From positions 1,415 through 65,414 of the forward strand of contig JANWZN010000001.1 in assembly GCA_025054575.1 (NCBI GenBank): DNA of 64,000 nucleotides. The letters are read 5' to 3'. The position numbers and the translations under genes were made by a program. This stretch comes from Geminicoccaceae bacterium. Lineage in GTDB: Bacteria; Pseudomonadota; Alphaproteobacteria; Geminicoccales; Geminicoccaceae. Positions 1-64,000 of this stretch are shown here, one piece after another. The notes below the pieces were generated by a model. That model saw only the letters and a list, made by a program, of their open reading frames with translations. It did no database searches and was not told the origin of the DNA. Position 1 is the stretch's first letter; every line of letters begins with the position of its first letter.

Positions 1-1364
1 CCGGCTCGGGCGGGGTCGCCTGCGCCCGGCGCGCGGCGCATTACGGTGCCAAGGTGGCGATCGCCGAGGCCGGGCGGGTCGGTGGCACCTGCGTGCTGCG
101 CGGCTGCGTGCCCAAAAAGCTCATGCACCTGGGCGCGCACTTCCGCGACCTGTTCCGCGCGGCCCGAGGTTACGGCTGGCGGCTCGGCGAGCCCGGGCTC
201 GATTTCCGAGCACTGCTCGAGGCGCGCAACGCCGAGATCGCGCGGCTCAACCGCGTCTATCTCGACATGCTGGAGAGTGCGGGCGTGCGGCTCTTGCACG
301 GCCGTGCTCGGATCCTCGCCAAGACCGCCCAAGGTTTCCGAGTTGAGGTGGGCGGCCTCGAGGTTTCGGCCGAGCGCGTGCTGGTCGCGGTCGGCGCACG
401 GCCCAGCCTGCCGGAGATACCCGGTGCCGAGCATGCCGTGACCTCGGACGAGCTCCTGGAAGAGATCTACCCGCTGCCGCACCGGCTCGCGGTGGTCGGT
501 GCGGGATATATCGGGGTCGAACTCGCGAGCATCTTTCGCGCCCTCGGCGCCGAGGTGACGCTGGTCTTCCGCGGCGAGCAACCGCTGCGGGGCTTCGACC
601 ACGAGCTTCGGCACGAGCTCTCCCAAGCGCTCGGCCGTGCCGGGATCCGCCTTCTCGCACAAGCTCGACCCGAGCGGATCGTTCCGGTCGAGGGCAGGTT
701 CGTGCTCGAGACCTCGAAGGGGCCGGTCGAGGCCGATCGGGTGCTGCTCGCCACCGGGCGCCGGCCGACCCCCAACACGGCGGGGCTCGGGCTCGAGGCC
801 CTCGGGGTCCGGCTCGCCGAGGACGGCTCTATCCCCGTCGATGCGGCGTATCGAACGAGGGTGCAGGGTCTGTTCGCGGTCGGCGACTGCTCGGACCATG
901 CCGGGCACGGGCTCGATGCCGCGCAACACGACCTCACGCCCGTGGCGATCGCCGAAGGCCGTGCCGTCGCGGAGCGGCTGTTCAACGCCAACCCCAAGAC
1001 CGTCAAATACGAGACCGTGCCGACGGCGGTGTTCAGCCTGCCCCAGGCGGCCGCGGTCGGCCTTACGCAAGAGCGGGCACAGGCCCTGGGGCGGAAGGTG
1101 AAGATCTTCCGCACTCGCTTCCGACCGATGCTGGAAACCCTGGGCGGTGGCGAGGAGCGGGTGTTCATGAAGCTCGTGGTCGACGCCGAGGACGATCGGG
1201 TGCTCGGCGTGCATCTGGTGGGCGGCGAGGCGGCCGAGATCGTGCAGGGCTTCGCGGTGGCCTTGACCTGCCGGGCGACCAAGGCGCAATTCGACGCCAC
1301 GGTGGCCTTGCATCCGACCGCCGCCGAGGAGCTCGTCACCATGTGGCGACCGGTGGAAGCGTGA
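1..1364 (+). CDS. gor: glutathione-disulfide reductase, 5' end cut by the window edge
   Basis: The frame of ORF 54..1364 stays open back to nt 3 and reads [22 protein letters not shown] (FAD-binding GxGxxG/A region). It has the redox-active [13 protein letters not shown] motif and a C-terminal [10 protein letters not shown] motif. Confidence 0.85.
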
Positions 1365-1398
1365 GGATCGAGAAAGCGGGCCTCGAGCGGGGACGAGC

Positions 1399-2775
1399 AT
1401 GACGAGCGCGACCTGGGCGCCGGACAGTTGGCGCGCGAAGCCGGCGCGGCAGATGCCGGTCTACGAGGACGCGGCCGCGCTGGCCGCGGTCGAGCGCGAG
1501 CTCGCTACATATCCCCCGCTCGTGTTCGCGGGCGAGGCCCGTACCCTGCAAGACAAGCTCGCCGAGGTCGCAGCCGGGCGCGCGTTCCTGCTGCAGGGCG
1601 GGGATTGCGCGGAAGCGTTCGCCGATTTCAACGCCAACAAGATCCGCGACTGGCTGCGGGTGTTCTTGCAGATGGCGGTGGTGCTGACCTTCGGCGCCGG
1701 GCTGCCGGTGGTGAAGGTCGGCCGGATCGCGGGGCAGTTCGCCAAGCCGCGCTCCTCGCCGACCGAGCGGCAGGGCGAACGCGAGCTGCCCGCCTATCGC
1801 GGCGACATCGTCAACGCCATCGAGTTCGAGGAGGAAGCGCGCCGGCCCGACCCGGCGCGGATGTTGCGCGCCTACACCCAGGCCGCAGCGACCTTGAACC
1901 TGTTGCGCGCCTTCACCGAGGGCGGTTACGCGTCGTTGACCCGGGTGCACACCTGGATGATCGACAATGTCGCGCGCTCGCCGTGGGGACAGCGCTATCG
2001 CGACCTCGCCGATCGGATCAGCGAAACGCTCGACTTCATGCGCGCCTGCGGGATCTCGGACACGACGACCCCCGAGATCGCGAGGACCACACTCTACACC
2101 TCGCACGAAGCGCTGTTGCTGGGCTTCGAGCAGGCGATGACCCGGGTCGATTCGACCACCGGTCGGGTCTACGACACCTCGGCGCATTTCCTGTGGATCG
2201 GCGATCGGACCCGCCAGCTCGATGGCGCGCATGTCGAGTTCTGCCGCGGCATCGCCAACCCGCTCGGCGTCAAGGCGGGTCCTTCGATGACGATCGACGA
2301 GCTCTTGCGCCTGTGCGACGTCCTCAACCCCAAGAACGAGCCCGGCCGCCTGACCGTGATCAGCCGGATGGGGGCGGACAAGATCGAAGCGAAGCTTCCG
2401 CCGCTCGTCCGGGCGCTGCGCCGCGAAGGTCGCTCGGTCGTCTGGGCCTGCGATCCGATGCACGGCAACACCGTGACGACCAACGGGTTCAAGACCCGAC
2501 CGTTCGACCGGATCCGCAGCGAGGTCGAGAGCTTTTTCGCGATCCACAAGGCCGAGGGCACGCACGCGGGTGGGATCCACCTCGAGATGACCGGCGACGA
2601 CGTCACCGAATGCCTCGGCGGTTCCCAGGCGGTGACCGAGGCTTGTCTGGCCTCGCGCTACCATACGCAGTGCGATCCGCGGCTGAACGGTCAGCAGAGC
2701 CTCGAGCTCGCCTTCATCATGGCCGAGGCGCTCAAGGAAGAGCGCCGCTCGCAGCGGGTGGCCGCGGCTTCGTGA
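1399..2775 (+). CDS. 3-deoxy-7-phosphoheptulonate (DAHP) synthase, class II
   Basis: 458 aa. The N-terminus ([19 protein letters not shown]) and the [10 protein letters not shown] motif are typical of class II DAHP synthases. Confidence 0.9.
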
Positions 2776-4019
2776 GGAAGGACGAAGACCCGCGGCCGGC
2801 AGCCGCTCTGGAGGCGGCGGATCGCAGCGGCGGCAGCGAGCCCGATCCCCCGGTCGCCGCCTCCTACCCGCTGGGCGAGGAGATCGGTCGCCACACCGAC
2901 GCTTATTTCCGCAAGACCAAGGCGATCATCGAGCGCTTCGGCGATTGCCGGGTCACCTACGCGATCTTCTTGCGCCGCCCGGTGGTGGCGGCACCGCGCC
3001 TGGCGCTCGAATGGCTCGCCCGGGTCGAGCGCGAGCGGGAGACCCGCTTCGAGATCGAGCTCTTGTTCGAGGAGGGCGATTGGGTCGGTGCGGGCGAACC
3101 GCTCATGTACCTGACCGGATCGTTCCGGCATCTGGTCGATCTCGAGACCAATCTCTTGCAAAAACTCGGTCCGGCCTGTGTCGCCGCGTTCAACGCCTAT
3201 TCGATGTGCACCGATCTGCCCTACGTGGCCTTTCTGGCGATGGACGCTCGCCACTGTGCCGGGCTCGAAATGGCCGAGATGATGGCCTATGCGGCGAGCG
3301 TCGGCTCCAAGCGCGCGCGCGCCGAGACCGGTGCCGTGGGCTTCATCGGCAACGCGACCGATGCGACCGCGCATTTCTTCGGCCGCAGGCGCGGGCTCGG
3401 GACCATGCCGCACGCGCTGATCGGCTATGCCGGCTCGACCGTGCGCGCGGCCGAGATGTTCCACGCGACCTTCCCCGACGATCCGCTCTACGTGCTGGTC
3501 GATTATTTCGGACGGGAGGTGACGGACGCGCTCGAGGTCTGCCGGCGGTTTCCCGACCTCGCCGCCGCGGGCCGGCTCGGCATCAGGCTCGACACCCATG
3601 GCGGCCGCTTCCTCGAGGGCCTCGACGTCGCTGCTTCCTACGCCGTGCTCGAACGCCACGCACCGCAGGCGACGCGCACCTATCGCACGCCCGAGGAGCT
3701 GGCTTGGCTCACCGGTACCGGCGTCACCGCCGCGGCGATCTTTCACATGCGCGAGCAGCTCGACGCCGCCGGGTTCAAGAACGTCAAGATCATCGCGAGC
3801 TCGGGGTTCTCGCCCGAGAAGTGCAAGCTCATGGCGAGCGTGCGGGCGCCGATCGACATCATCGGCACGGGCTCCTATCTGCCCGAGCGCTGGAGCGAGA
3901 CCTACGCGACCGCGGACGTGATCGCCTATGACGGGGTGCCGCGGGTCAAGGTCGGCCGCGAGTTCCTGTTCGAGCGGCCGCGGTCGGCGGTCGGCGGAGC
4001 GGCGCGCAAACAGCGCTGA
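2772..4019 (+). CDS. nicotinate phosphoribosyltransferase-family protein
   Basis: This is the 3' part of track ORF 1428..4019. The first plausible start is GTG 2772, overlapping the DAHP synthase stop (GTGA). It shows type II PRTase-like segments ([45 protein letters not shown]). The start codon is uncertain. Confidence 0.65.
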
Positions 4020-4047
4020 GACGAGCGCCCGGGCGAGCTCGTGGCGC

Positions 4048-4758
4048 TCAGGCCTGCAGCCAGCCGAGATCGCGGATCGCACCGCGGGCCTCGCTTCCCG
4101 TATCGTCGCTGTCGGCACCGATCCCGATCCGCTCGACCGCGGGCGGCTCCTCGCCGAAGGCCGCGCGGAAATCGGCGCGCACGTCGACCCGCTCCTCGAG
4201 CCAGGCTCCGAGCGGCGCCGAGCCGTCGCGCAGCACGCGGAGCTTCGCCCCGGTCGGCAGATACGGATTGTCGAACCAGCCGTTCGCGCGCCCGTCGCCG
4301 CCCCAGACATAGGTGAGGAGCCGGCCCGGCAGCTCTTGCCCGGCGAGCGAACTCAACACCGCCCGCACGCTGCGCTCCAGCAAGCTCGCTCGCTCGGGCA
4401 CCCAGGCGAAGGCGACATAGACCGAGAGCGAGCGATCGTCGCCGCCTTTGCGGGTGAGGTCGGTGGGCGGGACGGCCCGGTCGACCCGCCAGCGCCAGCG
4501 CAGGATCGGCGTGCGGGCGAGATCGGCCGAAAGATCGCGCCACGCGACCGAGACAGAGGCCCTGCTCTCGATGACGACCGTTCCGTCCCCGTCGAGCCGA
4601 TATCGGTTGCCCGGCTTGTCGCGGAAGGTCATCTCCTGCCAGCCGTCGGCAGCGAGTGCCCCGTCGAACGCGGCTTGGAGACCACGGCCCGGAACCAGGC
4701 CCGCCATCGCAGCCGCGAGCAAAAAGCGTCGCCGGTGGAAGCGGGGCGTCGGTTGCAT
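4048..4758 (-). CDS. DUF3047 domain protein with a Tat-like signal
   Basis: Track ORF 4048..4770. ATG 4758 gives MQPTPRFHRRRFLLAAAMAG, a twin-arginine-type signal; the alternative start is GTG 4770. The body resembles the DUF3047 family (LRWRWRV, SLSVYVAF). Confidence 0.65.
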   Translation of the reverse strand: MQPTPRFHRRRFLLAAAMAGLVPGRGLQAAFDGALAADGWQEMTFRDKPGNRYRLDGDGTVVIESRASVSVAWRDLSADLARTPILRWRWRVDRAVPPTDLTRKGGDDRSLSVYVAFAWVPERASLLERSVRAVLSSLAGQELPGRLLTYVWGGDGRANGWFDNPYLPTGAKLRVLRDGSAPLGAWLEERVDVRADFRAAFGEEPPAVERIGIGADSDDTGSEARGAIRDLGWLQA

Positions 4759-4822
4759 TTGCGCAAGCACTCCGAAGAATGGGGCCTCGAGGGCGAAACC
4801 GCGCGTCGATTAGGAGAATAGG

Positions 4823-6763
4823 ATGAACGAGCCTGTCTGGCGACCGGATCCCGAACGGGCGGCGCGCACGCAGATGGCCGGCTTCGCTGCCGATCACGGC
4901 TTCACCGGCCCCGATGCGGTTGCGGCCCTTTGGCGCTGGTCGGTCGATCATCCCGAGCGGTTCTGGCAGGAGGTTTGGACGCGCTTCGGGGTGGTCGCGA
5001 GCGAGGCGGCCGAGCGGGTGCTCGACGACCCCGAGGCGATGCCGGGTGCGCGCTGGTTCCCGGGGGCGCGGCTCAACTTCGCCCAGAATCTCCTGCGCCG
5101 GCGCGACGCCGAACCGGCCATCGTGTTCGTGGGCGAAGACGGCCGCCGGCGCGAGCTGAGCTGGAGCGAGCTCTGGGAGGCGGTCGAGCGCCTCGCCGCC
5201 GCCTTGCGAGCCCGGGGGATCGGCCTCGACGACCGCGTCGTCGGTTACCTCCCCAACATCCCCGAGACGATCGTCGGCATGCTCGCGACCTCGGCGATCG
5301 GCGCGATCTGGTCGTCCTGCTCTCCCGATTTCGGCGTGCGCGGCGTGCTCGACCGGTTCGGTCAGATCGAGCCCAAGGCAATGCTGACCGTGGACGGCTA
5401 CCTCTACGCCGGCAAGCGGATCGACATCCGAGCCAAGGTCGGCGAGGTGGCGAGCGCGTTGCCCAGCCTCAAGCAAGTCGTCGTGGTACCCTTTCTCGAC
5501 GAACGGTCCGAGCTCGCGCCGATCCCGAGGGCCGTGTCGCTCGCCGATTTTCTCGCCCGCGATCCGGAGCCGCTCCGTTTCGAACAGCTCCCGTTCGATT
5601 ATCCGCTCTACGTGCTCTACTCTTCGGGCACGACCGGCATGCCCAAGGCGATCGTGCACGGCCAGGGCGGGACGTTGCTGCAGCATCTCAAGGAGCACCG
5701 GCTGCATTGCGATCTCCGACCGGGCGAGCGGCTGTTCTATTACACGACCTGCGGCTGGATGATGTGGAACTGGCTCGCCTCGGGGCTCGCGAGCGGCGCC
5801 ACCCTCGTCCTCTACGACGGCTCGCCCTTTCATCCCGGGCCCGCGGTGTTGTGGGACCTGGCGCAGAGCGAGCGGATCACGATCTTCGGGACCAGTGCCA
5901 AATATCTTCAAGCCCTGGAGAAGGCGGGTGCGGCGCCGATCGACAGCCACGATTTGAGCGAGCTCAAAGCGATCTTGTCGACCGGTTCGCCGCTCTTGCC
6001 CGAGTCCTTCGACTACGTCTACAGCAAGATCAAGAAGGACGTGCATCTGGCTTCGATTTCGGGGGGTACGGACATCGTTTCCTGCTTCGTGCTGGGCAAC
6101 CCGGCCGGGCCCGTCTGGCGCGGCGAGATCCAGATGCGGGGGCTCGGCATGGCGGTCGACGTCTTCGACGAGCAGGGCCGGCCCGTCCGCGGCCGGCGCG
6201 GCGAGCTGGTCTGCACCAAGCCCTTCCCGTCGATGCCGATCGGCTTCTGGAACGATCCGGACGGCAGCCGCTACCGACGGAGCTATTTCGAGCGGTTCCC
6301 CGGGATCTGGTGCCACGGCGACTGGGCCGAGCTGACCGAGCACGACGGCATCGTCATCTACGGTCGCTCCGACGCGGTCCTCAACCCCGGCGGGGTGCGG
6401 ATCGGCACCGCCGAGATCTATCGGCAGGTCGAGCAGATCGACGAGGTCCTGGAGTCCGTCTGCGTCGGCCAGGAGTGGGACGGCGACACCCGTGTCGTGC
6501 TGTTCGTGAAGCTGCGCGAGGGACTGGTCCTCGACGACGCGCTGCGCGAGCGGATCCGGCGCCGGATCCGGGAGAACACGACGCCGCGGCACGTGCCGGC
6601 CAAAATCGTCCAAGTGGCCGACATCCCGCGAACGATGAGCGGCAAGATCACCGAGCTCGCGGTCCGCGACGTGATCCACGGGCGCCCGGTGGCGAACGTG
6701 GAGGCGCTCGCGAACCCGCAGGCACTCGAGCTGTTCCGCGACCTGCCCGAGCTGCGGAGCTGA
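4823..6763 (+). CDS. acetoacetate-CoA ligase (acetoacetyl-CoA synthetase)
   Basis: 646 aa. AMP-binding motif [14 protein letters not shown]; the length and N-terminus are typical of acetoacetyl-CoA synthetases; C-terminal [10 protein letters not shown]. Confidence 0.9.
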
Positions 6764-6771
6764 GGCTCGCG

Positions 6772-8217
6772 GTGGCGGCGGCGAGGCGCCTGCGGGGCCC
6801 GGCACCGACCGTCAGCCTCCTGCGCGACACGGCTCTCGGCATCGCCCCGGCGATCGCGGCCGTCTTCGTCGCGGTCGCACTCGGCTGGGCCGATCTCTGG
6901 GCGCTCCTGGCCGGGACCGTCACCGGCGGCGTGGTCGCGTACCTCATCGCCAAGCAGTGGATCGCGCAAGCAACCGCGCTCGCGCGCTGGATGATCGGTC
7001 TTGGTGGCGGCGAGGAAGGTCAGCGGCCGACCCTGGTCCTCGGCTCGGCCCTCGAGTGGATCATGTGGCCGGCCCTCGATCTCGCCCGCCGCGCCCGGCG
7101 CGCCGAACGCCAGGCGGCGATCCACGCGCGCCGCTTGTCGACCGTGCTCGATGCGCTCTCCGATGCGGTCCTGCTGGTCGACGGGCGCGGTACGATCATC
7201 GACGCCAACCCGGCGGCGCGGCGGACCTTCGGTCTGGAGCGGGTCGACGTCCCGTTCGCCCGGGCCTCGCGCGACCCGGGCGTGATCGCCGCCTTGAACG
7301 CCGCGCTCGACACCGGGACGGCGAGCACGGTCGTCTTCAGCCCGGTGGAGGACCGCCTCAAGCTGTTCGCCGCGCGCATCCAGCCGATCGAGAGCCCGGA
7401 CGGCGGCCGCGGCGCCATGCTCGTGCTGCGCGAGCAGAGCGAGCAGCTCTTGATCGAGCGGATGCGCTCGGACTTCGTCGCCAACGCGAGCCATGAGATC
7501 AAGACCCCGCTCGCTGCGATCATCGGTATCATCGAGACGCTGCGCGGGCCGGCCCGCGACGATCCGGCCGCCCGCGAGATGTTCCTCGCCACGATGGCAG
7601 AGGAAGCGGGCCGGATGAAACGCCTGGTCGACGATCTGCTGTCGCTTTCGCAGATCGAGCTGGCGGCGCGGCGGCCGCCTTCGGCGCGGGTACCCCTCGC
7701 CGACGTGCTCGAGGGCACGCTCGCGCGGATGCGGCCGATGGCCGCGGCGGCGAGGATCAAACTCGAGCTCGATGCGCCCCCTTGCCTGCCCGAAATCACC
7801 GCCGATGCCGATCAGCTCCATCAGCTGCTCGGCAACCTGATCGACAACGCGATCAAGTACGGTGGCCCCGACAAGGTCGTGCGGGTCGAGGTCCGGTTGC
7901 TCGAGGCCGCACCCGCGAGCGCGGGGCCGGTCGCCGGCCGCCCGGCCGTCGAGATCGCGGTCGTCGATCAGGGCGAAGGCATCGCGCCCGAGCATCTGCC
8001 GCGGCTCACCGAGCGCTTCTACCGGGTCGACAAGGGCCGCTCGCGCCGGATCGGCGGGACGGGTCTCGGGCTCGCGATCGTCAAGCACATCGTCCGCCGC
8101 CACCAGGGCCATCTCGCGATCGAGAGCGAGCTCGGCCGCGGTTCGCGCTTCGCCGTGCTGCTGCCGCTCCAACCGACCGAGCGTGCCAGTCACGGAGCTG
8201 TCATAAAATCGTCATAG
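6772..8217 (+). CDS. phoR: phosphate regulon sensor histidine kinase PhoR
   Basis: This is the 3' part of track ORF 4930..8217. GTG 6772 is the first start after the upstream stop. It has two N-terminal hydrophobic segments, a PAS-like region, the H-box FVANASHEIKTPL, the N-box LIDNAIKY and the G-box GGTGLGLAIV. It lies immediately upstream of pstSCAB-phoU-phoB. Confidence 0.85.
   Translation: MAAARRLRGPAPTVSLLRDTALGIAPAIAAVFVAVALGWADLWALLAGTVTGGVVAYLIAKQWIAQATALARWMIGLGGGEEGQRPTLVLGSALEWIMWPALDLARRARRAERQAAIHARRLSTVLDALSDAVLLVDGRGTIIDANPAARRTFGLERVDVPFARASRDPGVIAALNAALDTGTASTVVFSPVEDRLKLFAARIQPIESPDGGRGAMLVLREQSEQLLIERMRSDFVANASHEIKTPLAAIIGIIETLRGPARDDPAAREMFLATMAEEAGRMKRLVDDLLSLSQIELAARRPPSARVPLADVLEGTLARMRPMAAAARIKLELDAPPCLPEITADADQLHQLLGNLIDNAIKYGGPDKVVRVEVRLLEAAPASAGPVAGRPAVEIAVVDQGEGIAPEHLPRLTERFYRVDKGRSRRIGGTGLGLAIVKHIVRRHQGHLAIESELGRGSRFAVLLPLQPTERASHGAVIKSS
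8198..8215 (+). promoter_or_regulatory. Pho box (PhoB binding site) upstream of pstS
   Basis: CTGTCAT-AAAA-TCGTCAT: two 7-nt direct repeats with a 4-nt A-rich spacer, matching the CTGTCAT-N4-CTGTCAT consensus. It sits in the last codons of phoR, 68 nt upstream of the pstS ATG. Confidence 0.6.
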
Positions 8218-8282
8218 CACCGGCGCGGAGCGGGCCCAGGCTCCCCAGCGAGTTCCCAGGTGCTACGAGGAGGCATCGCACC

Positions 8283-9302
8283 ATGAAGCGCTTGATGCTC
8301 ACGGCGACGGCCGTGGCAGTGGTGGCCGTCGCCGGCGAGGCGATGGCCCGTGACCAGATCCGGATCGTCGGCTCCTCGACCGTGTTCCCCTTCTCGACCG
8401 CGGTCGCCGAGCAGTTCGGCCGCGCCGGCAAGTTCAAGACCCCGGTGGTCGAGAGCACCGGCACAGGCGGCGGCTTCAAGCTCTTCTGCGCCGGCGTCGG
8501 CGAGAGCCACCCCGATATCACCAACGCCTCGCGGGCGATCAAGAAGTCCGAGTACGAGGAGTGCGTGAAGAACGGGGTGAAAGACATCACCGAGGTGAAG
8601 ATCGGCTTCGACGGGATCGTCGTCGCCGAGTCCAAGGGGGCGCGGCAGCTCGACCTCAAGATCGAGCAGATCTGGCTCGCGCTCGCGAAGGAGGTGCCGA
8701 AAGACGGCAAGCTCGTCGCCAATCCCTACCGGACCTGGCGGGATATCGATCCCTCGCTGCCCGCGGACAAGATCGAGGTGCTCGGCCCGCCGCCGACCTC
8801 GGGGACCCGAGACGCGTTCGTCGAGCTCGTGATGGATGTCGGCTGCCAGAAGTTCCCGGAGATCAAGGCGCTCGAAGCGAAGGCTCAGCGTGCGGCTTGC
8901 CAGACCATCCGCGAGGATGGCGCCTACATCGACGCGGGTGAAAACGACAATCTGATCGTCCAGAAGCTCAAGGCCAATCCGAAGGCGATGGGCATCTTCG
9001 GCTACAGCTTCCTGGATCAGAATCGCGATGCGCTGATCGCGCACAAGATCAACGGTGTCGAGCCCACCTACGACAACATCTCCTCCGGCAAATATGCCGT
9101 GTCGCGTTCGCTCTACTTTTACGTCAAGAACGCGCACGCCGCGGTGGTGCCGGGGATCCGGGAGTTCGTGGCCGAGTTCACGAGCGACAAGGCGATGGGT
9201 CCGGACGGCTATCTCGCCGACAAGGGCCTGATCGCCTTGCCCGACAAGATGCGCGAAGAGGTCCGCAACCGCGCCGCCAATCTCGAACCGTTGACGATGT
9301 GA
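8283..9302 (+). CDS. pstS: phosphate ABC transporter substrate-binding protein PstS
   Basis: The ATG at 8283 gives MKRLMLTATAVAVVAVAGEAMA, a signal peptide. Contains GSSTVFPF and TGTGGGF motifs. First gene of the pst operon. Confidence 0.9.
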   Translation: MKRLMLTATAVAVVAVAGEAMARDQIRIVGSSTVFPFSTAVAEQFGRAGKFKTPVVESTGTGGGFKLFCAGVGESHPDITNASRAIKKSEYEECVKNGVKDITEVKIGFDGIVVAESKGARQLDLKIEQIWLALAKEVPKDGKLVANPYRTWRDIDPSLPADKIEVLGPPPTSGTRDAFVELVMDVGCQKFPEIKALEAKAQRAACQTIREDGAYIDAGENDNLIVQKLKANPKAMGIFGYSFLDQNRDALIAHKINGVEPTYDNISSGKYAVSRSLYFYVKNAHAAVVPGIREFVAEFTSDKAMGPDGYLADKGLIALPDKMREEVRNRAANLEPLTM

Positions 9303-9307
9303 GCAGC

Positions 9308-9339
9308 GCCCCCGGGGCCGAGCGCAGCGCCCCGGGGGC
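9308..9339 (+). terminator. intercistronic stem-loop after pstS (attenuator / mRNA-stability hairpin)
   Basis: Perfect 10-bp stem GCCCCCGGGG / CCCCGGGGGC with a 12-nt loop, starting 6 nt after the pstS stop and followed by TTCAGCTTTC. Confidence 0.5.
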
Positions 9340-9378
9340 TTCAGCTTTCATCGGGGGAGACGGCGAAAGCCGCAATCG

Positions 9379-10752
9379 ATGCTCACCGTCCTCGCTGTGC
9401 TCCTGGTCGCATCCGCGGCCTTCGGTCTCGCGCGTCATCGGGCCCTCGCGGTCGCGAACGGCAAACCGTCCGCGCTCCACTCCCGGCCGGTTCATCATGC
9501 GGTGTACGCGGCCCTGCTCGCCGCCGGCCCGGCCTTGGCGCTGTGGGCGGTGTGGGCGGTGTTCAGCCCGCTCGTCCTCCGCTGGATCGTCGAAGCCTCC
9601 CTCCCGCCCGAGCTCCTGGCACAAGGCCCGGAGCTGCGGCGGTTCTTCATGAGCACCGTGCTTCGACTGGCCTCGGGCTTGCCGCCGACGGGCGAGGTGA
9701 CACCGGACCTCGCTGCGGCCGCCGCCTATTACAGCCGTCTGTCGAGCTTCGGCTCGCTCGCGGTCCTCGTGGGTTCGGTCTGCCTCGCGCTCGTTCTGGC
9801 TCGTCTCGCCCTCTCGCGCATCTCGCTCGAGATGCGGGCACGCAACGCGGTCGAGTCCTGGTTCACCACGGCGCTGTGGATCAGTGCCGCGATCTCGATC
9901 GCGACGACGGCCGGCATCGTCTTCTCCGTTCTGTTCGAGAGCATGCGGTTCTTCCAGTTCGTGCCGGTGAGCGAGTTCCTCTTCGGCCTGCAATGGAGTC
10001 CGCAGATCGCCTTGCGAGCCGATCAGGTCGCGGGCTCGGGCGCGTTCGGTGCGGTTCCGCTGTTCGCCGGAACGCTGCTCGTCACCGTGATCGCGATGGC
10101 GGTGGCCGGGCCGATCGGCATGCTGTCGGCGATCTTCTTGTCGCAATATGCGAGCCCCGCGTTCCGCGATGTCGCCAAGCCCGTGCTCGAGGTGCTGGCC
10201 GGGATCCCGACGGTCGTCTACGGGTTCTTCGCCGCTCTGGTCGTGGCGCCTTGGGTGCGGGGCTTCGGCGAGAGCCTCGGGCTCGACGTGTCCTCGGAAA
10301 GCGCGCTGGCGGCCGGGGTGGTGATGGGGATCATGATCATCCCCTTCGTCTCCTCGCTCGCCGACGACGCCATCATGGCGGTCCCGCAAGCGATGCGCGA
10401 CGGCTCCTTGGCCCTCGGTGCGACGCGCGCGGAGACGATCTCGCAGGTGCTGATCCCGGCGGCTCTGCCGGGCATCGTGGCGGGCTTCTTGCTCGCGATC
10501 AGCCGAGCCATCGGCGAAACGATGATCGTGGTCATGGCGGCCGGGATGGCCGCCAACCTCACGGCCAATCCGCTCGCTTCGGTGACCACGGTCACCGTGC
10601 AGATCGTGACGCTCCTGGTCGGCGATCAGGAGTTCGACAGCCCCAAGACGCTGTCGGCGTTCGCGCTCGGTCTGACGTTGTTCGTGGTCACCCTCGGCCT
10701 GAACGTCATCGCGCTCTACGTTCTCCAGCGGTTCCGAGAGCAATATGAATGA
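9379..10752 (+). CDS. pstC: phosphate ABC transporter permease PstC (long form)
   Basis: 457 aa, multi-TM. ABC permease EAA-type region (SRAIGETMIV). Positioned between pstS and pstA. Confidence 0.9.
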   Translation: MLTVLAVLLVASAAFGLARHRALAVANGKPSALHSRPVHHAVYAALLAAGPALALWAVWAVFSPLVLRWIVEASLPPELLAQGPELRRFFMSTVLRLASGLPPTGEVTPDLAAAAAYYSRLSSFGSLAVLVGSVCLALVLARLALSRISLEMRARNAVESWFTTALWISAAISIATTAGIVFSVLFESMRFFQFVPVSEFLFGLQWSPQIALRADQVAGSGAFGAVPLFAGTLLVTVIAMAVAGPIGMLSAIFLSQYASPAFRDVAKPVLEVLAGIPTVVYGFFAALVVAPWVRGFGESLGLDVSSESALAAGVVMGIMIIPFVSSLADDAIMAVPQAMRDGSLALGATRAETISQVLIPAALPGIVAGFLLAISRAIGETMIVVMAAGMAANLTANPLASVTTVTVQIVTLLVGDQEFDSPKTLSAFALGLTLFVVTLGLNVIALYVLQRFREQYE

Positions 10753-12079
10753 GGTCGCGATCGAGGTCGAAGCGCCGAAGCTCGCGCGGCTGCTCGATGC
10801 CACCTATCGTCCGACCGCCGAGCAAGCGGCAGCGCTCGTACGCCGGCGCTACGCTCGCGAACGCGCGCTCAAGCTGGCCGGCCTGACCGGGCTCGCCATC
10901 GGCGTGTTGGCACTGGGCCTCTTGCTGGCGAGCATCGTGCCCGGTGTCAAAGCCTTCGTGCGTCACGCCATCGTGCTCGACATCGAGTTCGACGCGGCGG
11001 TGATCGATGCGAGCGGCACCCGCGATCCGCGCGAGATGGCCAAAGCGGACTATCAAGAGCTGATCTATCGCGCGCTCTATCGGCTGTTTCCCGAGGCCAC
11101 CGGGCGAGAGGCGCGGCGCGAGCTGCGCTCGCTCGTGAGTGTCGGCGCAGGCGACAGGCTTCGCGACATGGTGCTGGCGGACCCGAGCATCGTCGGCAGC
11201 ACGCAGCGCGTCGCGGTGATCGCCGCCTCCAACATCGATCAGGTCTTGAAAGGCAGCATCGATCGGACGGTTCCGGAAGAAAGCCGAGTGGTCAAAGACC
11301 GGACTCTGGCGGTGATCGATCGGCTCGCGGAACAGGGCCGGATCACCCGCGAGTGGAACAAGTCGTTTTTCCTGACGGGCGATTCGAGGCACCCCGAGCT
11401 CGCGGGCCTCTACGGCGCGTTGATCGGATCCGCGTACCTGATGCTGGTGACGTTTCTGTTCTCCGTTCCGATGGGGATCGCCGCTGCGGTCTATCTCGAG
11501 GAGTTCGCGCCCAAGAATCGCGTGACCGATCTGATCGAAATCAACATCAACAATCTGGCGGCCGTGCCGTCGATCGTGTTCGGACTGCTGGGGCTCGCGA
11601 TCTTCCTCAACACGTTCGGCCTGCCGCGCTCCTCGCCGATCGCCGGCGGCTTGACGCTCGGTCTGATGACCCTGCCCACCGTGGTCGTGGCGACCCGGGC
11701 GGCGTTGCGCTCGATCCCGCCCTCGATCCGCGAGGCGGCGCTCGGCATCGGTGCGTCGCGGGTTCAGGCGGTCTTGCATCACGTTCTGCCGCTCGCCATG
11801 CCCGGGATCCTCACCGGCACGATCATCGGGATGGCGCAGGCGCTGGGCGAGACGGCGCCGCTGCTGATGATCGGGATGAACGCCTTCATCGTCGACGTGC
11901 CGCGCTCGCCCTGGGACGCCGCGGCGGCGCTGCCGGTGCAGATCTACATCTGGGCGGACAGTCCCGAGCGGCAGTTCGCCGAGCTCACGGCTGGCGCGAT
12001 CATCGTTCTTCTCGGCTTCCTCATCGTCATGAACGGGCTCGCGATCTATCTTCGGCGGAGGCTCGAGCGCACATGGTGA
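10745..12079 (+). CDS. pstA: phosphate ABC transporter permease PstA (long form)
   Basis: 444 aa. Overlaps the pstC end by 8 nt. Contains [11 protein letters not shown] and [11 protein letters not shown] motifs. Confidence 0.9.
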
Positions 12080-12885
12080 CGACGACCGTCCCGACCGCGA
12101 CGGCTACGGTGAGCTCCTCCGCGCCAGTCTCGGTCAAAATGTCTGCGCGAAACGTCAACCTCTGGTACGGCACCAAACAGGCACTGTTCGACGTCAACAT
12201 GGACGTCATGAAACACAGGGTCACCGCACTGATCGGTCCGTCCGGCTGCGGGAAGACGACGTTTCTGCGCTGCCTCAATCGCATGAACGACACGATCGGC
12301 TCGTGTCGCGTGGAGGGTGACATTCGCCTCGATGGCTTGAACATTTACGATCCGAGCATCGACGTGGTTCAGGTTCGCGCCCGCGTCGGCATGGTCTTCC
12401 AGAAGCCCAACCCCTTTCCCAAGTCGATCTACGAGAACGTCGCCTACGGGCCGAGGATCCACGGCCTCGCGCGCAGCAAGGCCGACCTCGACGACATCGT
12501 CGAAGCCAGTCTCCGGGGCGCGGGGCTGTGGGAGGAAGTGGCCGACCGGCTCGATCAACCGGGTACGAGCCTCTCCGGCGGGCAGCAGCAACGCTTGTGC
12601 ATCGCGCGGGCGATCGCCGTGAGCCCCGAGGTCATCTTGATGGACGAGCCGTGCTCGGCGCTCGATCCGATCGCGACCGCGCATATCGAAGAGTTGATCG
12701 ACGAGCTGCGAAAGACCTTCACGATCGTGATCGTGACACACAACATGCAACAGGCGGCGCGCGTATCACAATACACGGCGTTCTTTCATCTCGGCAAGTT
12801 GATCGAGTTCGGTCCGACGGAAGAGATCTTCACGCGGCCTCTCGAGCAGATGACGCAGGATTACATTACCGGCCGTTTCGGCTGA
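12073..12885 (+). CDS. pstB: phosphate ABC transporter ATP-binding protein PstB
   Basis: ATG 12073 overlaps the pstA stop. Walker [10 protein letters not shown], signature LSGGQQQRL, Walker [12 protein letters not shown]. Confidence 0.9.
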
Positions 12886-12895
12886 AGGAGGGTCC

Positions 12896-13597
12896 ATGCC
12901 GGAACAGGGCGACGCGCGCGACCACCAGCACATCGTGCGATCGTTCGACGAGGAGCTGAAGGCCCTCTCGGGCGCCATCGTCGAGATGGGCGGTCTGGCC
13001 GAACGGCAGGTCGCCGATGCGCTCAAGGGCCTGGTGGAAGAGGACATCGAGCTCGCCGCCCGCGTGATCGAGCGCGATGCGCGGATCGACGAGCTCGAGG
13101 AGCGGATCGACCAAGACGTCATCCGGCTCCTGGCCCTGCGCCAGCCGCTCGCGATCGACCTGCGGATGATCGCGATGGCGCTCAAGATCAGCAACGATCT
13201 GGAGCGGATGGCAGATTACGCGGTCAGCATCGCCAAGCGTTCCCAGCGGCTGTCGGAACAGGCCGATCGCAAGCCGATGCAGTCGCTGCCCCGGATCGGG
13301 CAGTCCTGTCTCGCGATGGTGAAAGACGTCCTCGATGCCTATGTCGAGCGCGACGCGGAGAAGGCTTCCGCTGTGTGGCATCGTGATCGAGAGGTCGACG
13401 AACAGTATACTAGCTTGTTTCGCGAGCTCGTCACCTATATGCTCGAAGATCCTCGGACGATAAGCACCTGTATCGATCTTCTTTTCGTGGCGAAGAACCT
13501 GGAGCGGATCGCCGATCACGCCACGAACATCGCGGAGAAAATCGTCTACATCATCCACGGAACGCACATCAACCGGCCCAGGCACGAGGTGGAGTGA
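12896..13597 (+). CDS. phoU: phosphate signalling complex protein PhoU
   Basis: 233 aa. Duplicated PhoU repeat with DLERMADYA and NLERIADHATNIAE. Confidence 0.9.
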   Translation: MPEQGDARDHQHIVRSFDEELKALSGAIVEMGGLAERQVADALKGLVEEDIELAARVIERDARIDELEERIDQDVIRLLALRQPLAIDLRMIAMALKISNDLERMADYAVSIAKRSQRLSEQADRKPMQSLPRIGQSCLAMVKDVLDAYVERDAEKASAVWHRDREVDEQYTSLFRELVTYMLEDPRTISTCIDLLFVAKNLERIADHATNIAEKIVYIIHGTHINRPRHEVE

Positions 13598-13602
13598 CAG
13601 CC

Positions 13603-14310
13603 GTGAAGCCGCTCATCCTGATCGTCGAGGACGAGGCGGCCCTTCAGAAACTGCTCGCCTACAATCTCGAAGCAGCGGGCTTCGAGGTCGCCCAGGCCTT
13701 CGACGGCGAAGAGGCGCTCACGCTTCTGGCCGAGCGCATGCCCGATCTCGTCGTGATCGACTGGATGATCCCGCAGCTGTCCGGGATCGAGCTGTTGCGC
13801 CGCATCCGCCGACGGCCGGAACTGGCACACCTGCCGGTGGTCATGCTGACGGCGCGCTCGGAGGAGCCCGACCGGTTGCGCGGGCTCGAGACCGGGGCGG
13901 ACGACTACGTCACGAAGCCCTTTTCACCAGCCGAGCTGATCGCGCGGATCCGCGCCGTGCTGCGTCGGGTGCGGCCCGCTTTCGCCGACCAGATCCTGCA
14001 ATTCCAGGACCTTCGGATGGACCTGGCGGCGCATCGGGTGTTTCGCGGCATGCGCGAGGTCCATCTCTCGCCCACCGAGTTTCGTCTCCTGCGCCATTTC
14101 CTCGAGAACCCGGGTCGCGTGTTCAGCCGCGCGCAGCTCCTCGATCGCGTTTGGGGAGGCGAGCTCGACATCGAGCTTCGCACCGTCGATGCGACGATCC
14201 GGCGCCTGCGCCGGGCGCTCAACAGCGGCGGCGAGCAAGATCTGCTGCGCACGGTCCGCGCCGAAGGCTACGCGCTCGACCTCAAATTCGCTTCCTCGCC
14301 CTCGGGCTGA
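13603..14310 (+). CDS. phoB: phosphate regulon response regulator PhoB
   Basis: OmpR-family receiver (LILIVEDE, DLVVIDWMIP, KPF) plus a winged-helix domain. GTG 13603 has GGAG 8 nt upstream; the alternative start GTG 13594 overlaps the phoU stop. Confidence 0.9.
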   Translation: MKPLILIVEDEAALQKLLAYNLEAAGFEVAQAFDGEEALTLLAERMPDLVVIDWMIPQLSGIELLRRIRRRPELAHLPVVMLTARSEEPDRLRGLETGADDYVTKPFSPAELIARIRAVLRRVRPAFADQILQFQDLRMDLAAHRVFRGMREVHLSPTEFRLLRHFLENPGRVFSRAQLLDRVWGGELDIELRTVDATIRRLRRALNSGGEQDLLRTVRAEGYALDLKFASSPSG

Positions 14311-16020
14311 TCAGCGAAAGGTCGGTAGCACGACCGCACCGTTGACGAAGGCCTCGAAGAGCGCCTTGAGCTGGGAGGCTGCTCGGAGCGCCGCTTCGCT
14401 CGTCGCGATCAAGCGGCTCGCCAAGCGCCAGAACGCGCGCTCTTCGGGTACGGGTCGCAAGCGCAGCGGCGTGTCGGCCGGCAACGCCAGGACCGCGCGG
14501 ATCTCGTCGAGAGCCTCCTCGAGGCCGCCCTCCCGATCGACGAGACCGAGCTCTCGCGCCTGTGCTCCGGTCCATACTCGGCCGCGCGCGATGTCCTCGA
14601 CCTGCTCGAGGGACAGGCTCCGAGCTCGCGCCACGCCACTCTTGAACGTGCCGTAGAGGCTGTCGAGGAGACGCTCGACGCGAGCCTGCCCGGCCGCGTC
14701 GAAGGGCACGTTGATCGACCAGAGGGCGGCGTGCTCGCCACGCTCGATCCGGGCCCAGTTGACACCGAGGCGCTCCCAAGCCCTAGCGAGCACGGGTTTT
14801 CCGGCCAACACGCCGATGGAGCCGGTAAGCGTGGTCGGCTGGGCGACGATGCGCGCCGCATCGGCGGCGATCCAGTAGCCGCCCGAAGCGGCGCGGTTAC
14901 CCATCGAGACGACGACCGGCTTGCCGGCCGCGGCGGCGCGTCGGACTTCGCGCGCAACCGTCTCGCTCGCCACGGCGGATCCGCCGGGCGAGTCGAGGCG
15001 GAGCAGGATCGCGCGGACATCGCTCGCCTCGATCGCGTCGGCGATGGCTTCGGCCAAGCTGTCCCCGGCGATGGTCCCTGTCAGCTCCCCGGAACCCCGG
15101 ACGATCGGTCCGGCAGCCCGCACGAGGGCGACGACCGTCTCGGCATTCTCCTCAGCGGTCGCCCGCTCGTACCGCTCGAGGTCGACGAGCTCGGCGCCGT
15201 CGCCGGCGCGATCCCGGGCGTCTCGCTCGATCTCGTCGCGGTAGGCGAGGCGATCGACGAGGCCGAGCGCGCGTGCCTCCTCCGCATCGTAGGGGCCGCC
15301 GCCCACGAGGCCGCTGGCGCGAGAGGGGTCGAGGCGACGACCCGCGGCGATCTCGGCCACGAGCGTGCCGTGCAGGCTGTCGGCGAGCGACTCCAGCATC
15401 TCCTTGTTGGCCGGCGTCGGGTACGGTTCGGTGAAGCTCTCGAGCGCCGTCTTGTAGTCGGCACGCCGGCTGACCGCCGCATCGATGCCGAGGCGATCGA
15501 GCAGCGGCCGGATGAAGGGAGCTTCGATCAGCAGGCCCGTCAGCCCGACCGCCCCGACCGGCTGCAGCACCACCTCGTCGAACGCCGAGGCGATGTAATA
15601 GCCTTCGATCCCCGAGCCGAGCTCGGCGAAGCTGTCGGACCAAGCCAAGGCGAAGCGACCCGAGGCGCGGAACCGCTCGACGGCTTGGCGAAGCTCGCGC
15701 GCGACCGCGAGACCGTGCGCGCTGTCGCCGACCAGGCCCACGAGGCCGCGGACCCTGGGGTCGCGGCGCGCTCGATCGAGCGCCAGCACGACCTCGCTCA
15801 GCGTCGGCGGCGATCCGAGCCCGGCGGGTCCGAGGCGGGGCGGGCCCTCGACCTCGCCGATGGTTTCGCGGAGGTCGACCCGGAGCACGATCTTTTCCGG
15901 AAGCGAGCTCGGCCCCAGGAGGCGGGACGCGGCCCACCAGCCGAGACCGCCGGCGGCCAGCAGCGCCAGGATCGTCAGCGCTCCGATCGTCGCCAGAAAG
16001 CCAACCAGAAACCGTCGCAT
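14311..16020 (-). CDS. sppA: signal peptide peptidase SppA, 67K type
   Basis: 569 aa. N-terminal TM segment and two tandem S49 (ClpP-fold) halves with AASGGYW in the second half. Confidence 0.85.
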   Translation of the reverse strand: MRRFLVGFLATIGALTILALLAAGGLGWWAASRLLGPSSLPEKIVLRVDLRETIGEVEGPPRLGPAGLGSPPTLSEVVLALDRARRDPRVRGLVGLVGDSAHGLAVARELRQAVERFRASGRFALAWSDSFAELGSGIEGYYIASAFDEVVLQPVGAVGLTGLLIEAPFIRPLLDRLGIDAAVSRRADYKTALESFTEPYPTPANKEMLESLADSLHGTLVAEIAAGRRLDPSRASGLVGGGPYDAEEARALGLVDRLAYRDEIERDARDRAGDGAELVDLERYERATAEENAETVVALVRAAGPIVRGSGELTGTIAGDSLAEAIADAIEASDVRAILLRLDSPGGSAVASETVAREVRRAAAAGKPVVVSMGNRAASGGYWIAADAARIVAQPTTLTGSIGVLAGKPVLARAWERLGVNWARIERGEHAALWSINVPFDAAGQARVERLLDSLYGTFKSGVARARSLSLEQVEDIARGRVWTGAQARELGLVDREGGLEEALDEIRAVLALPADTPLRLRPVPEERAFWRLASRLIATSEAALRAASQLKALFEAFVNGAVVLPTFR

Positions 16021-16310
16021 CCTACCTCGCTGCTGGACGGTCGAGCCGGCCGCGCGGGGATCGCGCAGCGCGGCACGCTCGATTGCCCAGACCCGTCGGC
16101 TCCACTCGGGTGGTCCGGCGCTCCACTAGCGGATCGCGGAGCCCGCTCGTTCCTGCACGTCCGCGGCGACGCGAAGCGCGCACGGAGGCGATCGAGGCTC
16201 GACCGGGCTCGTGACACGGTCCTCACGACCCGGTCCGAGCCGGCTCCTGCCGGCGACTCGGCTGGAGTGGCCCCGACCCCGGCTCGTAGGATCGGATCCC
16301 GGCTCCGGGT

Positions 16311-17432
16311 TCACGACGCCGCGGCGCGCTCGAGCCGTTGCGGCCGAGGACGGCTGCTCGCGGTCTTCAATTGACCGCAGGCGGCCAGGATGTCTCGCCC
16401 GCGTGGCGTACGTACCGGGCTCGGATAGCCTGCCGCCTCGACGATCGCGGCGAAGGCTCGGATACGACCGGCCGGAGAGCAGGCGTAGGGCGCCCCGGGC
16501 CAGGGGTTGAAGGGGATCAGGTTGACCTTGGCGGGGATGCCGCGCAGCAGGCGCACGAGCTCGCGGGCGTCCGCGTCGCTGTCGTTGATCCCGCGGAGCA
16601 TCACATACTCGAAGGTGATGGGGCGCCGCACCGGATAACGCCGGCAGGCGTCGAGAAGGGCCGCGATCGGCCATTTTCGATTGATCGGGACGAGTTCGTC
16701 GCGCAGCTCGTCGCGCACCGCATGCAGCGAGACGGCGAGACCCGTACCGACCTCGCGCCCCCATGCTTCGATCTTCGGAACGACACCCGAGGTCGAGAGC
16801 GTGACGCGGCGACGCGAGAAGCCGAGGCCGTCGCCGTCGAGGGCGAGAAGGATGGCCGCCTTGACCTGGTCGTAATTGAAGAGCGGCTCGCCCATGCCCA
16901 TGACGACGAGGTTCGTGAGGAGCCGTCCCTCGCGAGCAGACGGCCACTCGCCGAGCGCGTCGCGCGCCACCAGGATCTGAGCGACGATTTCGCCGGGGCC
17001 CAGATTGCGGACGAGGGGCATCGTGCCCGTGTGGCAGAACCGGCAAGACAGCGTGCAGCCGACCTGCGTCGAAACGCAAAGGGCGCCCCGATCCTCCTCG
17101 GGAATGAAGACGGTCTCGACCTCCTGGCCGTCGGTGAAGCGCAACAACCACTTGCGGGTCCCATCCTCGGAGCGCTGTTCGGCCACGATCCGCGGCCGCT
17201 CCAGGTTCGCCCGTTCTTCGAGGAGAACGCGAAGCGACTTGGGCAGGGTCGTCATCACGTCCGGGCGGGTGGCCCCGCGCACGTAGAGCCAGTGGAAGAG
17301 TTGGCGGGCGCGCAAACGGCTGCTCGCCTCCTGCTCTCCCTGTGCCACCAGCCAAGCCGCCAGGGCCGTCCGGTCTAGGCCGATCAACGAGCGCCGTTCG
17401 GCGACGACGGGAGGCTCAACGACCACTGCCAT
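16311..17432 (-). CDS. rlmN: 23S rRNA/tRNA (adenine-C2)-methyltransferase RlmN (radical SAM)
   Basis: 373 aa. Radical-SAM cluster motif [12 protein letters not shown], plus GMGEPL and a C-terminal AACGQL. Confidence 0.9.
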
Positions 17433-17961
17433 TCCGGCAGGCCTCCGCCATGGCGTTGTGCGCAGCGCTGAATCCGGCCAGGGAATAGCTGTCGAGCGAC
17501 CAGGTGTCGCGAACCGAGGTGCCGCGCACGGTCATCAGGTTGCCGCGCCGCATCGACGCGATCAGCCGGGCGTCTTCTTCCGAGCTGGCGGTCCAAGCGC
17601 GATCGCCCTCGGTGAAGAGCTCGAAGCGCGTTCCGTCGACCACGACCTCGACGGTGCTGCCCTTGCGGTAGGTGTAGCCCGGGTCGATCGACACCTCCTG
17701 TCGCGGCCGGGCGCCGCCGAAGCGGGTGACGAACGCACGTGGCTGGTCGCGGCGGCTGAAATTACCCTCTTGGCGAACCGGCAGCGAGGTGATGAAGCAG
17801 ATCTGGCCGGATGCGTCCTCGTGCACGTAGAGGCTCCAGTCGCGAAAGCGCTCGACGAAGCCGGCCGCTGCGGGCGGGACGATCGAGCCCGTGCCGGCCG
17901 CAACGAGGACCAGCAGCGCGCCCAGCCGTCCGCGGCGCCGGCTACGGTCGCGTCCGATCAC
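17416..17961 (-). CDS. invasion-associated locus B (IalB) family protein
   Basis: C-terminal 181 codons of track ORF 17416..18789, starting at GTG 17961. It has a signal-like N-terminus ([12 protein letters not shown]) and resembles the IalB family. It overlaps the rlmN start by 17 nt and the upstream stop by 4 nt. Confidence 0.7.
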
Positions 17962-18548
17962 CGGATCACCTCGTCCGGCGAGGCACGATCGAGGCACGGC
18001 CGGCTCGGCTCCGGCATCCGGCGGAAGACGGGTTGCCCGTGCACGTGTTCGGGTCGCTGCTCGGTCGGTCCGCCCGGCCGCACCGGGCGAGGATCGAAGC
18101 GACCGTGGCACAGCATGCGGTCGTAGAGCACGATGGCGGCGGCCACCCCGAGGTTGACGCAGAAGCGCGTCGGAATCCGAACGACCCAGTCGCAACGTGC
18201 AAGGGTCTCCGGCGAGAGCCGCCCGCGCTCGGGCCCGAACACGTAAGCCGCTTGCAGCGGATGCCGGAAGCTCGGGAGCGGGATCGCTTCCTCGACGAGC
18301 TCGACCCCGACCAGGCGACAGCGACGCGGCAGCACGAGCGCCGCTGCGGAGGGAAACTCCATCACCGGAAGGTTCGCCTCCGCGCGCGACGTGTCCGAAA
18401 TCGCCTCCCGCAGCCGCCAATAGGCGTCGATCAAGAACAGGAAGGCGGCACCGAAGGCATGCGCCGTGCGCATCAACGTGCCGAGATTGACCGGCTTGCT
18501 GATGCCCTCGGCGCCGACGCCGAAATAGCCGCGCAGATGCTCGCTCAT
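17958..18548 (-). CDS. TrmH/SpoU-family RNA 2'-O-methyltransferase
   Basis: Contains YFGVGAEGISKPVNLGTLMRTAHAFGA and the SPOUT knot region FGPERGRLS...IPT..CVNLGVAAAIVLYD. ATG 18548 is chosen by family-typical N-terminus; the in-frame ATG 18641 (GGAG 3 nt upstream) is an alternative. Confidence 0.8.
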   Translation of the reverse strand: MSEHLRGYFGVGAEGISKPVNLGTLMRTAHAFGAAFLFLIDAYWRLREAISDTSRAEANLPVMEFPSAAALVLPRRCRLVGVELVEEAIPLPSFRHPLQAAYVFGPERGRLSPETLARCDWVVRIPTRFCVNLGVAAAIVLYDRMLCHGRFDPRPVRPGGPTEQRPEHVHGQPVFRRMPEPSRPCLDRASPDEVIR

Positions 18549-19651
18549 GGGCCGTAGGTAGGGGACGTCGACGGCGGCCGCCAGATCCCCGGCCACGGTT
18601 CGTTTCTCCCCCAGGACGCCGGGCACTCGCGAGCCTCGCATGCGCTCCGGGAGCCGAGCGAACGCGCACGGTAACCGGCCGGGGCTCGGAGGTCGCGAAA
18701 GGCTCGGGGTGGCCGGCGGCCGAACCGGCGCCGGGACCGGGCCGAGTGCGGACGGCGGTCCAAGTTGCCGGGATCGACATGCCCGACATGCGCTCGATGG
18801 GCGGCCGTTGTCAGGCCGAGCCCGTTGCTGCCGTTCGTTCCCGGGCCGGCGATCGCGCCCCGCGTCGCGGCGGTCGGTCCGGGCGCCCCGGGGCCCCGCG
18901 CCGAGCACGTGCTGGCGCGGGCATCGCGATCACGCCGGCTGCGGCGAAGAAATCGTCGGGTGCCTCGACCCGGCCCGCGGCCATCGGCAGACATCGACGA
19001 TGGCACGTCTGCGGCGAGGTCGATCGCGAACGGGACCGTGACCGCCGCCTCGCAGAGCGAGGCCGGGTGCGTGCGCGCGAGACCCTGGTCGACCGGCAGG
19101 CTGCGGAGGCCGCGAGCTCAGCGGCCGTTCAGCGGGGCAGGGCCATGGGCGCGCGGATCGGCGCGACGCAGGGCGGGGCCGGTCGTCCCGCTTTCGTCGA
19201 GCAGCACGATCGCGAGCTCGCCTTCGAGCAGCGATCCGCCGGGACGGCAGCGGGTTTTCGAGAAGGCCGTCCGCGGTCGGGCGCCGATGTCTCGTCGGAC
19301 CCCCGGGAGACGCCTGCTCAAGAAAGATCGGCGTGCCCTCGCGCGAGAAGGGGCTCGCGAAGATCGGCCGAGCCTCCGCCGATACTCGGGTAGCTGACAG
19401 TCGACGTTTCATCGATCGAGCAGCCCGAGTTGCCCGTCTAGAGGTCGGAAGCGATCGATGGCGCGACTAGGTGGAGCCGCGAGCCGGCTTCGAGCAGCGG
19501 TTCGAAGGGCGGCACACCGGCTCGCTGCGCTGGCTCGTCTCCCACCCCTTGTCGTCCGAGGGAGCGAGCTCGTGCTGGCGACCGACGCGGAACCGACGGG
19601 TCGAACGCCGGGACCGGGTGCTCGCTACGCACCGACGGGCCTTCGGCCTGG

Positions 19652-21013
19652 TCACCGCTCCGTCAACGCGCGGTCGCGTGCCTTGATGATCGGCTTCAAG
19701 AGATAATGCAGAACGGACTTGCGCCCGGTCAGCACGTCGACCTGTGCCGTCATGCCGGGGATGATCGTCAGTGGCTTCTCGGCCGTCCCGAGATGGTTTT
19801 GATCGGTGCGGATCCTGACCCGATAGAAGCTCTCGCCGCGCTCGTTGGTGATCGTATCCGCGCTGATGTCCTCCACCACTCCTTTGAGATCGCCATAGAT
19901 CGAATAGTCGTAGGCGGTGATCTTGACCGTTGCCGGGAGGCCCGGGCGAAGGAACGCGATATCGGCCGGCCGGATATGGGCCTCGATCAGGAGCGTGTCC
20001 TCGAGCGGCACGATCTCCATGATGTCTTGCCCCGGCTGAATGACGCCGCCGATCGTGTTGAGCTTGATTTGCTTGATCGTTCCGCGGACCGGCGAGCGAA
20101 CCTCGGTACGTCGGATGCGATCGGCGCCCGCGAGCACGATCTCGCGAATGCCGGCGAGCTCCGCGGCCTTTTGCGTCAGTTCCTCTTGGGCCTGCGAGCG
20201 GAAGGCACTCCAGGCTCGCTCGATCTTCTGATTGGCCTCTCGGACCGCGGCGCGAACCCGAACAATCGATGCGCGACTGGTCTCGACGGCACCGCGCAGA
20301 TCGTTGACCTCGCGCTGGAGCTTGAGGAACACCGATTGCGACATGTCGCCGCGGCGAGCGGCCGGCTCGGCGAGCCGGAGCTCCTCGCGGGCGAGCTCCA
20401 GCGATCGCTCGTATTGCGCGAGCTTGGTCTCGAGCTCTTTCAGTTCCTGTTCACGTTGCTGTGCCTGGCTGCGGAGGATCTGGATTTCGTTTTGCAAATT
20501 CTCTTGGCGCGAGTTGAAGAGCTTGAGCTCCTTCTCGGCGACCTCGCGCGCCTCGGCCATGACCTCGGCAGGAAAGACCAGTTTCGCATCCTCGATCTCG
20601 GCCTGTAGCCGCGCGATCGCCGCCAGCAGCGCCATGTATCGCGCGCGTTTTTCGCGATAGTCGCTTTCCGCACGAACGTTGTCGATACGCAGGAGGATCT
20701 GGCCTTCGTCCACGACTTGGCCCTCGCGGACCAACATTTCGGCGAGAATACCGCCTTCGAGGTTCTGCACGACTTGAAGCTGACGCGACGGGATGACCTT
20801 GCCCTCGCCGCGCGTCACTTCGTCGAGGAGTGCCCAATTGGCCCAGGCAACGAAGGCCACGAAAAACGCAACCACCGCGAACAGAACCGCGTGGCCGAGG
20901 CCGTGGGGCCGCAAGCGATCGGCGGCGCCGGCACCCGTGACGAATTGCGCGAGCTCGCGATCGAGAGCCCGAGCGGCTCGGCCGTGCCGACGTGGCAGAA
21001 CGAGCGCCATCAC
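19652..21013 (-). CDS. type I secretion membrane-fusion protein (HlyD/LssD family)
   Basis: 453 aa. One N-terminal TM segment, a long coiled-coil (AEIEDAKL...LRSQAQQREQELKELETKLAQ), barrel segments and a C-terminal LHYLLKPI. The start overlaps the ABC gene stop (GTG 21013 or ATG 21010). Confidence 0.9.
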   Translation of the reverse strand: MMALVLPRRHGRAARALDRELAQFVTGAGAADRLRPHGLGHAVLFAVVAFFVAFVAWANWALLDEVTRGEGKVIPSRQLQVVQNLEGGILAEMLVREGQVVDEGQILLRIDNVRAESDYREKRARYMALLAAIARLQAEIEDAKLVFPAEVMAEAREVAEKELKLFNSRQENLQNEIQILRSQAQQREQELKELETKLAQYERSLELAREELRLAEPAARRGDMSQSVFLKLQREVNDLRGAVETSRASIVRVRAAVREANQKIERAWSAFRSQAQEELTQKAAELAGIREIVLAGADRIRRTEVRSPVRGTIKQIKLNTIGGVIQPGQDIMEIVPLEDTLLIEAHIRPADIAFLRPGLPATVKITAYDYSIYGDLKGVVEDISADTITNERGESFYRVRIRTDQNHLGTAEKPLTIIPGMTAQVDVLTGRKSVLHYLLKPIIKARDRALTER

Positions 21014-23268
21014 GTTTCTCCCCGGATCTGGCCGGCGGCCAGCGCTTTGAGGACCTTGTCCTTCGGTCCGTCTGCCACGACCCTGCCGCCGTCCAAGACG
21101 ATGAGCCGTTCCACGAGCGCCAACAGCGATGCGCGATGGGTGACCAGCAGTACCGTTCGGCCGGGCAGCTCGCGCGCGATTCGTTGCATGAACCGGTTTT
21201 CGGCGCCGTTGTCCATGGCACTCGTAGGCTCGTCGAGCACCAGGATCGGCGGGTCCAGGAGCAACGCGCGGGCAATCGCGATCGACTGGCGCTGGCCGCC
21301 CGACAGCGCCTCGCCGCGCTCGCCGACATTGAGGTCGTAGCCGAGCGGATGCCTCGTGACGAAGTCTTCGACACCGGCGACCGCCGCTGCCCGCAAGACC
21401 GCTGCGTCGTCGGCGAACGGTGCTCCGAGCGTGATGTTGTCGCGAATCGAGCCGTGAAACAGGACGACATCCTGCGGTACGCAGCCGATGTTGCGCCGCA
21501 GATCGGCCGGGTCGATCTGACGCACGTCGGTCCCGTCGACCAGAACCGAGCCCGAATCCGGCTCGTACAGGCCGAGCACCAGCTTTTCGATCGTGGACTT
21601 ACCGGAGCCGATGCGGCCGATCAGGCCGACACGCTCGCCGGGCGCGATCCGGAAGGAAACGTCGCTCAGTGCTGGAAGCTTCTGACCGGGATAGGAGAAC
21701 GTCACGTTCTTGAGCTCGATCGCGCCCTTGAGGACCGGCCGGTGGACGAACACCCGATCGGGCGGTCGCTCGGCCGGGAGCTGCATGATCGCGTTCAGGG
21801 TCTCGAGCGAGGTCTTGGCCTGATGGTAGCGGGTGAGGACGGCCGCGACCTGGCCGAGCGGTGCCATCGCGCGCCCCGCCAAGATGCTGCAGGCTATCAA
21901 GGCGCCTGTCGTCAGGCGACCGGCGGCGATCTCGTAGACGCCCACGATGATCACGCCGACGTAGACGAGGTTGCTCACCAGGCCCGCGAAGTTGACGGTC
22001 AACGCCGACAGGAGCCGGCTCTGGTTGCCCGACTCGGCGGTCGCGGCGACGAAGCTCTCCCAGGCCCGCTGCATGCGTCCCTCGGCGCCGACGCTCTTGA
22101 TGGTCTCGAGACCATTGATCGCCTCGACGAGGACACCGTGCTTCTGCGATGCTTCCTTGAACGTCCGCCGCACGATCCGATTCAGAGGAATTTGCAGGAG
22201 GAGGCCGGCTCCGACCACGAGGGGGATACCCGCGAGAGGTACGATCGCCACGACCCCGCCAATGATCCAAATAATAGCAACGAAGAGGATCAAAAACGGA
22301 AGGTCGACAAGGCTCGTCAACGTGGCAGAGGTGAAAAAGTCCCTGAGCGTTTCGAACTCACGGAGGTTGCTGGCGAACGCGCCGGCCGAGCGTGGCCGGC
22401 TCGCCATCCGAATATTCATGACGTGCTCGAAAATTCGACTGGCGAGCTTGATATCGGCCACTTTGCCCGCGGCATCTACGAAGTAGCCACGCAGCATCTT
22501 CAGAACGAAGTCGAAGCCGAGTACGATGAAGATACCGACCGAAAGGACCCACAGCGTCTCCAACGCATTGTTGGGGACGACACGATCGTAGACGTTCATG
22601 GCGAACAGCGAGGTCGCGATCGCGAAGCAATTGATCAATGCCGCGGCGAGCAGGACCTCGGCGTAGACCGGCCACTGGCGAAGGATCGTCGACCAGAACC
22701 AGTGCCCGCTCCGCTCGGCGAGGAGTTCGCGATCCCGCTGCGCGAAGCCGAGCGCGGGCCGGGCGAAAAACGCGTAGCCCGTGTAGCGCTCGGCGAGGTC
22801 CGCTTCGGACAGGACGGTGGAGCCACCGCCCGTCTCGGGCAAGACGATCTCCGCTTGGCCGTGGCCGTCGCGACGAACCAGCAAGACGGCGCGCCGGTCC
22901 CGAAGCAGCAGCACGCAGGGCAGGACCAGGTTGTCGATCGTGCCGAGCGGGCGGCGGAGGAGACGGGCGCTGAGCCCGGCTCGCTCGGCGGCGCGCGGAA
23001 ACAGATCGGGGGTCAGCCTGCCTCCGACGAGCGGCAGGCCGGCGGTCAGCGCCTGTGCCGAGGTCGGCCGTTCGAGGAGGTGGGTGAGCGCCACGAGACA
23101 GCCCAGCAACGGGTCGTCGATGGTCGCGTCCGGTCGCCGGACCGACCAGTCGGGAACCGCCGCCGCCCCTCGCCCGGCCTCGACGGCGGACCGTTCGGCC
23201 GCGTCCCGGCTCCGATCCTCTCGAGGTCGGTCGTTTTGCGCGGCCGCTACGGTGACACTTTCGCTCAT
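21010..23268 (-). CDS. type I secretion ABC transporter permease/ATPase with an N-terminal C39-like domain (LssB-type)
   Basis: ATG 23268 is preceded by GGAGGGG (7-nt spacer). N-terminal DDPLLGCLVALTHLL...GLPL C39-like domain, 6-TM domain, Walker A GRIGSGKST, signature LSGGQRQ, Walker B LVLDEPTS. Confidence 0.9.
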   Translation of the reverse strand: MSESVTVAAAQNDRPREDRSRDAAERSAVEAGRGAAAVPDWSVRRPDATIDDPLLGCLVALTHLLERPTSAQALTAGLPLVGGRLTPDLFPRAAERAGLSARLLRRPLGTIDNLVLPCVLLLRDRRAVLLVRRDGHGQAEIVLPETGGGSTVLSEADLAERYTGYAFFARPALGFAQRDRELLAERSGHWFWSTILRQWPVYAEVLLAAALINCFAIATSLFAMNVYDRVVPNNALETLWVLSVGIFIVLGFDFVLKMLRGYFVDAAGKVADIKLASRIFEHVMNIRMASRPRSAGAFASNLREFETLRDFFTSATLTSLVDLPFLILFVAIIWIIGGVVAIVPLAGIPLVVGAGLLLQIPLNRIVRRTFKEASQKHGVLVEAINGLETIKSVGAEGRMQRAWESFVAATAESGNQSRLLSALTVNFAGLVSNLVYVGVIIVGVYEIAAGRLTTGALIACSILAGRAMAPLGQVAAVLTRYHQAKTSLETLNAIMQLPAERPPDRVFVHRPVLKGAIELKNVTFSYPGQKLPALSDVSFRIAPGERVGLIGRIGSGKSTIEKLVLGLYEPDSGSVLVDGTDVRQIDPADLRRNIGCVPQDVVLFHGSIRDNITLGAPFADDAAVLRAAAVAGVEDFVTRHPLGYDLNVGERGEALSGGQRQSIAIARALLLDPPILVLDEPTSAMDNGAENRFMQRIARELPGRTVLLVTHRASLLALVERLIVLDGGRVVADGPKDKVLKALAAGQIRGET

Positions 23269-23577
23269 GCGATCCCCTCCGAGCCCCGGCTGTTCGCCGC
23301 GGGCCGATCCGCTCGCGCGCACCGCTGTGCCTTCACGGGCACAGGCTACGACATTGCGCCTTCCGTTCCATCACGCCCGCCGTCCGCAATCGCGCACCAG
23401 AGGCACATGCTCTCTCGCTACCGCAAGGACTTGCACCGCCAACGTCCGCGCAGCGGCGGGGCGCATCCCGCGCGGCTCGCCGTTGACGGGTCGTCGGGTG
23501 CGGATTATCAGGAACAAAAGTTAACGTAGCATCTACAAAGGTTTCCGGCCGACCTCAAGCATCCGGGTTGAAGAACG

Positions 23578-25284
23578 ATGCGGAGTCTCCCACCGATCGC
23601 GTCCCTGGGCCGCACGAGCCTGCGCACACTGCTCCTGTCGGCCGCGTTCGTGGTCGGCGGCGACGTCGCGAGCGCGGCCTCGATCAGCGATACCGTCCGT
23701 GCCGCCCTGTCGTTCAACCCGGAGATCGGCGTCGTCAAGGCCGATCGGCGCGCCGTCGACCAGGAGCTGAGGCAGGCGCGCGCGGGTTACCTACCGTCGA
23801 TCGACGTGCGGGGGGCGGTCGGAGGCGAGCTGGCCAGCACGCCGGCGACCCGGCGCCGTGGTCCCGGCAGCACCACCCGTACCGAGCAGGTGCGCAGCGA
23901 GGCGCAGGTCAAGCTGTCGCAGATGTTGTTCGACGGCTTCGCCACACAATCCGAGGTGGAGCGGCAGCTGGCGCGCGTCGACAGTGCCGCTTACCGCGTC
24001 CAGGAGGCCGCCGAATTCATCGCCGTCGACGCGATCGAGGCGCATCTCGACGTTTTGCGCAATCAGCAGATCGTCCCGCTCAACCGCGAGAACGTGGCTG
24101 CCCACGAGCGGATCCTGCGCCAGGTCCGTAGCCTGGAGCGGGCGGGTCGCGCCGATGTGGCCGACGTCCAGCAAGCGCAGGCGCGGCTCGCCAACGCGCA
24201 AGCCTCCCTCGCCCAGGCGACCGGCGCCCTCGCCGATGCGATCGCACTCTATCAACGGGTCGTCGGGCGCGACCCGGAGGGCCTCACCCTCGAACCGCCG
24301 CCAGCGGCGGCCCTGCCGAAAGACCGCGAGGCGGCAGCTGCGCTCGCTTCGGTCCAGAGCCCGACGGTGCTGATAGCGGCCGCCGACGTCGACGTCGCGG
24401 CGGCCGAGTTGCGGGGCTCGCGCGCGGGGTACTATCCGCGCATCGACGCCGAGCTCACCGCTGACACGCTGCGCAACGCCGACGGCACGGAAGGGAACGA
24501 CAGCTCTGCCTCGGCGATGCTCGTGCTCCGCTACAATCTGTTCCGCGGCGGCGCGGACGTGGCGCGCGAGCGCGAAGCGTTTCACCGACTCAACGAGGCG
24601 CGGGCTGGGCTTCTGAAACAGAGGGTTCGCGCCGAGGAACTGGCGCGCCAAGCGGTGAACGCTTACGAGACGGCCAAGGCACGCGTGGTCGCGCAGCGGG
24701 CTCGCGTCGAGGCCCAGCGTCGCACCCGGGACGCGTACGCGAGCCAATTCGAGCTCGGCCAGCGGGATCTTCTGGACGTGCTCGATGCCGAAAACGAGCT
24801 TTTTCTCGCCCGTGTCCAGCTGGTCACTGCGGAATTCACCGAACGCTTCGCCGTGTACAAGATTCTCGGTGTCGTAGGCACCCTCCTCGATACCCTCGAA
24901 ATCGCTCGACCGAAGGAACACATCAACGTGTACCGCTCGGCAGCGCGCCAGCAGACTCCGGTCGTCGTGAAAGAGAAATCGCAACAGCTCGTCGAGCCTC
25001 GCTCGGAACCGCGCGCGTTGCGCGGCCCCGAGGTCGGCGAACCGCCGGCCGGAACGCCCGACGCTGCAGATGTCATCAACCGGGTTCCGGGGGCGGCTGG
25101 GACGAGCCGTCCCGCCGCGCAGCCCGCGGGCGGAGGAGCTGCACCGCGTGCCGACGCCCCCCGCTCGCTCGTCCTGGCCCAGGACACCACCAGCCCGAGC
25201 GCGCAGCAGGCGGATGTCTCCTCGGCTCCGGCAAGCGAGCCCGACGTTTGGTCCAGCCTCAAGCGTCTTTTCGGCGGCAAGTGA
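23578..25284 (+). CDS. tolC: TolC-family outer membrane channel
   Basis: 568 aa. Signal peptide, then two TolC repeats (ISDTVRAALSFNPEI..., YYPRIDAEL...). The last ~110 aa form a Pro/Ala-rich low-complexity tail. Divergent from the T1SS ABC/MFP operon. Confidence 0.85.
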   Translation: MRSLPPIASLGRTSLRTLLLSAAFVVGGDVASAASISDTVRAALSFNPEIGVVKADRRAVDQELRQARAGYLPSIDVRGAVGGELASTPATRRRGPGSTTRTEQVRSEAQVKLSQMLFDGFATQSEVERQLARVDSAAYRVQEAAEFIAVDAIEAHLDVLRNQQIVPLNRENVAAHERILRQVRSLERAGRADVADVQQAQARLANAQASLAQATGALADAIALYQRVVGRDPEGLTLEPPPAAALPKDREAAAALASVQSPTVLIAAADVDVAAAELRGSRAGYYPRIDAELTADTLRNADGTEGNDSSASAMLVLRYNLFRGGADVAREREAFHRLNEARAGLLKQRVRAEELARQAVNAYETAKARVVAQRARVEAQRRTRDAYASQFELGQRDLLDVLDAENELFLARVQLVTAEFTERFAVYKILGVVGTLLDTLEIARPKEHINVYRSAARQQTPVVVKEKSQQLVEPRSEPRALRGPEVGEPPAGTPDAADVINRVPGAAGTSRPAAQPAGGGAAPRADAPRSLVLAQDTTSPSAQQADVSSAPASEPDVWSSLKRLFGGK

Positions 25285-25399
25285 CAGAGGATCGTACCAG
25301 CTGGTGTCGGCGATCGTGGAGACACGATTTTTTGATGAGCCGTTAACTCATTGATGACACGTTCCTTGCGCAGGTCGTCACCGTGCGCAGGGTCGAGCC

Positions 25400-25789
25400 A
25401 TGTCGAACACCGCCGGCATCTCGGCATCGGATCCTACGGATGCGCATGCCGATGGTCTTCGTGCTCTGGCGCTCGCGCTTCTCGGCTCGGGCGAGGGCGC
25501 GCAGTCCAGCGAGGGGCCGTCGCAGCCCCCTCGGAACGAGCCGCTGGTCCTTCGCATCGAAGATCTCGTCGCGGACGAGCGAGGCGAGATCGTACTGAGT
25601 GCCAGCGAGACGCTCCGAGGTGTCGTTCTGACCACAGAGCAGGAAGTGACCGCCTCCGGCATCGCCGAGCCCGATCGAAGGGCGAGCGGCGAGGAGGTCG
25701 GTGGATACGGCTACGTGGTGTTCGCCGCGGGAGCCACTGTGTTCTTCGCACCGGGCCTCGAGGTCGAGGTGGTGGCGCCGGGCAGCTGA
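25400..25789 (+). CDS. hypothetical acidic protein (129 aa)
   Basis: Only a protein-like ORF with G/C-biased third positions in an otherwise unassigned 780-nt gap; weak RBS; no recognisable domain. Confidence 0.35.
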   Translation: MSNTAGISASDPTDAHADGLRALALALLGSGEGAQSSEGPSQPPRNEPLVLRIEDLVADERGEIVLSASETLRGVVLTTEQEVTASGIAEPDRRASGEEVGGYGYVVFAAGATVFFAPGLEVEVVAPGS

Positions 25790-26063
25790 GCGCCGGGGCG
25801 CAGCCCCGGGGGGTCTCGAAGGCGCTCGGACCGAACCGTCTCGCCGCTGTCCGGTCCGTGCGCGATGCTCGAGAGAGACTCGCTCGTTGCGACGGCGCCA
25901 CAGTAGGTGGTATCGCGCGCATCGGCCCGGTTCGGCGGCTTGGTGGCCGCGTGCGAACGGGTGATGCTCTTGTCAGAGCCGGACTCGGTTAACGTCTTTT
26001 CAAGCATCAGGGTCTAGAACGGCGCGGACGGCGCGGACGCGGCGTCGTCTGATCGAAGCGGAG

Positions 26064-27614
26064 GTGCACGAGGTGGGTGGGAAGCCGAGCGGGCGGCGGC
26101 CTGTCGTGCTGGTCGTCCTCGACGGTTGGGGTTACCGCGAGGAGCGGACGGACAACGCTGTCGCGCTGGCGCACACGCCCTGCTTCGATCGGCTCTGGGA
26201 GGCGGGTCCCCGCTGCCTTCTGCGGACCGATGGGCGCGAGGTCGGGCTCCCCGACGGTCAATTCGGGAATTCGGAGGTCGGGCATCTCAACCTCGGCGCC
26301 GGTCGGATCGTCATGCAGGACCTACCGCGGATCGACGCGGCCATCGCCGACGGCTCGCTGGCCCGTAACGAAGTTTTGGCCAAGTTGATCGAGGCCGTGC
26401 GGCGCAGTGGGGGACGGGTGCACCTCCTGGGGCTCGCGTCCCCTGGTGGCGTCCACTCGCACCAACGTCACATCGTGGCACTCGCGCGCACGATCGCGGA
26501 GCACGGCCCGGCAGTCGACCTGCACCTGTTTCTCGACGGGCGCGATACACCGCCGAGCTCGGCCGAGGCGTACTTGGCCGAGTTGGAGCGAGAACTCGCG
26601 ACGGCGGCCAACATACGCTTCGCCACCATCGGAGGGCGCTACTGGGCGATGGACCGCGATCGCCGCTGGGAGCGCACGGCACGTGCGCTCGCTGCCATCG
26701 TCGACGGTGCCGCACCGCGTGCCGTGACTTGGCGAGAGGCGCTCGAGTCCGCGTACGCGCTGGGTCAGACCGACGAGTTCGTCGAGCCCAGGGTGCTCGG
26801 TTCCTACCAGGGCATCGCGGACGGGGACGGCTTGCTGTGTGCGAATTTTCGCGCCGATCGGGTGCGCCAGATCCTCATGGCCCTTCTCGTTCCGGATCTT
26901 TCCGAGCTTCGCGGGCGCCGTCTCGTACGGTTTTCCGCCGCCGTTGGCATGACGCGCTATTCGGAGGAACTCGATCGATATCTTTCGACATTGTTCGGAC
27001 CTCAGCCGATGGATCATCTTCTCGGAGAAGTGTTGGCCGAGGCCGGAATGCGTCAGCTCCGAATGGCGGAAACCGAGAAGTATCCGCACGTGACGTTCTT
27101 TTTCAATGGCGGCGAGGAACGCCTCTATCCCGGGGAAGAACGAATCCTCGTTCCTTCACCGAAAGTGGCGACCTACGATCTCCAGCCCGAAATGTCGGCG
27201 AGAGAGCTGACCGATCGATACGTCGATGCTGTCAGGAGCCGGGACTTCGACTTCGTTCTCATCAATTTCGCCAACCCCGACATGGTGGGCCACACGGGTA
27301 ACCTCGAGGCCGCGATCAAGGCCGTCGAGGTGGTCGACGAATGCTTGTCACGCGTGGTCGCCACGACATGCGCGCGCCATGGTGCATTGATCGTGACCGC
27401 CGATCACGGCAATTGCGAGTTGATGCGCGATCCGATCACCGGTCAGCCCCACACCGCACACACCGCGAACCCTGTCCCTTGCGTGCTCGTCGGAGGCCCT
27501 CCCGACGCGCGCTTGCGCGGCGGTCGTCTGGCCGACGTCGCCCCGACGATCTTGGCTCTCCTGGGCTTGCCGCAGCCGGCCGCCATGACCGGTCGATCCC
27601 TGTTGCTGCCATGA
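26064..27614 (+). CDS. gpmI: 2,3-bisphosphoglycerate-independent phosphoglycerate mutase
   Basis: 516 aa. Contains VVLVVLDGWGY, GNSEVGHLNLGAGR, PDMVGHTG and TADHGN motifs. Confidence 0.9.
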   Translation: MHEVGGKPSGRRPVVLVVLDGWGYREERTDNAVALAHTPCFDRLWEAGPRCLLRTDGREVGLPDGQFGNSEVGHLNLGAGRIVMQDLPRIDAAIADGSLARNEVLAKLIEAVRRSGGRVHLLGLASPGGVHSHQRHIVALARTIAEHGPAVDLHLFLDGRDTPPSSAEAYLAELERELATAANIRFATIGGRYWAMDRDRRWERTARALAAIVDGAAPRAVTWREALESAYALGQTDEFVEPRVLGSYQGIADGDGLLCANFRADRVRQILMALLVPDLSELRGRRLVRFSAAVGMTRYSEELDRYLSTLFGPQPMDHLLGEVLAEAGMRQLRMAETEKYPHVTFFFNGGEERLYPGEERILVPSPKVATYDLQPEMSARELTDRYVDAVRSRDFDFVLINFANPDMVGHTGNLEAAIKAVEVVDECLSRVVATTCARHGALIVTADHGNCELMRDPITGQPHTAHTANPVPCVLVGGPPDARLRGGRLADVAPTILALLGLPQPAAMTGRSLLLP

Positions 27615-28765
27615 GATCGGCATGGCCGCGCACGCGCCGGTGGGTACCGGTCGCGATCATGTTGGCCGCGTCGATGGTGCCTATCGCTCCGGGGGCATCG
27701 CAACGGCCATCTACTGACGTACCGGCCGTGCTCGAACCCGTATCGGCTGCGACCCGCCGGGCCGATCTCCTGCGCGCGCGGGCAGAAATTTCCCACGACG
27801 AAGTCTCCCGGCTGCGTGAAGCCCGCGATCGTCTCGATCGAGCGACGACGCGAGCATCCCGTCTCTTGACCGAGTCGCTCGAGGAGATCGACTGGTCCCG
27901 GCAGGCGGTCGACGAGCTGGAGCGAGCAACGCGCGAGCCTCGTCGCTCGGCCTCGACGCTGGTGTTGCAGACGGTCCGGATAGCCCGTGGCGAGGCCGAA
28001 CCGAGCGGTTCCGGCAACCGGGGTATCCTCCAGCTGCGCTTCGGTGACGCGTGGCGCCGCCTGGAAGACCGCTTGGCGCGTGCACGCGCGACACTGGTTG
28101 CGGCACAGCGTGCCGGGCTCATCGCTGCGGCCGAGCTGGCGACCGATGCCGCGGCATGGGCCGATGCCGGCGCGGCCTCGAGCGCAGCCGAGAGCGCTCT
28201 TCGCGAGGTCCAGGTCGGGCTCCTCGAGGCCGAGCTGCGGCGGACCGCTCTGCTGGCTCGCCTGCCGGTGCCGACCCAAGCGGCGATCGCAGAGGCTAAC
28301 AGCGGACCAGATCTCGAAGAAATGACGGCATCCCTCGGGGGTGAACCGCGGCACGGGAATCGCTCGGGGTGGAGCGGTGTGCTGCGGATGCCGGTCGAGG
28401 GCACGGTCGTCCAGCGCTTCGGCGATCGCCGCGGCCACCAGCGTGCCCGAGGCATCGTGCTCGCAGCCGAGCGATCGCAGCCGGTGTTGGCGCCAGGCGC
28501 CGGAACCGTAGCGTTCGCAGGCCCGTTTCGTGGCTTCGGGTCGGTCTTGATCATCGAACACGGCGAGGACTATCATTCCTTGGTGATCGGGGTCTCGAAG
28601 CTGGTCGTAGGGCAAGGCGAAGTGGTCGCTGCTGGTCAGCCGGTCGGATGGTGGGCGGGGGCGGGCGACGGCGCCAACGAGCTCTATCTCGAGCTCCGCA
28701 AGGCGGGTGAGCCGATCGATCCGCTGCCGATGTTCACGGGACGCGAAGACGAGGTGCGAGGCTGA
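27611..28765 (+). CDS. M23-family peptidase / EnvC-like murein hydrolase activator
   Basis: ATG 27611 overlaps the gpmI stop (ATGA). Signal-like N-terminus, long coiled-coil, and a C-terminal LytM domain (GIVLAA..PVLAPGAGTVAFAG.FRGFGSVLIIEHGEDYHS). Confidence 0.8.
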   Translation: MRSAWPRTRRWVPVAIMLAASMVPIAPGASQRPSTDVPAVLEPVSAATRRADLLRARAEISHDEVSRLREARDRLDRATTRASRLLTESLEEIDWSRQAVDELERATREPRRSASTLVLQTVRIARGEAEPSGSGNRGILQLRFGDAWRRLEDRLARARATLVAAQRAGLIAAAELATDAAAWADAGAASSAAESALREVQVGLLEAELRRTALLARLPVPTQAAIAEANSGPDLEEMTASLGGEPRHGNRSGWSGVLRMPVEGTVVQRFGDRRGHQRARGIVLAAERSQPVLAPGAGTVAFAGPFRGFGSVLIIEHGEDYHSLVIGVSKLVVGQGEVVAAGQPVGWWAGAGDGANELYLELRKAGEPIDPLPMFTGREDEVRG

Positions 28766-30066
28766 TGAACCGCTCTGTGCTGAAACTGGGTGTGGCCGCG
28801 CTGCTCGGCGTCGCGGTCGGGTTCACCTCTGCCCCAGGGGTTCTCACCGGTGCGCCGGCGTCCTCGAGCGACACGTTTCGAGCCCTGAAGCTGTTCGGCG
28901 ACGTATTCGAACGCGTCCGTGCCGAGTATGTCGAAGACGTGAGCGACCAAGCCCTGATCGAATCGGCGATCAACGGAATGCTCGCGGCGCTCGACCCGCA
29001 CTCGGGCTACCTGGACGCCAATCGTTATCGCGACATGCAGGTGCAGACGCGCGGCGAGTTCGGGGGCCTCGGCATCGAGGTCACGATGGAGAACGGGCTC
29101 GTCAAGGTCGTCTCGCCGATCGACGACACACCGGCGCACAAGGCGGGCATCCAAGCCGGCGATTTCATCAGCCACATCGACGGCGAGCCGATCAGCGGTT
29201 TGACGCTCGGCGAGGCCGTGGAGCGGATGCGAGGGCCGGTCGACACCAAGATCCAGCTGCGCTTGGTGCGACGCGGGCGCGACGAGCCGATCGAGGTCAC
29301 GCTCACCCGCGCGGTGATCAAGATTTCCCCGGTGCGGGCGAGGCTCGAGGGTGACATCGGCTATGTCCGCCTCACCACGTTCAACGAGCATACCGCCAGC
29401 ACCATGCGCGAAAAGATCGAGGAACTGAAGCGCCAAAACGGAAACAAGATCCGAGGGTTCGTTCTCGATCTCCGCAACAATCCCGGTGGTCTGTTGGATC
29501 AAGCGGTCGCGGTCGCCGATGCGTTTCTCGAGCGCGGCGAAATCGTCTCGACGCGCGGTAGGCGCCCCGACTCGATCCAGCGCTTCAACGCGCGACCGGG
29601 CGATCTCGTCGATGGCCTGCCGATGGTCGTCTTGATCAACGGCGGGTCCGCTTCGGCCTCGGAGATCGTGGCCGGTGCGTTGCAGGACCATCGTCGGGCG
29701 ATCGTGATGGGCACCCCGTCTTTCGGTAAGGGGTCGGTACAGACGATCATGCCGATCGGCGGGCAAGGGGCCGTTCGCCTGACGACGGCTCGTTACTACA
29801 CGCCCTCGGGCGCGTCGATCCAAGCCAAGGGGATCGTTCCCGACATCGAGGTCCACGAAGCCAATGTCGAGCTGGTCGACGACACCGCCGGTCGGCGCGA
29901 GGCCGATCTGCGCGGCCGCCTGAGCAACGACAAGGATCCACGCCCGACGGCGACCGATCGAAGCAAGCCCGGCACGCTGGATACCAAAGATTACCAGCTC
30001 GCGCGCGCGATCGATCTGTTGCGCGGCATCGTGCTCTACGAGGGGCGGAACACGGCGCAACGCTGA
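28765..30066 (+). CDS. ctpA: carboxy-terminal processing protease (S41)
   Basis: 433 aa. PDZ region (GGLGIEV...GLVKVVSPIDDTPAHKAGIQAGD) and S41 catalytic region (LINGGSASASEIVAGALQD, GKGSVQT). Confidence 0.9.
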   Translation: MNRSVLKLGVAALLGVAVGFTSAPGVLTGAPASSSDTFRALKLFGDVFERVRAEYVEDVSDQALIESAINGMLAALDPHSGYLDANRYRDMQVQTRGEFGGLGIEVTMENGLVKVVSPIDDTPAHKAGIQAGDFISHIDGEPISGLTLGEAVERMRGPVDTKIQLRLVRRGRDEPIEVTLTRAVIKISPVRARLEGDIGYVRLTTFNEHTASTMREKIEELKRQNGNKIRGFVLDLRNNPGGLLDQAVAVADAFLERGEIVSTRGRRPDSIQRFNARPGDLVDGLPMVVLINGGSASASEIVAGALQDHRRAIVMGTPSFGKGSVQTIMPIGGQGAVRLTTARYYTPSGASIQAKGIVPDIEVHEANVELVDDTAGRREADLRGRLSNDKDPRPTATDRSKPGTLDTKDYQLARAIDLLRGIVLYEGRNTAQR

Positions 30067-30124
30067 CGGAGCGCCGTGCGCGTCCGGCAGGCGTGTGCGA
30101 GCCCGGCTCGCGTAGCAGCCAACA

Positions 30125-31132
30125 GTGGCGCCGCGTCTGTGGGATCTCGTTCCCTGGGCTCTCGCGGCGGCCGTCTTGCTCGGGAGCGCAGTTGGCGTCG
30201 CCGTGATGGGCGCGCGTGAAGGCGAAGGCGCCGTCGCGGCGCGCTCCGACGTCACGCTGCACGAGGTGAGCGTGGCGTGGCCCGCGTCGGGAGTACAGGA
30301 TGCTCTCACGGCCGAGCCGGGGAGCCCGGTCCGTGGGGGACCGCCACTCTTGATCGACGCCGCGCTGGTCGAGGCGAGCGCCGTGGGCGGGTTGCCCCGC
30401 ATCGCCGCGGACGGTCGGCGGCCGGCCGAGATGTTTCGGCGCCGGGCGCCCGCCGGCGACCGCCCCAAAATCGCGGTGCTGATCCTCGAAATCGGCCTCG
30501 ACCGGGCGGCCTCCGCTACGGCCGCCGCATTGCCCGCGGCCTTCACGCTCGTGGCTTCGCCCTATGGCTCGCGGCCGTGGTCGTGGCATCGCCGTGGCCG
30601 TTGGCTAGGTCACGAGATGCTCCTCGAGCTGCCCGTGCGACCGCGGCGGTTCCCGCTCGACGACGCCGGACCTCTGTCGCTCTATCCCGGCGCCGTCACC
30701 CCGGCGGCGATCGGGGCGATCTTGGAGCGCGGCATCGGCTATGTCGGGGTGGCAGTCGAGGCCGGCCAGTTCGCGGCGGAGCCCATGGCGTTTCGCCCTG
30801 TCGCGGAGGAGCTCGCCAAGCGCGGGCTCTCGATGGTGGAGCTGGGAAGCCGGGTGCTCGAGAGTATCGCCAGTGCGTCTGGCCTGCCCACGGTGACGGC
30901 CGAGGGACCGCTCGACCTGGAGCCGAGCGCCGATGCCATCGACGCGGCGCTCGCGGCGCTGGAGACCTCCGCTCGCTCGATGCGGCGGGCGGTGGGCTTC
31001 GTCCGGCCGCTGCCGATCACCATGGAGCGGCTGTCGGCATGGAGCCGGGTTCTCCCCGAGAAAGGCATCGAACTCGTAGGTATCGGCAGCATCCTCGAGG
31101 AGAGAGCCGCCATCTCCGCGGAGAACCGATGA
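30125..31132 (+). CDS. divergent polysaccharide deacetylase family protein (YibQ-like)
   Basis: 335 aa, GTG start, N-terminal TM segment. Family-like KIAVLILEIGL...ASPYG...GHEMLLELP. Conserved position after ctpA. Confidence 0.7.
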   Translation: MAPRLWDLVPWALAAAVLLGSAVGVAVMGAREGEGAVAARSDVTLHEVSVAWPASGVQDALTAEPGSPVRGGPPLLIDAALVEASAVGGLPRIAADGRRPAEMFRRRAPAGDRPKIAVLILEIGLDRAASATAAALPAAFTLVASPYGSRPWSWHRRGRWLGHEMLLELPVRPRRFPLDDAGPLSLYPGAVTPAAIGAILERGIGYVGVAVEAGQFAAEPMAFRPVAEELAKRGLSMVELGSRVLESIASASGLPTVTAEGPLDLEPSADAIDAALAALETSARSMRRAVGFVRPLPITMERLSAWSRVLPEKGIELVGIGSILEERAAISAENR

Positions 31133-31626
31133 CCGCAGACGCGTGTTGCATCGAGACGCCGACCCCGCGATCGGGGTATCGGCCTTGCGTCGGCATCTTT
31201 CTGCTCGGGCCGCACGGCAAGGTCTTCGTCGGCCGACGCCGCGACACCGAGGTCGAGGCTTGGCAAATGCCGCAAGGGGGGATCGACCCCGGCGAGAGCG
31301 TGCAGGCGGCTGCTCGGCGAGAGCTCCGCGAAGAGGTCGGCACCGACCGCGTCGCCCTGTTGCGCGAGAGCCCGGTCTGGCGATCCTACGACCTCCCGCC
31401 CGAGATCGCGGCGCGGATGTGGGAGGGGCGATACCGGGGCCAGACGCAGAAATGGGTCGCACTGCGATTCACCGGGGAGGACCGCGACATAAGGCTCGAC
31501 GGGCCGCACCCGGAATTCGTCGCCTGGCGTTGGGTCGAGCCCGACGAGCTGCCCGGTCTCGTCGTCCCCTTCAAGCGCTGCGTCTATCTCAGTGTCGTCG
31601 CCGAGTTCCGGTCCCTATGGGCTTGA
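31129..31626 (+). CDS. rppH: RNA pyrophosphohydrolase (NUDIX)
   Basis: ATG 31129 overlaps the upstream stop (ATGA). YRPCVGIFL, Nudix box GGIDPGESVQAAARRELREEVG, and QTQKW. Confidence 0.85.
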   Translation: MTADACCIETPTPRSGYRPCVGIFLLGPHGKVFVGRRRDTEVEAWQMPQGGIDPGESVQAAARRELREEVGTDRVALLRESPVWRSYDLPPEIAARMWEGRYRGQTQKWVALRFTGEDRDIRLDGPHPEFVAWRWVEPDELPGLVVPFKRCVYLSVVAEFRSLWA

Positions 31627-32386
31627 CCGTGGCGCTCGGGCCGGAGGGCGTCGGCGGTTTGGGGGCGTCCGTGGAAGAGCCGCCCGGTGCCGCTGGATCA
31701 CTTGCCGGCGCCACCCGCTGGCGCGGCGAGCCGGGCTCCAGGGCCAGCGGGACGGCTCGCTCCCGCAACGAACCGTGCTCGGTGCGGGCAGCCTCCACCC
31801 ACTCCCCGAGTGACGGGAGGGCCGCGATCGTCGCGACATAGTCGCGGCTCACGGCGTCCAGCGGAACGCCGCCCGTCACGAGGCGCAGCGAGATCGGCGC
31901 GAACATGGCGTCGGCCAGGGTGAACGCGCCGAAGAGAAACGGGCCGCCGGCGCCGAATTCGCGTCGGCACGAGCGCCAGAGGCATGCGACGCCGTCGATG
32001 TCGTGCTCGGCCGAGCGGGGCAGACGACCCGGGGGGCCGAACGAGGACAGCAGGTCCAGCGGCAGAAAAGTGCGAAGACCCCGGAAGCCCGCATGCGCCT
32101 CGTGCGCCACCGATCGCGCTACGGCGCGTGCTCTCGGATCTTGCGGCCACAGCCCGGGAACGTGCTCGGCCAGGAACTCGCCGATCGCGAGGGAGTCCCA
32201 GATCGGGACTTGGTCGACGAGCAGGACGGGCGGCTCGGGGAGCCAGGGGCCGTCGAGGCCGGGCAGATGCCCTTCGCGCCAGCGTTCGATCTCGAAGACC
32301 ACGTTCGCCTGACGCAGCGCCAGATAGGCCGCGAGCGAGCCTTCCGACGTGGCGCGATCGCCGATCAGGAGGACGAGTGTCGCCAT
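31589..32386 (-). CDS. glutathione S-transferase family protein
   Basis: 265 aa. GST N- and C-domain pattern. The ~45-aa Pro-rich C-terminal tail overlaps the rppH 3' end by 38 nt. Confidence 0.7.
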   Translation of the reverse strand: MATLVLLIGDRATSEGSLAAYLALRQANVVFEIERWREGHLPGLDGPWLPEPPVLLVDQVPIWDSLAIGEFLAEHVPGLWPQDPRARAVARSVAHEAHAGFRGLRTFLPLDLLSSFGPPGRLPRSAEHDIDGVACLWRSCRREFGAGGPFLFGAFTLADAMFAPISLRLVTGGVPLDAVSRDYVATIAALPSLGEWVEAARTEHGSLRERAVPLALEPGSPRQRVAPASDPAAPGGSSTDAPKPPTPSGPSATVKPIGTGTRRRH

Positions 32387-32588
32387 GGTTCGTCCGAGCC
32401 GCGGATCGCTGCGCTTGTGATCCCGCGGTCACAAAAAGCGCAAGCGCGTTGGATGAAATGGTATAGCATTAGGCGCTCTCGATGCCGAAAGATCGACCCG
32501 GCATTCGAGGACGCTACGTTGCGCGATCGGATGCGCGAGCCTAGGGTTCATCGGGCTCGCACTCCGAGCCATGCGATGGGGAGGCAAC

Positions 32589-33650
32589 ATGCGCAGTCGG
32601 TCGCTCGTGATCACGCTCGGCGTCGCGGTGAGCTGGGCGCTCGCCGGTCCCGCGGATGCCTGCACGCCGGACGACTGGAAAGCCTGCAAGGGCAAGCCCT
32701 GGGTCGACGGCGAGGTGATGGAGACGCCGCTCGGTTCGAAATGGTGGCCGCACCCGCTCTGGGGAGCGGGCGACGAAGCCGGCTCCACCAACTGGTACGC
32801 CAAGCCCGAGGTCGTCCTGCGGGCGCTCAAGGAGGCGGACAAGGGTAAAGTCTACAAGCTCGGCCAAGAATACGACTCCGAGATGCCGCTGTTCGGGTCG
32901 CGTCGGTTCAGCCTGCGGATCCCCGGCACGCCGACGGGCGGTCCGTTCGGCGCCAACAAGATCGTCTGGCACGACGAGTTCCTCGCCACCGAGATCGGCC
33001 AGGTGGGCACCCAGTTCGATGGGCTCGGCCATATCGGCGTCCAGGTCGGAGCGCCGGGCGACAAGACCGAGATGCGATTCTACAACGGCTTCACAGTGGC
33101 CGAAATCGGTGATGCCTACGGCCTCAAGAAGCTCGGCGTGGAGAAGCTCCGGCCGATCGTCGCACGCGGCGTGCTGCTCGACATCGCCGGCGCCAAGGGC
33201 GTCGAGATGCTGGATGCCGGTTACGAGATCACGATGGCCGACGTTCGCCTGGCTCTCGAAAAACAGGGCATGAAAGATTTCAAGTTCGAGCCGGGCGATG
33301 CGCTCCTGTTCTACACGGGTTGGTCGAAGCTCTGGAAGAAGGACAACGCCAAGTTCAACAGCGGCGAGCCCGGCTGGGGGATGGAGGTCGCCCGCTGGAT
33401 GGCCGAGCAGGTCAAAGCGGGCGTGACCGTCGCCGATACCTGGGCCGGCGAGGTCGTGCCGAACCGCGATCCGGCCTGCGCGTTCTGCGTCCATCAGTAT
33501 CTCCAGACCCGCCACGGGATCATCCATCAAGAAAACGCGAAGCTCGACGAGCTGGTGCGGGACAAGGTTTGGACGTTCGCGTACATCTACAGCCCGGCAC
33601 CGATCACCGGCGCGACCGGCTCCATCGGCGCGCCCATCGCGATCGACTGA
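32589..33650 (+). CDS. secreted cyclase-family protein (kynurenine formamidase-like fold)
   Basis: ATG 32589 is preceded by GGGGAGG. Signal peptide MRSRSLVITLGVAVSWALAGPADA. Cyclase-family GTQFDGLGH motif. Confidence 0.75.
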   Translation: MRSRSLVITLGVAVSWALAGPADACTPDDWKACKGKPWVDGEVMETPLGSKWWPHPLWGAGDEAGSTNWYAKPEVVLRALKEADKGKVYKLGQEYDSEMPLFGSRRFSLRIPGTPTGGPFGANKIVWHDEFLATEIGQVGTQFDGLGHIGVQVGAPGDKTEMRFYNGFTVAEIGDAYGLKKLGVEKLRPIVARGVLLDIAGAKGVEMLDAGYEITMADVRLALEKQGMKDFKFEPGDALLFYTGWSKLWKKDNAKFNSGEPGWGMEVARWMAEQVKAGVTVADTWAGEVVPNRDPACAFCVHQYLQTRHGIIHQENAKLDELVRDKVWTFAYIYSPAPITGATGSIGAPIAID

Positions 33651-33676
33651 CTCTCGTGTCCGGCCGGAGCTCGGGA

Positions 33677-34372
33677 ATGGCGGCGCCGTCCCCGGGTTCC
33701 GGCCCGGTTACCTCCGAATTCGCCGGGGCCGCTGCGGTCACGCTCGAAGGGCTGCGCTACACGATCGGCCCCCGGACGATCCTCGCTCTGGAATACTGGT
33801 CGGTGCCGGACAGGGGGCGGGCCCTCGTCCTGGGTCCCTCCGGGAGCGGGAAGACGACGCTCTTGCAGTTGCTCGCCGGTCTCGCCCTGCCTTCCGCCGG
33901 TCGGATCCTGATCGCTGGTCGCGATCTGGCTGCGATGAGCGAGGGCGACCGCGACGTCTTTCGCGGCCGGACGATCGGGTTCGTCTTCCAGGCCCTCCAC
34001 CTGGTGCGAGCACTGTCGGTGCTGGACAATCTACGGCTCGCCACGTTTCTGACCGGCACGGAGCGGAGCCGCGAGGAGCTCGAGGCCCTGCTCCAGGCCG
34101 TCGGGCTCGGCGAGCGCGCCGGCGCGCGACCCGCGGACCTCAGCCAGGGCGAGGCGCAGCGTGTGGCGATCGCGCGGGCACTCGTCAATCGGCCCCGGTT
34201 GATCCTGGCCGACGAGCCGACCTCGGCACTGGACGACCGCAACGCACGCACCGTGATCGAGCTCTTGCTCGCCCGCGCGGAGGAAGCCGGTGCGGCACTC
34301 GTCGTCGCGACCCATGACGCGCGCATTCTTCCGTGGTTCGAGCAACGACTCGAGCTCGGGAGCGGGCGATGA
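33677..34372 (+). CDS. ABC transporter ATP-binding protein (MacB/LolD-like)
   Basis: Walker A GPSGSGKTT, signature LSQGEAQRV, Walker B ILADEPTSALD. Confidence 0.85.
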   Translation: MAAPSPGSGPVTSEFAGAAAVTLEGLRYTIGPRTILALEYWSVPDRGRALVLGPSGSGKTTLLQLLAGLALPSAGRILIAGRDLAAMSEGDRDVFRGRTIGFVFQALHLVRALSVLDNLRLATFLTGTERSREELEALLQAVGLGERAGARPADLSQGEAQRVAIARALVNRPRLILADEPTSALDDRNARTVIELLLARAEEAGAALVVATHDARILPWFEQRLELGSGR

Positions 34373-35649
34373 ACTTGCTTCGTTTGGCGCTCGCTTATCT
34401 CGTCGACCGGCTCGGCACGACGATCCTGACGATCTTGCTCCTGGCCCTGGGCGTCGCCACGGTCACGGTCATTCTCTTGGTCGGCCACCAACTGCGCGAC
34501 CGCATCGGCCGCGAGATCGCGGGCGTCGACCTCGTCGTCGGCGCCAAGGGCAGCCCGCTCCAGCTCATCCTTTCGGCCGTGTTCCAGATCGACGTGCCGA
34601 CCGGCAATGTTCCTCTGGCCGAGGCCGACATCGTGCGCCGACACCCGCTCGTGGCGCGCGCGATCCCGATCGCGATGGGCGATACGGCGGGAGGGTTTCG
34701 GATCGTCGGCACCGAACCGACTCTGCTCGAGATGCGAGGTGCCGCGCTCGCCCGCGGCCGGATCTGGCAAGCGCCGATGGAAGCCGTGCTGGGTGCCGCG
34801 GTCGCGCGTGCGAGCGGTCTCGATCTCGGCGCGACCTTCGTCGGCGCCCACGGTCTCGGCGGGACCGGCTTCGCCCATGCCGAGCACCCCTACACGATCG
34901 TCGGTATCCTCGCGCCCACGGGGACCGTGCTCGATCGCTTGATCCTGACCGCGGTCGAAAGCGTCTGGCAGGTCCATGCGCCGGCGCGGCCACAACCGAC
35001 GGGGCCGCCCGCGGCCGAGGAGCACGGAGCCGAAGCACACGGGGACGGCGCGCACCGGCACGGGGAACAGGAGGGCCATGTCGCGCGGCGCGCGCCACCC
35101 GAGAAGGCCGAGATCACCGCCCTGCTGGTCCGCTATCGCTCGCCGCTCGCGGCCGTCCAGCTTCCGCGCCTGGTCAATGCGCAGCCTTCGCTACAAGCCG
35201 CCTCGCCCGCCTTCGAGGCGGCGCGGCTCCTTGCAATCGTCGGTTTCGGGCTCGATGCGTTCCGTCTGGTCGGAATCGTGCTGGTGACGGCCGCTGCGCT
35301 TTCCGTGTTCGTCGCGCTGAGCAACGCCCTCGAGGAGCGCCGCGGCGATCTCGCGCTGATGCGCGTGCTCGGGGCGACCCGCGGCCTCGTGTTCCGCTCG
35401 CTGCTGCTCGAGGCGCTGCTGCTCACCGGTTCGGGACTGGTACTCGGCCTCGTTCTCGGGCATTCGACGGTCGAGGTTCTGGCGGCGCTGTTTCGGCAGG
35501 CGAGCGAGGCGGGCATGACGGGGTGGGTCCTGGCCCCGGAGGAGCTGTGGCTGCTACCGGGCGTCCTCGGTCTGGGCCTGCTCGCGGCGTCGATCCCGGT
35601 GATCCGCGCCTATCGTACCGATCTCGCCTCGACCCTGGCTCGTGCTTAG
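34369..35649 (+). CDS. FtsX-like (MacB-type) ABC permease with a His-rich loop
   Basis: ATG 34369 overlaps the ATPase stop (ATGA). TM1, a large extracytoplasmic domain, then 3 TM segments. The loop HGAEAHGDGAHRHGEQEGH is at nt 35023-35079. Confidence 0.85.
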   Translation: MNLLRLALAYLVDRLGTTILTILLLALGVATVTVILLVGHQLRDRIGREIAGVDLVVGAKGSPLQLILSAVFQIDVPTGNVPLAEADIVRRHPLVARAIPIAMGDTAGGFRIVGTEPTLLEMRGAALARGRIWQAPMEAVLGAAVARASGLDLGATFVGAHGLGGTGFAHAEHPYTIVGILAPTGTVLDRLILTAVESVWQVHAPARPQPTGPPAAEEHGAEAHGDGAHRHGEQEGHVARRAPPEKAEITALLVRYRSPLAAVQLPRLVNAQPSLQAASPAFEAARLLAIVGFGLDAFRLVGIVLVTAAALSVFVALSNALEERRGDLALMRVLGATRGLVFRSLLLEALLLTGSGLVLGLVLGHSTVEVLAALFRQASEAGMTGWVLAPEELWLLPGVLGLGLLAASIPVIRAYRTDLASTLARA

Positions 35650-36171
35650 GTGGATCCCATGCTCGTGCGCGCAGCTCGTCTGTTCTCGATCCTACTTGCG
35701 GTCTGGTTCTCGAGCGCAACCGCAGCCGCCTTCACGCTTCAGCAGTTCGGTGCGCCCGGTTTTCGCGATCACGACCCCAAGAAGCTCGAGAAAGCCGGGG
35801 TGATCTCGTGGGATCTCCTGCGCGAGCTCGACGTGGTCTACGAGACCAAAGGCCCTGGGATGACGGATTTCAAGACCAGCTTCAGCTCGGATCTGGAGAA
35901 GCTCGACGGCAAGACGGTCAAGCTCGCAGGCTTCATGTATCCGACCGAGGCAGCCGAGACCTACCGGCGGTTCCTGTTCGCGGCCTATCCGCCCAACTGT
36001 CCCTTCTGCTTGCCCGGTGGCGCCACCGAGATGGTCGAGGTCGTGGCCAGTGTGCCGGTGCGGTTCACCTACGACCCGCTGATCCTGGAAGGACGCTTCG
36101 AGCTGCTCCGTGACGATCCCTCGGGCCTGCTCTACCGCCTGAACGACGCGCGACCCGTCACCCTCAACTGA
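35650..36171 (+). CDS. DUF3299 domain protein (secreted)
   Basis: 173 aa. Signal-like N-terminus and a DUF3299-like core (GKTVKLAGFMYP...PPNCPFC...E.VEV). Starts directly after the permease stop (GTG 35650 or ATG 35659). Confidence 0.7.
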   Translation: MDPMLVRAARLFSILLAVWFSSATAAAFTLQQFGAPGFRDHDPKKLEKAGVISWDLLRELDVVYETKGPGMTDFKTSFSSDLEKLDGKTVKLAGFMYPTEAAETYRRFLFAAYPPNCPFCLPGGATEMVEVVASVPVRFTYDPLILEGRFELLRDDPSGLLYRLNDARPVTLN

Positions 36172-36941
36172 TCGGTGCGATCGTCGAACGCGCCCTCGTC
36201 GTCTTCCCCGAGATAGGCCGACCGCACGGCGGGATCGCGCCGCACCTCCGCCGGCGCGCCGCTTGCGATCACGCGACCGTGAACCAGCACGGTGACCCGA
36301 TCGGCCAAGCGAAAGACGGCGTCCATGTCGTGCTCGACGAGCAGGATCCCCATCTCGGAACGAAGGCTCTCGAGCAAAGCCAGGAGCTGTTCCGCCTCCG
36401 CGGGGGCGACGCCGGCGAGCGGCTCGTCGAGCAACAGAACACGCGGGCGCTGCACCAGCGCCATCGCGAGCTCCAACAGCCGACGCTCGCCGTGGGCGAG
36501 GGTCGAGGCCGGCCGGTCCGCGAGCGCGCCGAGGCCGACCTTGTCGAGAGAAGACCGAGCGGGGCCGTTCAACGACTCGTCCGTTTCGGCGGCTCGCAGG
36601 AATCGGAAGCTCGAGCCGGCTCGCGCCTGGACCGCGATCGCAACGTTCTCGAGCACGGTGAAGCTCGGCAGCACGCTCGAGACCTGGAAGGTGCGGCCGA
36701 GCCCGAGCGCGGCTCGCGCGTGCACCGGCAAGGGCGTGATGTCGCGGCCGGCGAGGACGATCCGGCCGGCATCCGGCCGAAGCTCGCCTGCCAAGAGGCC
36801 CAGGAGCGTCGTCTTGCCGGCGCCGTTGGGGCCGATCACCGCGTGGATCTCGTTCGCTCGCAGCTCGAGGTCGAGGTCGGCGGCGGCCACGACCGCGCCG
36901 AAACTCTTGGCGAGCCCACGGGCGAGAAGGACCGCGGTCAT
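36132..36941 (-). CDS. livG: branched-chain amino acid-type ABC ATP-binding protein (LivG-like)
   Basis: ATG 36941 gives MTAVLLARGLAKSFG. Walker A GPNGAGKTT, Walker B LLLDEPLAG. The 3' end overlaps the DUF3299 gene by 40 nt (convergent). Confidence 0.8.
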   Translation of the reverse strand: MTAVLLARGLAKSFGAVVAAADLDLELRANEIHAVIGPNGAGKTTLLGLLAGELRPDAGRIVLAGRDITPLPVHARAALGLGRTFQVSSVLPSFTVLENVAIAVQARAGSSFRFLRAAETDESLNGPARSSLDKVGLGALADRPASTLAHGERRLLELAMALVQRPRVLLLDEPLAGVAPAEAEQLLALLESLRSEMGILLVEHDMDAVFRLADRVTVLVHGRVIASGAPAEVRRDPAVRSAYLGEDDEGAFDDRTDQLRVTGRASFRR

Positions 36942-37912
36942 CGCGGTGCGTCGATCCGCTGGACGAGACCGACGAGGCCGCCGCGGCCCGCGAGCACCAC
37001 GAGCACGAGGAACGGCCCGAACAGCAATGCCCAGTGCGTCGTCAACCGGGCCAGCACCTCTTCGAGCAAGACGAAGACGAACGCTCCGAGCACGGCGCCG
37101 TGCAGCGTGCCGAGGCCGCCCAGGACGACCATCGCCAAAAGCTCGCCCGAGCGGTGCCAAGAGAGATAGGCGGGTGCCACGAACTCCGTCAGGTTGGCGA
37201 GGAGCACACCGGCGAGCCCGGTGAGGGCACCCGAGATCACGAAGGCGACGAGCCGGAAGCGGCCGACCGCGAAGCCGAGCGCTGCCATGCGTCGCTCGTT
37301 CTCCTTGGCCGCCCGTAGCACGCGCCCGAACCGCGACCATCGCAGCTTTCTGAGGAACAGGTAGGCCGCGAGCAGGATCGAAAGGCTCAGCCAAGCCAGC
37401 GTCCGACGATCTGAAAGAGAAAGCCAGGTTCCGAACTGACTTCTTGTCCAGATCGTCAGACCATCGTCACCACCGTATCGGCTCAAGGAATTGGCTAGGT
37501 AGAAGAACATTTGGCCGAAAGCGAGCGTGATCATGATGAACTGGACGCCGCGCGTGCGCAGGCTGAGGCCGCCGACGACCAAGGCGGCCGAAGCCGCCGC
37601 GGCGACAGCCAGGGGCCACTGCACCCAACCGTTCGTCATCCCGTGCTCGGCCGAAATCCCGATCACGTAGGCGCCCACGCCGAGAAAGGCGGCATGGCCG
37701 AGGCTCACGAGCCCGGCGATACCCACGGCGAGATCGAGCGCGAGTGCTGCGAGTGCCAAGACGAGGGCACGCGTCAGCAGCTTGAGGTAGAAGGGCTGGT
37801 CGAGAAAATCGGCAATTACGAGCAAGGCCGCGATCGCTGTGAAGACCGCCGACGCGAGGATCGCCTCGGCCCGAGCCGCGGGCCGGCTCCGCTGTCGGGG
37901 TCGAGCCGTCAC
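36938..37912 (-). CDS. livM: branched-chain amino acid-type ABC permease (LivM-like)
   Basis: 324 aa, multi-TM, with LSLGHAAFLGVGAY. 4-nt overlaps with both neighbours. Confidence 0.8.
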   Translation of the reverse strand: MTARPRQRSRPAARAEAILASAVFTAIAALLVIADFLDQPFYLKLLTRALVLALAALALDLAVGIAGLVSLGHAAFLGVGAYVIGISAEHGMTNGWVQWPLAVAAAASAALVVGGLSLRTRGVQFIMITLAFGQMFFYLANSLSRYGGDDGLTIWTRSQFGTWLSLSDRRTLAWLSLSILLAAYLFLRKLRWSRFGRVLRAAKENERRMAALGFAVGRFRLVAFVISGALTGLAGVLLANLTEFVAPAYLSWHRSGELLAMVVLGGLGTLHGAVLGAFVFVLLEEVLARLTTHWALLFGPFLVLVVLAGRGGLVGLVQRIDAPR

Positions 37913-38838
37913 CGCGCCGCCCGACGAACCGGCATCAAGCCTCGAGGCCGAGCGAGCAGCACGCCCGCCATCACGAGATAGATGAGCATCGAGGCGAGCG
38001 CGGGACCGACCTCGTTGGCAGCCGCCGGGGGCAGAGCGAGGCGGAGCATGTCGGTGAGAAACGAGCGACCGAGGGTATCCGCGAGACCCACGAGCAGCGA
38101 GCCCAAGAGCGCCCCTTGGACCGAACCCGTGCCGCCCGTGACGATGACGACGAAAGCCAGGATCAGGATCTGATCGCCCATGCCCGGTTGGACCGCGACG
38201 ATCGGCCCCGCCATGGCACCAGCGAACCCGGCAAGGGCGGCGCCGGCCCCGAGGACGAGCAGGAACAAGCGGCGGACATCGACCCCGAGCATCTCAAGCA
38301 TCGCAGGATCGGTGGCCGCGGCGCGGACCAGCATGCCGGCGCGGGTCCGGGTCAGCACCCAGAACAGGAGGAAGGCCAGGATTGCGCCGGCCGCGATGAT
38401 GGCGAGCCGCCAGGCCGGATAGGTCGCGCCGCCGGGAAGGCGCACGCTCCATTCGAAGCCGGCCGGCAGAGGAAACGGCAGGGCAGCCGGCCCGAACAGA
38501 ACCCGGACGAGCTCGTTGACGAAGATCAGCACACCGAAGGTCGCGAGGACCTGATCGAGGTGATCGCGGTCGTAGACGAAGCGCAACACGAGCCGGTCGA
38601 GCGCGAGGCCGGCGCCCAGGGCGACGAGCGGGCCGGCCAGGACCGCCAGGGCGAAATGGCCCGAACGGACGAGGACGACGGCCGCTGCGTAGGCCCCGAC
38701 CATGTAGAGCACGCCATGGGCGAGGTTGATGACGTCCAGGATCCCGAAGACGAGCGTGAGCCCGGCCGCCACCAGAAACAAGAGCAAACCGAGCTGTACG
38801 CCGTTCAGGAGCTGAACGAGAAGAAGCAGCGGATCCAA
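37909..38838 (-). CDS. livH: branched-chain amino acid-type ABC permease (LivH-like)
   Basis: 309 aa, multi-TM, with the INLAHG motif. Confidence 0.8.
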   Translation of the reverse strand: MDPLLLLVQLLNGVQLGLLLFLVAAGLTLVFGILDVINLAHGVLYMVGAYAAAVVLVRSGHFALAVLAGPLVALGAGLALDRLVLRFVYDRDHLDQVLATFGVLIFVNELVRVLFGPAALPFPLPAGFEWSVRLPGGATYPAWRLAIIAAGAILAFLLFWVLTRTRAGMLVRAAATDPAMLEMLGVDVRRLFLLVLGAGAALAGFAGAMAGPIVAVQPGMGDQILILAFVVIVTGGTGSVQGALLGSLLVGLADTLGRSFLTDMLRLALPPAAANEVGPALASMLIYLVMAGVLLARPRGLMPVRRAAR

Positions 38839-38860
38839 GGCGTGCGCCGCGCTCGCAGCC

Positions 38861-40024
38861 TTACCACTTCATGGGGCAGTCCTTGGCATATTCGTCGCCG
38901 TAATCGGCGAAGACGAGATCGCCTTTGACCATTGCCGGCGTCCCGTCCGCCAGCTTACCCGGACTGACATAGTAAAAATCGTTGATCGGAATGTGGTTCG
39001 TGTTCAGCCGCCATTTCCCCTTCACCGAGGCGAACCGAGCGTTCCGGAGCGCATCACGGAGTGCGGTCTTGTCGTCCAAGCGCCCTCCCGTCGACCTCAC
39101 GGCAGCATCGATGAGCTGGGCGGCATCGTAGGCCTGCGCCGCGAAGTAGGACGGCACGTAGCCGTATTTCTTTCGGAAGTCGGCGACGAACCGAGCATTG
39201 GCCGGATTGTCGAAATCCGCCGCCCACTGCGAGGCGGAGACGAGCCCGTCTGCGGCATCGCCGAGTGCGGGCAGCGACGTGTCGTCGATGGTGAACGCCG
39301 AGAGGAGCGGGATCTGCTTCGTCAGGCCCGCCTGCGCGTACTGCTTGAGAAGTGCGATGCCGGGACCACCTGGCATGAAGGCGTAGACCGCTTCGGGCTT
39401 GGCTGCCTGGATCTTGGCGATCTCGGCCGAGAAGTCGACGGCACCCAGTTGCGTGTAGACCTCGTCGACGATCGTGCCTCGATAATAGCGCTTGAACCCG
39501 TTCAGCCCGTCCTTGCCGGCCTGGTAGTTCGGCGCGAGCAGAAACACCCGTCGATAGCCTTTGTCCTGGGCGTACTTTCCGAGCGCACTGTGGGTCTGGT
39601 CGTTTTGCCAGGAAGTCGAGAAGAAACGCTCCGAGCATTGGGCGCCGGCCACCGGCGACGGTCCGGCATTTGCGGAAATCAGGAAGGCCCCCGATTCGAT
39701 CGTCGGCTTGTAGATCGCCATCAGCACGTTCGAAAAGACGATGCCGACGACGAAATGGACTTTCTCCTTCTCGAGCAGCTTGTCGACTTCTTGGCGCGCG
39801 ACGTCGGGCTTGAGCTGATCGTCGACAATCGTGAGCTTCGTTTCGAGGCCGCCGAGACGGCCGCCGACATGGTCGAGGCCGAGCAGGAAACCATCGCGGA
39901 GATGCTGCCCGAGATTGGCACCCGGCCCGGTGAAGGTGGCCATGAAGCCGACCCTGAGCTCTTGAGCCGGGGCGCTGCCCGCCCACAGCACCATCGCGGC
40001 GGCAATTGCGATACCGAGCCGCAT
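38861..40024 (-). CDS. ABC substrate-binding protein (LivK/type I periplasmic binding fold)
   Basis: ATG 40024 is preceded by GGAGGAG (6-nt spacer). Signal peptide MRLGIAIAAAMVLWAGSAPAQE. Type I PBP pattern. Confidence 0.85.
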   Translation of the reverse strand: MRLGIAIAAAMVLWAGSAPAQELRVGFMATFTGPGANLGQHLRDGFLLGLDHVGGRLGGLETKLTIVDDQLKPDVARQEVDKLLEKEKVHFVVGIVFSNVLMAIYKPTIESGAFLISANAGPSPVAGAQCSERFFSTSWQNDQTHSALGKYAQDKGYRRVFLLAPNYQAGKDGLNGFKRYYRGTIVDEVYTQLGAVDFSAEIAKIQAAKPEAVYAFMPGGPGIALLKQYAQAGLTKQIPLLSAFTIDDTSLPALGDAADGLVSASQWAADFDNPANARFVADFRKKYGYVPSYFAAQAYDAAQLIDAAVRSTGGRLDDKTALRDALRNARFASVKGKWRLNTNHIPINDFYYVSPGKLADGTPAMVKGDLVFADYGDEYAKDCPMKW

Positions 40025-40239
40025 GCACGCTCCTCCCCTTCCTGGTCGTAGGCCCCAGTCGACGGCCCCGATCGACGGCCTCAACGACGGCATCGTGTGC
40101 CGGGACCTTGCCAGAGCGCGACCACCTTCTCCAGCCCCGTGGTGGCGCGGCGGCAGCCGGTTCTCTAGGATTTCGGGGACACCAGGGGCGAGCAGCGGAC
40201 GAACGGTCGATGGAAGCGGGGTCGGGCAGGGGCGGCGGG

Positions 40240-41418
40240 ATGCTGGCCGGCATCAAGGTGATCGATCTGACACGGGTGCTGGGCGGGCCTTTCTGCACCC
40301 AGATCCTGGGCGATCACGGGGCGGACGTGATCAAGGTCGAGCCGCCGCAGGGTGACGAGGTCCGGGACTGGGGGCCGCCCTTTCTCGATGGCGACGCGTC
40401 CTATTTCATCGGCGTCAACCGCAACAAGCGCTCGATCGGCATCGACCTCACCAAGCCGGCCGGGCGAGACGTCCTGCTCGCGCTCCTGGCCGGTGCCGAT
40501 GTGCTGGTCGAGAACCTCAAACCCGGAACGCTCGAGGGCTGGGGAATCGGTCGAGCGGTCCTGGCCGAACGGTTCCCGCGCCTGGTTCATTGCAGCATCA
40601 CCGGCTTCGGCGCCGATGGTCCGCTGGGTGGCCGGCCCGGTTACGATGCGGTGATCCAAGGCCTGGTCGGGATGTTCTCGATCAACGGCGCGCCCGAATG
40701 CGGTCCCACCCGCATCGGGATCCCGCTCGTCGACATCGGGACCGGGCTCTATGCCGCCGTGGCCATCCTGATGGCGTTGATCGAGCGGCAGCGCTCGGGT
40801 CGCGGTCAGTATCTCGATGTGTCGCTGTTCGACTGTGGCCACGCGATGATGCATCCGCACGCCGCGAACTTCTTTCTTTCGGGCGTGGAGCCGGGGCTCA
40901 CCGGCAGCGCGCATCCGAACATCAGTCCCTACGACACGTTCGCGACCGGCACGGTTTCGCTGTTCCTCGCCGTGGGCAACGAGCGCGCCTTTCGCCGGCT
41001 CTGCGAGATCATCGGTGCTCCAGCACTCGCCGATGATCCGCGCTTTTCGACCAATGCCGAGCGGGTCGTGAACCGAGCGGCGCTCAAGCGGGAGCTCGAG
41101 CAGGTGCTCGCCCGCCACGACGGGGCCGAGCTCTGGCGCACGCTGCTCGATGCCGGCGTGCCGGCGGGGCCGATCTTCGGCCTGCGCGCCGCCCTCGCGC
41201 ATCCGCACACCGCATTCCGCGAGACGATCGTGGAGCGCGGTGCCTATCGAGCGATGGCGACGCCGATCAAACCCTCGCGCAGCGAGGCCGAGCTGCGCCA
41301 CACGCCGCCGCGCTTCGCCGAGCACAGCGACGAAATTCTCAGCGGCGAACGGATCGAGCCGGAGCTGCGGGCGCGCGCCGAGGCCGAGGGTGCGCTGCCC
41401 AAGCGGCGCCGGCGTTAG
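40240..41418 (+). CDS. CaiB/BaiF-family CoA-transferase
   Basis: Family-typical N-terminus MLAGIKVIDLTRVLGGPFCTQILGDHGADVIKVE. Alternative start ATG 40210. Confidence 0.85.
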   Translation: MLAGIKVIDLTRVLGGPFCTQILGDHGADVIKVEPPQGDEVRDWGPPFLDGDASYFIGVNRNKRSIGIDLTKPAGRDVLLALLAGADVLVENLKPGTLEGWGIGRAVLAERFPRLVHCSITGFGADGPLGGRPGYDAVIQGLVGMFSINGAPECGPTRIGIPLVDIGTGLYAAVAILMALIERQRSGRGQYLDVSLFDCGHAMMHPHAANFFLSGVEPGLTGSAHPNISPYDTFATGTVSLFLAVGNERAFRRLCEIIGAPALADDPRFSTNAERVVNRAALKRELEQVLARHDGAELWRTLLDAGVPAGPIFGLRAALAHPHTAFRETIVERGAYRAMATPIKPSRSEAELRHTPPRFAEHSDEILSGERIEPELRARAEAEGALPKRRRR

Positions 41419-42119
41419 ACTCCGAGCAGCCGGTTCGACAGCTCGGGATCGGCCAAGAGCCGGCTCGGCGCACCGGACCAAGCCACACGGCCTTTCTCGA
41501 GAACGCAGAATCGGTCGGCGAGCCGGGCCAGGGCGCGGACGTTCTTGTCGACGACGAGAATGGCCTGCCCGCGCTCCTTGAGTGCTGCCAGCACCCTCCA
41601 GATCTCGCGGCGCACGAGCGGGGCCAGGCCTTCCGTCGCTTCGTCCAGGATCAGCAGGCGCGGGTTGGTCACGAGGGCGCGACCGATCGCGAGCATCTGT
41701 TGCTCGCCCCCCGACAGGCGGTCGGCGAATTGGTCGAGCCGCTCGGCCAGGGGCGGAAACAGCGCGAGCACGGCCTCGAGGTCCCATCCGGCCTCGTTGC
41801 CGGCGGCGGGCCGTGCCGTGGCGAGCAGATTCTCGCGGACGGTGAGATCGGCGAAGACGCGGCGGCCTTCGGGGACGAGGCCGATGCCGAGCCGGGCGAT
41901 CGCGAAGGGCGGGAGTCCGTCGATGCGCCGGCCATCGAACCGGACGGTACCGGAGCGCGGCCGAAGCCGGCCCATGATCGTCCAGATCGTCGTGGTCTTG
42001 CCCATGCCGTTGCGCCCGAGCAGGCCCACGACCTCGCCCGGAGCGACCGCGAGCCGCACGCCGAAAAGGACCTGGGCGGTACCGTAACCGGCGGAGAGAT
42101 CGTCGACGTCGAGCAGCAT
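41415..42119 (-). CDS. livF: branched-chain amino acid-type ABC ATP-binding protein (LivF-like)
   Basis: ATG 42119 gives MLLDVDDLSAGYG. Walker A GRNGMGKTT, signature LSGGEQQML, Walker B LILDEATEG. The longer track ORF start would run into the tRNA gene. Confidence 0.85.
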   Translation of the reverse strand: MLLDVDDLSAGYGTAQVLFGVRLAVAPGEVVGLLGRNGMGKTTTIWTIMGRLRPRSGTVRFDGRRIDGLPPFAIARLGIGLVPEGRRVFADLTVRENLLATARPAAGNEAGWDLEAVLALFPPLAERLDQFADRLSGGEQQMLAIGRALVTNPRLLILDEATEGLAPLVRREIWRVLAALKERGQAILVVDKNVRALARLADRFCVLEKGRVAWSGAPSRLLADPELSNRLLGV

Positions 42120-42129
42120 GTTCGTTGGA

Positions 42130-42206
42130 TGGTCGGGGCGGCGTGATTTGAACACGCGACATCCAGCTCCCAAAGCTGGCGCTCTACCAGGCTGAGCTAC
42201 GCCCCG
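42130..42206 (-). tRNA. tRNA-Pro (anticodon UGG)
   Basis: Minus-strand cloverleaf: acceptor CGGGGCG/CGCCCCG, D-arm GCTCAGCCTGGTAGAGC, anticodon stem CCAGC/GCTGG with loop TTTGGGA (UGG, G37), T-arm GCGTG-TTCAAAT-CACGC, discriminator A and an encoded CCA. Confidence 0.9.
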
Positions 42207-42311
42207 TCGGTCGATCTCCTAAGCGATCGTTGCTTTTCTCGCAACGCGGGCGCCGATGCGCGGCCGGTCGGGCTTCTTGACAGGCCCGGAACCGGCGGCT
42301 GGATCGGGGCC

Positions 42312-43217
42312 ATGCGTTCGACACCGCTCGTGTTCCTCGAGGGCCCCTGGAAGCTCGCCATGGGGCTGCGCGCGCTCGATCCGGCCGACTGGCTCTGGCT
42401 CGACGAGCGGTGGGAAGAGGAGGTCGCCGAGCGTCGCCGTCTCTCGCGCGAGCGACGCGAGCTCGTCTACGCGGCGTTGCCGGGTAGCGAGCCCGCCTGT
42501 GCCGAGCTTCTGGAGACGGTCATCGGCTGGCTCGTCCGTCATGCACCCGAGCGCTTCACGAAACGCGACCGTGGGATCGAGATCCGATCGACAGGCGAGC
42601 GCTCTACACTCGACGCGCCGGAGCCCCTGCTCGCAGCAGGCCAGCTCGTCCAAGAAGATCTGCTGCTGCTCGAAGCCGGTCCGGACGGCAGCTATCTGCT
42701 CACGGCCGGCCATATCTGCTTTCCGCTGCATTGGAAACTCGCCGACAAGCTCGGTCGGTCGTTGCGCGCGATCCACGATCCGGTCCCGGCGTTCGGCGAG
42801 CGGTTGGGGACACCTACCGACCGCTTCTTCAGCGCGCTCGAGGTCGATCGTCCGGTCTGGCGCGCCAACTGGAGCTTGACCTCGAAGGCCGCGCTCTGCC
42901 TGCCCGATCGCTCCGATCGCCTCCGCGAACTCGATCCCGAGAGCGCGGGCCAACGCCTATGGCTCCGAGTCGAGCGACAAACCCTGCGCCGCCTGCCGCG
43001 GAGCCGTGCCGTGGTGTTCGCGATCAAGACCCGCATCCATCGGCTCGACGAGATCGCTGCCGATCCCGCCGTCGCGGGCGCCCTCGCAGCCAGGATCCGC
43101 GAGATGAGCGACGCGATGGCCGAGTACAAAGGTCTGCTCGCGATCCGCGACTCGCTCGCGAGCTGGCTCGATGCGCGTTCCATCGGCGCGAAGGAGCTCC
43201 CCACCGCCCTCGGGTAG
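42312..43217 (+). CDS. DUF3445 family protein (heme-dependent oxidative N-demethylase alpha-like)
   Basis: 301 aa. Family-like GHICFPLHWKLADKLG...IHDPVP segment. Confidence 0.7.
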   Translation: MRSTPLVFLEGPWKLAMGLRALDPADWLWLDERWEEEVAERRRLSRERRELVYAALPGSEPACAELLETVIGWLVRHAPERFTKRDRGIEIRSTGERSTLDAPEPLLAAGQLVQEDLLLLEAGPDGSYLLTAGHICFPLHWKLADKLGRSLRAIHDPVPAFGERLGTPTDRFFSALEVDRPVWRANWSLTSKAALCLPDRSDRLRELDPESAGQRLWLRVERQTLRRLPRSRAVVFAIKTRIHRLDEIAADPAVAGALAARIREMSDAMAEYKGLLAIRDSLASWLDARSIGAKELPTALG

Positions 43218-43661
43218 GCCCTCGCCGGCGAGGCTTCGCCATTGCAGCCGATGGGGGTTCTCACCGGGCATGACGATCGCTGGTGGCACGGGCGCGAAGC
43301 CGAATCGGTGGTAATAGCCCGGGTCGCCGACCAGGAACACCAGGCGCCAGCCGAGATCGGCGGCCCGCGCCAGGCTTTCGAAGACCAGGGCGCGCCCGAT
43401 ACCGACGGCGCGGCGCTCCGGGTCCGTGGCGACGGGACCGAGGAGGAGGGCCGGCATGCCGTCGAGCCGGATCGGCCAATATCGGATCGTCCCGACGATC
43501 CTCCCCGCTTCTTCGGCGACCAAACAGAGGTTCGCGAGCGGGGCGATGCCCTCTCGATACCGATAGGACGTCTTACGGTGCCGGCCGGGACCGAAAGCAC
43601 GGTCCAAGAGGGCTTCGACGGCCGGACCGTCGGCAGGTTGCTCGAGGCGGATGCGCAGCAT
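42957..43661 (-). CDS. GNAT-family N-acetyltransferase
   Basis: The N-terminal ~165 aa are GNAT-like (RIVGTIRYWPI..., RRAVGIGRALV, YYHRFGF). There is no in-frame stop until 42957, giving a junk-like ~65-aa tail antisense to the DUF3445 gene. Confidence 0.7.
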   Translation of the reverse strand: MLRIRLEQPADGPAVEALLDRAFGPGRHRKTSYRYREGIAPLANLCLVAEEAGRIVGTIRYWPIRLDGMPALLLGPVATDPERRAVGIGRALVFESLARAADLGWRLVFLVGDPGYYHRFGFAPVPPAIVMPGENPHRLQWRSLAGEGLPEGGGELLRADGTRIEPARERVADREQTFVLGHRVAHLADPGCEGARDGGIGSDLVEPMDAGLDREHHGTAPRQAAQGLSLDSEP

Positions 43662-43847
43662 GGCGGAGGGCGCTCGGTTGGCGGGGTTCGCGATCGATCA
43701 CCGCGCGCCCCCCTCCATCGAGCCGCCCGATGGCCGCTGGGCGCGGCGGTTCACAAGCCGACTGCGGCTCGTCGTCGGTCGCGTGCGAAGGCCGCTGCTT
43801 CGTGACACTCGAGCATGAAAGCCCGTTAAGAAGCGCTCGGCTGCCTG

Positions 43848-44408
43848 TCAAGCGCCGCCGAGGTCCGGCCCCGTCCCCGAACCCGGTGGATTGAAGACGG
43901 TGACGAGCGGGTCGTCGCGTCCCCGCAGCTCGCGGGCCCGCTCGAGCAGCCAGCGCACAGTCGGGAAGGCCAGTCGATCCCAGGGGATCGCCGACCATTC
44001 GACGAGCTCGACCTCGAGGCTTTCGGGGCCGGGCGCGACGTCTCGGGCTAGCAGACAGGCGCGGTACAAGAGCTGGACCTGATCGATCCTCGGCACGCTG
44101 TAGACCGCGATCAGCCCGTCGATGCGGATCCGCGCGCGTGCTTCTTCCCAGGCCTCGCGTTCTGCTCCCTGCTCGGCCGTCTCGCCGAGCTCCAGGTAGC
44201 CCGCAGGGATCGTCCAGAATCCAGCCCGCGGTTCGATCGCCCGACGGCACAAGAGCAGGCGATCTTCCCAGGTGCAGAGTGCGCCGACGACGACCTTCGG
44301 GTTGACGTAATGGATATGTCCGCAGCGCGTACAGACGTGCCGCTCGCGATCGTCACCCGGCGGCCGCTCGAGGCGGAGCGGCGCGGCGCAGCTGCTGCAG
44401 TATCGCAT
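43848..44408 (-). CDS. NUDIX hydrolase with an N-terminal zinc ribbon
   Basis: ATG 44408 gives [11 protein letters not shown]...[11 protein letters not shown] (CxxC...CxxC). Nudix box [21 protein letters not shown]. Confidence 0.8.
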
Positions 44409-44418
44409 GCTGGGCCGC

Positions 44419-44619
44419 TTACGATGCCCGCTCGCGGTCACTGCGGAAGAGACCCTCCGCGGCGGAGCGCATCGCACGCCGTCGTTGGAGCTCGGCATCG
44501 ACACGGGCGATTTCGCTCACGAGTGTCGCCCGATAGGCTTCGAGATCGGCGATCGACATGCCCTCGAGCGTCCGCGGCAGCCCGGGCACCGGCTTCGAGC
44601 GAGGCTCTTCCTCGTCCAC
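44419..44619 (-). CDS. DUF1192 domain protein
   Basis: 66 aa from GTG 44619. [41 protein letters not shown] matches the DUF1192 coiled-coil pattern. Confidence 0.6.
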
Positions 44620-44764
44620 GCGATTCCCTCCCGGGGTACGATGGCCCCAAGGGTTCGGCTGACCGCCATGAAGCCGCAGCGCTGCGACCTTGACAAGCGC
44701 CAACCTCGTCCGCACCTCGCCGGCGATCGGCGCCCCTTGGCGATCGCAGCGGAGCGGTGAGACG

Positions 44765-45247
44765 ATGACCGAGCGAACGGTGCGGTATTTCCCGGTCTCG
44801 TGGGAGCAGCTCCACCGGGATGCCAAGGCGCTGGCTTGGCGACTCGCCGATCTCGGCCCGTTCGAGCGCATCGTCGCGGTGACGCGTGGCGGACTGGTTC
44901 CGGCGCACATCATCGCGCGCGAACTCGACATCCGGATCATCGACACGATCTGTGTCGCTTCCTACGACGAGACGTTGCAGCGCGAGGCCGTGATCTTGAA
45001 GTCGGTCACCGGCGATGGTGCCGGCTGGCTGATCGTCGACGATCTCGTGGATACCGGCAAAACCGGGAAGATCGTCCGCGAGCTGCTGCCGAAGGCGCAT
45101 TTCGCAACGGTCTACGCCAAGCCGGCTGGACGACCGATCGTCGACACGTTCGTCACCGAGGTCAGCCAGGACACTTGGATCCTGTTTCCCTGGGACACCG
45201 AGCCAGCCTATGTGAAACCCATCGCCAAAGCGCGCGGCGAGCGCTGA
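44765..45247 (+). CDS. gpt: xanthine-guanine phosphoribosyltransferase
   Basis: ATG 44765 gives [23 protein letters not shown] motif [12 protein letters not shown], and FPWD near the C-terminus. Confidence 0.9.
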
Positions 45248-45254
45248 GGCGAGC

Positions 45255-45271
45255 GGCCGAGCGCGTCGGCC
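45255..45271. terminator. short hairpin between convergent gpt and the L,D-transpeptidase gene
   Basis: GGCCGA-GCGCG-TCGGCC (6-bp stem) nested in TGAGGC...GCCTCA. No T-tract, so the call is weak. Confidence 0.3.
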
Positions 45272-46843
45272 TCAGTCGACCATGGTCTGGCCGGCACGCC
45301 CCGCGTTGCGCTGTTCGATGCTGGCCTCCACGGCACCGACATCGTCGAGGACGCGTTTGCCGTCGAAGCTGGTGCGCTCGGCCCGGTCGTGGCCATAGAG
45401 GTCGGCGAGCAGGACGAGCCGACCGTCTGGATCGAGGTCGACGGTCCGGTAGTCGAGGAAGACCGGCACCGGATCCTTGAGCTCGATGCGCCGGGTCCGC
45501 TGGACCGCGAGCGCCTGGTCGAGCCGCTCTTTGGTCCAGCCCTGCTCGCCGAGCAGCGCCAAGGCCAGCTCGGCCGGCCGCTCGACCCGAACGCAACCGT
45601 GGCTCAAGGCTTGGTCGGCGCGGCCGAACAGGCTGCGCTGGGCGGTGTCGTGCAGGTAGACGGCGTGGTGGTTCGGAAACACGAACTTGAACCGCCCGAG
45701 CACGTTATCGGGGCCGGGACGCTGCACGAGGCGTGTGCGACCGCTCTCGGTCGTCTGCCAGACGAACCCGGCTCGCTCCATGTAGCCGGGGTTGCGGTCG
45801 TTTCTCTCGAGCACCTCCTTGACGATGCTGGGAGGCACGTACCAGCTCGGGTCGAGCTCGACGAAGCGGATGACGTCGTCGAAAATCGGGGTGGGCGTCC
45901 GGTCGTCGCCGACGATCACCCGCGAACGCAGCTTGATGTCGCCGTTCTCGACGTAGCGCAGCTCGAACGCTGGGATGTTGACCTCGACGTAGCGGCGCAA
46001 TCCGTTCCGCGGCTCGAGGGCAGCCGCCCGGGCGAGGTTGATGCGGACCCGGGCGAGCTGCTCCGTGACGGGCTCGTTCATGGCGGCAAGTGTGCGGCTT
46101 CCGACCGTCCCGTCCGCCTGGAGGCCGTGCCGTCGCTGGAATCGCCGGACAGCCTCTTGCAGAATCGGCTCCGGAACCGTTGCACCGAGGTAGCGAGCCG
46201 GCAGGTCGGCGGACTGGACCAGCCGCCTTACCAGCTGGGCCCGATCGACCACCCAGCGCCGGCGTGCACGCTGGGTCGCGCCGCCCTCGCCGTGCTCGGC
46301 TGCCACGAGTTCGAGCTCCTCCTCGAGACGGCCGTTCACCGGCCGCCATCCCCCGAGCGCGTCGACGATCGCGAGTTCGAGTGCAGCGAGCGAGAGCGGC
46401 TCGGCGCCGAGCGGGGTGTCGAGCAGCGGCCAGAGGCGCTCGAGGACGCGTGGATCGGCAGCCTCGCTCGTTCCGCGGCGGCGCCCGAGATAGGCGAGCC
46501 AGGCTCGGGTGAGGGCGAGGTCGGCGCGCGCGAGCGCGGCCCCGTCAGCGGTCGCGAAGGCCCGCTCCAAAGCGCTCGGATCGCCGGCGCCGGTCGGACC
46601 GAGGCGGAACTCCCGGTTCAGCAACGCGATCACCGCCGCGCGGCGGCTCGCGGCCCGTTCGCTGCCGGTCCAGAGCGGCTCGCCACCGCGGCGGGCATAG
46701 AGCTCGCGTAGTGCCGGGTCGCCCGCCGCCGAGCCCGACGAGACTGCGCGCGGCGCCACATCCCGCGATGCCGCTGCGTCGGCACAGGGCGCGAGCACGA
46801 AGAGCAGGCCCAGAGCGACCCCGAGAAACGAAAAACGGTGCAT
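45272..46843 (-). CDS. L,D-transpeptidase family protein (YcbB-like)
   Basis: 523 aa. Signal peptide, PG-binding-like region (VRRFQRRHGLQADGTVG) and YkuD catalytic region (HHAVYLHDT...SHGCVRV). Confidence 0.85.
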   Translation of the reverse strand: MHRFSFLGVALGLLFVLAPCADAAASRDVAPRAVSSGSAAGDPALRELYARRGGEPLWTGSERAASRRAAVIALLNREFRLGPTGAGDPSALERAFATADGAALARADLALTRAWLAYLGRRRGTSEAADPRVLERLWPLLDTPLGAEPLSLAALELAIVDALGGWRPVNGRLEEELELVAAEHGEGGATQRARRRWVVDRAQLVRRLVQSADLPARYLGATVPEPILQEAVRRFQRRHGLQADGTVGSRTLAAMNEPVTEQLARVRINLARAAALEPRNGLRRYVEVNIPAFELRYVENGDIKLRSRVIVGDDRTPTPIFDDVIRFVELDPSWYVPPSIVKEVLERNDRNPGYMERAGFVWQTTESGRTRLVQRPGPDNVLGRFKFVFPNHHAVYLHDTAQRSLFGRADQALSHGCVRVERPAELALALLGEQGWTKERLDQALAVQRTRRIELKDPVPVFLDYRTVDLDPDGRLVLLADLYGHDRAERTSFDGKRVLDDVGAVEASIEQRNAGRAGQTMVD

Positions 46844-46985
46844 CCTGTGCTCCGAGCCGCCGCCCGCATGCGAGCTAAATCACAACGGGGCGATCGCCAA
46901 GGCCTCGATGGGCTCGGCGTTACCCGAGGGTGAGTTTTCGCGGCGGGTAGCGCTCGTTCGTGTTCCCGACGACCCGCTTCGCGGA

Positions 46986-47606
46986 TCAGGTGACCGGGAG
47001 TGCCACGTGGGTTCGATACGCTTCACGCGTTCGTAGACGCGCGAACCACGCATCGATGTTGGGCTGTGGCGGGCGATCGATCGGCAAATTGTGGTACCGC
47101 CACCAGGCGCAACCGAGCGGAATGTCCCCCATCGTGAAGCCGTCGCCGGCGACGTAGGGGCGCTCGGCGAGATGCCCGTCGAGGATCGCCCAGATCGGCC
47201 CCAGTCGCTCCGCTGCAGCTCGGACCGCAGCCATGTCGCGTCGCTCCGGCGGGGTGCGGATCGTCTGCCAGAAAACGATCGTCATGTCGGGCATGAGGGT
47301 CGTGAGCATCCAATCCATCCACCGATCCGCCTCGGAACGGTGGGCCGGGTCGACCGGCCACAAGGACCCCGAACCGTATTTGGCCGCGAGGTAGCGCACG
47401 CAGGCGTTCGACTCCCAGACGACGGTTTCGCCGTCGCGGATCGTCGGGATCTTACGGTTCGGGTTCATGCGACCGTATTCGGGTGTGTCGAGCCCGCCGA
47501 AGGCGCCGCCCGCGTCGATCCGCTCGAAATCGAGCCCGAGCTCGCCCACCGTCCACATCACCTTCTGCACGTTGATCGAGTTCGCGCGTCCCCAGATCCT
47601 GATCAT
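46986..47606 (-). CDS. glutathione S-transferase
   Basis: 206 aa. N-domain NSINVQKV...NPNRKIPTIRDGETVVWESNACVRYL. Confidence 0.85.
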   Translation of the reverse strand: MIRIWGRANSINVQKVMWTVGELGLDFERIDAGGAFGGLDTPEYGRMNPNRKIPTIRDGETVVWESNACVRYLAAKYGSGSLWPVDPAHRSEADRWMDWMLTTLMPDMTIVFWQTIRTPPERRDMAAVRAAAERLGPIWAILDGHLAERPYVAGDGFTMGDIPLGCAWWRYHNLPIDRPPQPNIDAWFARLRTREAYRTHVALPVT

Positions 47607-47627
47607 CGGCGCTTCTCCGATCTCGGC

Positions 47628-48392
47628 TCAAATGCAGCGGCCGCCGTCGACTTCCAAAGCGACACCGGTCAGGAATTCGGCTTCGTCGGAGGCGAGGAAG
47701 AGGGCAGCGCGGGCGACATCCAGCGGGGTGGACAGCCGGCCGAGCGGAACGGTGGCTCGGAACTTCTCGCGCAGCTCGGGTGTGTCCCCGCCCATGAACG
47801 CGGCCAGGAGTGGCGTCTCGCCCGCCACCGGGCAGAGACAGTTGACCCGGATCTTGGCCGGCGCGAGCTCGATCGCGAGGGCCTTGGTCGCGGTGATCGC
47901 CGCACCTTTCGAGGCGTTGTACCAGACGAGCCCGGGGCGTGGCCGGATCCCGGCCGTGGAGGCGGTCGTCAGGATCACGCCCCCGCCTTGTCGCTGCATG
48001 AGGGGAACGACGTGCTTGGCGGCCCAGAAGAGTGCTTTCACGTTGACTGCGAAAACCCGGTCGAAATCCGCCTCGCTCACTTGCGTGCACGGCATGTTGT
48101 AATGGGTGACACCGGCGTTGTTGACGATGATGTCGAGCCGGCCGAAGCGGTCGAGGGCGGTCCGGACCATCGCGCCGGTGCCCGCGTCCGTGCTCACGTC
48201 GCACGCGACGGCAACCGCCCGACCTCCGTTCGCGCCGATCTCGCGCGCGACCCGGTCGGCGGTCTCGCCGTTGATGTCGGCGACGACGACCGAGGCGCCT
48301 TCTTGCGCGAACAGCCGCGCGATGCCCTCACCGAAGCCCTGTCCTGCACCCGTTACGATTGCCGACTTGCCCGCGAGACGCATCGTTCTCAC
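47628..48392 (-). CDS. SDR-family oxidoreductase
   Basis: 254 aa. TGAGQGFG cofactor motif, NNAG, and catalytic YNASKGA. Confidence 0.85.
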   Translation of the reverse strand: MRTMRLAGKSAIVTGAGQGFGEGIARLFAQEGASVVVADINGETADRVAREIGANGGRAVAVACDVSTDAGTGAMVRTALDRFGRLDIIVNNAGVTHYNMPCTQVSEADFDRVFAVNVKALFWAAKHVVPLMQRQGGGVILTTASTAGIRPRPGLVWYNASKGAAITATKALAIELAPAKIRVNCLCPVAGETPLLAAFMGGDTPELREKFRATVPLGRLSTPLDVARAALFLASDEAEFLTGVALEVDGGRCI

Positions 48393-48461
48393 CTCCCCGC
48401 CTGCGAACCCCTCCGATAGCCCGTGGGCAGCGAGCCCGGAAGAGAGGTCGCCGCGTGGTGC

Positions 48462-49256
48462 TCAGGCGAGAAAGCGCTTGAGCGCCGCGAGCGTCGCCTC
48501 GGGATCCTCGACCATCATCATGTGCCCGACACCGTCGAGAACCACGCTCGAGCCGTGCGCGAGCAGGCCCGCGAGCCGGGTGCCGGCGCGCGGTGGGGTC
48601 ATCCGGTCCTCCGCACCGATCATCACGAGGGCGGGACAACCGACCCGCGTCGCTCGCTCCTCGCCCGCGCGATAGCCGTGGCAGGCGGCCAGATCGGCCG
48701 CCAGGACCCGCGGGTCGCCGCGCAGCAGCAAGGTTCGCGCAGAACCCAGAAGCCAAGCGCCCGGCAGTGCACTTCCGCCGAGATGGGCACGGGAACCGAA
48801 GCCCCAATCGCAGATCAGGTCGACCGCGCGCGGATCACCGTCTCGGGCGAGGGCCAAAAGCTCGGGATGCACGGGCATCTGCGCGGCGGCGCCGAGCAAC
48901 ACCAGCCGCTCGACCCGGCCCGGATGCCTGGCGGCGAGATCGAGCGCGGCGAGGGCGCCCATCGAATGGCCGATGACGACGGCCGGCTCGGGTCCGGTGC
49001 TGGCGACGAGTTCTGCGAGCCAGTCCGCGATCGCCTCGATCGATTCGAGCGGCGACTGGTTGCGCACCCGACCGTGCCCCGGCAGATCGACCGCGAAGGC
49101 GTTCCAGCCGTGAAAGGCGAGGAAACGTCCCTGCAGGGTCCAAATACTCTGATCCATCCCGGCGCCGTGGACCAAAAACACCTTGCGGGCACCGCGGACG
49201 ACCGCCCGGCCGTAGGTCGAGACGGCGGCCGTCGGACGAGGTTCGGCGGACGCCAT
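48462..49256 (-). CDS. alpha/beta hydrolase
   Basis: ATG 49256 (MASAEP...). HGAG oxyanion region, nucleophile elbow GHSMG, and a C-terminal GHMMM. Confidence 0.8.
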   Translation of the reverse strand: MASAEPRPTAAVSTYGRAVVRGARKVFLVHGAGMDQSIWTLQGRFLAFHGWNAFAVDLPGHGRVRNQSPLESIEAIADWLAELVASTGPEPAVVIGHSMGALAALDLAARHPGRVERLVLLGAAAQMPVHPELLALARDGDPRAVDLICDWGFGSRAHLGGSALPGAWLLGSARTLLLRGDPRVLAADLAACHGYRAGEERATRVGCPALVMIGAEDRMTPPRAGTRLAGLLAHGSSVVLDGVGHMMMVEDPEATLAALKRFLA

Positions 49257-49257
49257 C

Positions 49258-50556
49258 TCAATCCTCTCGTTGGGAAGCGCGCAGCGCGCGGTCGAGATCG
49301 GCCAGGATGTCGTCCGGATCCTCGAGGCCGACCGACAGCCGGATCGTGTCGTCGCGCAAGCCCACGGCCGCGAGCTGCTCCTCGCCGAGCTGGAGGTGGG
49401 TGGTCGATGCGGGATGGATGACGAGCGTCTTCGCATCGCCGACGTTGGCGAGGTGCGAAGCGAGCCGGCAGGCCTCGATGAAGCGCGCCCCCGCCCGCCG
49501 GCCGCCCTTGACGCCGAAGCTCACGATCGAGCCGGCACCGCGCGGCAGGAGACGGGCCGCGAGCTCTCGATCCGGATGGTCGGGCAAGCTCGGGTGGACG
49601 ACCCAGCTCACCGCTTCGTGGCGCGTCAAGAAGGCGAGCACCCTCTCGGTGTTGGCGACGTGCCGTGCCATCCGCAGCGGCAGCGTCTCGATGCCCTGGA
49701 GGATCAAGAATGCGTTCTGCGGGCTCAGGCAGGCCCCGAAGTCGCGCAGACCTTCGGTGCGGGCGCGTGCGGCGAAGGCCGCGGGGCCGAAGGTTTCCGC
49801 GTAGGTGACCCCGAGATAGCCCTCGTAGGGCTCGCTGAGCGTGGGGAACTTCCCGCTCTCCGACCAGTCGAAGCGACCGGCGTCCACCAGGAGCCCGCCG
49901 ATCGCGACGCCGTGGCCCCCGAGCCATTTGGTCGCCGAATGGATCACGATGTCGGCACCGTGCTCGATCGGTCGACAGAGCCAGGGGGTGGCGAAGGTGT
50001 TGTCGATGGCGAGCGGCAGGCCGTGGGCGTGCGCGAGCTCGGCGAGGCGCGGAACGTCGAGGATCTCGAGACCGGGATTGCCGATCGTCTCCCCGAACAG
50101 GAGCCGGGTGTTCGGGCGGATCGCACGAGCGAAGGCGCCAAGGTCGCGCGGGTCGACGAAGGTGGTCTCGATGCCGAAGCGCGGCAGCGTGAGCCGCAGC
50201 AGATTGATGCTGCCACCGTAGAGGTTGCGGGCCGCCACGATGTGACTTCCCGCACCCATCAGCGTCACGATCGCCAGATGAAGGGCGGCCTGGCCGCTCG
50301 CGGTGGCGACGGCCGCGACACCGCCCTCCAGAGCGGCGATCCGCTCCTCGAGAACCGCGACGGTGGGGTTCGAGATCCGGGTGTAGATGTGGCCGGCCCG
50401 CTCGAGGTTGAACAGGCCGGCCGCGTGGTCGGTGTCGCGGAAGACGTAGGATGTCGTCTGGTAGATCGGCACGGCGCGGGCGCCGGTCGTCGGATCCGGC
50501 ACCTGCCCGGCATGGAGCGCCAGCGTGTCGAACTTCGGGATCTTGGGCTCGGCCAT
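49258..50556 (-). CDS. metY: O-acetylhomoserine aminocarboxypropyltransferase (sulfhydrylase)
   Basis: 432 aa. FDTLALHAGQ, PIYQTTSY, and the PLP-lysine region HSATKWLGGHG. Confidence 0.9.
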   Translation of the reverse strand: MAEPKIPKFDTLALHAGQVPDPTTGARAVPIYQTTSYVFRDTDHAAGLFNLERAGHIYTRISNPTVAVLEERIAALEGGVAAVATASGQAALHLAIVTLMGAGSHIVAARNLYGGSINLLRLTLPRFGIETTFVDPRDLGAFARAIRPNTRLLFGETIGNPGLEILDVPRLAELAHAHGLPLAIDNTFATPWLCRPIEHGADIVIHSATKWLGGHGVAIGGLLVDAGRFDWSESGKFPTLSEPYEGYLGVTYAETFGPAAFAARARTEGLRDFGACLSPQNAFLILQGIETLPLRMARHVANTERVLAFLTRHEAVSWVVHPSLPDHPDRELAARLLPRGAGSIVSFGVKGGRRAGARFIEACRLASHLANVGDAKTLVIHPASTTHLQLGEEQLAAVGLRDDTIRLSVGLEDPDDILADLDRALRASQRED

Positions 50557-50626
50557 CGGCTCGCTCCGCGCGCTCGCGCGAGCCTAGCCGGTCGGCAACG
50601 GAGAGAACAGGGCCGCAGGTCGGGTC

Positions 50627-50827
50627 TCAGCGGGTTTCGGTGCGCTCCTCCTCGGCCGGTGCCAGCAGCATGGCGCGCAGTTGCGCCAGGATCGCCTCGC
50701 GGCCGGCCCGGTCGAGGCGCAAGAGATCCGTCGCCGTCTGGATCACCGACAAAGCGGACCGAACGAGGCCCAGCAGCAGCGAATCGCGCAAGACTGCCCA
50801 AGCACGGTCGAAGCCCAATCGCATCAT
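50627..50827 (-). CDS. hypothetical helical protein (66 aa), possible tailspike accessory/chaperone
   Basis: Starts 4 nt after the tailspike stop, with a purine-rich AAGGGTGAG upstream. No recognisable domain. Confidence 0.4.
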   Translation of the reverse strand: MMRLGFDRAWAVLRDSLLLGLVRSALSVIQTATDLLRLDRAGREAILAQLRAMLLAPAEEERTETR

Positions 50828-50831
50828 GTTC

Positions 50832-53195
50832 TCACCCTTCGAGGTAGATCGAGTTGGTCTGGTTCGGATCGGAGGTCACCAGGTAGGCGGTGACGACGCG
50901 TCCGGACTCGGTGATCTCGAAGCAGGGGTAGCCGTTCGGGCTCGTGACGTTGCTGCGGCGCAGCGTGAGCTGGGGCGAGCTGTTGGCGCGCGCCATGATC
51001 CGGATCGGGTTGTTGACGGTCACGATTCGGAAGGTCGCGGCCGAGAGGCCCGACGGCATGCTCGCCGCTTCGAAGGCGACGTAACTCACCGGGTCGGAGG
51101 AACTGATCCGCAACAGCTGCCCGGCGCGGCTGGCGGGGACGACATAGGGGGTCGTGTCGGTGTTGCTGCCCTGGTTGGCATTCGTCCAGCCGGTGGCGAA
51201 CTCGTGCTGCAGCTCGCCGTCGGGCAGCGTCGTGCCGTAGACTTCGATCTTGCCGTTGGCCGGGTTGTGGCGGAGCAGGATCGTGACGAGCTGGTTCTGG
51301 CGCCGAACGGTGAGCGTGGCGCCGCCGGCCGGGTTCTTGATCTCGACGTTGGCGTCGCCGGCTTGAACGGTGACACTGCCGGTTCCTTGGCGCACGAGCC
51401 AGAACATCGCGGCGGGGTCGCCGGCTTCGAGGAGGGGGGCCGTCGTGCCGCCGAGGGTGTAGGTCGACGAGATCGTGACGGTGATGGCCCCGGCGTTGTT
51501 GACCCGGTGGACACGGCCGAAGTCGGCGGGCGAGAGGTTGAAGCTCGTATTGCGCTCGCGCTCGGGCAGGCGGCCCGGGAGGCTCACGCCCGGACCCCAG
51601 CCGTTGGCGAGCCGGGTGTACCAGCCGGGCCCGGCCCAGGGCGTGCCGGCGGGCAGCGCGGCGGGGCTCTCGCAATAGATGACGAAGCCGTTGCGGGGCG
51701 CGGGCGGCTCGCTCGCCCGCGGCGGCAAGTAGAGCGGGTCGGCGAGCTCGATGCGATGGAGCGGGCCGGCCGCGTGGCCCTCGCCGTTGCCGAGCGCGAT
51801 CCGGCTCTCCTGGCCGTCGGCGTAGCCGCGCGGGCGATAGATCCGGGCGACGTTGAACGAGGTGACGTCGATACCGAGCGCCTGACGTGGCGACGCGTTC
51901 TTGATGTTGCCGTCGCGGACCGGGCTCGTGCCGTCGTGGAAGTCGCCCGTGACCAGCAGCTGACCGACATTGGGGGCGCGCATCTGGAGTGCTGGCGCGC
52001 CCTGGTTCGGCTCGTCGAGCCAGAGGGCGGAGGGCAGGAAGAGGTCGCCCTCGCCGGCGCGGGCGGCGGCGTCGTTGCTGGCGATACCGACCGGGTTGAG
52101 CTGGCCGAAACCGTTGCAGTTGGCGAACAGGCACCGCATCACCGAGCCGGGCAGCGCGGCGTTGCTGTCGACCCAGGGCGTGGTGCAGTTCAGGACGTAA
52201 CAATTGATGAAACTCACATGGCGAACACTGCCGGAGTTTCCACCACCGGCGGCGCCCTCGACCCGGAAGGCGGTCTCCACGAATTCGATGTCGCAATTGA
52301 CGAGGGCGGTGCGCATGACGCGTTTGAGCCAGATCCCGGTGGATCCGGACGGGATACCGGCACTGTTGACCTGGACCCGGCTCAAAAGAATATTGTTCAT
52401 CACGTAGAGCTTGCCGGCGACTGCCGGGCCGAGATGCTCGATCAGGATACCGGTGGTCCCCGCCCCTTTGAGCTTGATCGCGATTTCCTCGATCAGACCG
52501 TCACCGTAATTGACGGCGGCCCCGGCGGCCGTGGCGTAGAGGCGGATCCCGCTCGCCAACAGATCGTGCTCGCCGCCGCCCGGCCCGGCCGAGATTTCGC
52601 GCAGGCAGAATTCGTTGGCGTCCTCGAGCTCGATACACCAGCCGCTGGGGCTGCCACCGGAAAAGCGAAGGCGCTGGGCGATGAATTCGTGACCGTGGGC
52701 CCAGAGGCCGCTTTGCGTCATTTTGATCGTGAGTTCTTCGATCGAGCTCCGGGCCCAATCGGTCGTGCCGCCGGGATCGACGGCGAACGAACCTTCGTTG
52801 CGGCGAAACTCGAAGGCTCGGGGCGCGACGGCATCGATCACCGCGACATCGCGGCCGGCACCGACGATGCGGCGCCGGGGGCGGACCTGGACCGTGCTCG
52901 CGAGGCGGTAGCGGCCGGCCGGGACGTGGACCTCGAAAGCGGCATCGAGGGCCGCCTGGAAGGCCGGCGCGTCGTCGGCGATTCCGTCACCGATCGCGCC
53001 GAAGTCGCGCACCGACACCCGCTCGGCGAGCTTGTCTCGCAACGGCCGGCGCGGCGTGCCGCTGGCGAGTCGCCACGGTAGCGCCTCGATGGCCGCCCGC
53101 CGGGTGAGGTTCCCGGCATGCGTCGACAGAACGAGCTGGTCGGCCGGCTCGACGCTCGCCGCGAGCGGCAGCTCGTGAATCCGCTTGGTGTTCAT
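50832..53195 (-). CDS. tailspike / tail fibre with a pectate-lyase-like right-handed beta-helix
   Basis: 787 aa. The N-terminus IHELPLAASVEPADQLVLS resembles phage fibre particle-binding heads. VRDFGAIGDGIADDAPAFQAAL is the Pectate_lyase_3 signature. Repetitive beta-helix coils follow, then two beta-rich C-terminal modules. Confidence 0.8.
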   Translation of the reverse strand: MNTKRIHELPLAASVEPADQLVLSTHAGNLTRRAAIEALPWRLASGTPRRPLRDKLAERVSVRDFGAIGDGIADDAPAFQAALDAAFEVHVPAGRYRLASTVQVRPRRRIVGAGRDVAVIDAVAPRAFEFRRNEGSFAVDPGGTTDWARSSIEELTIKMTQSGLWAHGHEFIAQRLRFSGGSPSGWCIELEDANEFCLREISAGPGGGEHDLLASGIRLYATAAGAAVNYGDGLIEEIAIKLKGAGTTGILIEHLGPAVAGKLYVMNNILLSRVQVNSAGIPSGSTGIWLKRVMRTALVNCDIEFVETAFRVEGAAGGGNSGSVRHVSFINCYVLNCTTPWVDSNAALPGSVMRCLFANCNGFGQLNPVGIASNDAAARAGEGDLFLPSALWLDEPNQGAPALQMRAPNVGQLLVTGDFHDGTSPVRDGNIKNASPRQALGIDVTSFNVARIYRPRGYADGQESRIALGNGEGHAAGPLHRIELADPLYLPPRASEPPAPRNGFVIYCESPAALPAGTPWAGPGWYTRLANGWGPGVSLPGRLPERERNTSFNLSPADFGRVHRVNNAGAITVTISSTYTLGGTTAPLLEAGDPAAMFWLVRQGTGSVTVQAGDANVEIKNPAGGATLTVRRQNQLVTILLRHNPANGKIEVYGTTLPDGELQHEFATGWTNANQGSNTDTTPYVVPASRAGQLLRISSSDPVSYVAFEAASMPSGLSAATFRIVTVNNPIRIMARANSSPQLTLRRSNVTSPNGYPCFEITESGRVVTAYLVTSDPNQTNSIYLEG

Positions 53196-53362
53196 GATTC
53201 GGGCTCCACGGCCAGCCGCTCGCCATGCTCGGTGACGAGAGGCTCGCCGGCTTCGGTGGCGAGGACGGGCGGGAGCGGAGGTGGCGACGCCACCTCGGCG
53301 GCTGTGCGCTCGCGACTCGTGATGCGCAGCCCCGCCGCCGTCAGCGCGAGGCCGAGGGGCAT
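53192..53362 (-). CDS. hypothetical small protein (56 aa; below the track cutoff)
   Basis: Hand translation: MPLGLALTAAGLRITSRERTAAEVASPPPLPPVLATEAGEPLVTEHGERLAVEPES. The ATG lies 1 nt after the upstream stop and its stop overlaps the tailspike ATG (ATGA). Confidence 0.4.
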   Translation of the reverse strand: MPLGLALTAAGLRITSRERTAAEVASPPPLPPVLATEAGEPLVTEHGERLAVEPES

Positions 53363-53363
53363 C

Positions 53364-53690
53364 TCAGATCCGGCCGATCACGTACGCAGCGCAAGGCGCG
53401 TCCTCGGCGACGAACGCCACGTAGCGCTCGCCTCGCCGGAGCGGGATGTCGAGATAGTGGCCCGGGGCCAGAAACGGGCTCGTCGTCGGGTCCGCGGTGA
53501 CCGTGGCGTCGCCGAGCTCGAAGCGGCAGGGGCCGGTAGCGTAGAGGGTCACGATCTCGATGTCGCTCGGGATCGGGATCGGGTTGCGGACGGACAGCGG
53601 GCCGACCGCGAGCTTCTGGGTGCCGCGGTAGTCGAATCCCAGGATCCCGATCGGGTTGCCGTTATCGTCGAGGGGGAGGAGGAGGCTCAT
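53364..53690 (-). CDS. hypothetical phage-associated protein (108 aa)
   Basis: ATG 53690 has GGAGA 6 nt upstream and sits downstream of promoter P3. Protein-like composition (MSLLLPLDDNGNPIGILGFDYRG...). Confidence 0.55.
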   Translation of the reverse strand: MSLLLPLDDNGNPIGILGFDYRGTQKLAVGPLSVRNPIPIPSDIEIVTLYATGPCRFELGDATVTADPTTSPFLAPGHYLDIPLRRGERYVAFVAEDAPCAAYVIGRI

Positions 53691-53718
53691 GGCGCGTCTC
53701 CGAACAACGACCCGAGCC

Positions 53719-53747
53719 TCTTTAGCAGGTGATAGGACGATCGTCAA
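53719..53747 (-). promoter_or_regulatory. promoter P3 (tailspike operon) with an embedded operator-like 9-mer
   Basis: Minus strand reads TTGACG-ATCG-TCCTATCAC-CTGC-TAAAGA (17-nt spacer). The layout and the 9-mer are the same as in P2. Confidence 0.5.
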
Positions 53748-53813
53748 GCTAACTAGGAATGATGCCTCGGACTCGGGCCGGCTCGCGAAGCCGCCCGACC
53801 CGGAACGCGGCTC

Positions 53814-54455
53814 CTACTGACTGACCCAGAGGATCCGAGCGAGCCAGGAAAGCCGATCGGCCTCGACGACTTCCTCCTTCTGGTTGGCGCTCACATCGTT
53901 CAGCACCACACGCTGCGCCGTTCGGCGGACGACGACGCCGAACAAGACGTGACCGTCGCGCAGGCGCGCGATCACCCGATCGCCGCGGCGAATGCTGCTG
54001 CCCGGTGAGACGACGAGCACGTCTCCGGTCCGGTAGAACGGCGCCGCGATGTCGCGATCGAGCTCGATGGCGTAGGCCTGCTCGTCCTCGATCGCGGGAT
54101 ACTCGATCTCTTCCCAGCCGGTCGGTTGCGGAAATCCGGAGGCGTCGAGGCAGCTCCCCTGCTCGACCTCGGCGAGCCCCGTGCACCGCAACCGGAAACC
54201 GCGGCCGGCCGGGCTACCGGGGGTCGCACCGTGCATCAGCTCGACGAACTCGTGCATCGGGGTGCCGGTCGCCTCCAGCACCTTGGAGATGCTCTCGGTG
54301 CTCGGCCAGCGGGGTTTGCCCTGCTTGGTGATGCGTTTGCTCTTGTTGAAGGTCGTCGGGTCGAGGCCGGCCTTCTTGGCGAGGCCGGAGGCCGACAGCT
54401 TGTGCCGCGCCGCGAGCCGGTCGATGCCGTCCCAGACCTGCTTGTGTGACAACAT
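53814..54455 (-). CDS. CI/LexA-like regulator: N-terminal HTH plus an S24-like C-terminal domain
   Basis: 213 aa. HTH region IDRLAARHKLSASGLAKKAGLDPTTFNKSK. The C-terminal domain aligns by eye to the S24 fold (YAIELDRDIAAPFYRTGDVLVVSP...GDRVIARL...VVRRT..VVLN). Confidence 0.75.
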   Translation of the reverse strand: MLSHKQVWDGIDRLAARHKLSASGLAKKAGLDPTTFNKSKRITKQGKPRWPSTESISKVLEATGTPMHEFVELMHGATPGSPAGRGFRLRCTGLAEVEQGSCLDASGFPQPTGWEEIEYPAIEDEQAYAIELDRDIAAPFYRTGDVLVVSPGSSIRRGDRVIARLRDGHVLFGVVVRRTAQRVVLNDVSANQKEEVVEADRLSWLARILWVSQ

Positions 54456-54508
54456 TAGGATGACACTCCCGGGTTTCGCCGTTCAACACCGCTTCCCTCC
54501 CTAGTTTG

Positions 54509-54537
54509 TTGACAGAGATCCGTCCTGTCAGTAGGTA
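54509..54537 (+). promoter_or_regulatory. promoter P1 (rightward) with an inverted-repeat operator
   Basis: TTGACA-GAGA-TCCGTCCTG-TCAG-TAGGTA. A perfect inverted repeat TGACAG-N9-CTGTCA (54510-54530) overlaps the -35. The -10 is weak. Confidence 0.4.
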
Positions 54538-54566
54538 TAAAAGCCGATCCAAGCCCGAGGGGATCC

Positions 54567-54974
54567 ATGTCGATCCTGCCATCCGTCGATCCGAGCCCGC
54601 CCGACGCGGCCATCGTGGTGTTCGAGGACCGTCCGGCGAGCCGCGCCCTCGCGCACCTTCGGCGCGGCTTCCGGCACTGCTTCTGCTTGCTCCGCCGCCC
54701 GGTCGGCTGGATCGTCTGCGATCCGCTGAAATCGAAGCTGCGAATCGAGGTCGTGGCGCCGTACGCGGCCGCCGAGCTCGGCGGGCATTATCGCTCGATC
54801 GGGATGATCGCGGTCCTAGGAGCCGTCGCCGAGCCCGCCTCCCATCGCCCGACCCTTCGCCCGCTCACCTGTGTCGAGGTCGTCAAGCGGATCGTCGGCG
54901 TCCGCTCCTGTGCGATCTGGACGCCCTATCAGCTTTATCGCGCGTTGCTGGCCCGCGGCTTCACACCGCTTTGA
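54567..54974 (+). CDS. hypothetical His/Cys-rich protein (135 aa), first gene of the rightward operon
   Basis: ATG 54567 has GAGGGG 4 nt upstream. No recognised family. Confidence 0.55.
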   Translation: MSILPSVDPSPPDAAIVVFEDRPASRALAHLRRGFRHCFCLLRRPVGWIVCDPLKSKLRIEVVAPYAAAELGGHYRSIGMIAVLGAVAEPASHRPTLRPLTCVEVVKRIVGVRSCAIWTPYQLYRALLARGFTPL

Positions 54975-54987
54975 GCCGGTTGGTGTG

Positions 54988-55016
54988 TTGACAAAAATCC
55001 TATCACGGTCCATATT
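54988..55016 (+). promoter_or_regulatory. promoter P2 (portal-to-terminase operon) with an embedded operator-like 9-mer
   Basis: TTGACA-AAAA-TCCTATCAC-GGTC-CATATT (17-nt spacer), 31 nt upstream of the portal ATG, which is preceded by GAGGA. Confidence 0.5.
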
Positions 55017-55046
55017 CCTTGAAGCCGACCATTCCGAGGACGACAC

Positions 55047-56552
55047 ATGGCTGCCGACGGCCTCGAGCTGCTCGTCGATCGTATCCGCCGCGCCCGGGCC
55101 CGCCGCGCCCCCTGGGAGCCACTGTGGCGGGAGTGCCATGCCTATGCACTGCCGCAGCGTGGCGGTGGCCTGGGCAGCGAGTTCGCGCCAGCTGCCCGCT
55201 ACGCCGACCGATTGTTCGACGGAACCGCGATCGACGCGGTCGAGCAGCTCGCCGCGAGCTTGATGGCCGAGCTGGTACCGCCCTGGTCGGAGTGGTTCGG
55301 CTTGCGGCCGGGGCCCGACGTTCCGCCCGGCGAGGCGGGGATCGTGGCCGAGCTCCTGGAGACGGCGGCGCGTCGTCTGCAAGGGCATTTCGACCGTTCG
55401 AATTTCGCGGTCGAAATCCACCAGTGCTTTCTCGATCTCGTGACCTGCGGCACGGCCCATCTCCTCTTCGAAGAGGCTCCGGCCGGCAGCATCTCGGCGT
55501 TCCGCTTCACCGCCGTTCCCGGTGCCGAGATGTTCGTCGACGGCGACCAGGCCGGCGATGTCACGAGCTTTTATCGGGTCACGGCTCACACGCTCGCGAG
55601 CCTCTTCGCGCGCACGAGCGCGGAAGCCTTGCCGGATCCGGTGCGCGAAGCCGGCAGGCAGGATCCGGATGCCCGCGTCGAGGTGATCGAGGCGGTCGAG
55701 CCTCGAGGCCCGCGCGGCTATCGCTTCACGCGGCTCCTGGCCCCCGGGGCGCCGGGCGCACCCGATGGCTGGATCCTCGCCGAGGGGTCTTTCGACACCT
55801 CTCCGTTCTTGTGCTTCCGCTGGAGCAAGGGCGCCGGCGAGATCTACGGCCGCTCCCCGGTGATGGCCGCGTTGCCGGACATCAAGACCGCCAACAAGGT
55901 GGTCGAGCTCATTCTCAAGAACGCCTCGATCGCCGTCACCGGCATCTGGCTGGCCGACGACGACGGCGTCCTCAATCCGGCCAACATCCGGCTGCAGCCC
56001 GGGGCGATCATTCCCAAAGCCGTGGGCTCGGCGGGTCTCACGCCCCTCCAGGCCCCCGGCCGGTTCGACGTGTCGCAGCTCGTGCTCGACGACCTGCGCG
56101 CGCGGATCCGCCACACGCTCCTGGTCGACCGACTGGGCCCGATCCGCGCCTCGAGGATGACGGCCACCGAGGTCCTGGAGCGGGCGGGCGAGACCTCGCG
56201 GCTTTTGGGCGCGGTCTACGGCCGGTTGCAGGCCGAGCTGCTCGTTCCCCTGGTCCGCCGTGGCCTCGCGATCTTGGCCCGTCGCGGCGAGATCCCGAAC
56301 CTGCCGCTCGACGGCCGCGCCGTCGAGATCGACTACCGTTCGCCGCTCGCCCGCGCCCAGGCCCGGGCCGACGTTCAGAACACCCTGTTGTGGCTCGACG
56401 CGGTCGCCCGCCTGGGCCCGGAGGCCCAGCCGGTCGTCGACGCTCGGGCCGCGGCGATCTGGCTCGCGCGCGCGCTCGGTGTCGCGGGCGAGCTGGTTCG
56501 CGAGGACCCGGCCTCGGCCGTAGCCGTCGCCACCGGGGAGATCGCCCCGTGA
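55047..56552 (+). CDS. phage portal (podovirus head-to-tail connector type)
   Basis: 501 aa. N-terminal pattern RRAPWEPLWRECHAYALP...RLFDGTAIDAVEQLAASLMAELVPPWSEWF and the central IYGRSP...ALPDIKTANK segment resemble the T7-gp8-type connector family. Its position ahead of the scaffold and capsid genes fits. Confidence 0.8.
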   Translation: MAADGLELLVDRIRRARARRAPWEPLWRECHAYALPQRGGGLGSEFAPAARYADRLFDGTAIDAVEQLAASLMAELVPPWSEWFGLRPGPDVPPGEAGIVAELLETAARRLQGHFDRSNFAVEIHQCFLDLVTCGTAHLLFEEAPAGSISAFRFTAVPGAEMFVDGDQAGDVTSFYRVTAHTLASLFARTSAEALPDPVREAGRQDPDARVEVIEAVEPRGPRGYRFTRLLAPGAPGAPDGWILAEGSFDTSPFLCFRWSKGAGEIYGRSPVMAALPDIKTANKVVELILKNASIAVTGIWLADDDGVLNPANIRLQPGAIIPKAVGSAGLTPLQAPGRFDVSQLVLDDLRARIRHTLLVDRLGPIRASRMTATEVLERAGETSRLLGAVYGRLQAELLVPLVRRGLAILARRGEIPNLPLDGRAVEIDYRSPLARAQARADVQNTLLWLDAVARLGPEAQPVVDARAAAIWLARALGVAGELVREDPASAVAVATGEIAP

Positions 56553-56845
56553 GAAAGACCGCCGAGCCCGATCCCTGGGCCGAGATCGACGGCGTCGCGG
56601 GCCCCGCCGATGGCGCGGACGAGCTCGCCCTCGCCTTCGCCCGCTGTTTCGCGAGCGGCGACGGCCTCGTGGTCGTGGAGCATCTGCAGCGGACCTTCTT
56701 GCTCCGCCGGGTGCCGCCCACCGCCAGCGACTCCGAGCTGCGCCACGTCGAGGGCCAGCGCTCGGTCGTCGCCCACATCCTGTCCTTGATCGATCGCGGC
56801 CGGACCGCCCGCCGGTCCGCCGACCAGCAGAGGATCGTCCCGTGA
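56549..56845 (+). CDS. hypothetical phage protein (98 aa)
   Basis: GTG 56549 overlaps the portal stop (GTGA) and its stop overlaps the next start (GTGA). Protein-like composition (LALAFARCFASGDGLVVVEHLQRTF...LRHVEGQRSVVAHILSLI). Confidence 0.55.
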   Translation: MRKTAEPDPWAEIDGVAGPADGADELALAFARCFASGDGLVVVEHLQRTFLLRRVPPTASDSELRHVEGQRSVVAHILSLIDRGRTARRSADQQRIVP

Positions 56846-57606
56846 CCCTCGAGACCGAGCCTGTTGTGGAGCCGATCGCGGCCGAGCCGCCCGTGCCGCA
56901 GACGACCGAAACGAAAGCGATCGAGCCGCCGGCGGACGTTCCGGAGAAGTTCTGGGACCCCGCGACCGGCACCGTGCGGGTCGAGGCGCTGCTCAAATCC
57001 TACGTCGAGCTGGAGCGCAAGCTCGGCCGCACGGTCCCGCTCCCCGAGGGCCCCGAGGATCGCGAGGCGCGCGAGCGTCTGCTCTCCGCACTCGGTCGCC
57101 CGGCGAGCCCGGACGAGTACCAGATCCAGGCGCGCGACGAGCTGGTCACACCGGACCCCGAACTCAATGCCCGGCTGCACGCCGCCGGCTTCACCCAGGA
57201 CCAGGTTCAGCTCGTCTACGATCTCGCAGCAGAACGCCTGCTGCCGATGGTCGCGAGCCTGGTCGAGGAGAGCGAGGCGGCCCGGCAGGTGGATCGGCTC
57301 GTCGCCCACTTCGGCGGCGAAGCGCGCTGGCGCGAGGTGGCGCGCGAGCTCAAGACCTGGGGCCAGGCCAACCTGGAGCCCGAGGTCTTCGCCGCCCTCG
57401 CCTCGAGCCACAAAGGGATCTTGATGATGCATCGGATGATGCAGGGCGGCGAGCCCGAACTCCTGGGCCGCGCCGAGCGCGGCACCGAGCGCCTCGATCA
57501 GCAAGCGCTCGACCTGATGGTGCGCGACCCGCGCTACTGGCGGGATCGCGATCCGAGCTTCATCGCGCGCGTCACCGAGGGCTTTCGAAGCCTCTACGGC
57601 GACTGA
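56842..57606 (+). CDS. putative scaffolding / capsid assembly protein
   Basis: 254 aa, acidic and helical. PEKFWDP...VEALLKSYVELERKLG resembles podovirus scaffold N-termini. It lies between the portal and capsid genes. Confidence 0.6.
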   Translation: MTLETEPVVEPIAAEPPVPQTTETKAIEPPADVPEKFWDPATGTVRVEALLKSYVELERKLGRTVPLPEGPEDREARERLLSALGRPASPDEYQIQARDELVTPDPELNARLHAAGFTQDQVQLVYDLAAERLLPMVASLVEESEAARQVDRLVAHFGGEARWREVARELKTWGQANLEPEVFAALASSHKGILMMHRMMQGGEPELLGRAERGTERLDQQALDLMVRDPRYWRDRDPSFIARVTEGFRSLYGD

Positions 57607-57726
57607 CGCGCCGCGCCGGGCGGACAACCGACAGGCCCGCACCGGACCCGTCGGGCGCGCCGGGCGGCCCCACGCGGGACAACCGCCGGCGGCCCGCTCC
57701 GACCGAAACACGAGCAGAGGTTGCCG

Positions 57727-58545
57727 ATGTCGACATACATCGACCAAGCGTTCGTCAAGCAGTTCGAGCGCGAAGTCCACGCCGCCTACCAGCGGCAGGG
57801 CTCGAAGCTCCGCCCGACCGTGCGGACCAAGAACAACGTCCGCGGTAGCACGACCGTGTTCCAGAAGGTCGGCAAGGGCGCGGCCGCGCCCAAGGCCCGC
57901 CACGGCATGGTCCCGGTCATGAACGTCGAGTTCGACCACGTCGAGGCCGTGCTCGTCGACTACTACGCCGGCGAATGGGTGGACCGGCTGGACGAGCTCA
58001 AGACCAACATCGACGAGCGCCAGGTTCTGGCCGCTGCCGGCGCCTATGCGCTGGGGCGCAAGACCGACGAGCTCATCATCAAGGCCCTCTCCCAGGCTTC
58101 GACGGCGGTCGGCTCGCCGGCCGAGGGCCTCACCAAGCAGAAGGTGCTGGCCGCCTTCGAGCATCTCGGTGACCACGACGTGCCGGACGACGGTCAGCGC
58201 TTCGCGGTCGTTGGTTGGCGGCAGTGGTCCGAGCTCCTGGCGCTGCCCGAGTTCGCGAGCGCCGAGTTCATCGGCGACGATCAGCTGCCCTGGCGCGGTG
58301 CCCAGGCCAAGATGTGGCTCGGCACGCTGTGGATCGCGCATTCGGGGCTGCCGCACGAGGCCGGCGTGCGGACCTGCTTCTGGTACCACCGCACCGCGGT
58401 CGGCCACGCCGTGGGTCAGGAGGTGGTGACCGACATCACCTGGCACGGGGACCGCGCGGCGCACTTCGTCGCCAACTCGATGTCGCAAGGCTCCGTGCTG
58501 ATCGACGGCACGGGCGTGGTCAAGATCCCCTGCCTGGAGGCGTGA
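57727..58545 (+). CDS. major capsid protein
   Basis: ATG 57727 has AGAGG upstream (TTG 57721 in the track). ~272 aa of capsid-family-like sequence (IDQAFVKQFEREVHAAYQRQGSKLR...). It follows the scaffold gene and a long structured leader. Confidence 0.75.
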   Translation: MSTYIDQAFVKQFEREVHAAYQRQGSKLRPTVRTKNNVRGSTTVFQKVGKGAAAPKARHGMVPVMNVEFDHVEAVLVDYYAGEWVDRLDELKTNIDERQVLAAAGAYALGRKTDELIIKALSQASTAVGSPAEGLTKQKVLAAFEHLGDHDVPDDGQRFAVVGWRQWSELLALPEFASAEFIGDDQLPWRGAQAKMWLGTLWIAHSGLPHEAGVRTCFWYHRTAVGHAVGQEVVTDITWHGDRAAHFVANSMSQGSVLIDGTGVVKIPCLEA

Positions 58546-58549
58546 TCCC

Positions 58550-58819
58550 ATGGCCTTCGATCCCAAGAACCTCAGCGTTCTCGCTTATGCCAATGGCTTC
58601 ACGCTTTGGCATTACCGAACCGCCGATCCGATGGCCGAGCTCTCGACGGCAGGATACTTCAACGCTGCCTCGGGGCTCTTGCGCGTCGGGGACCTCGTGA
58701 TCGCCCATGCCGGCGTCGGCGTGATCCCCGCGCACGGGCTGCTCGTCGTCCGTGGCAACAGCGGCGGCGTGGTCGATCTTTCCGACGCGACCCCGGTCGG
58801 TACCACCAACATCGACTGA
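58550..58819 (+). CDS. hypothetical phage protein (89 aa), possible head accessory
   Basis: Starts 4 nt after the capsid stop with GGAGG upstream. Protein-like sequence (LAYANGFTLWHYRTADP...). Confidence 0.5.
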   Translation: MAFDPKNLSVLAYANGFTLWHYRTADPMAELSTAGYFNAASGLLRVGDLVIAHAGVGVIPAHGLLVVRGNSGGVVDLSDATPVGTTNID

Positions 58820-58905
58820 GCGGCACGCGCCGCCCGAACGATCCGTCCGGTCGGGAGGGGTGACCCTCCCGACCGCCCTCGCCGCCGCGCTTGCGGAGGT
58901 CTGCC

Positions 58906-59271
58906 ATGCTCTCGAACTTCGCGCGCGCCGCCGGCGTCGCGGCGTGCCTCGTCGCTTTCTGCCTGCCCGCGGCAGCCTCCGAGCCGCCATCGGCCTGCCC
59001 TGCGCTGTCGCTCGCGGCACTCGCCGAGCGGCTCCCGGAAGCTCGCCGGTTCGCGATCGACGGGGCCGCGCTGGCACCACTCCTGGCTCTCTGGCCCGTC
59101 GATCCGGATCTCGCCGACGCCGTTCGGCCGGATTCCGCGACCGTCTTCGCTTTGCCCGGCCGGCCGCTGCTCGTCGCGCTCACCCGCGCGGGCTGCGTCG
59201 TGGGTGCCTTCGCCGCCGACCAGACACGCCTCTTCCACGACCTTCGCGCGCGGCTGGGTCTGCCGATCTGA
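58906..59271 (+). CDS. hypothetical secreted protein (121 aa)
   Basis: ATG 58906 has GGAGG 7 nt upstream. Signal peptide MLSNFARAAGVAACLVAFCLPAAASE. Confidence 0.5.
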   Translation: MLSNFARAAGVAACLVAFCLPAAASEPPSACPALSLAALAERLPEARRFAIDGAALAPLLALWPVDPDLADAVRPDSATVFALPGRPLLVALTRAGCVVGAFAADQTRLFHDLRARLGLPI

Positions 59272-59299
59272 CCCTTCCGGCGCGCAACGGGAGCGTCCC

Positions 59300-59872
59300 A
59301 TGCCGCATTCCGCCCTGAGCCTGTGCGCCGCGGCCCTCGTCAAGCTCGGCGCGCGGCCGATCGAAGCGCTCGACGAACCGACCGCCGAGGCCGAGGTCGC
59401 GGGCCGGCTCTACCCGCTCGTGCGCGACGCGGTCCTGCTCGCCCATCCCTGGTCGTTCACCCTGGCTCAGGCGACTCTCGAGCGCGAGCCGACCCGGCCG
59501 GCCGGCGACTTCGCGGCCGCGTTCCGCCTCCCGGCCGATCTCCTGCGGACGATCTCGGCGGGTCAGGGTGGGAGCGGTCGCGGCCTCGTCTATCGGGTAT
59601 TCGGCGATCGGCTGCACACCGACGCGGAGCAGGTTCTCCTCACCTATCAGCGCCGCCCGCCCGAGGCGGAGTTCCCGCCTTATTTCGTGCCCGCGCTGGT
59701 CGCGCGTCTCGCGGCCGAGTTCTGCTTGCCGATCACCGAGAACGCCGCGCGCGCCGACGTGCTCAACCGGCTCGCGGCGAGCGAGCTCAAGCTCGCCAAG
59801 CTGATCGACAGCCAGCAGGCGACACCGCAGCGAGTCGAAGACTTCACCCTCGTCCGGGCGCGCCTCGCATGA
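59300..59872 (+). CDS. tail tubular protein A-like (gp11-like adaptor)
   Basis: 190 aa. The size, the position before a ~650-aa tail protein, and the N-terminal pattern ALSLCAAALVKLGARPIEALDEPTAEAEVAGRLYPLVRDAVLLAHPWSF fit podovirus gp11-type proteins. Confidence 0.55.
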   Translation: MPHSALSLCAAALVKLGARPIEALDEPTAEAEVAGRLYPLVRDAVLLAHPWSFTLAQATLEREPTRPAGDFAAAFRLPADLLRTISAGQGGSGRGLVYRVFGDRLHTDAEQVLLTYQRRPPEAEFPPYFVPALVARLAAEFCLPITENAARADVLNRLAASELKLAKLIDSQQATPQRVEDFTLVRARLA

Positions 59873-61824
59873 CGCGCCAGCTTCTGTTGAAGACGAGTTT
59901 CGCCTCGGGCGAGCTCGATCCGTTGATGTTCGGCCGGATCGATCTGCGCGCCCAGGACGACGGCGCGCGCCGCCTCCGCAACGTCTTCGTCCACAGCGGT
60001 GGCGGTGTTTCGCGGCGGCCCGGCACGCGCATCCTGGCCGAGGTGCCGGGAGCGCGCCGGCTTCTGCCGTTCGACGACGACGATGCGGCCTTTCTGCTCG
60101 TCCTGGCGCCGGAGCGGCTCGTCGTCCTGCGCGACGGAAATCCGGTCGCCGACCTCGAGGCCCCTTGGTCGGCTGAGCAGCTCCTGGAGATCGATTGGGC
60201 ACGCTATCGCGACCGCCTCTACATCGTCCATCCCGATGTCCGCGGGATGGAGGTCATCCGCCGACGCAACGGCCCGGGCCAGCCGGATCGATGGGAGCTC
60301 CGCGACTGGCGCTTCGAAGCGGTCGAGCCCGAGCCCGGCATCCGCCGTCCGCTCGCACCCTTCGCCAAGCTGGCACCACCGGACACCGCGGTCCGCGTCC
60401 GTCGCGACGGCGACGATCCACCGGCCGGGGCCTCGGCCGGCGATTTCGTGCTCGTCGATGCCCGCCACACCGAGGGTGCTTCGACCGATGCGGTCTTCAA
60501 GCCAGAGCACTACGGCGTCTGGTTGAAAATCGCCGGCAAGTACGTCCGGATCGTCAATTATCAGGCCCCGAACCTGGTCCTCGCGAAGGCATACGATTCG
60601 TTCCCCGACAGCGCCTGGACGCTGCGATGGGAAGAAGAAGCCTTCAGCCACGCTCGCGGCTGGCCGCGCGCCGTCTCGTTCCACCAGGACCGCATGGTGA
60701 TCGGTGGCTCGCGCGACCTACCCGACTGGGTCTGGATGTCGCGCACCGGTCGGCCCCTCAATTTCGACGTCGGCACCGGTCTCGACGACGAGGCGATCGC
60801 CTTCCGGCTCGCCGACGAAACGCGGCACGTGATCACGAACCTCGTTCCCGGCCGGAATCTGCAGATTTTGACGACCTCCGGCGAGTGGATCGTGAAGGGG
60901 TTTCCGGTCACGCCGGCCGGGACCCAGGTCGAGCGGCAGACCCGGATCGGCTCGCGGCCCTCGCCGAGGGTCCGGCCGATCGACGTCGACGGGGCGACCT
61001 TGTTCGTCGGTGCGAGCGGTCGCGAGCTGCGTGAGTTTCTCTACACCGAGGTCGAGCAGGCCTATCAGGCGGCCGATCTCGCCACGCTTTCGCGCCATTT
61101 GCTGGACGACCCGATCGACGCCGCGTTCGACGGTCAGCGCCGGCTCTTGTGGATCGTCCGTCGAGACGGTCGGATCGCGACCGTCACGATCGATCGCAAC
61201 GCCAACGTCGCCGCCTGGACGCTCCAGGAATTCGAGGGTTCGGCGCGCGCCGTCGCCACCCTGCGGGGCAAGCTCCATCTGCTCCTGTCTTGGGCCGGCA
61301 CGACCGTGGTCGAGACGCTCGAAGAGGGTCTCTGGCTCGACCACGCCTCGGTCGCGGAAAGCGAAAGCGCGACCACGCAATGGTCCGGATTCGGGCGGTA
61401 TGTCGGCCGCTCGGTCGCCATCCTCGCCGACGGAGCCGAGGTCTGGCGCGGTACGCTCGGTGCCGATTCGATCCTGCTCGGCTCGCCCGCCCGCTCGGTG
61501 GTGGTGGGTGTGGCCTACGCGCACGAGATCGAGCCCGCGCCCACCAACGCTGCATCGCGCGGGGTCGCTCTCGACGCGTTGCATCGGCCGATACGGTCGA
61601 CGTTTCGCCTCGCCGACAGCCGCCGGCTGTCGGTCGACACGGGTAACGGTTTCCAGACCGTCGATCTCGCGAGTCCGGGGAGCCAAGCGTTCTCCGGCGA
61701 TCGCGTGTTGCGCGCGATGGGTTGGCGGCGCGGGCACGACGCATTCCTTTGGCGGATCCGGGACGATGCGGCCACGTCCTTCACGTTGCTGGCCGCGCAA
61801 ACCGAACTCAAGGTGAACGAGTAA
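59869..61824 (+). CDS. tail tubular protein B-like (gp12-like nozzle)
   Basis: 651 aa. ATG overlaps the upstream stop (ATGA). The N-terminus LKTSFASGELDPLMFGRIDL...LRNVFVHSGGGVSRRPGT fits the gp12-type pattern. Confidence 0.6.
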   Translation: MTRQLLLKTSFASGELDPLMFGRIDLRAQDDGARRLRNVFVHSGGGVSRRPGTRILAEVPGARRLLPFDDDDAAFLLVLAPERLVVLRDGNPVADLEAPWSAEQLLEIDWARYRDRLYIVHPDVRGMEVIRRRNGPGQPDRWELRDWRFEAVEPEPGIRRPLAPFAKLAPPDTAVRVRRDGDDPPAGASAGDFVLVDARHTEGASTDAVFKPEHYGVWLKIAGKYVRIVNYQAPNLVLAKAYDSFPDSAWTLRWEEEAFSHARGWPRAVSFHQDRMVIGGSRDLPDWVWMSRTGRPLNFDVGTGLDDEAIAFRLADETRHVITNLVPGRNLQILTTSGEWIVKGFPVTPAGTQVERQTRIGSRPSPRVRPIDVDGATLFVGASGRELREFLYTEVEQAYQAADLATLSRHLLDDPIDAAFDGQRRLLWIVRRDGRIATVTIDRNANVAAWTLQEFEGSARAVATLRGKLHLLLSWAGTTVVETLEEGLWLDHASVAESESATTQWSGFGRYVGRSVAILADGAEVWRGTLGADSILLGSPARSVVVGVAYAHEIEPAPTNAASRGVALDALHRPIRSTFRLADSRRLSVDTGNGFQTVDLASPGSQAFSGDRVLRAMGWRRGHDAFLWRIRDDAATSFTLLAAQTELKVNE

Positions 61825-62261
61825 TGGGTGCGCTCACGAGCTTGGCCACGCTCGGCCTCGACTTGGCGCTCGCGCAAAAGGCCCGCGAGGACGAGGCGGA
61901 TCGTATCAAGGAGCAGCGGCGGGCCGAAGTCCGCCGCATCCGCGCTGCCGATCTCGAGGATCAGCGCCGTCAACAGGCGGCGCTCGCTCGGCGCCTCGCC
62001 CAGGAGCGGGCGCGCGCCGGCGCGCTCGGCATCGCCGGCACCGGCGGCTCGTTCGATGCGGTGCTGCGCGGCCTCGAGGAGGAGAGCCGCGCGCTCCGCG
62101 ACGCGCGGCAGCGCGAGACGTCCGCACGGATCGCCGCCGCTCGCGAGCGTTGGGGTGCACGTTCGCGCCGCAACCTACTGGAGGTCACCGACCGTTTCGG
62201 CGAGATCGGCGCCCGGCTCCTCGACCGGCCAGCCGGCTCGCGGCGCAGCCTTCTCGACTGA
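61824..62261 (+). CDS. hypothetical Arg/Glu-rich coiled-coil protein (145 aa)
   Basis: ATG overlaps the upstream TAA (TAATG). Hydrophobic N-terminal stretch, then a charged helical region. Function unknown (internal virion protein or small terminase are guesses). Confidence 0.45.
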   Translation: MGALTSLATLGLDLALAQKAREDEADRIKEQRRAEVRRIRAADLEDQRRQQAALARRLAQERARAGALGIAGTGGSFDAVLRGLEEESRALRDARQRETSARIAAARERWGARSRRNLLEVTDRFGEIGARLLDRPAGSRRSLLD

Positions 62262-62262
62262 G

Positions 62263-63816
62263 ATGGACCGACCCGATGCGAGCCCGACCCCTCCGGTCGA
62301 CCCGAGCGTAGAAAGGTTCGAGCAGCGACTGCCAAGGATCAATTTCTTGCGCTTCGTGTGCCTATGGAATTACCATCAGGGCCGGACCACGCCACGACTT
62401 CATCTCGAGATCTGCCAGTGGCTGGACGAATGTTGGCGGCACAACGATCGCCGCTTGATCGTTCTCGTGTTCCGCGACGCTGGCAAGTCGACCCTCGCCG
62501 CCCTCTATTGTGCGTGGCTGCTGTACGGCGATCCCGAGCTGCGCATCCTCGTGCTATCGGCCGATCAGGCGCTCGCGGTCAAGATGACCCGCAACGTGCG
62601 CGGGATCCTCGAGCGTCACCGGCTCACCCGGCATCTCCTGGATCGCCGGCCGGAGTGCTGGGCGGCCGACCAGCTCACGGTTCGGCGCAGGCGGGTTCAC
62701 CGCGACCCGTCGCTGTTGGCGCGCGGGATCGGTGCGAACATTACGGGATGCCGGGCCGATGTCGTCGTCTACGACGATGTCGAGGTGCCGAACACCGCGG
62801 ACACGGAAGAGAAACGGGCGCTGTTGCGCGAGCGGCTCAAGGAGGTCGAGTTCGTGCTCGTGCCGAACGGCTTGCAGCTCTTCATCGGCACGCCGCACAG
62901 TGATCATTCGATCTATTCGGAAGTTCCGCGACGGGATCTCGGCGAATCGGAGCCCTTTTTGCAAGGTTTCCAGAGGTTGACCATGCCGCTGGTCTCGCGC
63001 AAGCGCGGGGAGCAGCGCTGGCCGGAACGTTTCGAGAATCCCGATGTCGATCGGCTGATCGAGCGAGCGGGTCCGGCCAAATTCCGCAGCCAGATGCAGT
63101 TGCTGCCCACCCGGCCGGAAGACGTCCGCCTCGATCCCGACCGGCTGCTGCCCTACGATGCGGCGATCGAGGTGGCCTCGGCGCACGGACGCGAGGTTCT
63201 CGAGATCGGCGGGCGCCGGATGGTCTCGGCCACGGCCGCCTGGGATCCGTCCTATGGCCGACCGGACCGTGGCGATGCGAGCGTGGTGGCGGCCTTGTTC
63301 GTCGACGGCGAGGGTCATTATTGGCTGCACGCGATCGACTATCTCGTCGTCCGACCCGATCGCAGCGAAGCGGTCGACGAGGCCACGGCGCTGTGCCGAA
63401 TGGTGGCGGGGTTTCTCGTGCGCCACCACCTCCCGTCCGTGATCGTCGAGAGCAACGGGATCGGCGGCTTTCTGCCGGCCCTCTTGCGCCAGGAGATCCG
63501 GCGCTGCGGCGCCGGTATCGCCGTGATCCAGCGGGCCGCCACCGTGCCCAAGGATCGCCGGATCCTGGAGGCGTTCGATCCGCTGTTGGCGGCCCGCCGG
63601 TTGCACGTTCACCGCAGCGTGCTCGCCACCCCGTTTCTCGAAGAGATGCGGAACTGGCGCCCCGGCCGACGGGGTCGCGACGACGGGCTCGACGCGGTCG
63701 CCACCTGCCTTCTGGCCGAGCCCGTCCGCCTGCCGCAGGTGGTGGCCCGGCCGGCCGGCCCGACGTGGCGGCACGCGCCGACCACGTTCCACGCGCCGAG
63801 CGATTTCCGGCTCTGA
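62263..63816 (+). CDS. terminase large subunit
   Basis: 517 aa. Walker A-like FRDAGKST, Walker B ADVVVYDDVE, and nuclease-domain acidic motifs (AAWDPSYG, VIVESNGIGG, RDDGLDAVA). Confidence 0.85.
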   Translation: MDRPDASPTPPVDPSVERFEQRLPRINFLRFVCLWNYHQGRTTPRLHLEICQWLDECWRHNDRRLIVLVFRDAGKSTLAALYCAWLLYGDPELRILVLSADQALAVKMTRNVRGILERHRLTRHLLDRRPECWAADQLTVRRRRVHRDPSLLARGIGANITGCRADVVVYDDVEVPNTADTEEKRALLRERLKEVEFVLVPNGLQLFIGTPHSDHSIYSEVPRRDLGESEPFLQGFQRLTMPLVSRKRGEQRWPERFENPDVDRLIERAGPAKFRSQMQLLPTRPEDVRLDPDRLLPYDAAIEVASAHGREVLEIGGRRMVSATAAWDPSYGRPDRGDASVVAALFVDGEGHYWLHAIDYLVVRPDRSEAVDEATALCRMVAGFLVRHHLPSVIVESNGIGGFLPALLRQEIRRCGAGIAVIQRAATVPKDRRILEAFDPLLAARRLHVHRSVLATPFLEEMRNWRPGRRGRDDGLDAVATCLLAEPVRLPQVVARPAGPTWRHAPTTFHAPSDFRL

Positions 63817-63888
63817 CGTTCCGACGGCCGGCGCTTGCTTTTGGCGGGTGCCGGCCTAGGAAGGGTGCGAGGAGCGCGGGAGGTGCCG

Positions 63889-64000
63889 ATGGTCCGGCTT
63901 CTGGCGAAGGTCGTGGCAGCGCTGGTGGGCTCGATCGGGGTCGCCGCCGCGCAAGGCTTCCAGCCCGCGATCATCTTCGACATGGGCGGCAAGTTCGACA
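63889..64000 (+). CDS. BMP-family ABC substrate-binding lipoprotein, 3' end beyond the window
   Basis: MVRLLAKVVAALVGSIGVAAAQGFQPAIIFDMGGKFD: a signal peptide followed by the BMP-family (I/V)xDxGGKFD start. Confidence 0.55.
   Translation, partial: MVRLLAKVVAALVGSIGVAAAQGFQPAIIFDMGGKFD

Follow-up and report, generated by a model that had tools for sequence, protein, structure and literature searches.

A podovirus-type gene cluster for particle assembly and DNA packaging, probably host-owned, is conserved in alphaproteobacterial chromosomes

The window analysed here, a 64,000-nt stretch of a Geminicoccaceae genome, carries 16 ORFs in two divergent operons at positions 50627-63816. Their products include a T7/BPP-1-type portal, a Bbp19-like protein, a scaffold, a capsid, an adaptor, a nozzle, a beta-helix spike, a T7-type large terminase and a CI/LexA-like regulator, and, of the parts of a T7-like phage, this chromosomal block of about 13 kb encodes only the head, the short tail, the spike and the motor that packages DNA. 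An initial annotation had given the gene calls, order and strands of both operons correctly, while counting 15 ORFs in a list that itself contained 16. The features are as follows.

50627..50827, minus strand: g01, 66-aa ORF with host-like GC3 at the end of the leftward operon
50832..53195, minus strand: g02, 787-aa beta-helix tailspike (PF12708 pectate-lyase-like N-terminal region, E 9e-11; about 20 tail-spike/tail-fibre PHROGs)
53192..53362, minus strand: g03, 56-aa ORF, ATGA overlap with g02
53364..53690, minus strand: g04, 108-aa companion protein of the spike module, with a homologue in L002
53814..54455, minus strand: g05, CI/LexA-like regulator with HTH and S24 domains (PF00717, E 6e-6; HTH_26; Peptidase_S24)
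54456..54566, no strand: divergent regulatory region, read from the sequence
54567..54974, plus strand: g06, conserved 135-aa His/Cys-rich first gene of the rightward operon
54988..55016, plus strand: predicted second sigma-70-like promoter match upstream of the portal gene, TTGACA-N17-CATATT (consensus scan, 10/12 matches)
55047..56552, plus strand: g07, portal protein, T7 gp8 type (PF12236, E 3.5e-135)
56549..56845, plus strand: g08, 98-aa Bbp19-like small protein (PF25181, E 5e-16)
56842..57606, plus strand: g09, scaffolding protein, T7 gp9 type (PF05396, T7 capsid assembly, E 1.8e-15)
57721..58545, plus strand: g10, major capsid protein, HK97 fold (PF19821, E 6e-78; phrog_3437)
58550..58819, plus strand: g11, 89-aa protein after the capsid gene (phrog_18004, E 2e-20)
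58906..59271, plus strand: g12, 121-aa protein with a hydrophobic N-terminal segment, read from the sequence
59300..59872, plus strand: g13, 190-aa tail tubular protein A/adaptor, T7 gp11 type (phrog_394, E 5e-41)
59869..61824, plus strand: g14, tail tubular protein B/nozzle, T7 gp12 type (phrog_376, E 1e-98)
61824..62261, plus strand: g15, 145-aa helical-hairpin protein directly after the nozzle gene (AF2 model with two long helices)
62263..63816, plus strand: g16, large terminase, T7 gp19 type (phrog_38, E 2e-76)

The translationally coupled junctions quoted in the initial annotation were all found at their exact positions, namely GTGA at 56549 and 56842, ATGA at 59869 and TAATG at 61822 in the rightward operon, TCAT at 53192 (ATGA on the minus strand), and 1-nt intergenic gaps at 62262 and 53363. 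The G+C content and GC3 of the locus match those of its flanks, as had been reported. At the locus edges there were no att-like repeats, only imperfect GC-rich chance matches, and the sole tRNA of the window (tRNA-Pro, 42130-42206) lies 8.4 kb away, in agreement with the claim that no tRNA or direct repeat marks either edge. Profile searches of the locus proteins revealed no integrase, excisionase or primase and no other replication gene, and neither in the locus nor beside it was a small terminase, holin, endolysin or spanin recognised, so the suggested lack of integration, replication and lysis genes between housekeeping flanks was borne out. Without the latter four at the locus, key functions must be encoded elsewhere or missing.

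The left flank consists of metY (PF01053) followed by hydrolase, SDR, GST and L,D-transpeptidase genes, while the right-flank ORF (start 63889) is cut by the end of the window, 184 nt past the terminase stop codon. With the right flank out of view, the locus could be taken for part of an ordinary full-length prophage, its other modules lying past the window end or lost by misassembly. We regard this as extremely unlikely. In a second species (L002), the orthologous locus lies between the same metY and Bmp flanks and runs into a Bmp-type ABC transporter operon, in which the orthologue of the right-flank ORF encodes a Bmp/PnrA-type binding protein and precedes an ABC ATPase gene; both flanks had thus been named correctly at the outset. 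Moreover, housekeeping genes abut the cluster on Mb-scale contigs and complete chromosomes, on both sides on contigs of 1.2 and 2.7 Mb, and the left flank of the window holds metabolic genes over 6 kb or more. The missing modules do not adjoin the cluster, as the initial reading required.

Profile searches confirmed the proposed portal, capsid, gp11/gp12-like and terminase calls (PF12236, PF19821, phrog_394, phrog_376 and phrog_38). Solved relatives of the portal are those of LME-1 (9EFK_A, 1e-30) and T7 (6R21, 4e-17), and the capsid matches that of LME-1 (9EG4_A, E 1.6e-24), is 49% identical to the capsid of phage Hodr and has a dN/dS of about 0.1. The position of g08 between portal and scaffold is conserved, with a homologue in Hodr, and the g09 scaffold family occurs in 128 loci. 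The g11 family, possibly a head decoration or accessory protein, was found in 77 loci, and Hodr encodes a homologue with 33% identity in the corresponding position. Profile searches gave no family matches for g12 (family F19), which occurs in 15 loci limited to the Geminicoccaceae clade and whose N-terminal segment is a predicted signal peptide. The ATPase domain of g16 aligns to the T7 terminase (8DGC/4BIJ), and its Walker A (G74-T77), Walker B (D171-E174) and C-motif (G209-P211) residues, like the C-terminal acidic residues D328, D338, D348, E396, D439, D473, D474 and D477, show conservation of 95% or more among 34 sequences.

Among the tail proteins, g13 matches the LME-1 adaptor (9EFK_T, E 1.5e-4) and has full-length homologues of 47-85% identity in 51 of the best 80 of at least 584 genome loci; its start is most likely the ATG at 59300, which gives 190 aa as in its relatives, rather than the GTG at 59204 or position 59296. 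The nozzle g14 matches 8CK1_A 'Tail Nozzle' (6e-39) and 9EFK_M. Four of the 34 members of the g15 family matched T7_gp14 of Pfam (best E 1e-4, below the Pfam cutoff), and neither a PDB profile search nor hhalign to Hodr confirmed this identity; given the weak match, g15 is probably an internal (ejection) protein resembling T7 gp14. Core proteins of the large gp15/gp16 type, present in the nearest phage, are absent from the locus; the claim that there is no ejection module was slightly overstated with regard to g15.

The spike g02, with a dN/dS of 0.17 against L002, is probably a receptor-binding polysaccharide depolymerase, and its N-terminal ~100 aa are conserved in those spikes of Azospirillum and Micavibrio-like loci whose genes follow the nozzle gene. 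Its neighbour g04 is 90% identical in L002 (dN/dS 0.10) and gave no family matches in profile searches; in L171 the gene that immediately follows the scaffold gene encodes a homologue, and in the L010/L013 clade family F29 holds this position, upstream of the genes for beta-helix spikes. For g01, profile searches gave no family matches either, and its only homologue (38% identity, dN/dS 0.63) is in L002, where alone outside the window g03 was also found (dN/dS 0.61); at a dN/dS of about 0.6 both are weakly constrained and are doubtful as genes. Among loci, the position and sequence of spike genes vary strongly, and the spike operon g01-g04 occupies this position only in the window and L002. 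This operon falls outside the conserved core, a refinement of the initial description.

A relative of the portal is carried by at least 584 species genomes. The best 80 of these include Geminicoccaceae, Azospirillum, Magnetospirillum, Tagaea, Micavibrio-like and other genomes, isolates and complete chromosomes of 2.9-4.6 Mb among them; their portals are 54-80% identical, and their shared order, set between housekeeping genes, is g05 / g06, portal, Bbp19, scaffold, capsid, g11, tail tubular A, tail tubular B, (g15) and terminase. The cluster is thus not strain-specific, and L002 has an orthologous locus with the same flanks, which the initial annotation had named as support for domestication. 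The same left-flank genes are met again within families and from one family to another (sdhAB with aminotransferase IV; lysS with a DinG-like helicase; purC with NAD kinase and rodA). The operon also encloses host genes of the GGDEF-EAL, PRC-barrel and PilZ types, c-di-GMP genes being embedded in two lineages, and the L220 cluster is rearranged yet intact, with host genes interleaved; both speak for long residence. The cluster is effectively single-copy per genome; the sole apparent duplicate (syntenic flanks, 81-92% identity) probably represents two strains in one bin. These properties bear on whether the locus is a helper-dependent mobile satellite or mini-phage of the capsid-forming island type, for which a co-resident phage or the host supplies replication, lysis and integration. 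A compact locus limited to structural and packaging genes and a CI-like regulator would suit such an element, and IMG/VR tools call the regions viral, but we consider it highly improbable, given the missing integrase, replication, primase and excisionase genes and att repeats, a chromosomal position fixed within and across families, divergence that tracks the host, the embedded host genes and the single copy.

Core genes showed dN/dS values of 0.01-0.45, including pairs with unsaturated dS, apart from one terminase pair at 0.69, while the spike, g04, g11 and g15 gave 0.10-0.26. Few ORFs are truncated and orthologues are overwhelmingly intact, consistent with the earlier view that the locus is under selection. 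Portal identity correlated with flank-gene identity in 8 of 9 families (rho 0.45-0.93, pairwise, kinship ignored); the mean identities of portal and flank genes are similar, the portal evolving at a housekeeping-like rate, and element-gene dS (0.1-0.3) compares with 0.14-0.20 for the flanking aminotransferase and a lower value, ~0.06, for sdhA/B. Judged by these sequence comparisons, hundreds of alphaproteobacterial species have passed the cluster on vertically, and selection has kept it intact in them. An inert, slowly decaying prophage remnant without current function would account for the absent integration, replication and lysis modules and for relatives with truncations or deletions or without the capsid-to-terminase half: the capsid is absent for 8.5 kb or more after the portal gene in 10 of 60 assessable genome loci, and disruptions comprise a deletion (L060), a truncated nozzle gene beside an integrase gene (L212) and an internal stop in the terminase (L047), which indicate that the system is dispensable in some lineages. 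However, every core gene has a dN/dS far below 1, also where dS is unsaturated, most loci by far, in at least 584 species, have intact ORFs, the terminase catalytic residues are conserved, and neutral remnants do not last intact over inter-order divergence. The inert-remnant reading is already contradicted by these data and is scarcely credible.

The regulator g05 adjoins the operon in 74 of the same best 80 loci and of all the genes is under the strongest constraint (Azospirillum pairs, dN/dS 0.01-0.06). Its family consensus retains GDSM...K, aligned to S119/K156 of LexA, and the S24 catalytic dyad is kept in most clades and lost in that of the window, where Ile136 and Gly173 replace it; by its sequence, g05 of this lineage is a pseudo-peptidase. 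The regulatory region contains TAGGA beside the g05 start (54456-54460), a -35 element TTGACA (54509-54514), N17 and TAGGTA (54532-54537), and a candidate operator palindrome, TGACAG-N9-CTGTCA (54510-54530), common to 7 close relatives. TTGAC occurs in 88 of 112 distinct homologous regulatory regions, and exact GAAC-N7-GAAC or GTTC-N7-GTTC, the SOS box of Caulobacter (PMC9578287), in 38 of them where ~0.6 would be expected; its distance from the -35 element is constant. In most clades the alphaproteobacterial SOS box overlaps the promoter, whereas none is present in the regulatory region of the window, its clade having lost it; the association of dyad and SOS box was computed across clades with kinship among loci ignored. 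The SOS response is thus probably the inducer in most clades, acting by way of a cleavable g05 and the LexA box that overlies the promoter. The first gene of the rightward operon, g06, was found in 78 of the best 80 loci, with near-invariant H37, C38, C40, C51, D52 and C102. Its confident AF2 model (pLDDT 91.5) had no fold match in the PDB and resembles seven uncharacterised Caudovirales proteins (TM 0.6-0.78), and on this modelled structure g06 is phage-derived.

The nearest isolated phage is Hodr, with ~60 genes and 36% portal and 49% capsid identity, and no full-length phage closer than this was found; the relatives in IMG/VR are fragments of this cluster, 4-25 kb long, and the close full-length prophage relatives that the initial annotation had named as contrary evidence were not found. 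The cluster behaves as a chromosomal gene cluster, not a virus. Its domesticated status is well supported by gene content, conservation, synteny, host co-divergence, purifying selection, embedded host genes and the lack of a close full-length phage, and none of the contrary findings that the initial annotation had named for this half of its claim emerged in the comparative tests run. Taken together, we favour, with a probability of roughly 0.6, the reading that a T7/BPP-1-like podovirus remnant, ancient, inherited vertically and owned by the host, takes its Geminicoccaceae form at this locus, and that its surviving genes, those for particle building and packaging only, are kept functional by the host and would package host DNA. 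GTA-like is the best available description that we infer, and the locus is possibly a gene transfer agent.

Under this host-DNA packaging model, g05 would bind palindromic operators over the divergent promoter and keep the rightward operon off. Upon an inducing signal the operon would, by homology, make portal, scaffold and capsid, and proheads would assemble. The T7-type terminase would then fill them with chromosomal DNA, as the lack of a replicating or excising copy of the element would leave only the chromosome to package, and the adaptor, nozzle and beta-helix spike would finish a short-tailed particle. Since a gp14-like protein is kept and gp15/gp16-type core proteins are absent, the particle may, speculatively, deliver DNA across the outer membrane only, leaving uptake to the recipient. 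SOS induction is probable in most clades; without the SOS box and a cleavable g05 that trigger is not assignable to the window's clade. A domesticated particle could also serve stress-induced spike-targeted killing, act as a decoy or anti-phage device against related podoviruses, or release DNA or protein in a controlled manner. Such a non-transfer function, which we consider rather unlikely, shares all the evidence for domestication and would fit the SOS-type control of most clades, typical also of bacteriocins and tailocins, the absence of the large internal core proteins that T7-like phages need to reach the cytoplasm, and spikes that vary in position and sequence as expected for targeting. 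Nevertheless, the large terminase is kept under purifying selection with conserved ATPase and nuclease residues, and portal and scaffold are kept too, which argues that DNA packaging matters. In addition, tailocins, the known killing particles, have no heads, and we know of no head-bearing podovirus-type bacteriocin.

Known here from its genes, the cluster is probably a hitherto undescribed particle system of phage origin that belongs to the host, and no earlier description of it was found. The capsid of LME-1, the nearest solved relative of g10, is T=7 and holds 30 kb (PMC12407071). If the capsid is LME-1-like, its capacity of 30 kb would exceed the 10-13 kb locus, unlike in classical GTAs. 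Compared with RcGTA, the locus has no prohead protease or tape measure and has a T7-type scaffold and tail tubular proteins, a contrast already drawn correctly in the initial annotation. If the favoured reading is true, the system would be a new, podovirus-derived form among GTA/viriform elements.

The window has a G+C content of about 69%, and its composition runs without a break through the block. The gene set was defined by a GC3 filter together with the ORF list, and 16 genes (g01-g16, from left to right) were placed between metY (49258-50556, minus strand) and an ORF starting at 63889. The initial annotation had counted 15 ORFs here, whereas 16 are present and its own list also holds 16. 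Every junction that it quoted was exact when checked on the sequence, and its observation of a podovirus-type particle locus was confirmed by gene calls, Pfam and PHROGs. The genes are as follows:

50627-50827, minus strand: g01, in the leftward operon
50832-53195, minus strand: g02, beta-helix spike (Pfam/PHROGs)
53192-53362, minus strand: g03, in the leftward operon
53364-53690, minus strand: g04, in the leftward operon
53814-54455, minus strand: g05, regulator with HTH and S24 domains (Pfam/PHROGs)
54567-54974, plus strand: g06, opens the rightward operon, found in 78 of 80 genome loci
55047-56552, plus strand: g07, portal (PF12236, E 3.5e-135)
56549-56845, plus strand: g08, Bbp19-like protein (PF25181)
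56842-57606, plus strand: g09, T7-type scaffold (PF05396)
57721-58545, plus strand: g10, capsid (PF19821, E 6e-78)
58550-58819, plus strand: g11, with a homologue in the equivalent position in phage Hodr
58906-59271, plus strand: g12, clade-restricted, signal-peptide-like N-terminus
59300-59872, plus strand: g13, tail tubular A, the adaptor (phrog_394)
59869-61824, plus strand: g14, tail tubular B, the nozzle (phrog_376)
61824-62261, plus strand: g15, modelled as a helical hairpin, probably gp14-like
62263-63816, plus strand: g16, large terminase, TerL (phrog_38)

With the start of g13 at 59300, a homologue of this gene was found at every locus where the region was in range. We also observed that the TerL frame is open upstream across all of g15 (61828-62262; ORF from a GTG at 61828), so that gene callers choosing the longest ORF over-extend TerL to 662 aa, while conservation in the TerL family begins near residue 31 of the 517-aa version. 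Solved relatives of the structural proteins include the capsid (9EG4) and the portal, adaptor and nozzle (9EFK) of the Legionella podophage LME-1, the structures 8CK0/8CK1, and the portal and terminase of T7.

No integrase, polymerase, primase, holin, endolysin or small terminase was matched among the 16 ORFs by Pfam or PHROGs. NCBIfam gave no real match for any of the eight unassigned ORFs, and together with relaxed Pfam searches it yielded nothing useful on the small unknown proteins. The sole tRNA of the window lies 8.4 kb from the block, Rfam finds nothing but this tRNA, and no att-like repeats bracketing the block were found. The left flank is metabolic, with metY, an alpha/beta-hydrolase, an SDR, a GST, an L,D-transpeptidase and a phosphoribosyltransferase. 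As the window ends 184 nt past the terminase gene, the right flank was read from L002, the closest full relative (78% portal identity, different species), which carries metY on the left and a Bmp/PnrA-type binding protein with an ABC ATPase on the right. Since the N-terminus of this Bmp protein matches the cut-off ORF at 63889 and metY stands on the left, host genes bound the block on both sides. Elsewhere in the window, positions 36000-40000 show a strong positive AT skew (up to 0.34) and a G+C of about 0.65-0.67, lower than in the rest of the window; Rfam found no RNA gene in this segment.

Several of the unassigned proteins were studied individually. In g06 the His, Cys and Asp residues are nearly invariant and the structural model is confident (pLDDT 91.5), with no match among solved structures. 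It matches seven uncharacterised Caudovirales proteins in BFVD and is thus of phage derivation, with no function assigned. A host invention was ruled out by the same placement in a phage protein family, and a cysteine peptidase was rejected since the PDB fold matches to vasohibin and other papain-like proteases fell short of significance (E at least 0.28, TM no higher than 0.34). The N-terminus of g12 looks like a signal peptide. In TerL, the Walker A, Walker B and C-motif together with several C-terminal acidic residues are at least 95% conserved across 34 sequences, and no small terminase candidate was identified at the locus.

The model of g15 is a long helical hairpin, the gene follows the nozzle gene, and 4 of the 34 family members gave T7_gp14 matches in Pfam, recurrent and weak (best E 1e-4, under the family cutoff). 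On these three features g15 is probably a gp14-like internal protein, a call to which neither a PDB profile search nor hhalign against the post-nozzle protein of Hodr added confirmation. Two other identities were weighed. A small terminase came into view from the adjacency to TerL, and the hairpin, the T7_gp14 matches and the position were all judged to fit gp14 better. An Rz-like i-spanin was considered as a further possibility; the N-terminal segment has a conserved Asp. Among the mapped loci, none had a gene of gp15 or gp16 size behind the nozzle gene, and spikes are the only ORFs of 700-1300 aa found there at any locus.

The portal of the window is 100% identical to a protein of a Geminicoccaceae MAG, and its homologues number in the thousands. 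In a scan of one genome per GTDB species, at least 584 genomes carried a portal relative. The best 80 of these have portal identities of 53-78%, include isolates and complete chromosomes, and belong to Geminicoccaceae, Azospirillum, Magnetospirillum, Caenispirillum, Telmatospirillum, Tagaea, Defluviicoccus, Thalassospiraceae, Algihabitans and Micavibrio-like bacteria. By tblastn and ORF clustering a single conserved order was recovered: g05 on the minus strand, then (F9), g06, (F16), portal, Bbp19, scaffold, (variable insert), capsid, g11, tail tubular A, tail tubular B, (g15), (spike) and TerL. Here F9 is an ORF family of about 142 aa, present in 57 loci and placed between g05 and g06 in most loci outside Geminicoccaceae (L112:686-1114, L033:8507-8974, in two of the homologous loci), and F16 is a family of 110 aa lying ahead of the portal gene in some loci (for example L112:1553-1885); neither occurs in the window, and neither has a Pfam or NCBIfam match. 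Two contigs, of 2.7 Mb and 1.2 Mb, carry a cluster of about 10 kb with housekeeping genes directly at both sides, and no spike or integrase was found in these two clusters.

Completeness was scored on the 60 genome loci with enough sequence past the portal gene. The set was complete in range in 23 loci, with a portal-to-TerL span of 8.3-11.4 kb, while another 22 had capsid and nozzle with TerL out of range; for Azospirillum the presence of TerL is shown by the 18-kb IMG/VR regions. Only the capsid was found in five loci, and the last ten (L017, L026, L035, L040, L041, L059, L064, L071, L078, L080) have no capsid within 8.5 kb or more of the portal. These ten include several Azospirillum sp., Magnetospirillum sulfuroxidans, Magnetospirillum sp. 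SS-4 and some MAGs, and the half from g05 to the scaffold is intact in all of them. The cluster may be split here, as in some known GTAs, or it may be half-lost and degraded. A second half carried on an Azospirillum chromid or plasmid was rejected, as a capsid search of PLSDB returned only LME-1. In the one MAG that holds two copies of the cluster, the flanks are syntenic and 81-92% identical, and the bin probably combines two strains.

In IMG/VR the relatives number in the hundreds. Ranked by portal or by capsid, the top 80 of each list are contigs or predicted regions 4-36 kb in length, besides one 94-kb contig; those that were mapped all carry the same cluster, and no phage genome of 30-40 kb was found among them. 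The best true phage among about 50,000 sequenced ones is Pelagibacter phage Hodr, with identities of 36% for the portal and 49% for the capsid. Two kinds of database entry deserve mention. Eight IMG/VR regions of about 18 kb come from isolate genomes (L176, L179, L183, L184, L187, L188, L190, L195), and INPHARED holds MT838907.1, a 5-kb 'Bacteriophage sp.' from human faeces with identities of 53.5% for the portal and 58.8% for the capsid. Both are probably the same domesticated element, not phages. Viral-detection pipelines call such loci prophages, and prophage counts in these taxa are inflated as a result.

The gene families flanking the cluster are housekeeping families that recur across genera. 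In Azospirillum they are sdhA, sdhB and aminotransferase IV, the last of which adjoins g05 also in Caenispirillum and other Rhodospirillales; in Tagaea, Telmatospirillum and others they are lysS and a DinG-like helicase; and in Micavibrio-like bacteria they are purC, NAD kinase, a phosphoribosyltransferase, rodA and the ATPase-inhibitor zeta. In 8 of 9 families, pairwise identity of the portal rose with that of the neighbouring host gene (Spearman 0.45-0.93, with pairs treated as independent), and mean identities were close to those of the neighbours (portal 70.7% vs aminotransferase 64.3%; portal 63.6% vs lysS 68.5%).

Selection was estimated as pairwise NG86 dN/dS, again with pairs treated as independent although they are related. 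Core genes gave values of 0.01-0.45, with a single TerL pair at 0.69. Among Azospirillum pairs with unsaturated dS (0.1-0.3), dN/dS was 0.01-0.06 for g05, 0.08-0.13 for the portal, about 0.10 for the capsid and 0.09-0.20 for the nozzle, and the flanking aminotransferase had a dN/dS of 0.06-0.12 at a dS of 0.14-0.20, in the same range as the element genes. Between the window and L002 we obtained 0.15 for the portal, 0.11 for the capsid, 0.29 for TerL, 0.17 for the spike, 0.10 for g04, 0.26 for g11, 0.23 for g15 and about 0.6 for both g01 and g03. Truncated ORFs were rare across the loci. As read from these sequences, the evidence on inheritance and that on selection are consistent in direction.

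Two separate lineages carry host-type signalling genes in the gap between scaffold and capsid. In 25 Azospirillum-type loci, a 794-aa HAMP-PAS-GGDEF-EAL protein (for example L033:12576-14963 and L034:12561-14945) and a PRC-barrel gene lie inside the operon, and in 13 Micavibrio-like loci a PilZ-domain gene lies there on the opposite strand (for example L072:12563-12952). The GGDEF-EAL gene is under purifying selection (dN/dS 0.07-0.19). Such embedded host genes, like the shifting spike module and the rearranged locus L220 described below, point to a long residence of the cluster in its hosts. This recurrence suggests an independent link, in each lineage, of the particle locus to c-di-GMP signalling. 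The receptor-binding module consists of a g04-like small protein and between one and three beta-helix spikes, and its position differs across clades, with at least three locations seen. In the window and L002 it lies downstream of g05, another Geminicoccaceae clade has it between scaffold and capsid, and Azospirillum and Micavibrio-like loci carry it behind the nozzle gene or behind g15 (window 50832-53690; L010:12555-17428; L013:12690-17294; L025:18767-20803; L176:14411-14755). It is absent from the cluster in L005/L081 and L082.

Rearrangement and decay were both seen in individual loci. The isolate-derived L220 has the permuted order TerL, host genes, capsid, g11, tail tubular A, tail tubular B, portal, Bbp19 and scaffold, with its ORFs intact and with DUF2927, metallo-beta-lactamase-fold and radical-SAM genes interleaved. 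Decay was found as a capsid-to-TerL deletion that fuses fragments of both genes (L060:15868-16815), as an internal stop in TerL (L047), and as a nozzle gene cut at 296 aa with a phage-integrase gene directly after it (L212:11739-13968). The latter was the single integrase seen, and it is probably part of a different inserted element.

We surveyed the regulatory region at window 53814-54566 and in the homologous regions of L001-L163. The intergenic layout between g05 and the operon is conserved, with TAGGA...TCCTA-type palindromes beside the g05 start and upstream of the -35 element, which reads CTTGAC in 88 of 112 distinct regions. Of these regions, 38 have an exact GAAC-N7-GAAC or GTTC-N7-GTTC motif, reported as the SOS box of Caulobacter (PMC9578287), against a background expectation of 0.0056 per 220 nt; with one relaxed position the number is 62. 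The motif begins downstream of the -35 element, at a distance of 29-37 nt or, in a few regions, 20 nt, and overlaps the promoter. The g05 family consensus contains the S24 motif GDSM and a Lys, both of which hhalign places on S119 and K156 of LexA (probability 78%). Across 93 distinct g05 sequences, this Ser/Lys dyad and the box occurred together in 47, the dyad only in 13, the box only in 3 and neither in 30 (Fisher p 5e-11, with sequences treated without regard to phylogeny). All copies of the Geminicoccaceae clade, including that of the window (Ile136, Gly173), are without the dyad and without the SOS box.

The window promoter itself, TTGACA (54509)-N17-TAGGTA, is overlapped by TGACAG-N9-CTGTCA, a palindrome common to 7 close relatives, and a second promoter-like site lies at 54988-55016. 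The palindrome was discarded as a universal operator, since it is present in only 7 of 94 loci. From these motifs we infer that the ancestral element was SOS-inducible via LexA and a cleavable repressor, and that the lineage of the window would have been uncoupled from RecA and LexA. The joint loss of dyad and SOS box in Geminicoccaceae makes a compact case of regulatory rewiring in a domesticated element.

The genomic definition of a viriform turns on two points. The first is a chromosomal, phage-derived structural and packaging cluster without replication, integration or excision genes of its own, and such a cluster is what we find, with no excision or replication genes present to amplify the locus. 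The second, vertical inheritance with long-term purifying selection, is seen in the flanks, the identity correlation and dN/dS. On these genomic criteria the cluster would work like a GTA-type viriform: structural-only, host-resident, vertical and selected. The initial annotation had proposed domestication, and this reading is well supported by independent comparative lines (synteny, co-divergence and selection). We estimate a probability of roughly 85% that the locus is a host-maintained, vertically inherited, phage-derived particle locus. The fuller statement, in which its particles would also package and transfer DNA, appears reasonably probable, and gene transfer would be the most economical function.

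A wider scenario can be offered tentatively, as a conjunction that we hold to be possible and short of probable. On at least two occasions, Alphaproteobacteria would have turned tailed phages into domesticated, DNA-carrying particles: a siphovirus gave rise to RcGTA in the Rhizobiales-Rhodobacterales-Caulobacterales-Sphingomonadales clade, and in a separate, second capture an unrelated T7-like podovirus would have been taken up by an ancestor of the deeper-branching orders of Rhodospirillales grade (Geminicoccales, Azospirillum, Magnetospirillum, Tagaea, Micavibrio-like bacteria and others) and kept since as a single-copy gene transfer agent of about 10 kb. Its ancestral switch would have been the SOS response, acting on a LexA box and on a CI-like repressor that RecA can cleave. 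Later, control would have been rewired in Geminicoccaceae, and in the Azospirillum and Micavibrio-like lineages the element would have become tied to c-di-GMP signalling genes. DNA might be delivered to the recipient periplasm only, as a gp14-like protein appears to be kept while the gp15/gp16 core is lost.

To our knowledge, few gene transfer agent lineages are known, and in Alphaproteobacteria only the RcGTA type is well defined genetically. If true, a second, unrelated lineage, podovirus-derived and spread over hundreds of species in orders reported to be without RcGTA, would make the path from phage to host-owned particle a repeatable outcome. It would also provide a natural comparison of convergence in the loss of replication, integration and core ejection proteins, in host regulatory control and in the relocation of the receptor-binding module. 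The hypothesis is directly testable because cultivable and tractable carriers are at hand (Azospirillum brasilense, Magnetospirillum, Caenispirillum).

We then compared the cluster with known systems. The T7-like (Autographiviridae) structural module is present, with portal, scaffold, capsid, adaptor, nozzle and T7-type terminase, while no single-subunit RNA polymerase, DNA polymerase/primase-helicase, large internal core protein (gp15/gp16) or lysis cassette of its own was found in the 16 ORFs or the flanks, in the window or its relatives. Of a temperate prophage it has only the CI-like regulator, without integrase, att sites, replication or lysis modules. A tailocin is tail-only, whereas here capsid, scaffold, portal and terminase are all kept and conserved. 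Capsid-forming phage-inducible chromosomal islands (cf-PICI) and other satellites resemble it in being small and chromosomal and in encoding capsid, portal and terminase themselves. Satellites, though, are mobile elements equipped with an integrase and with modules for regulation and replication, and they take over the tails of a helper; in contrast, the cluster is without integrase, replication initiator/primase and helper-responsive regulator, has its own tail and spike, and sits at fixed syntenic chromosomal sites. Judged by gene content, the cluster is not a T7-like phage, a prophage, a satellite or a tailocin.

LME-1 and Hodr share with the cluster homologous capsid, portal, adaptor and nozzle genes in identical order, and Hodr also has the Bbp19-like protein, the scaffold and g11 in common with it. 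However, both are genuine phages of 30-34 kb with identities to the window of just 25-49%, and LME-1 is reported to excise, replicate and lysogenise (PMC12407071). Hodr has 34 kb and about 60 genes, including a recombinase and an ArdC-like anti-restriction factor, with two large proteins of 783 and 1247 aa behind the nozzle gene; g12, g15 and the terminase type of the cluster are absent from it, its own terminase being weakly T4-type. Neither g05 nor g06 was detectable by tblastn in LME-1 or Hodr. Among solved structures the closest homologue of the capsid is that of LME-1, a T=7 shell that takes 30 kb (PMC12407071); compared with a locus of 10-13 kb, this implies that capsid capacity here may exceed locus size, which would be a departure from classical GTAs. 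Genes for lysis and other functions may be located outside the locus.

In the literature searched on GTAs, podoviruses, Bbp19 and the host genera, the present alphaproteobacterial cluster was not found described. The A. lipoferum particles of Boyer 2008 reportedly have siphovirus morphology, and we therefore did not link these particles, with their DNA of about 10 kb, to the podovirus-type locus. They are mitomycin-inducible and GTA-like, and were tentatively assigned to RcGTA-like HK97 clusters (PMC3899980). The Azospirillum genome papers do not list the cluster among core phage-related genes; the sole such gene reported for the core genome is an orphan phage-type lysozyme without phage neighbours, also found in Magnetospirillum magneticum (PMC3899980), and this lysozyme is a candidate for the missing lysis function of the cluster. 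FpGTA of Faecalibacterium prausnitzii is GTA-like, with a podovirus-like morphology inferred by its authors; it belongs to Firmicutes, has two operons with baseplate, holin and endolysin genes, and was shown experimentally to package host DNA (PMC12946183). Like the cluster, it is encoded in compact operons.

The closest parallel is the RcGTA type (R. capsulatus RcGTA and Caulobacter CcGTA; Rhodogtaviriformidae). In both, genes for head, tail and packaging sit in the chromosome, with none for integration or replication beside them; both are inherited vertically, are under purifying selection, have a host-like composition and are partly lost in some lineages, and host-type regulation may be a further trait in common. 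RcGTA control runs through CtrA/GafA, whereas that of the cluster apparently runs via the CI/LexA-like regulator and SOS boxes. For RcGTA, particles and DNA transfer have been demonstrated, while for the cluster both are predicted. Their ancestry is unrelated: the cluster is of the T7/BPP-1 type (PF12236, PF19821, T7 scaffold and terminase, adaptor, nozzle) and contains no prohead protease, tape measure or long tail, for which reason it is not of the RcGTA type, with its HK97-type head module and siphovirus tail (RcGTA g1-g15). Moreover, according to PMC5721377, Rhodospirillales and Micavibrio lack large RcGTA-like clusters, and it is in Rhodospirillales and Micavibrio-like groups that the podovirus-type cluster is found, so that the two distributions look complementary.
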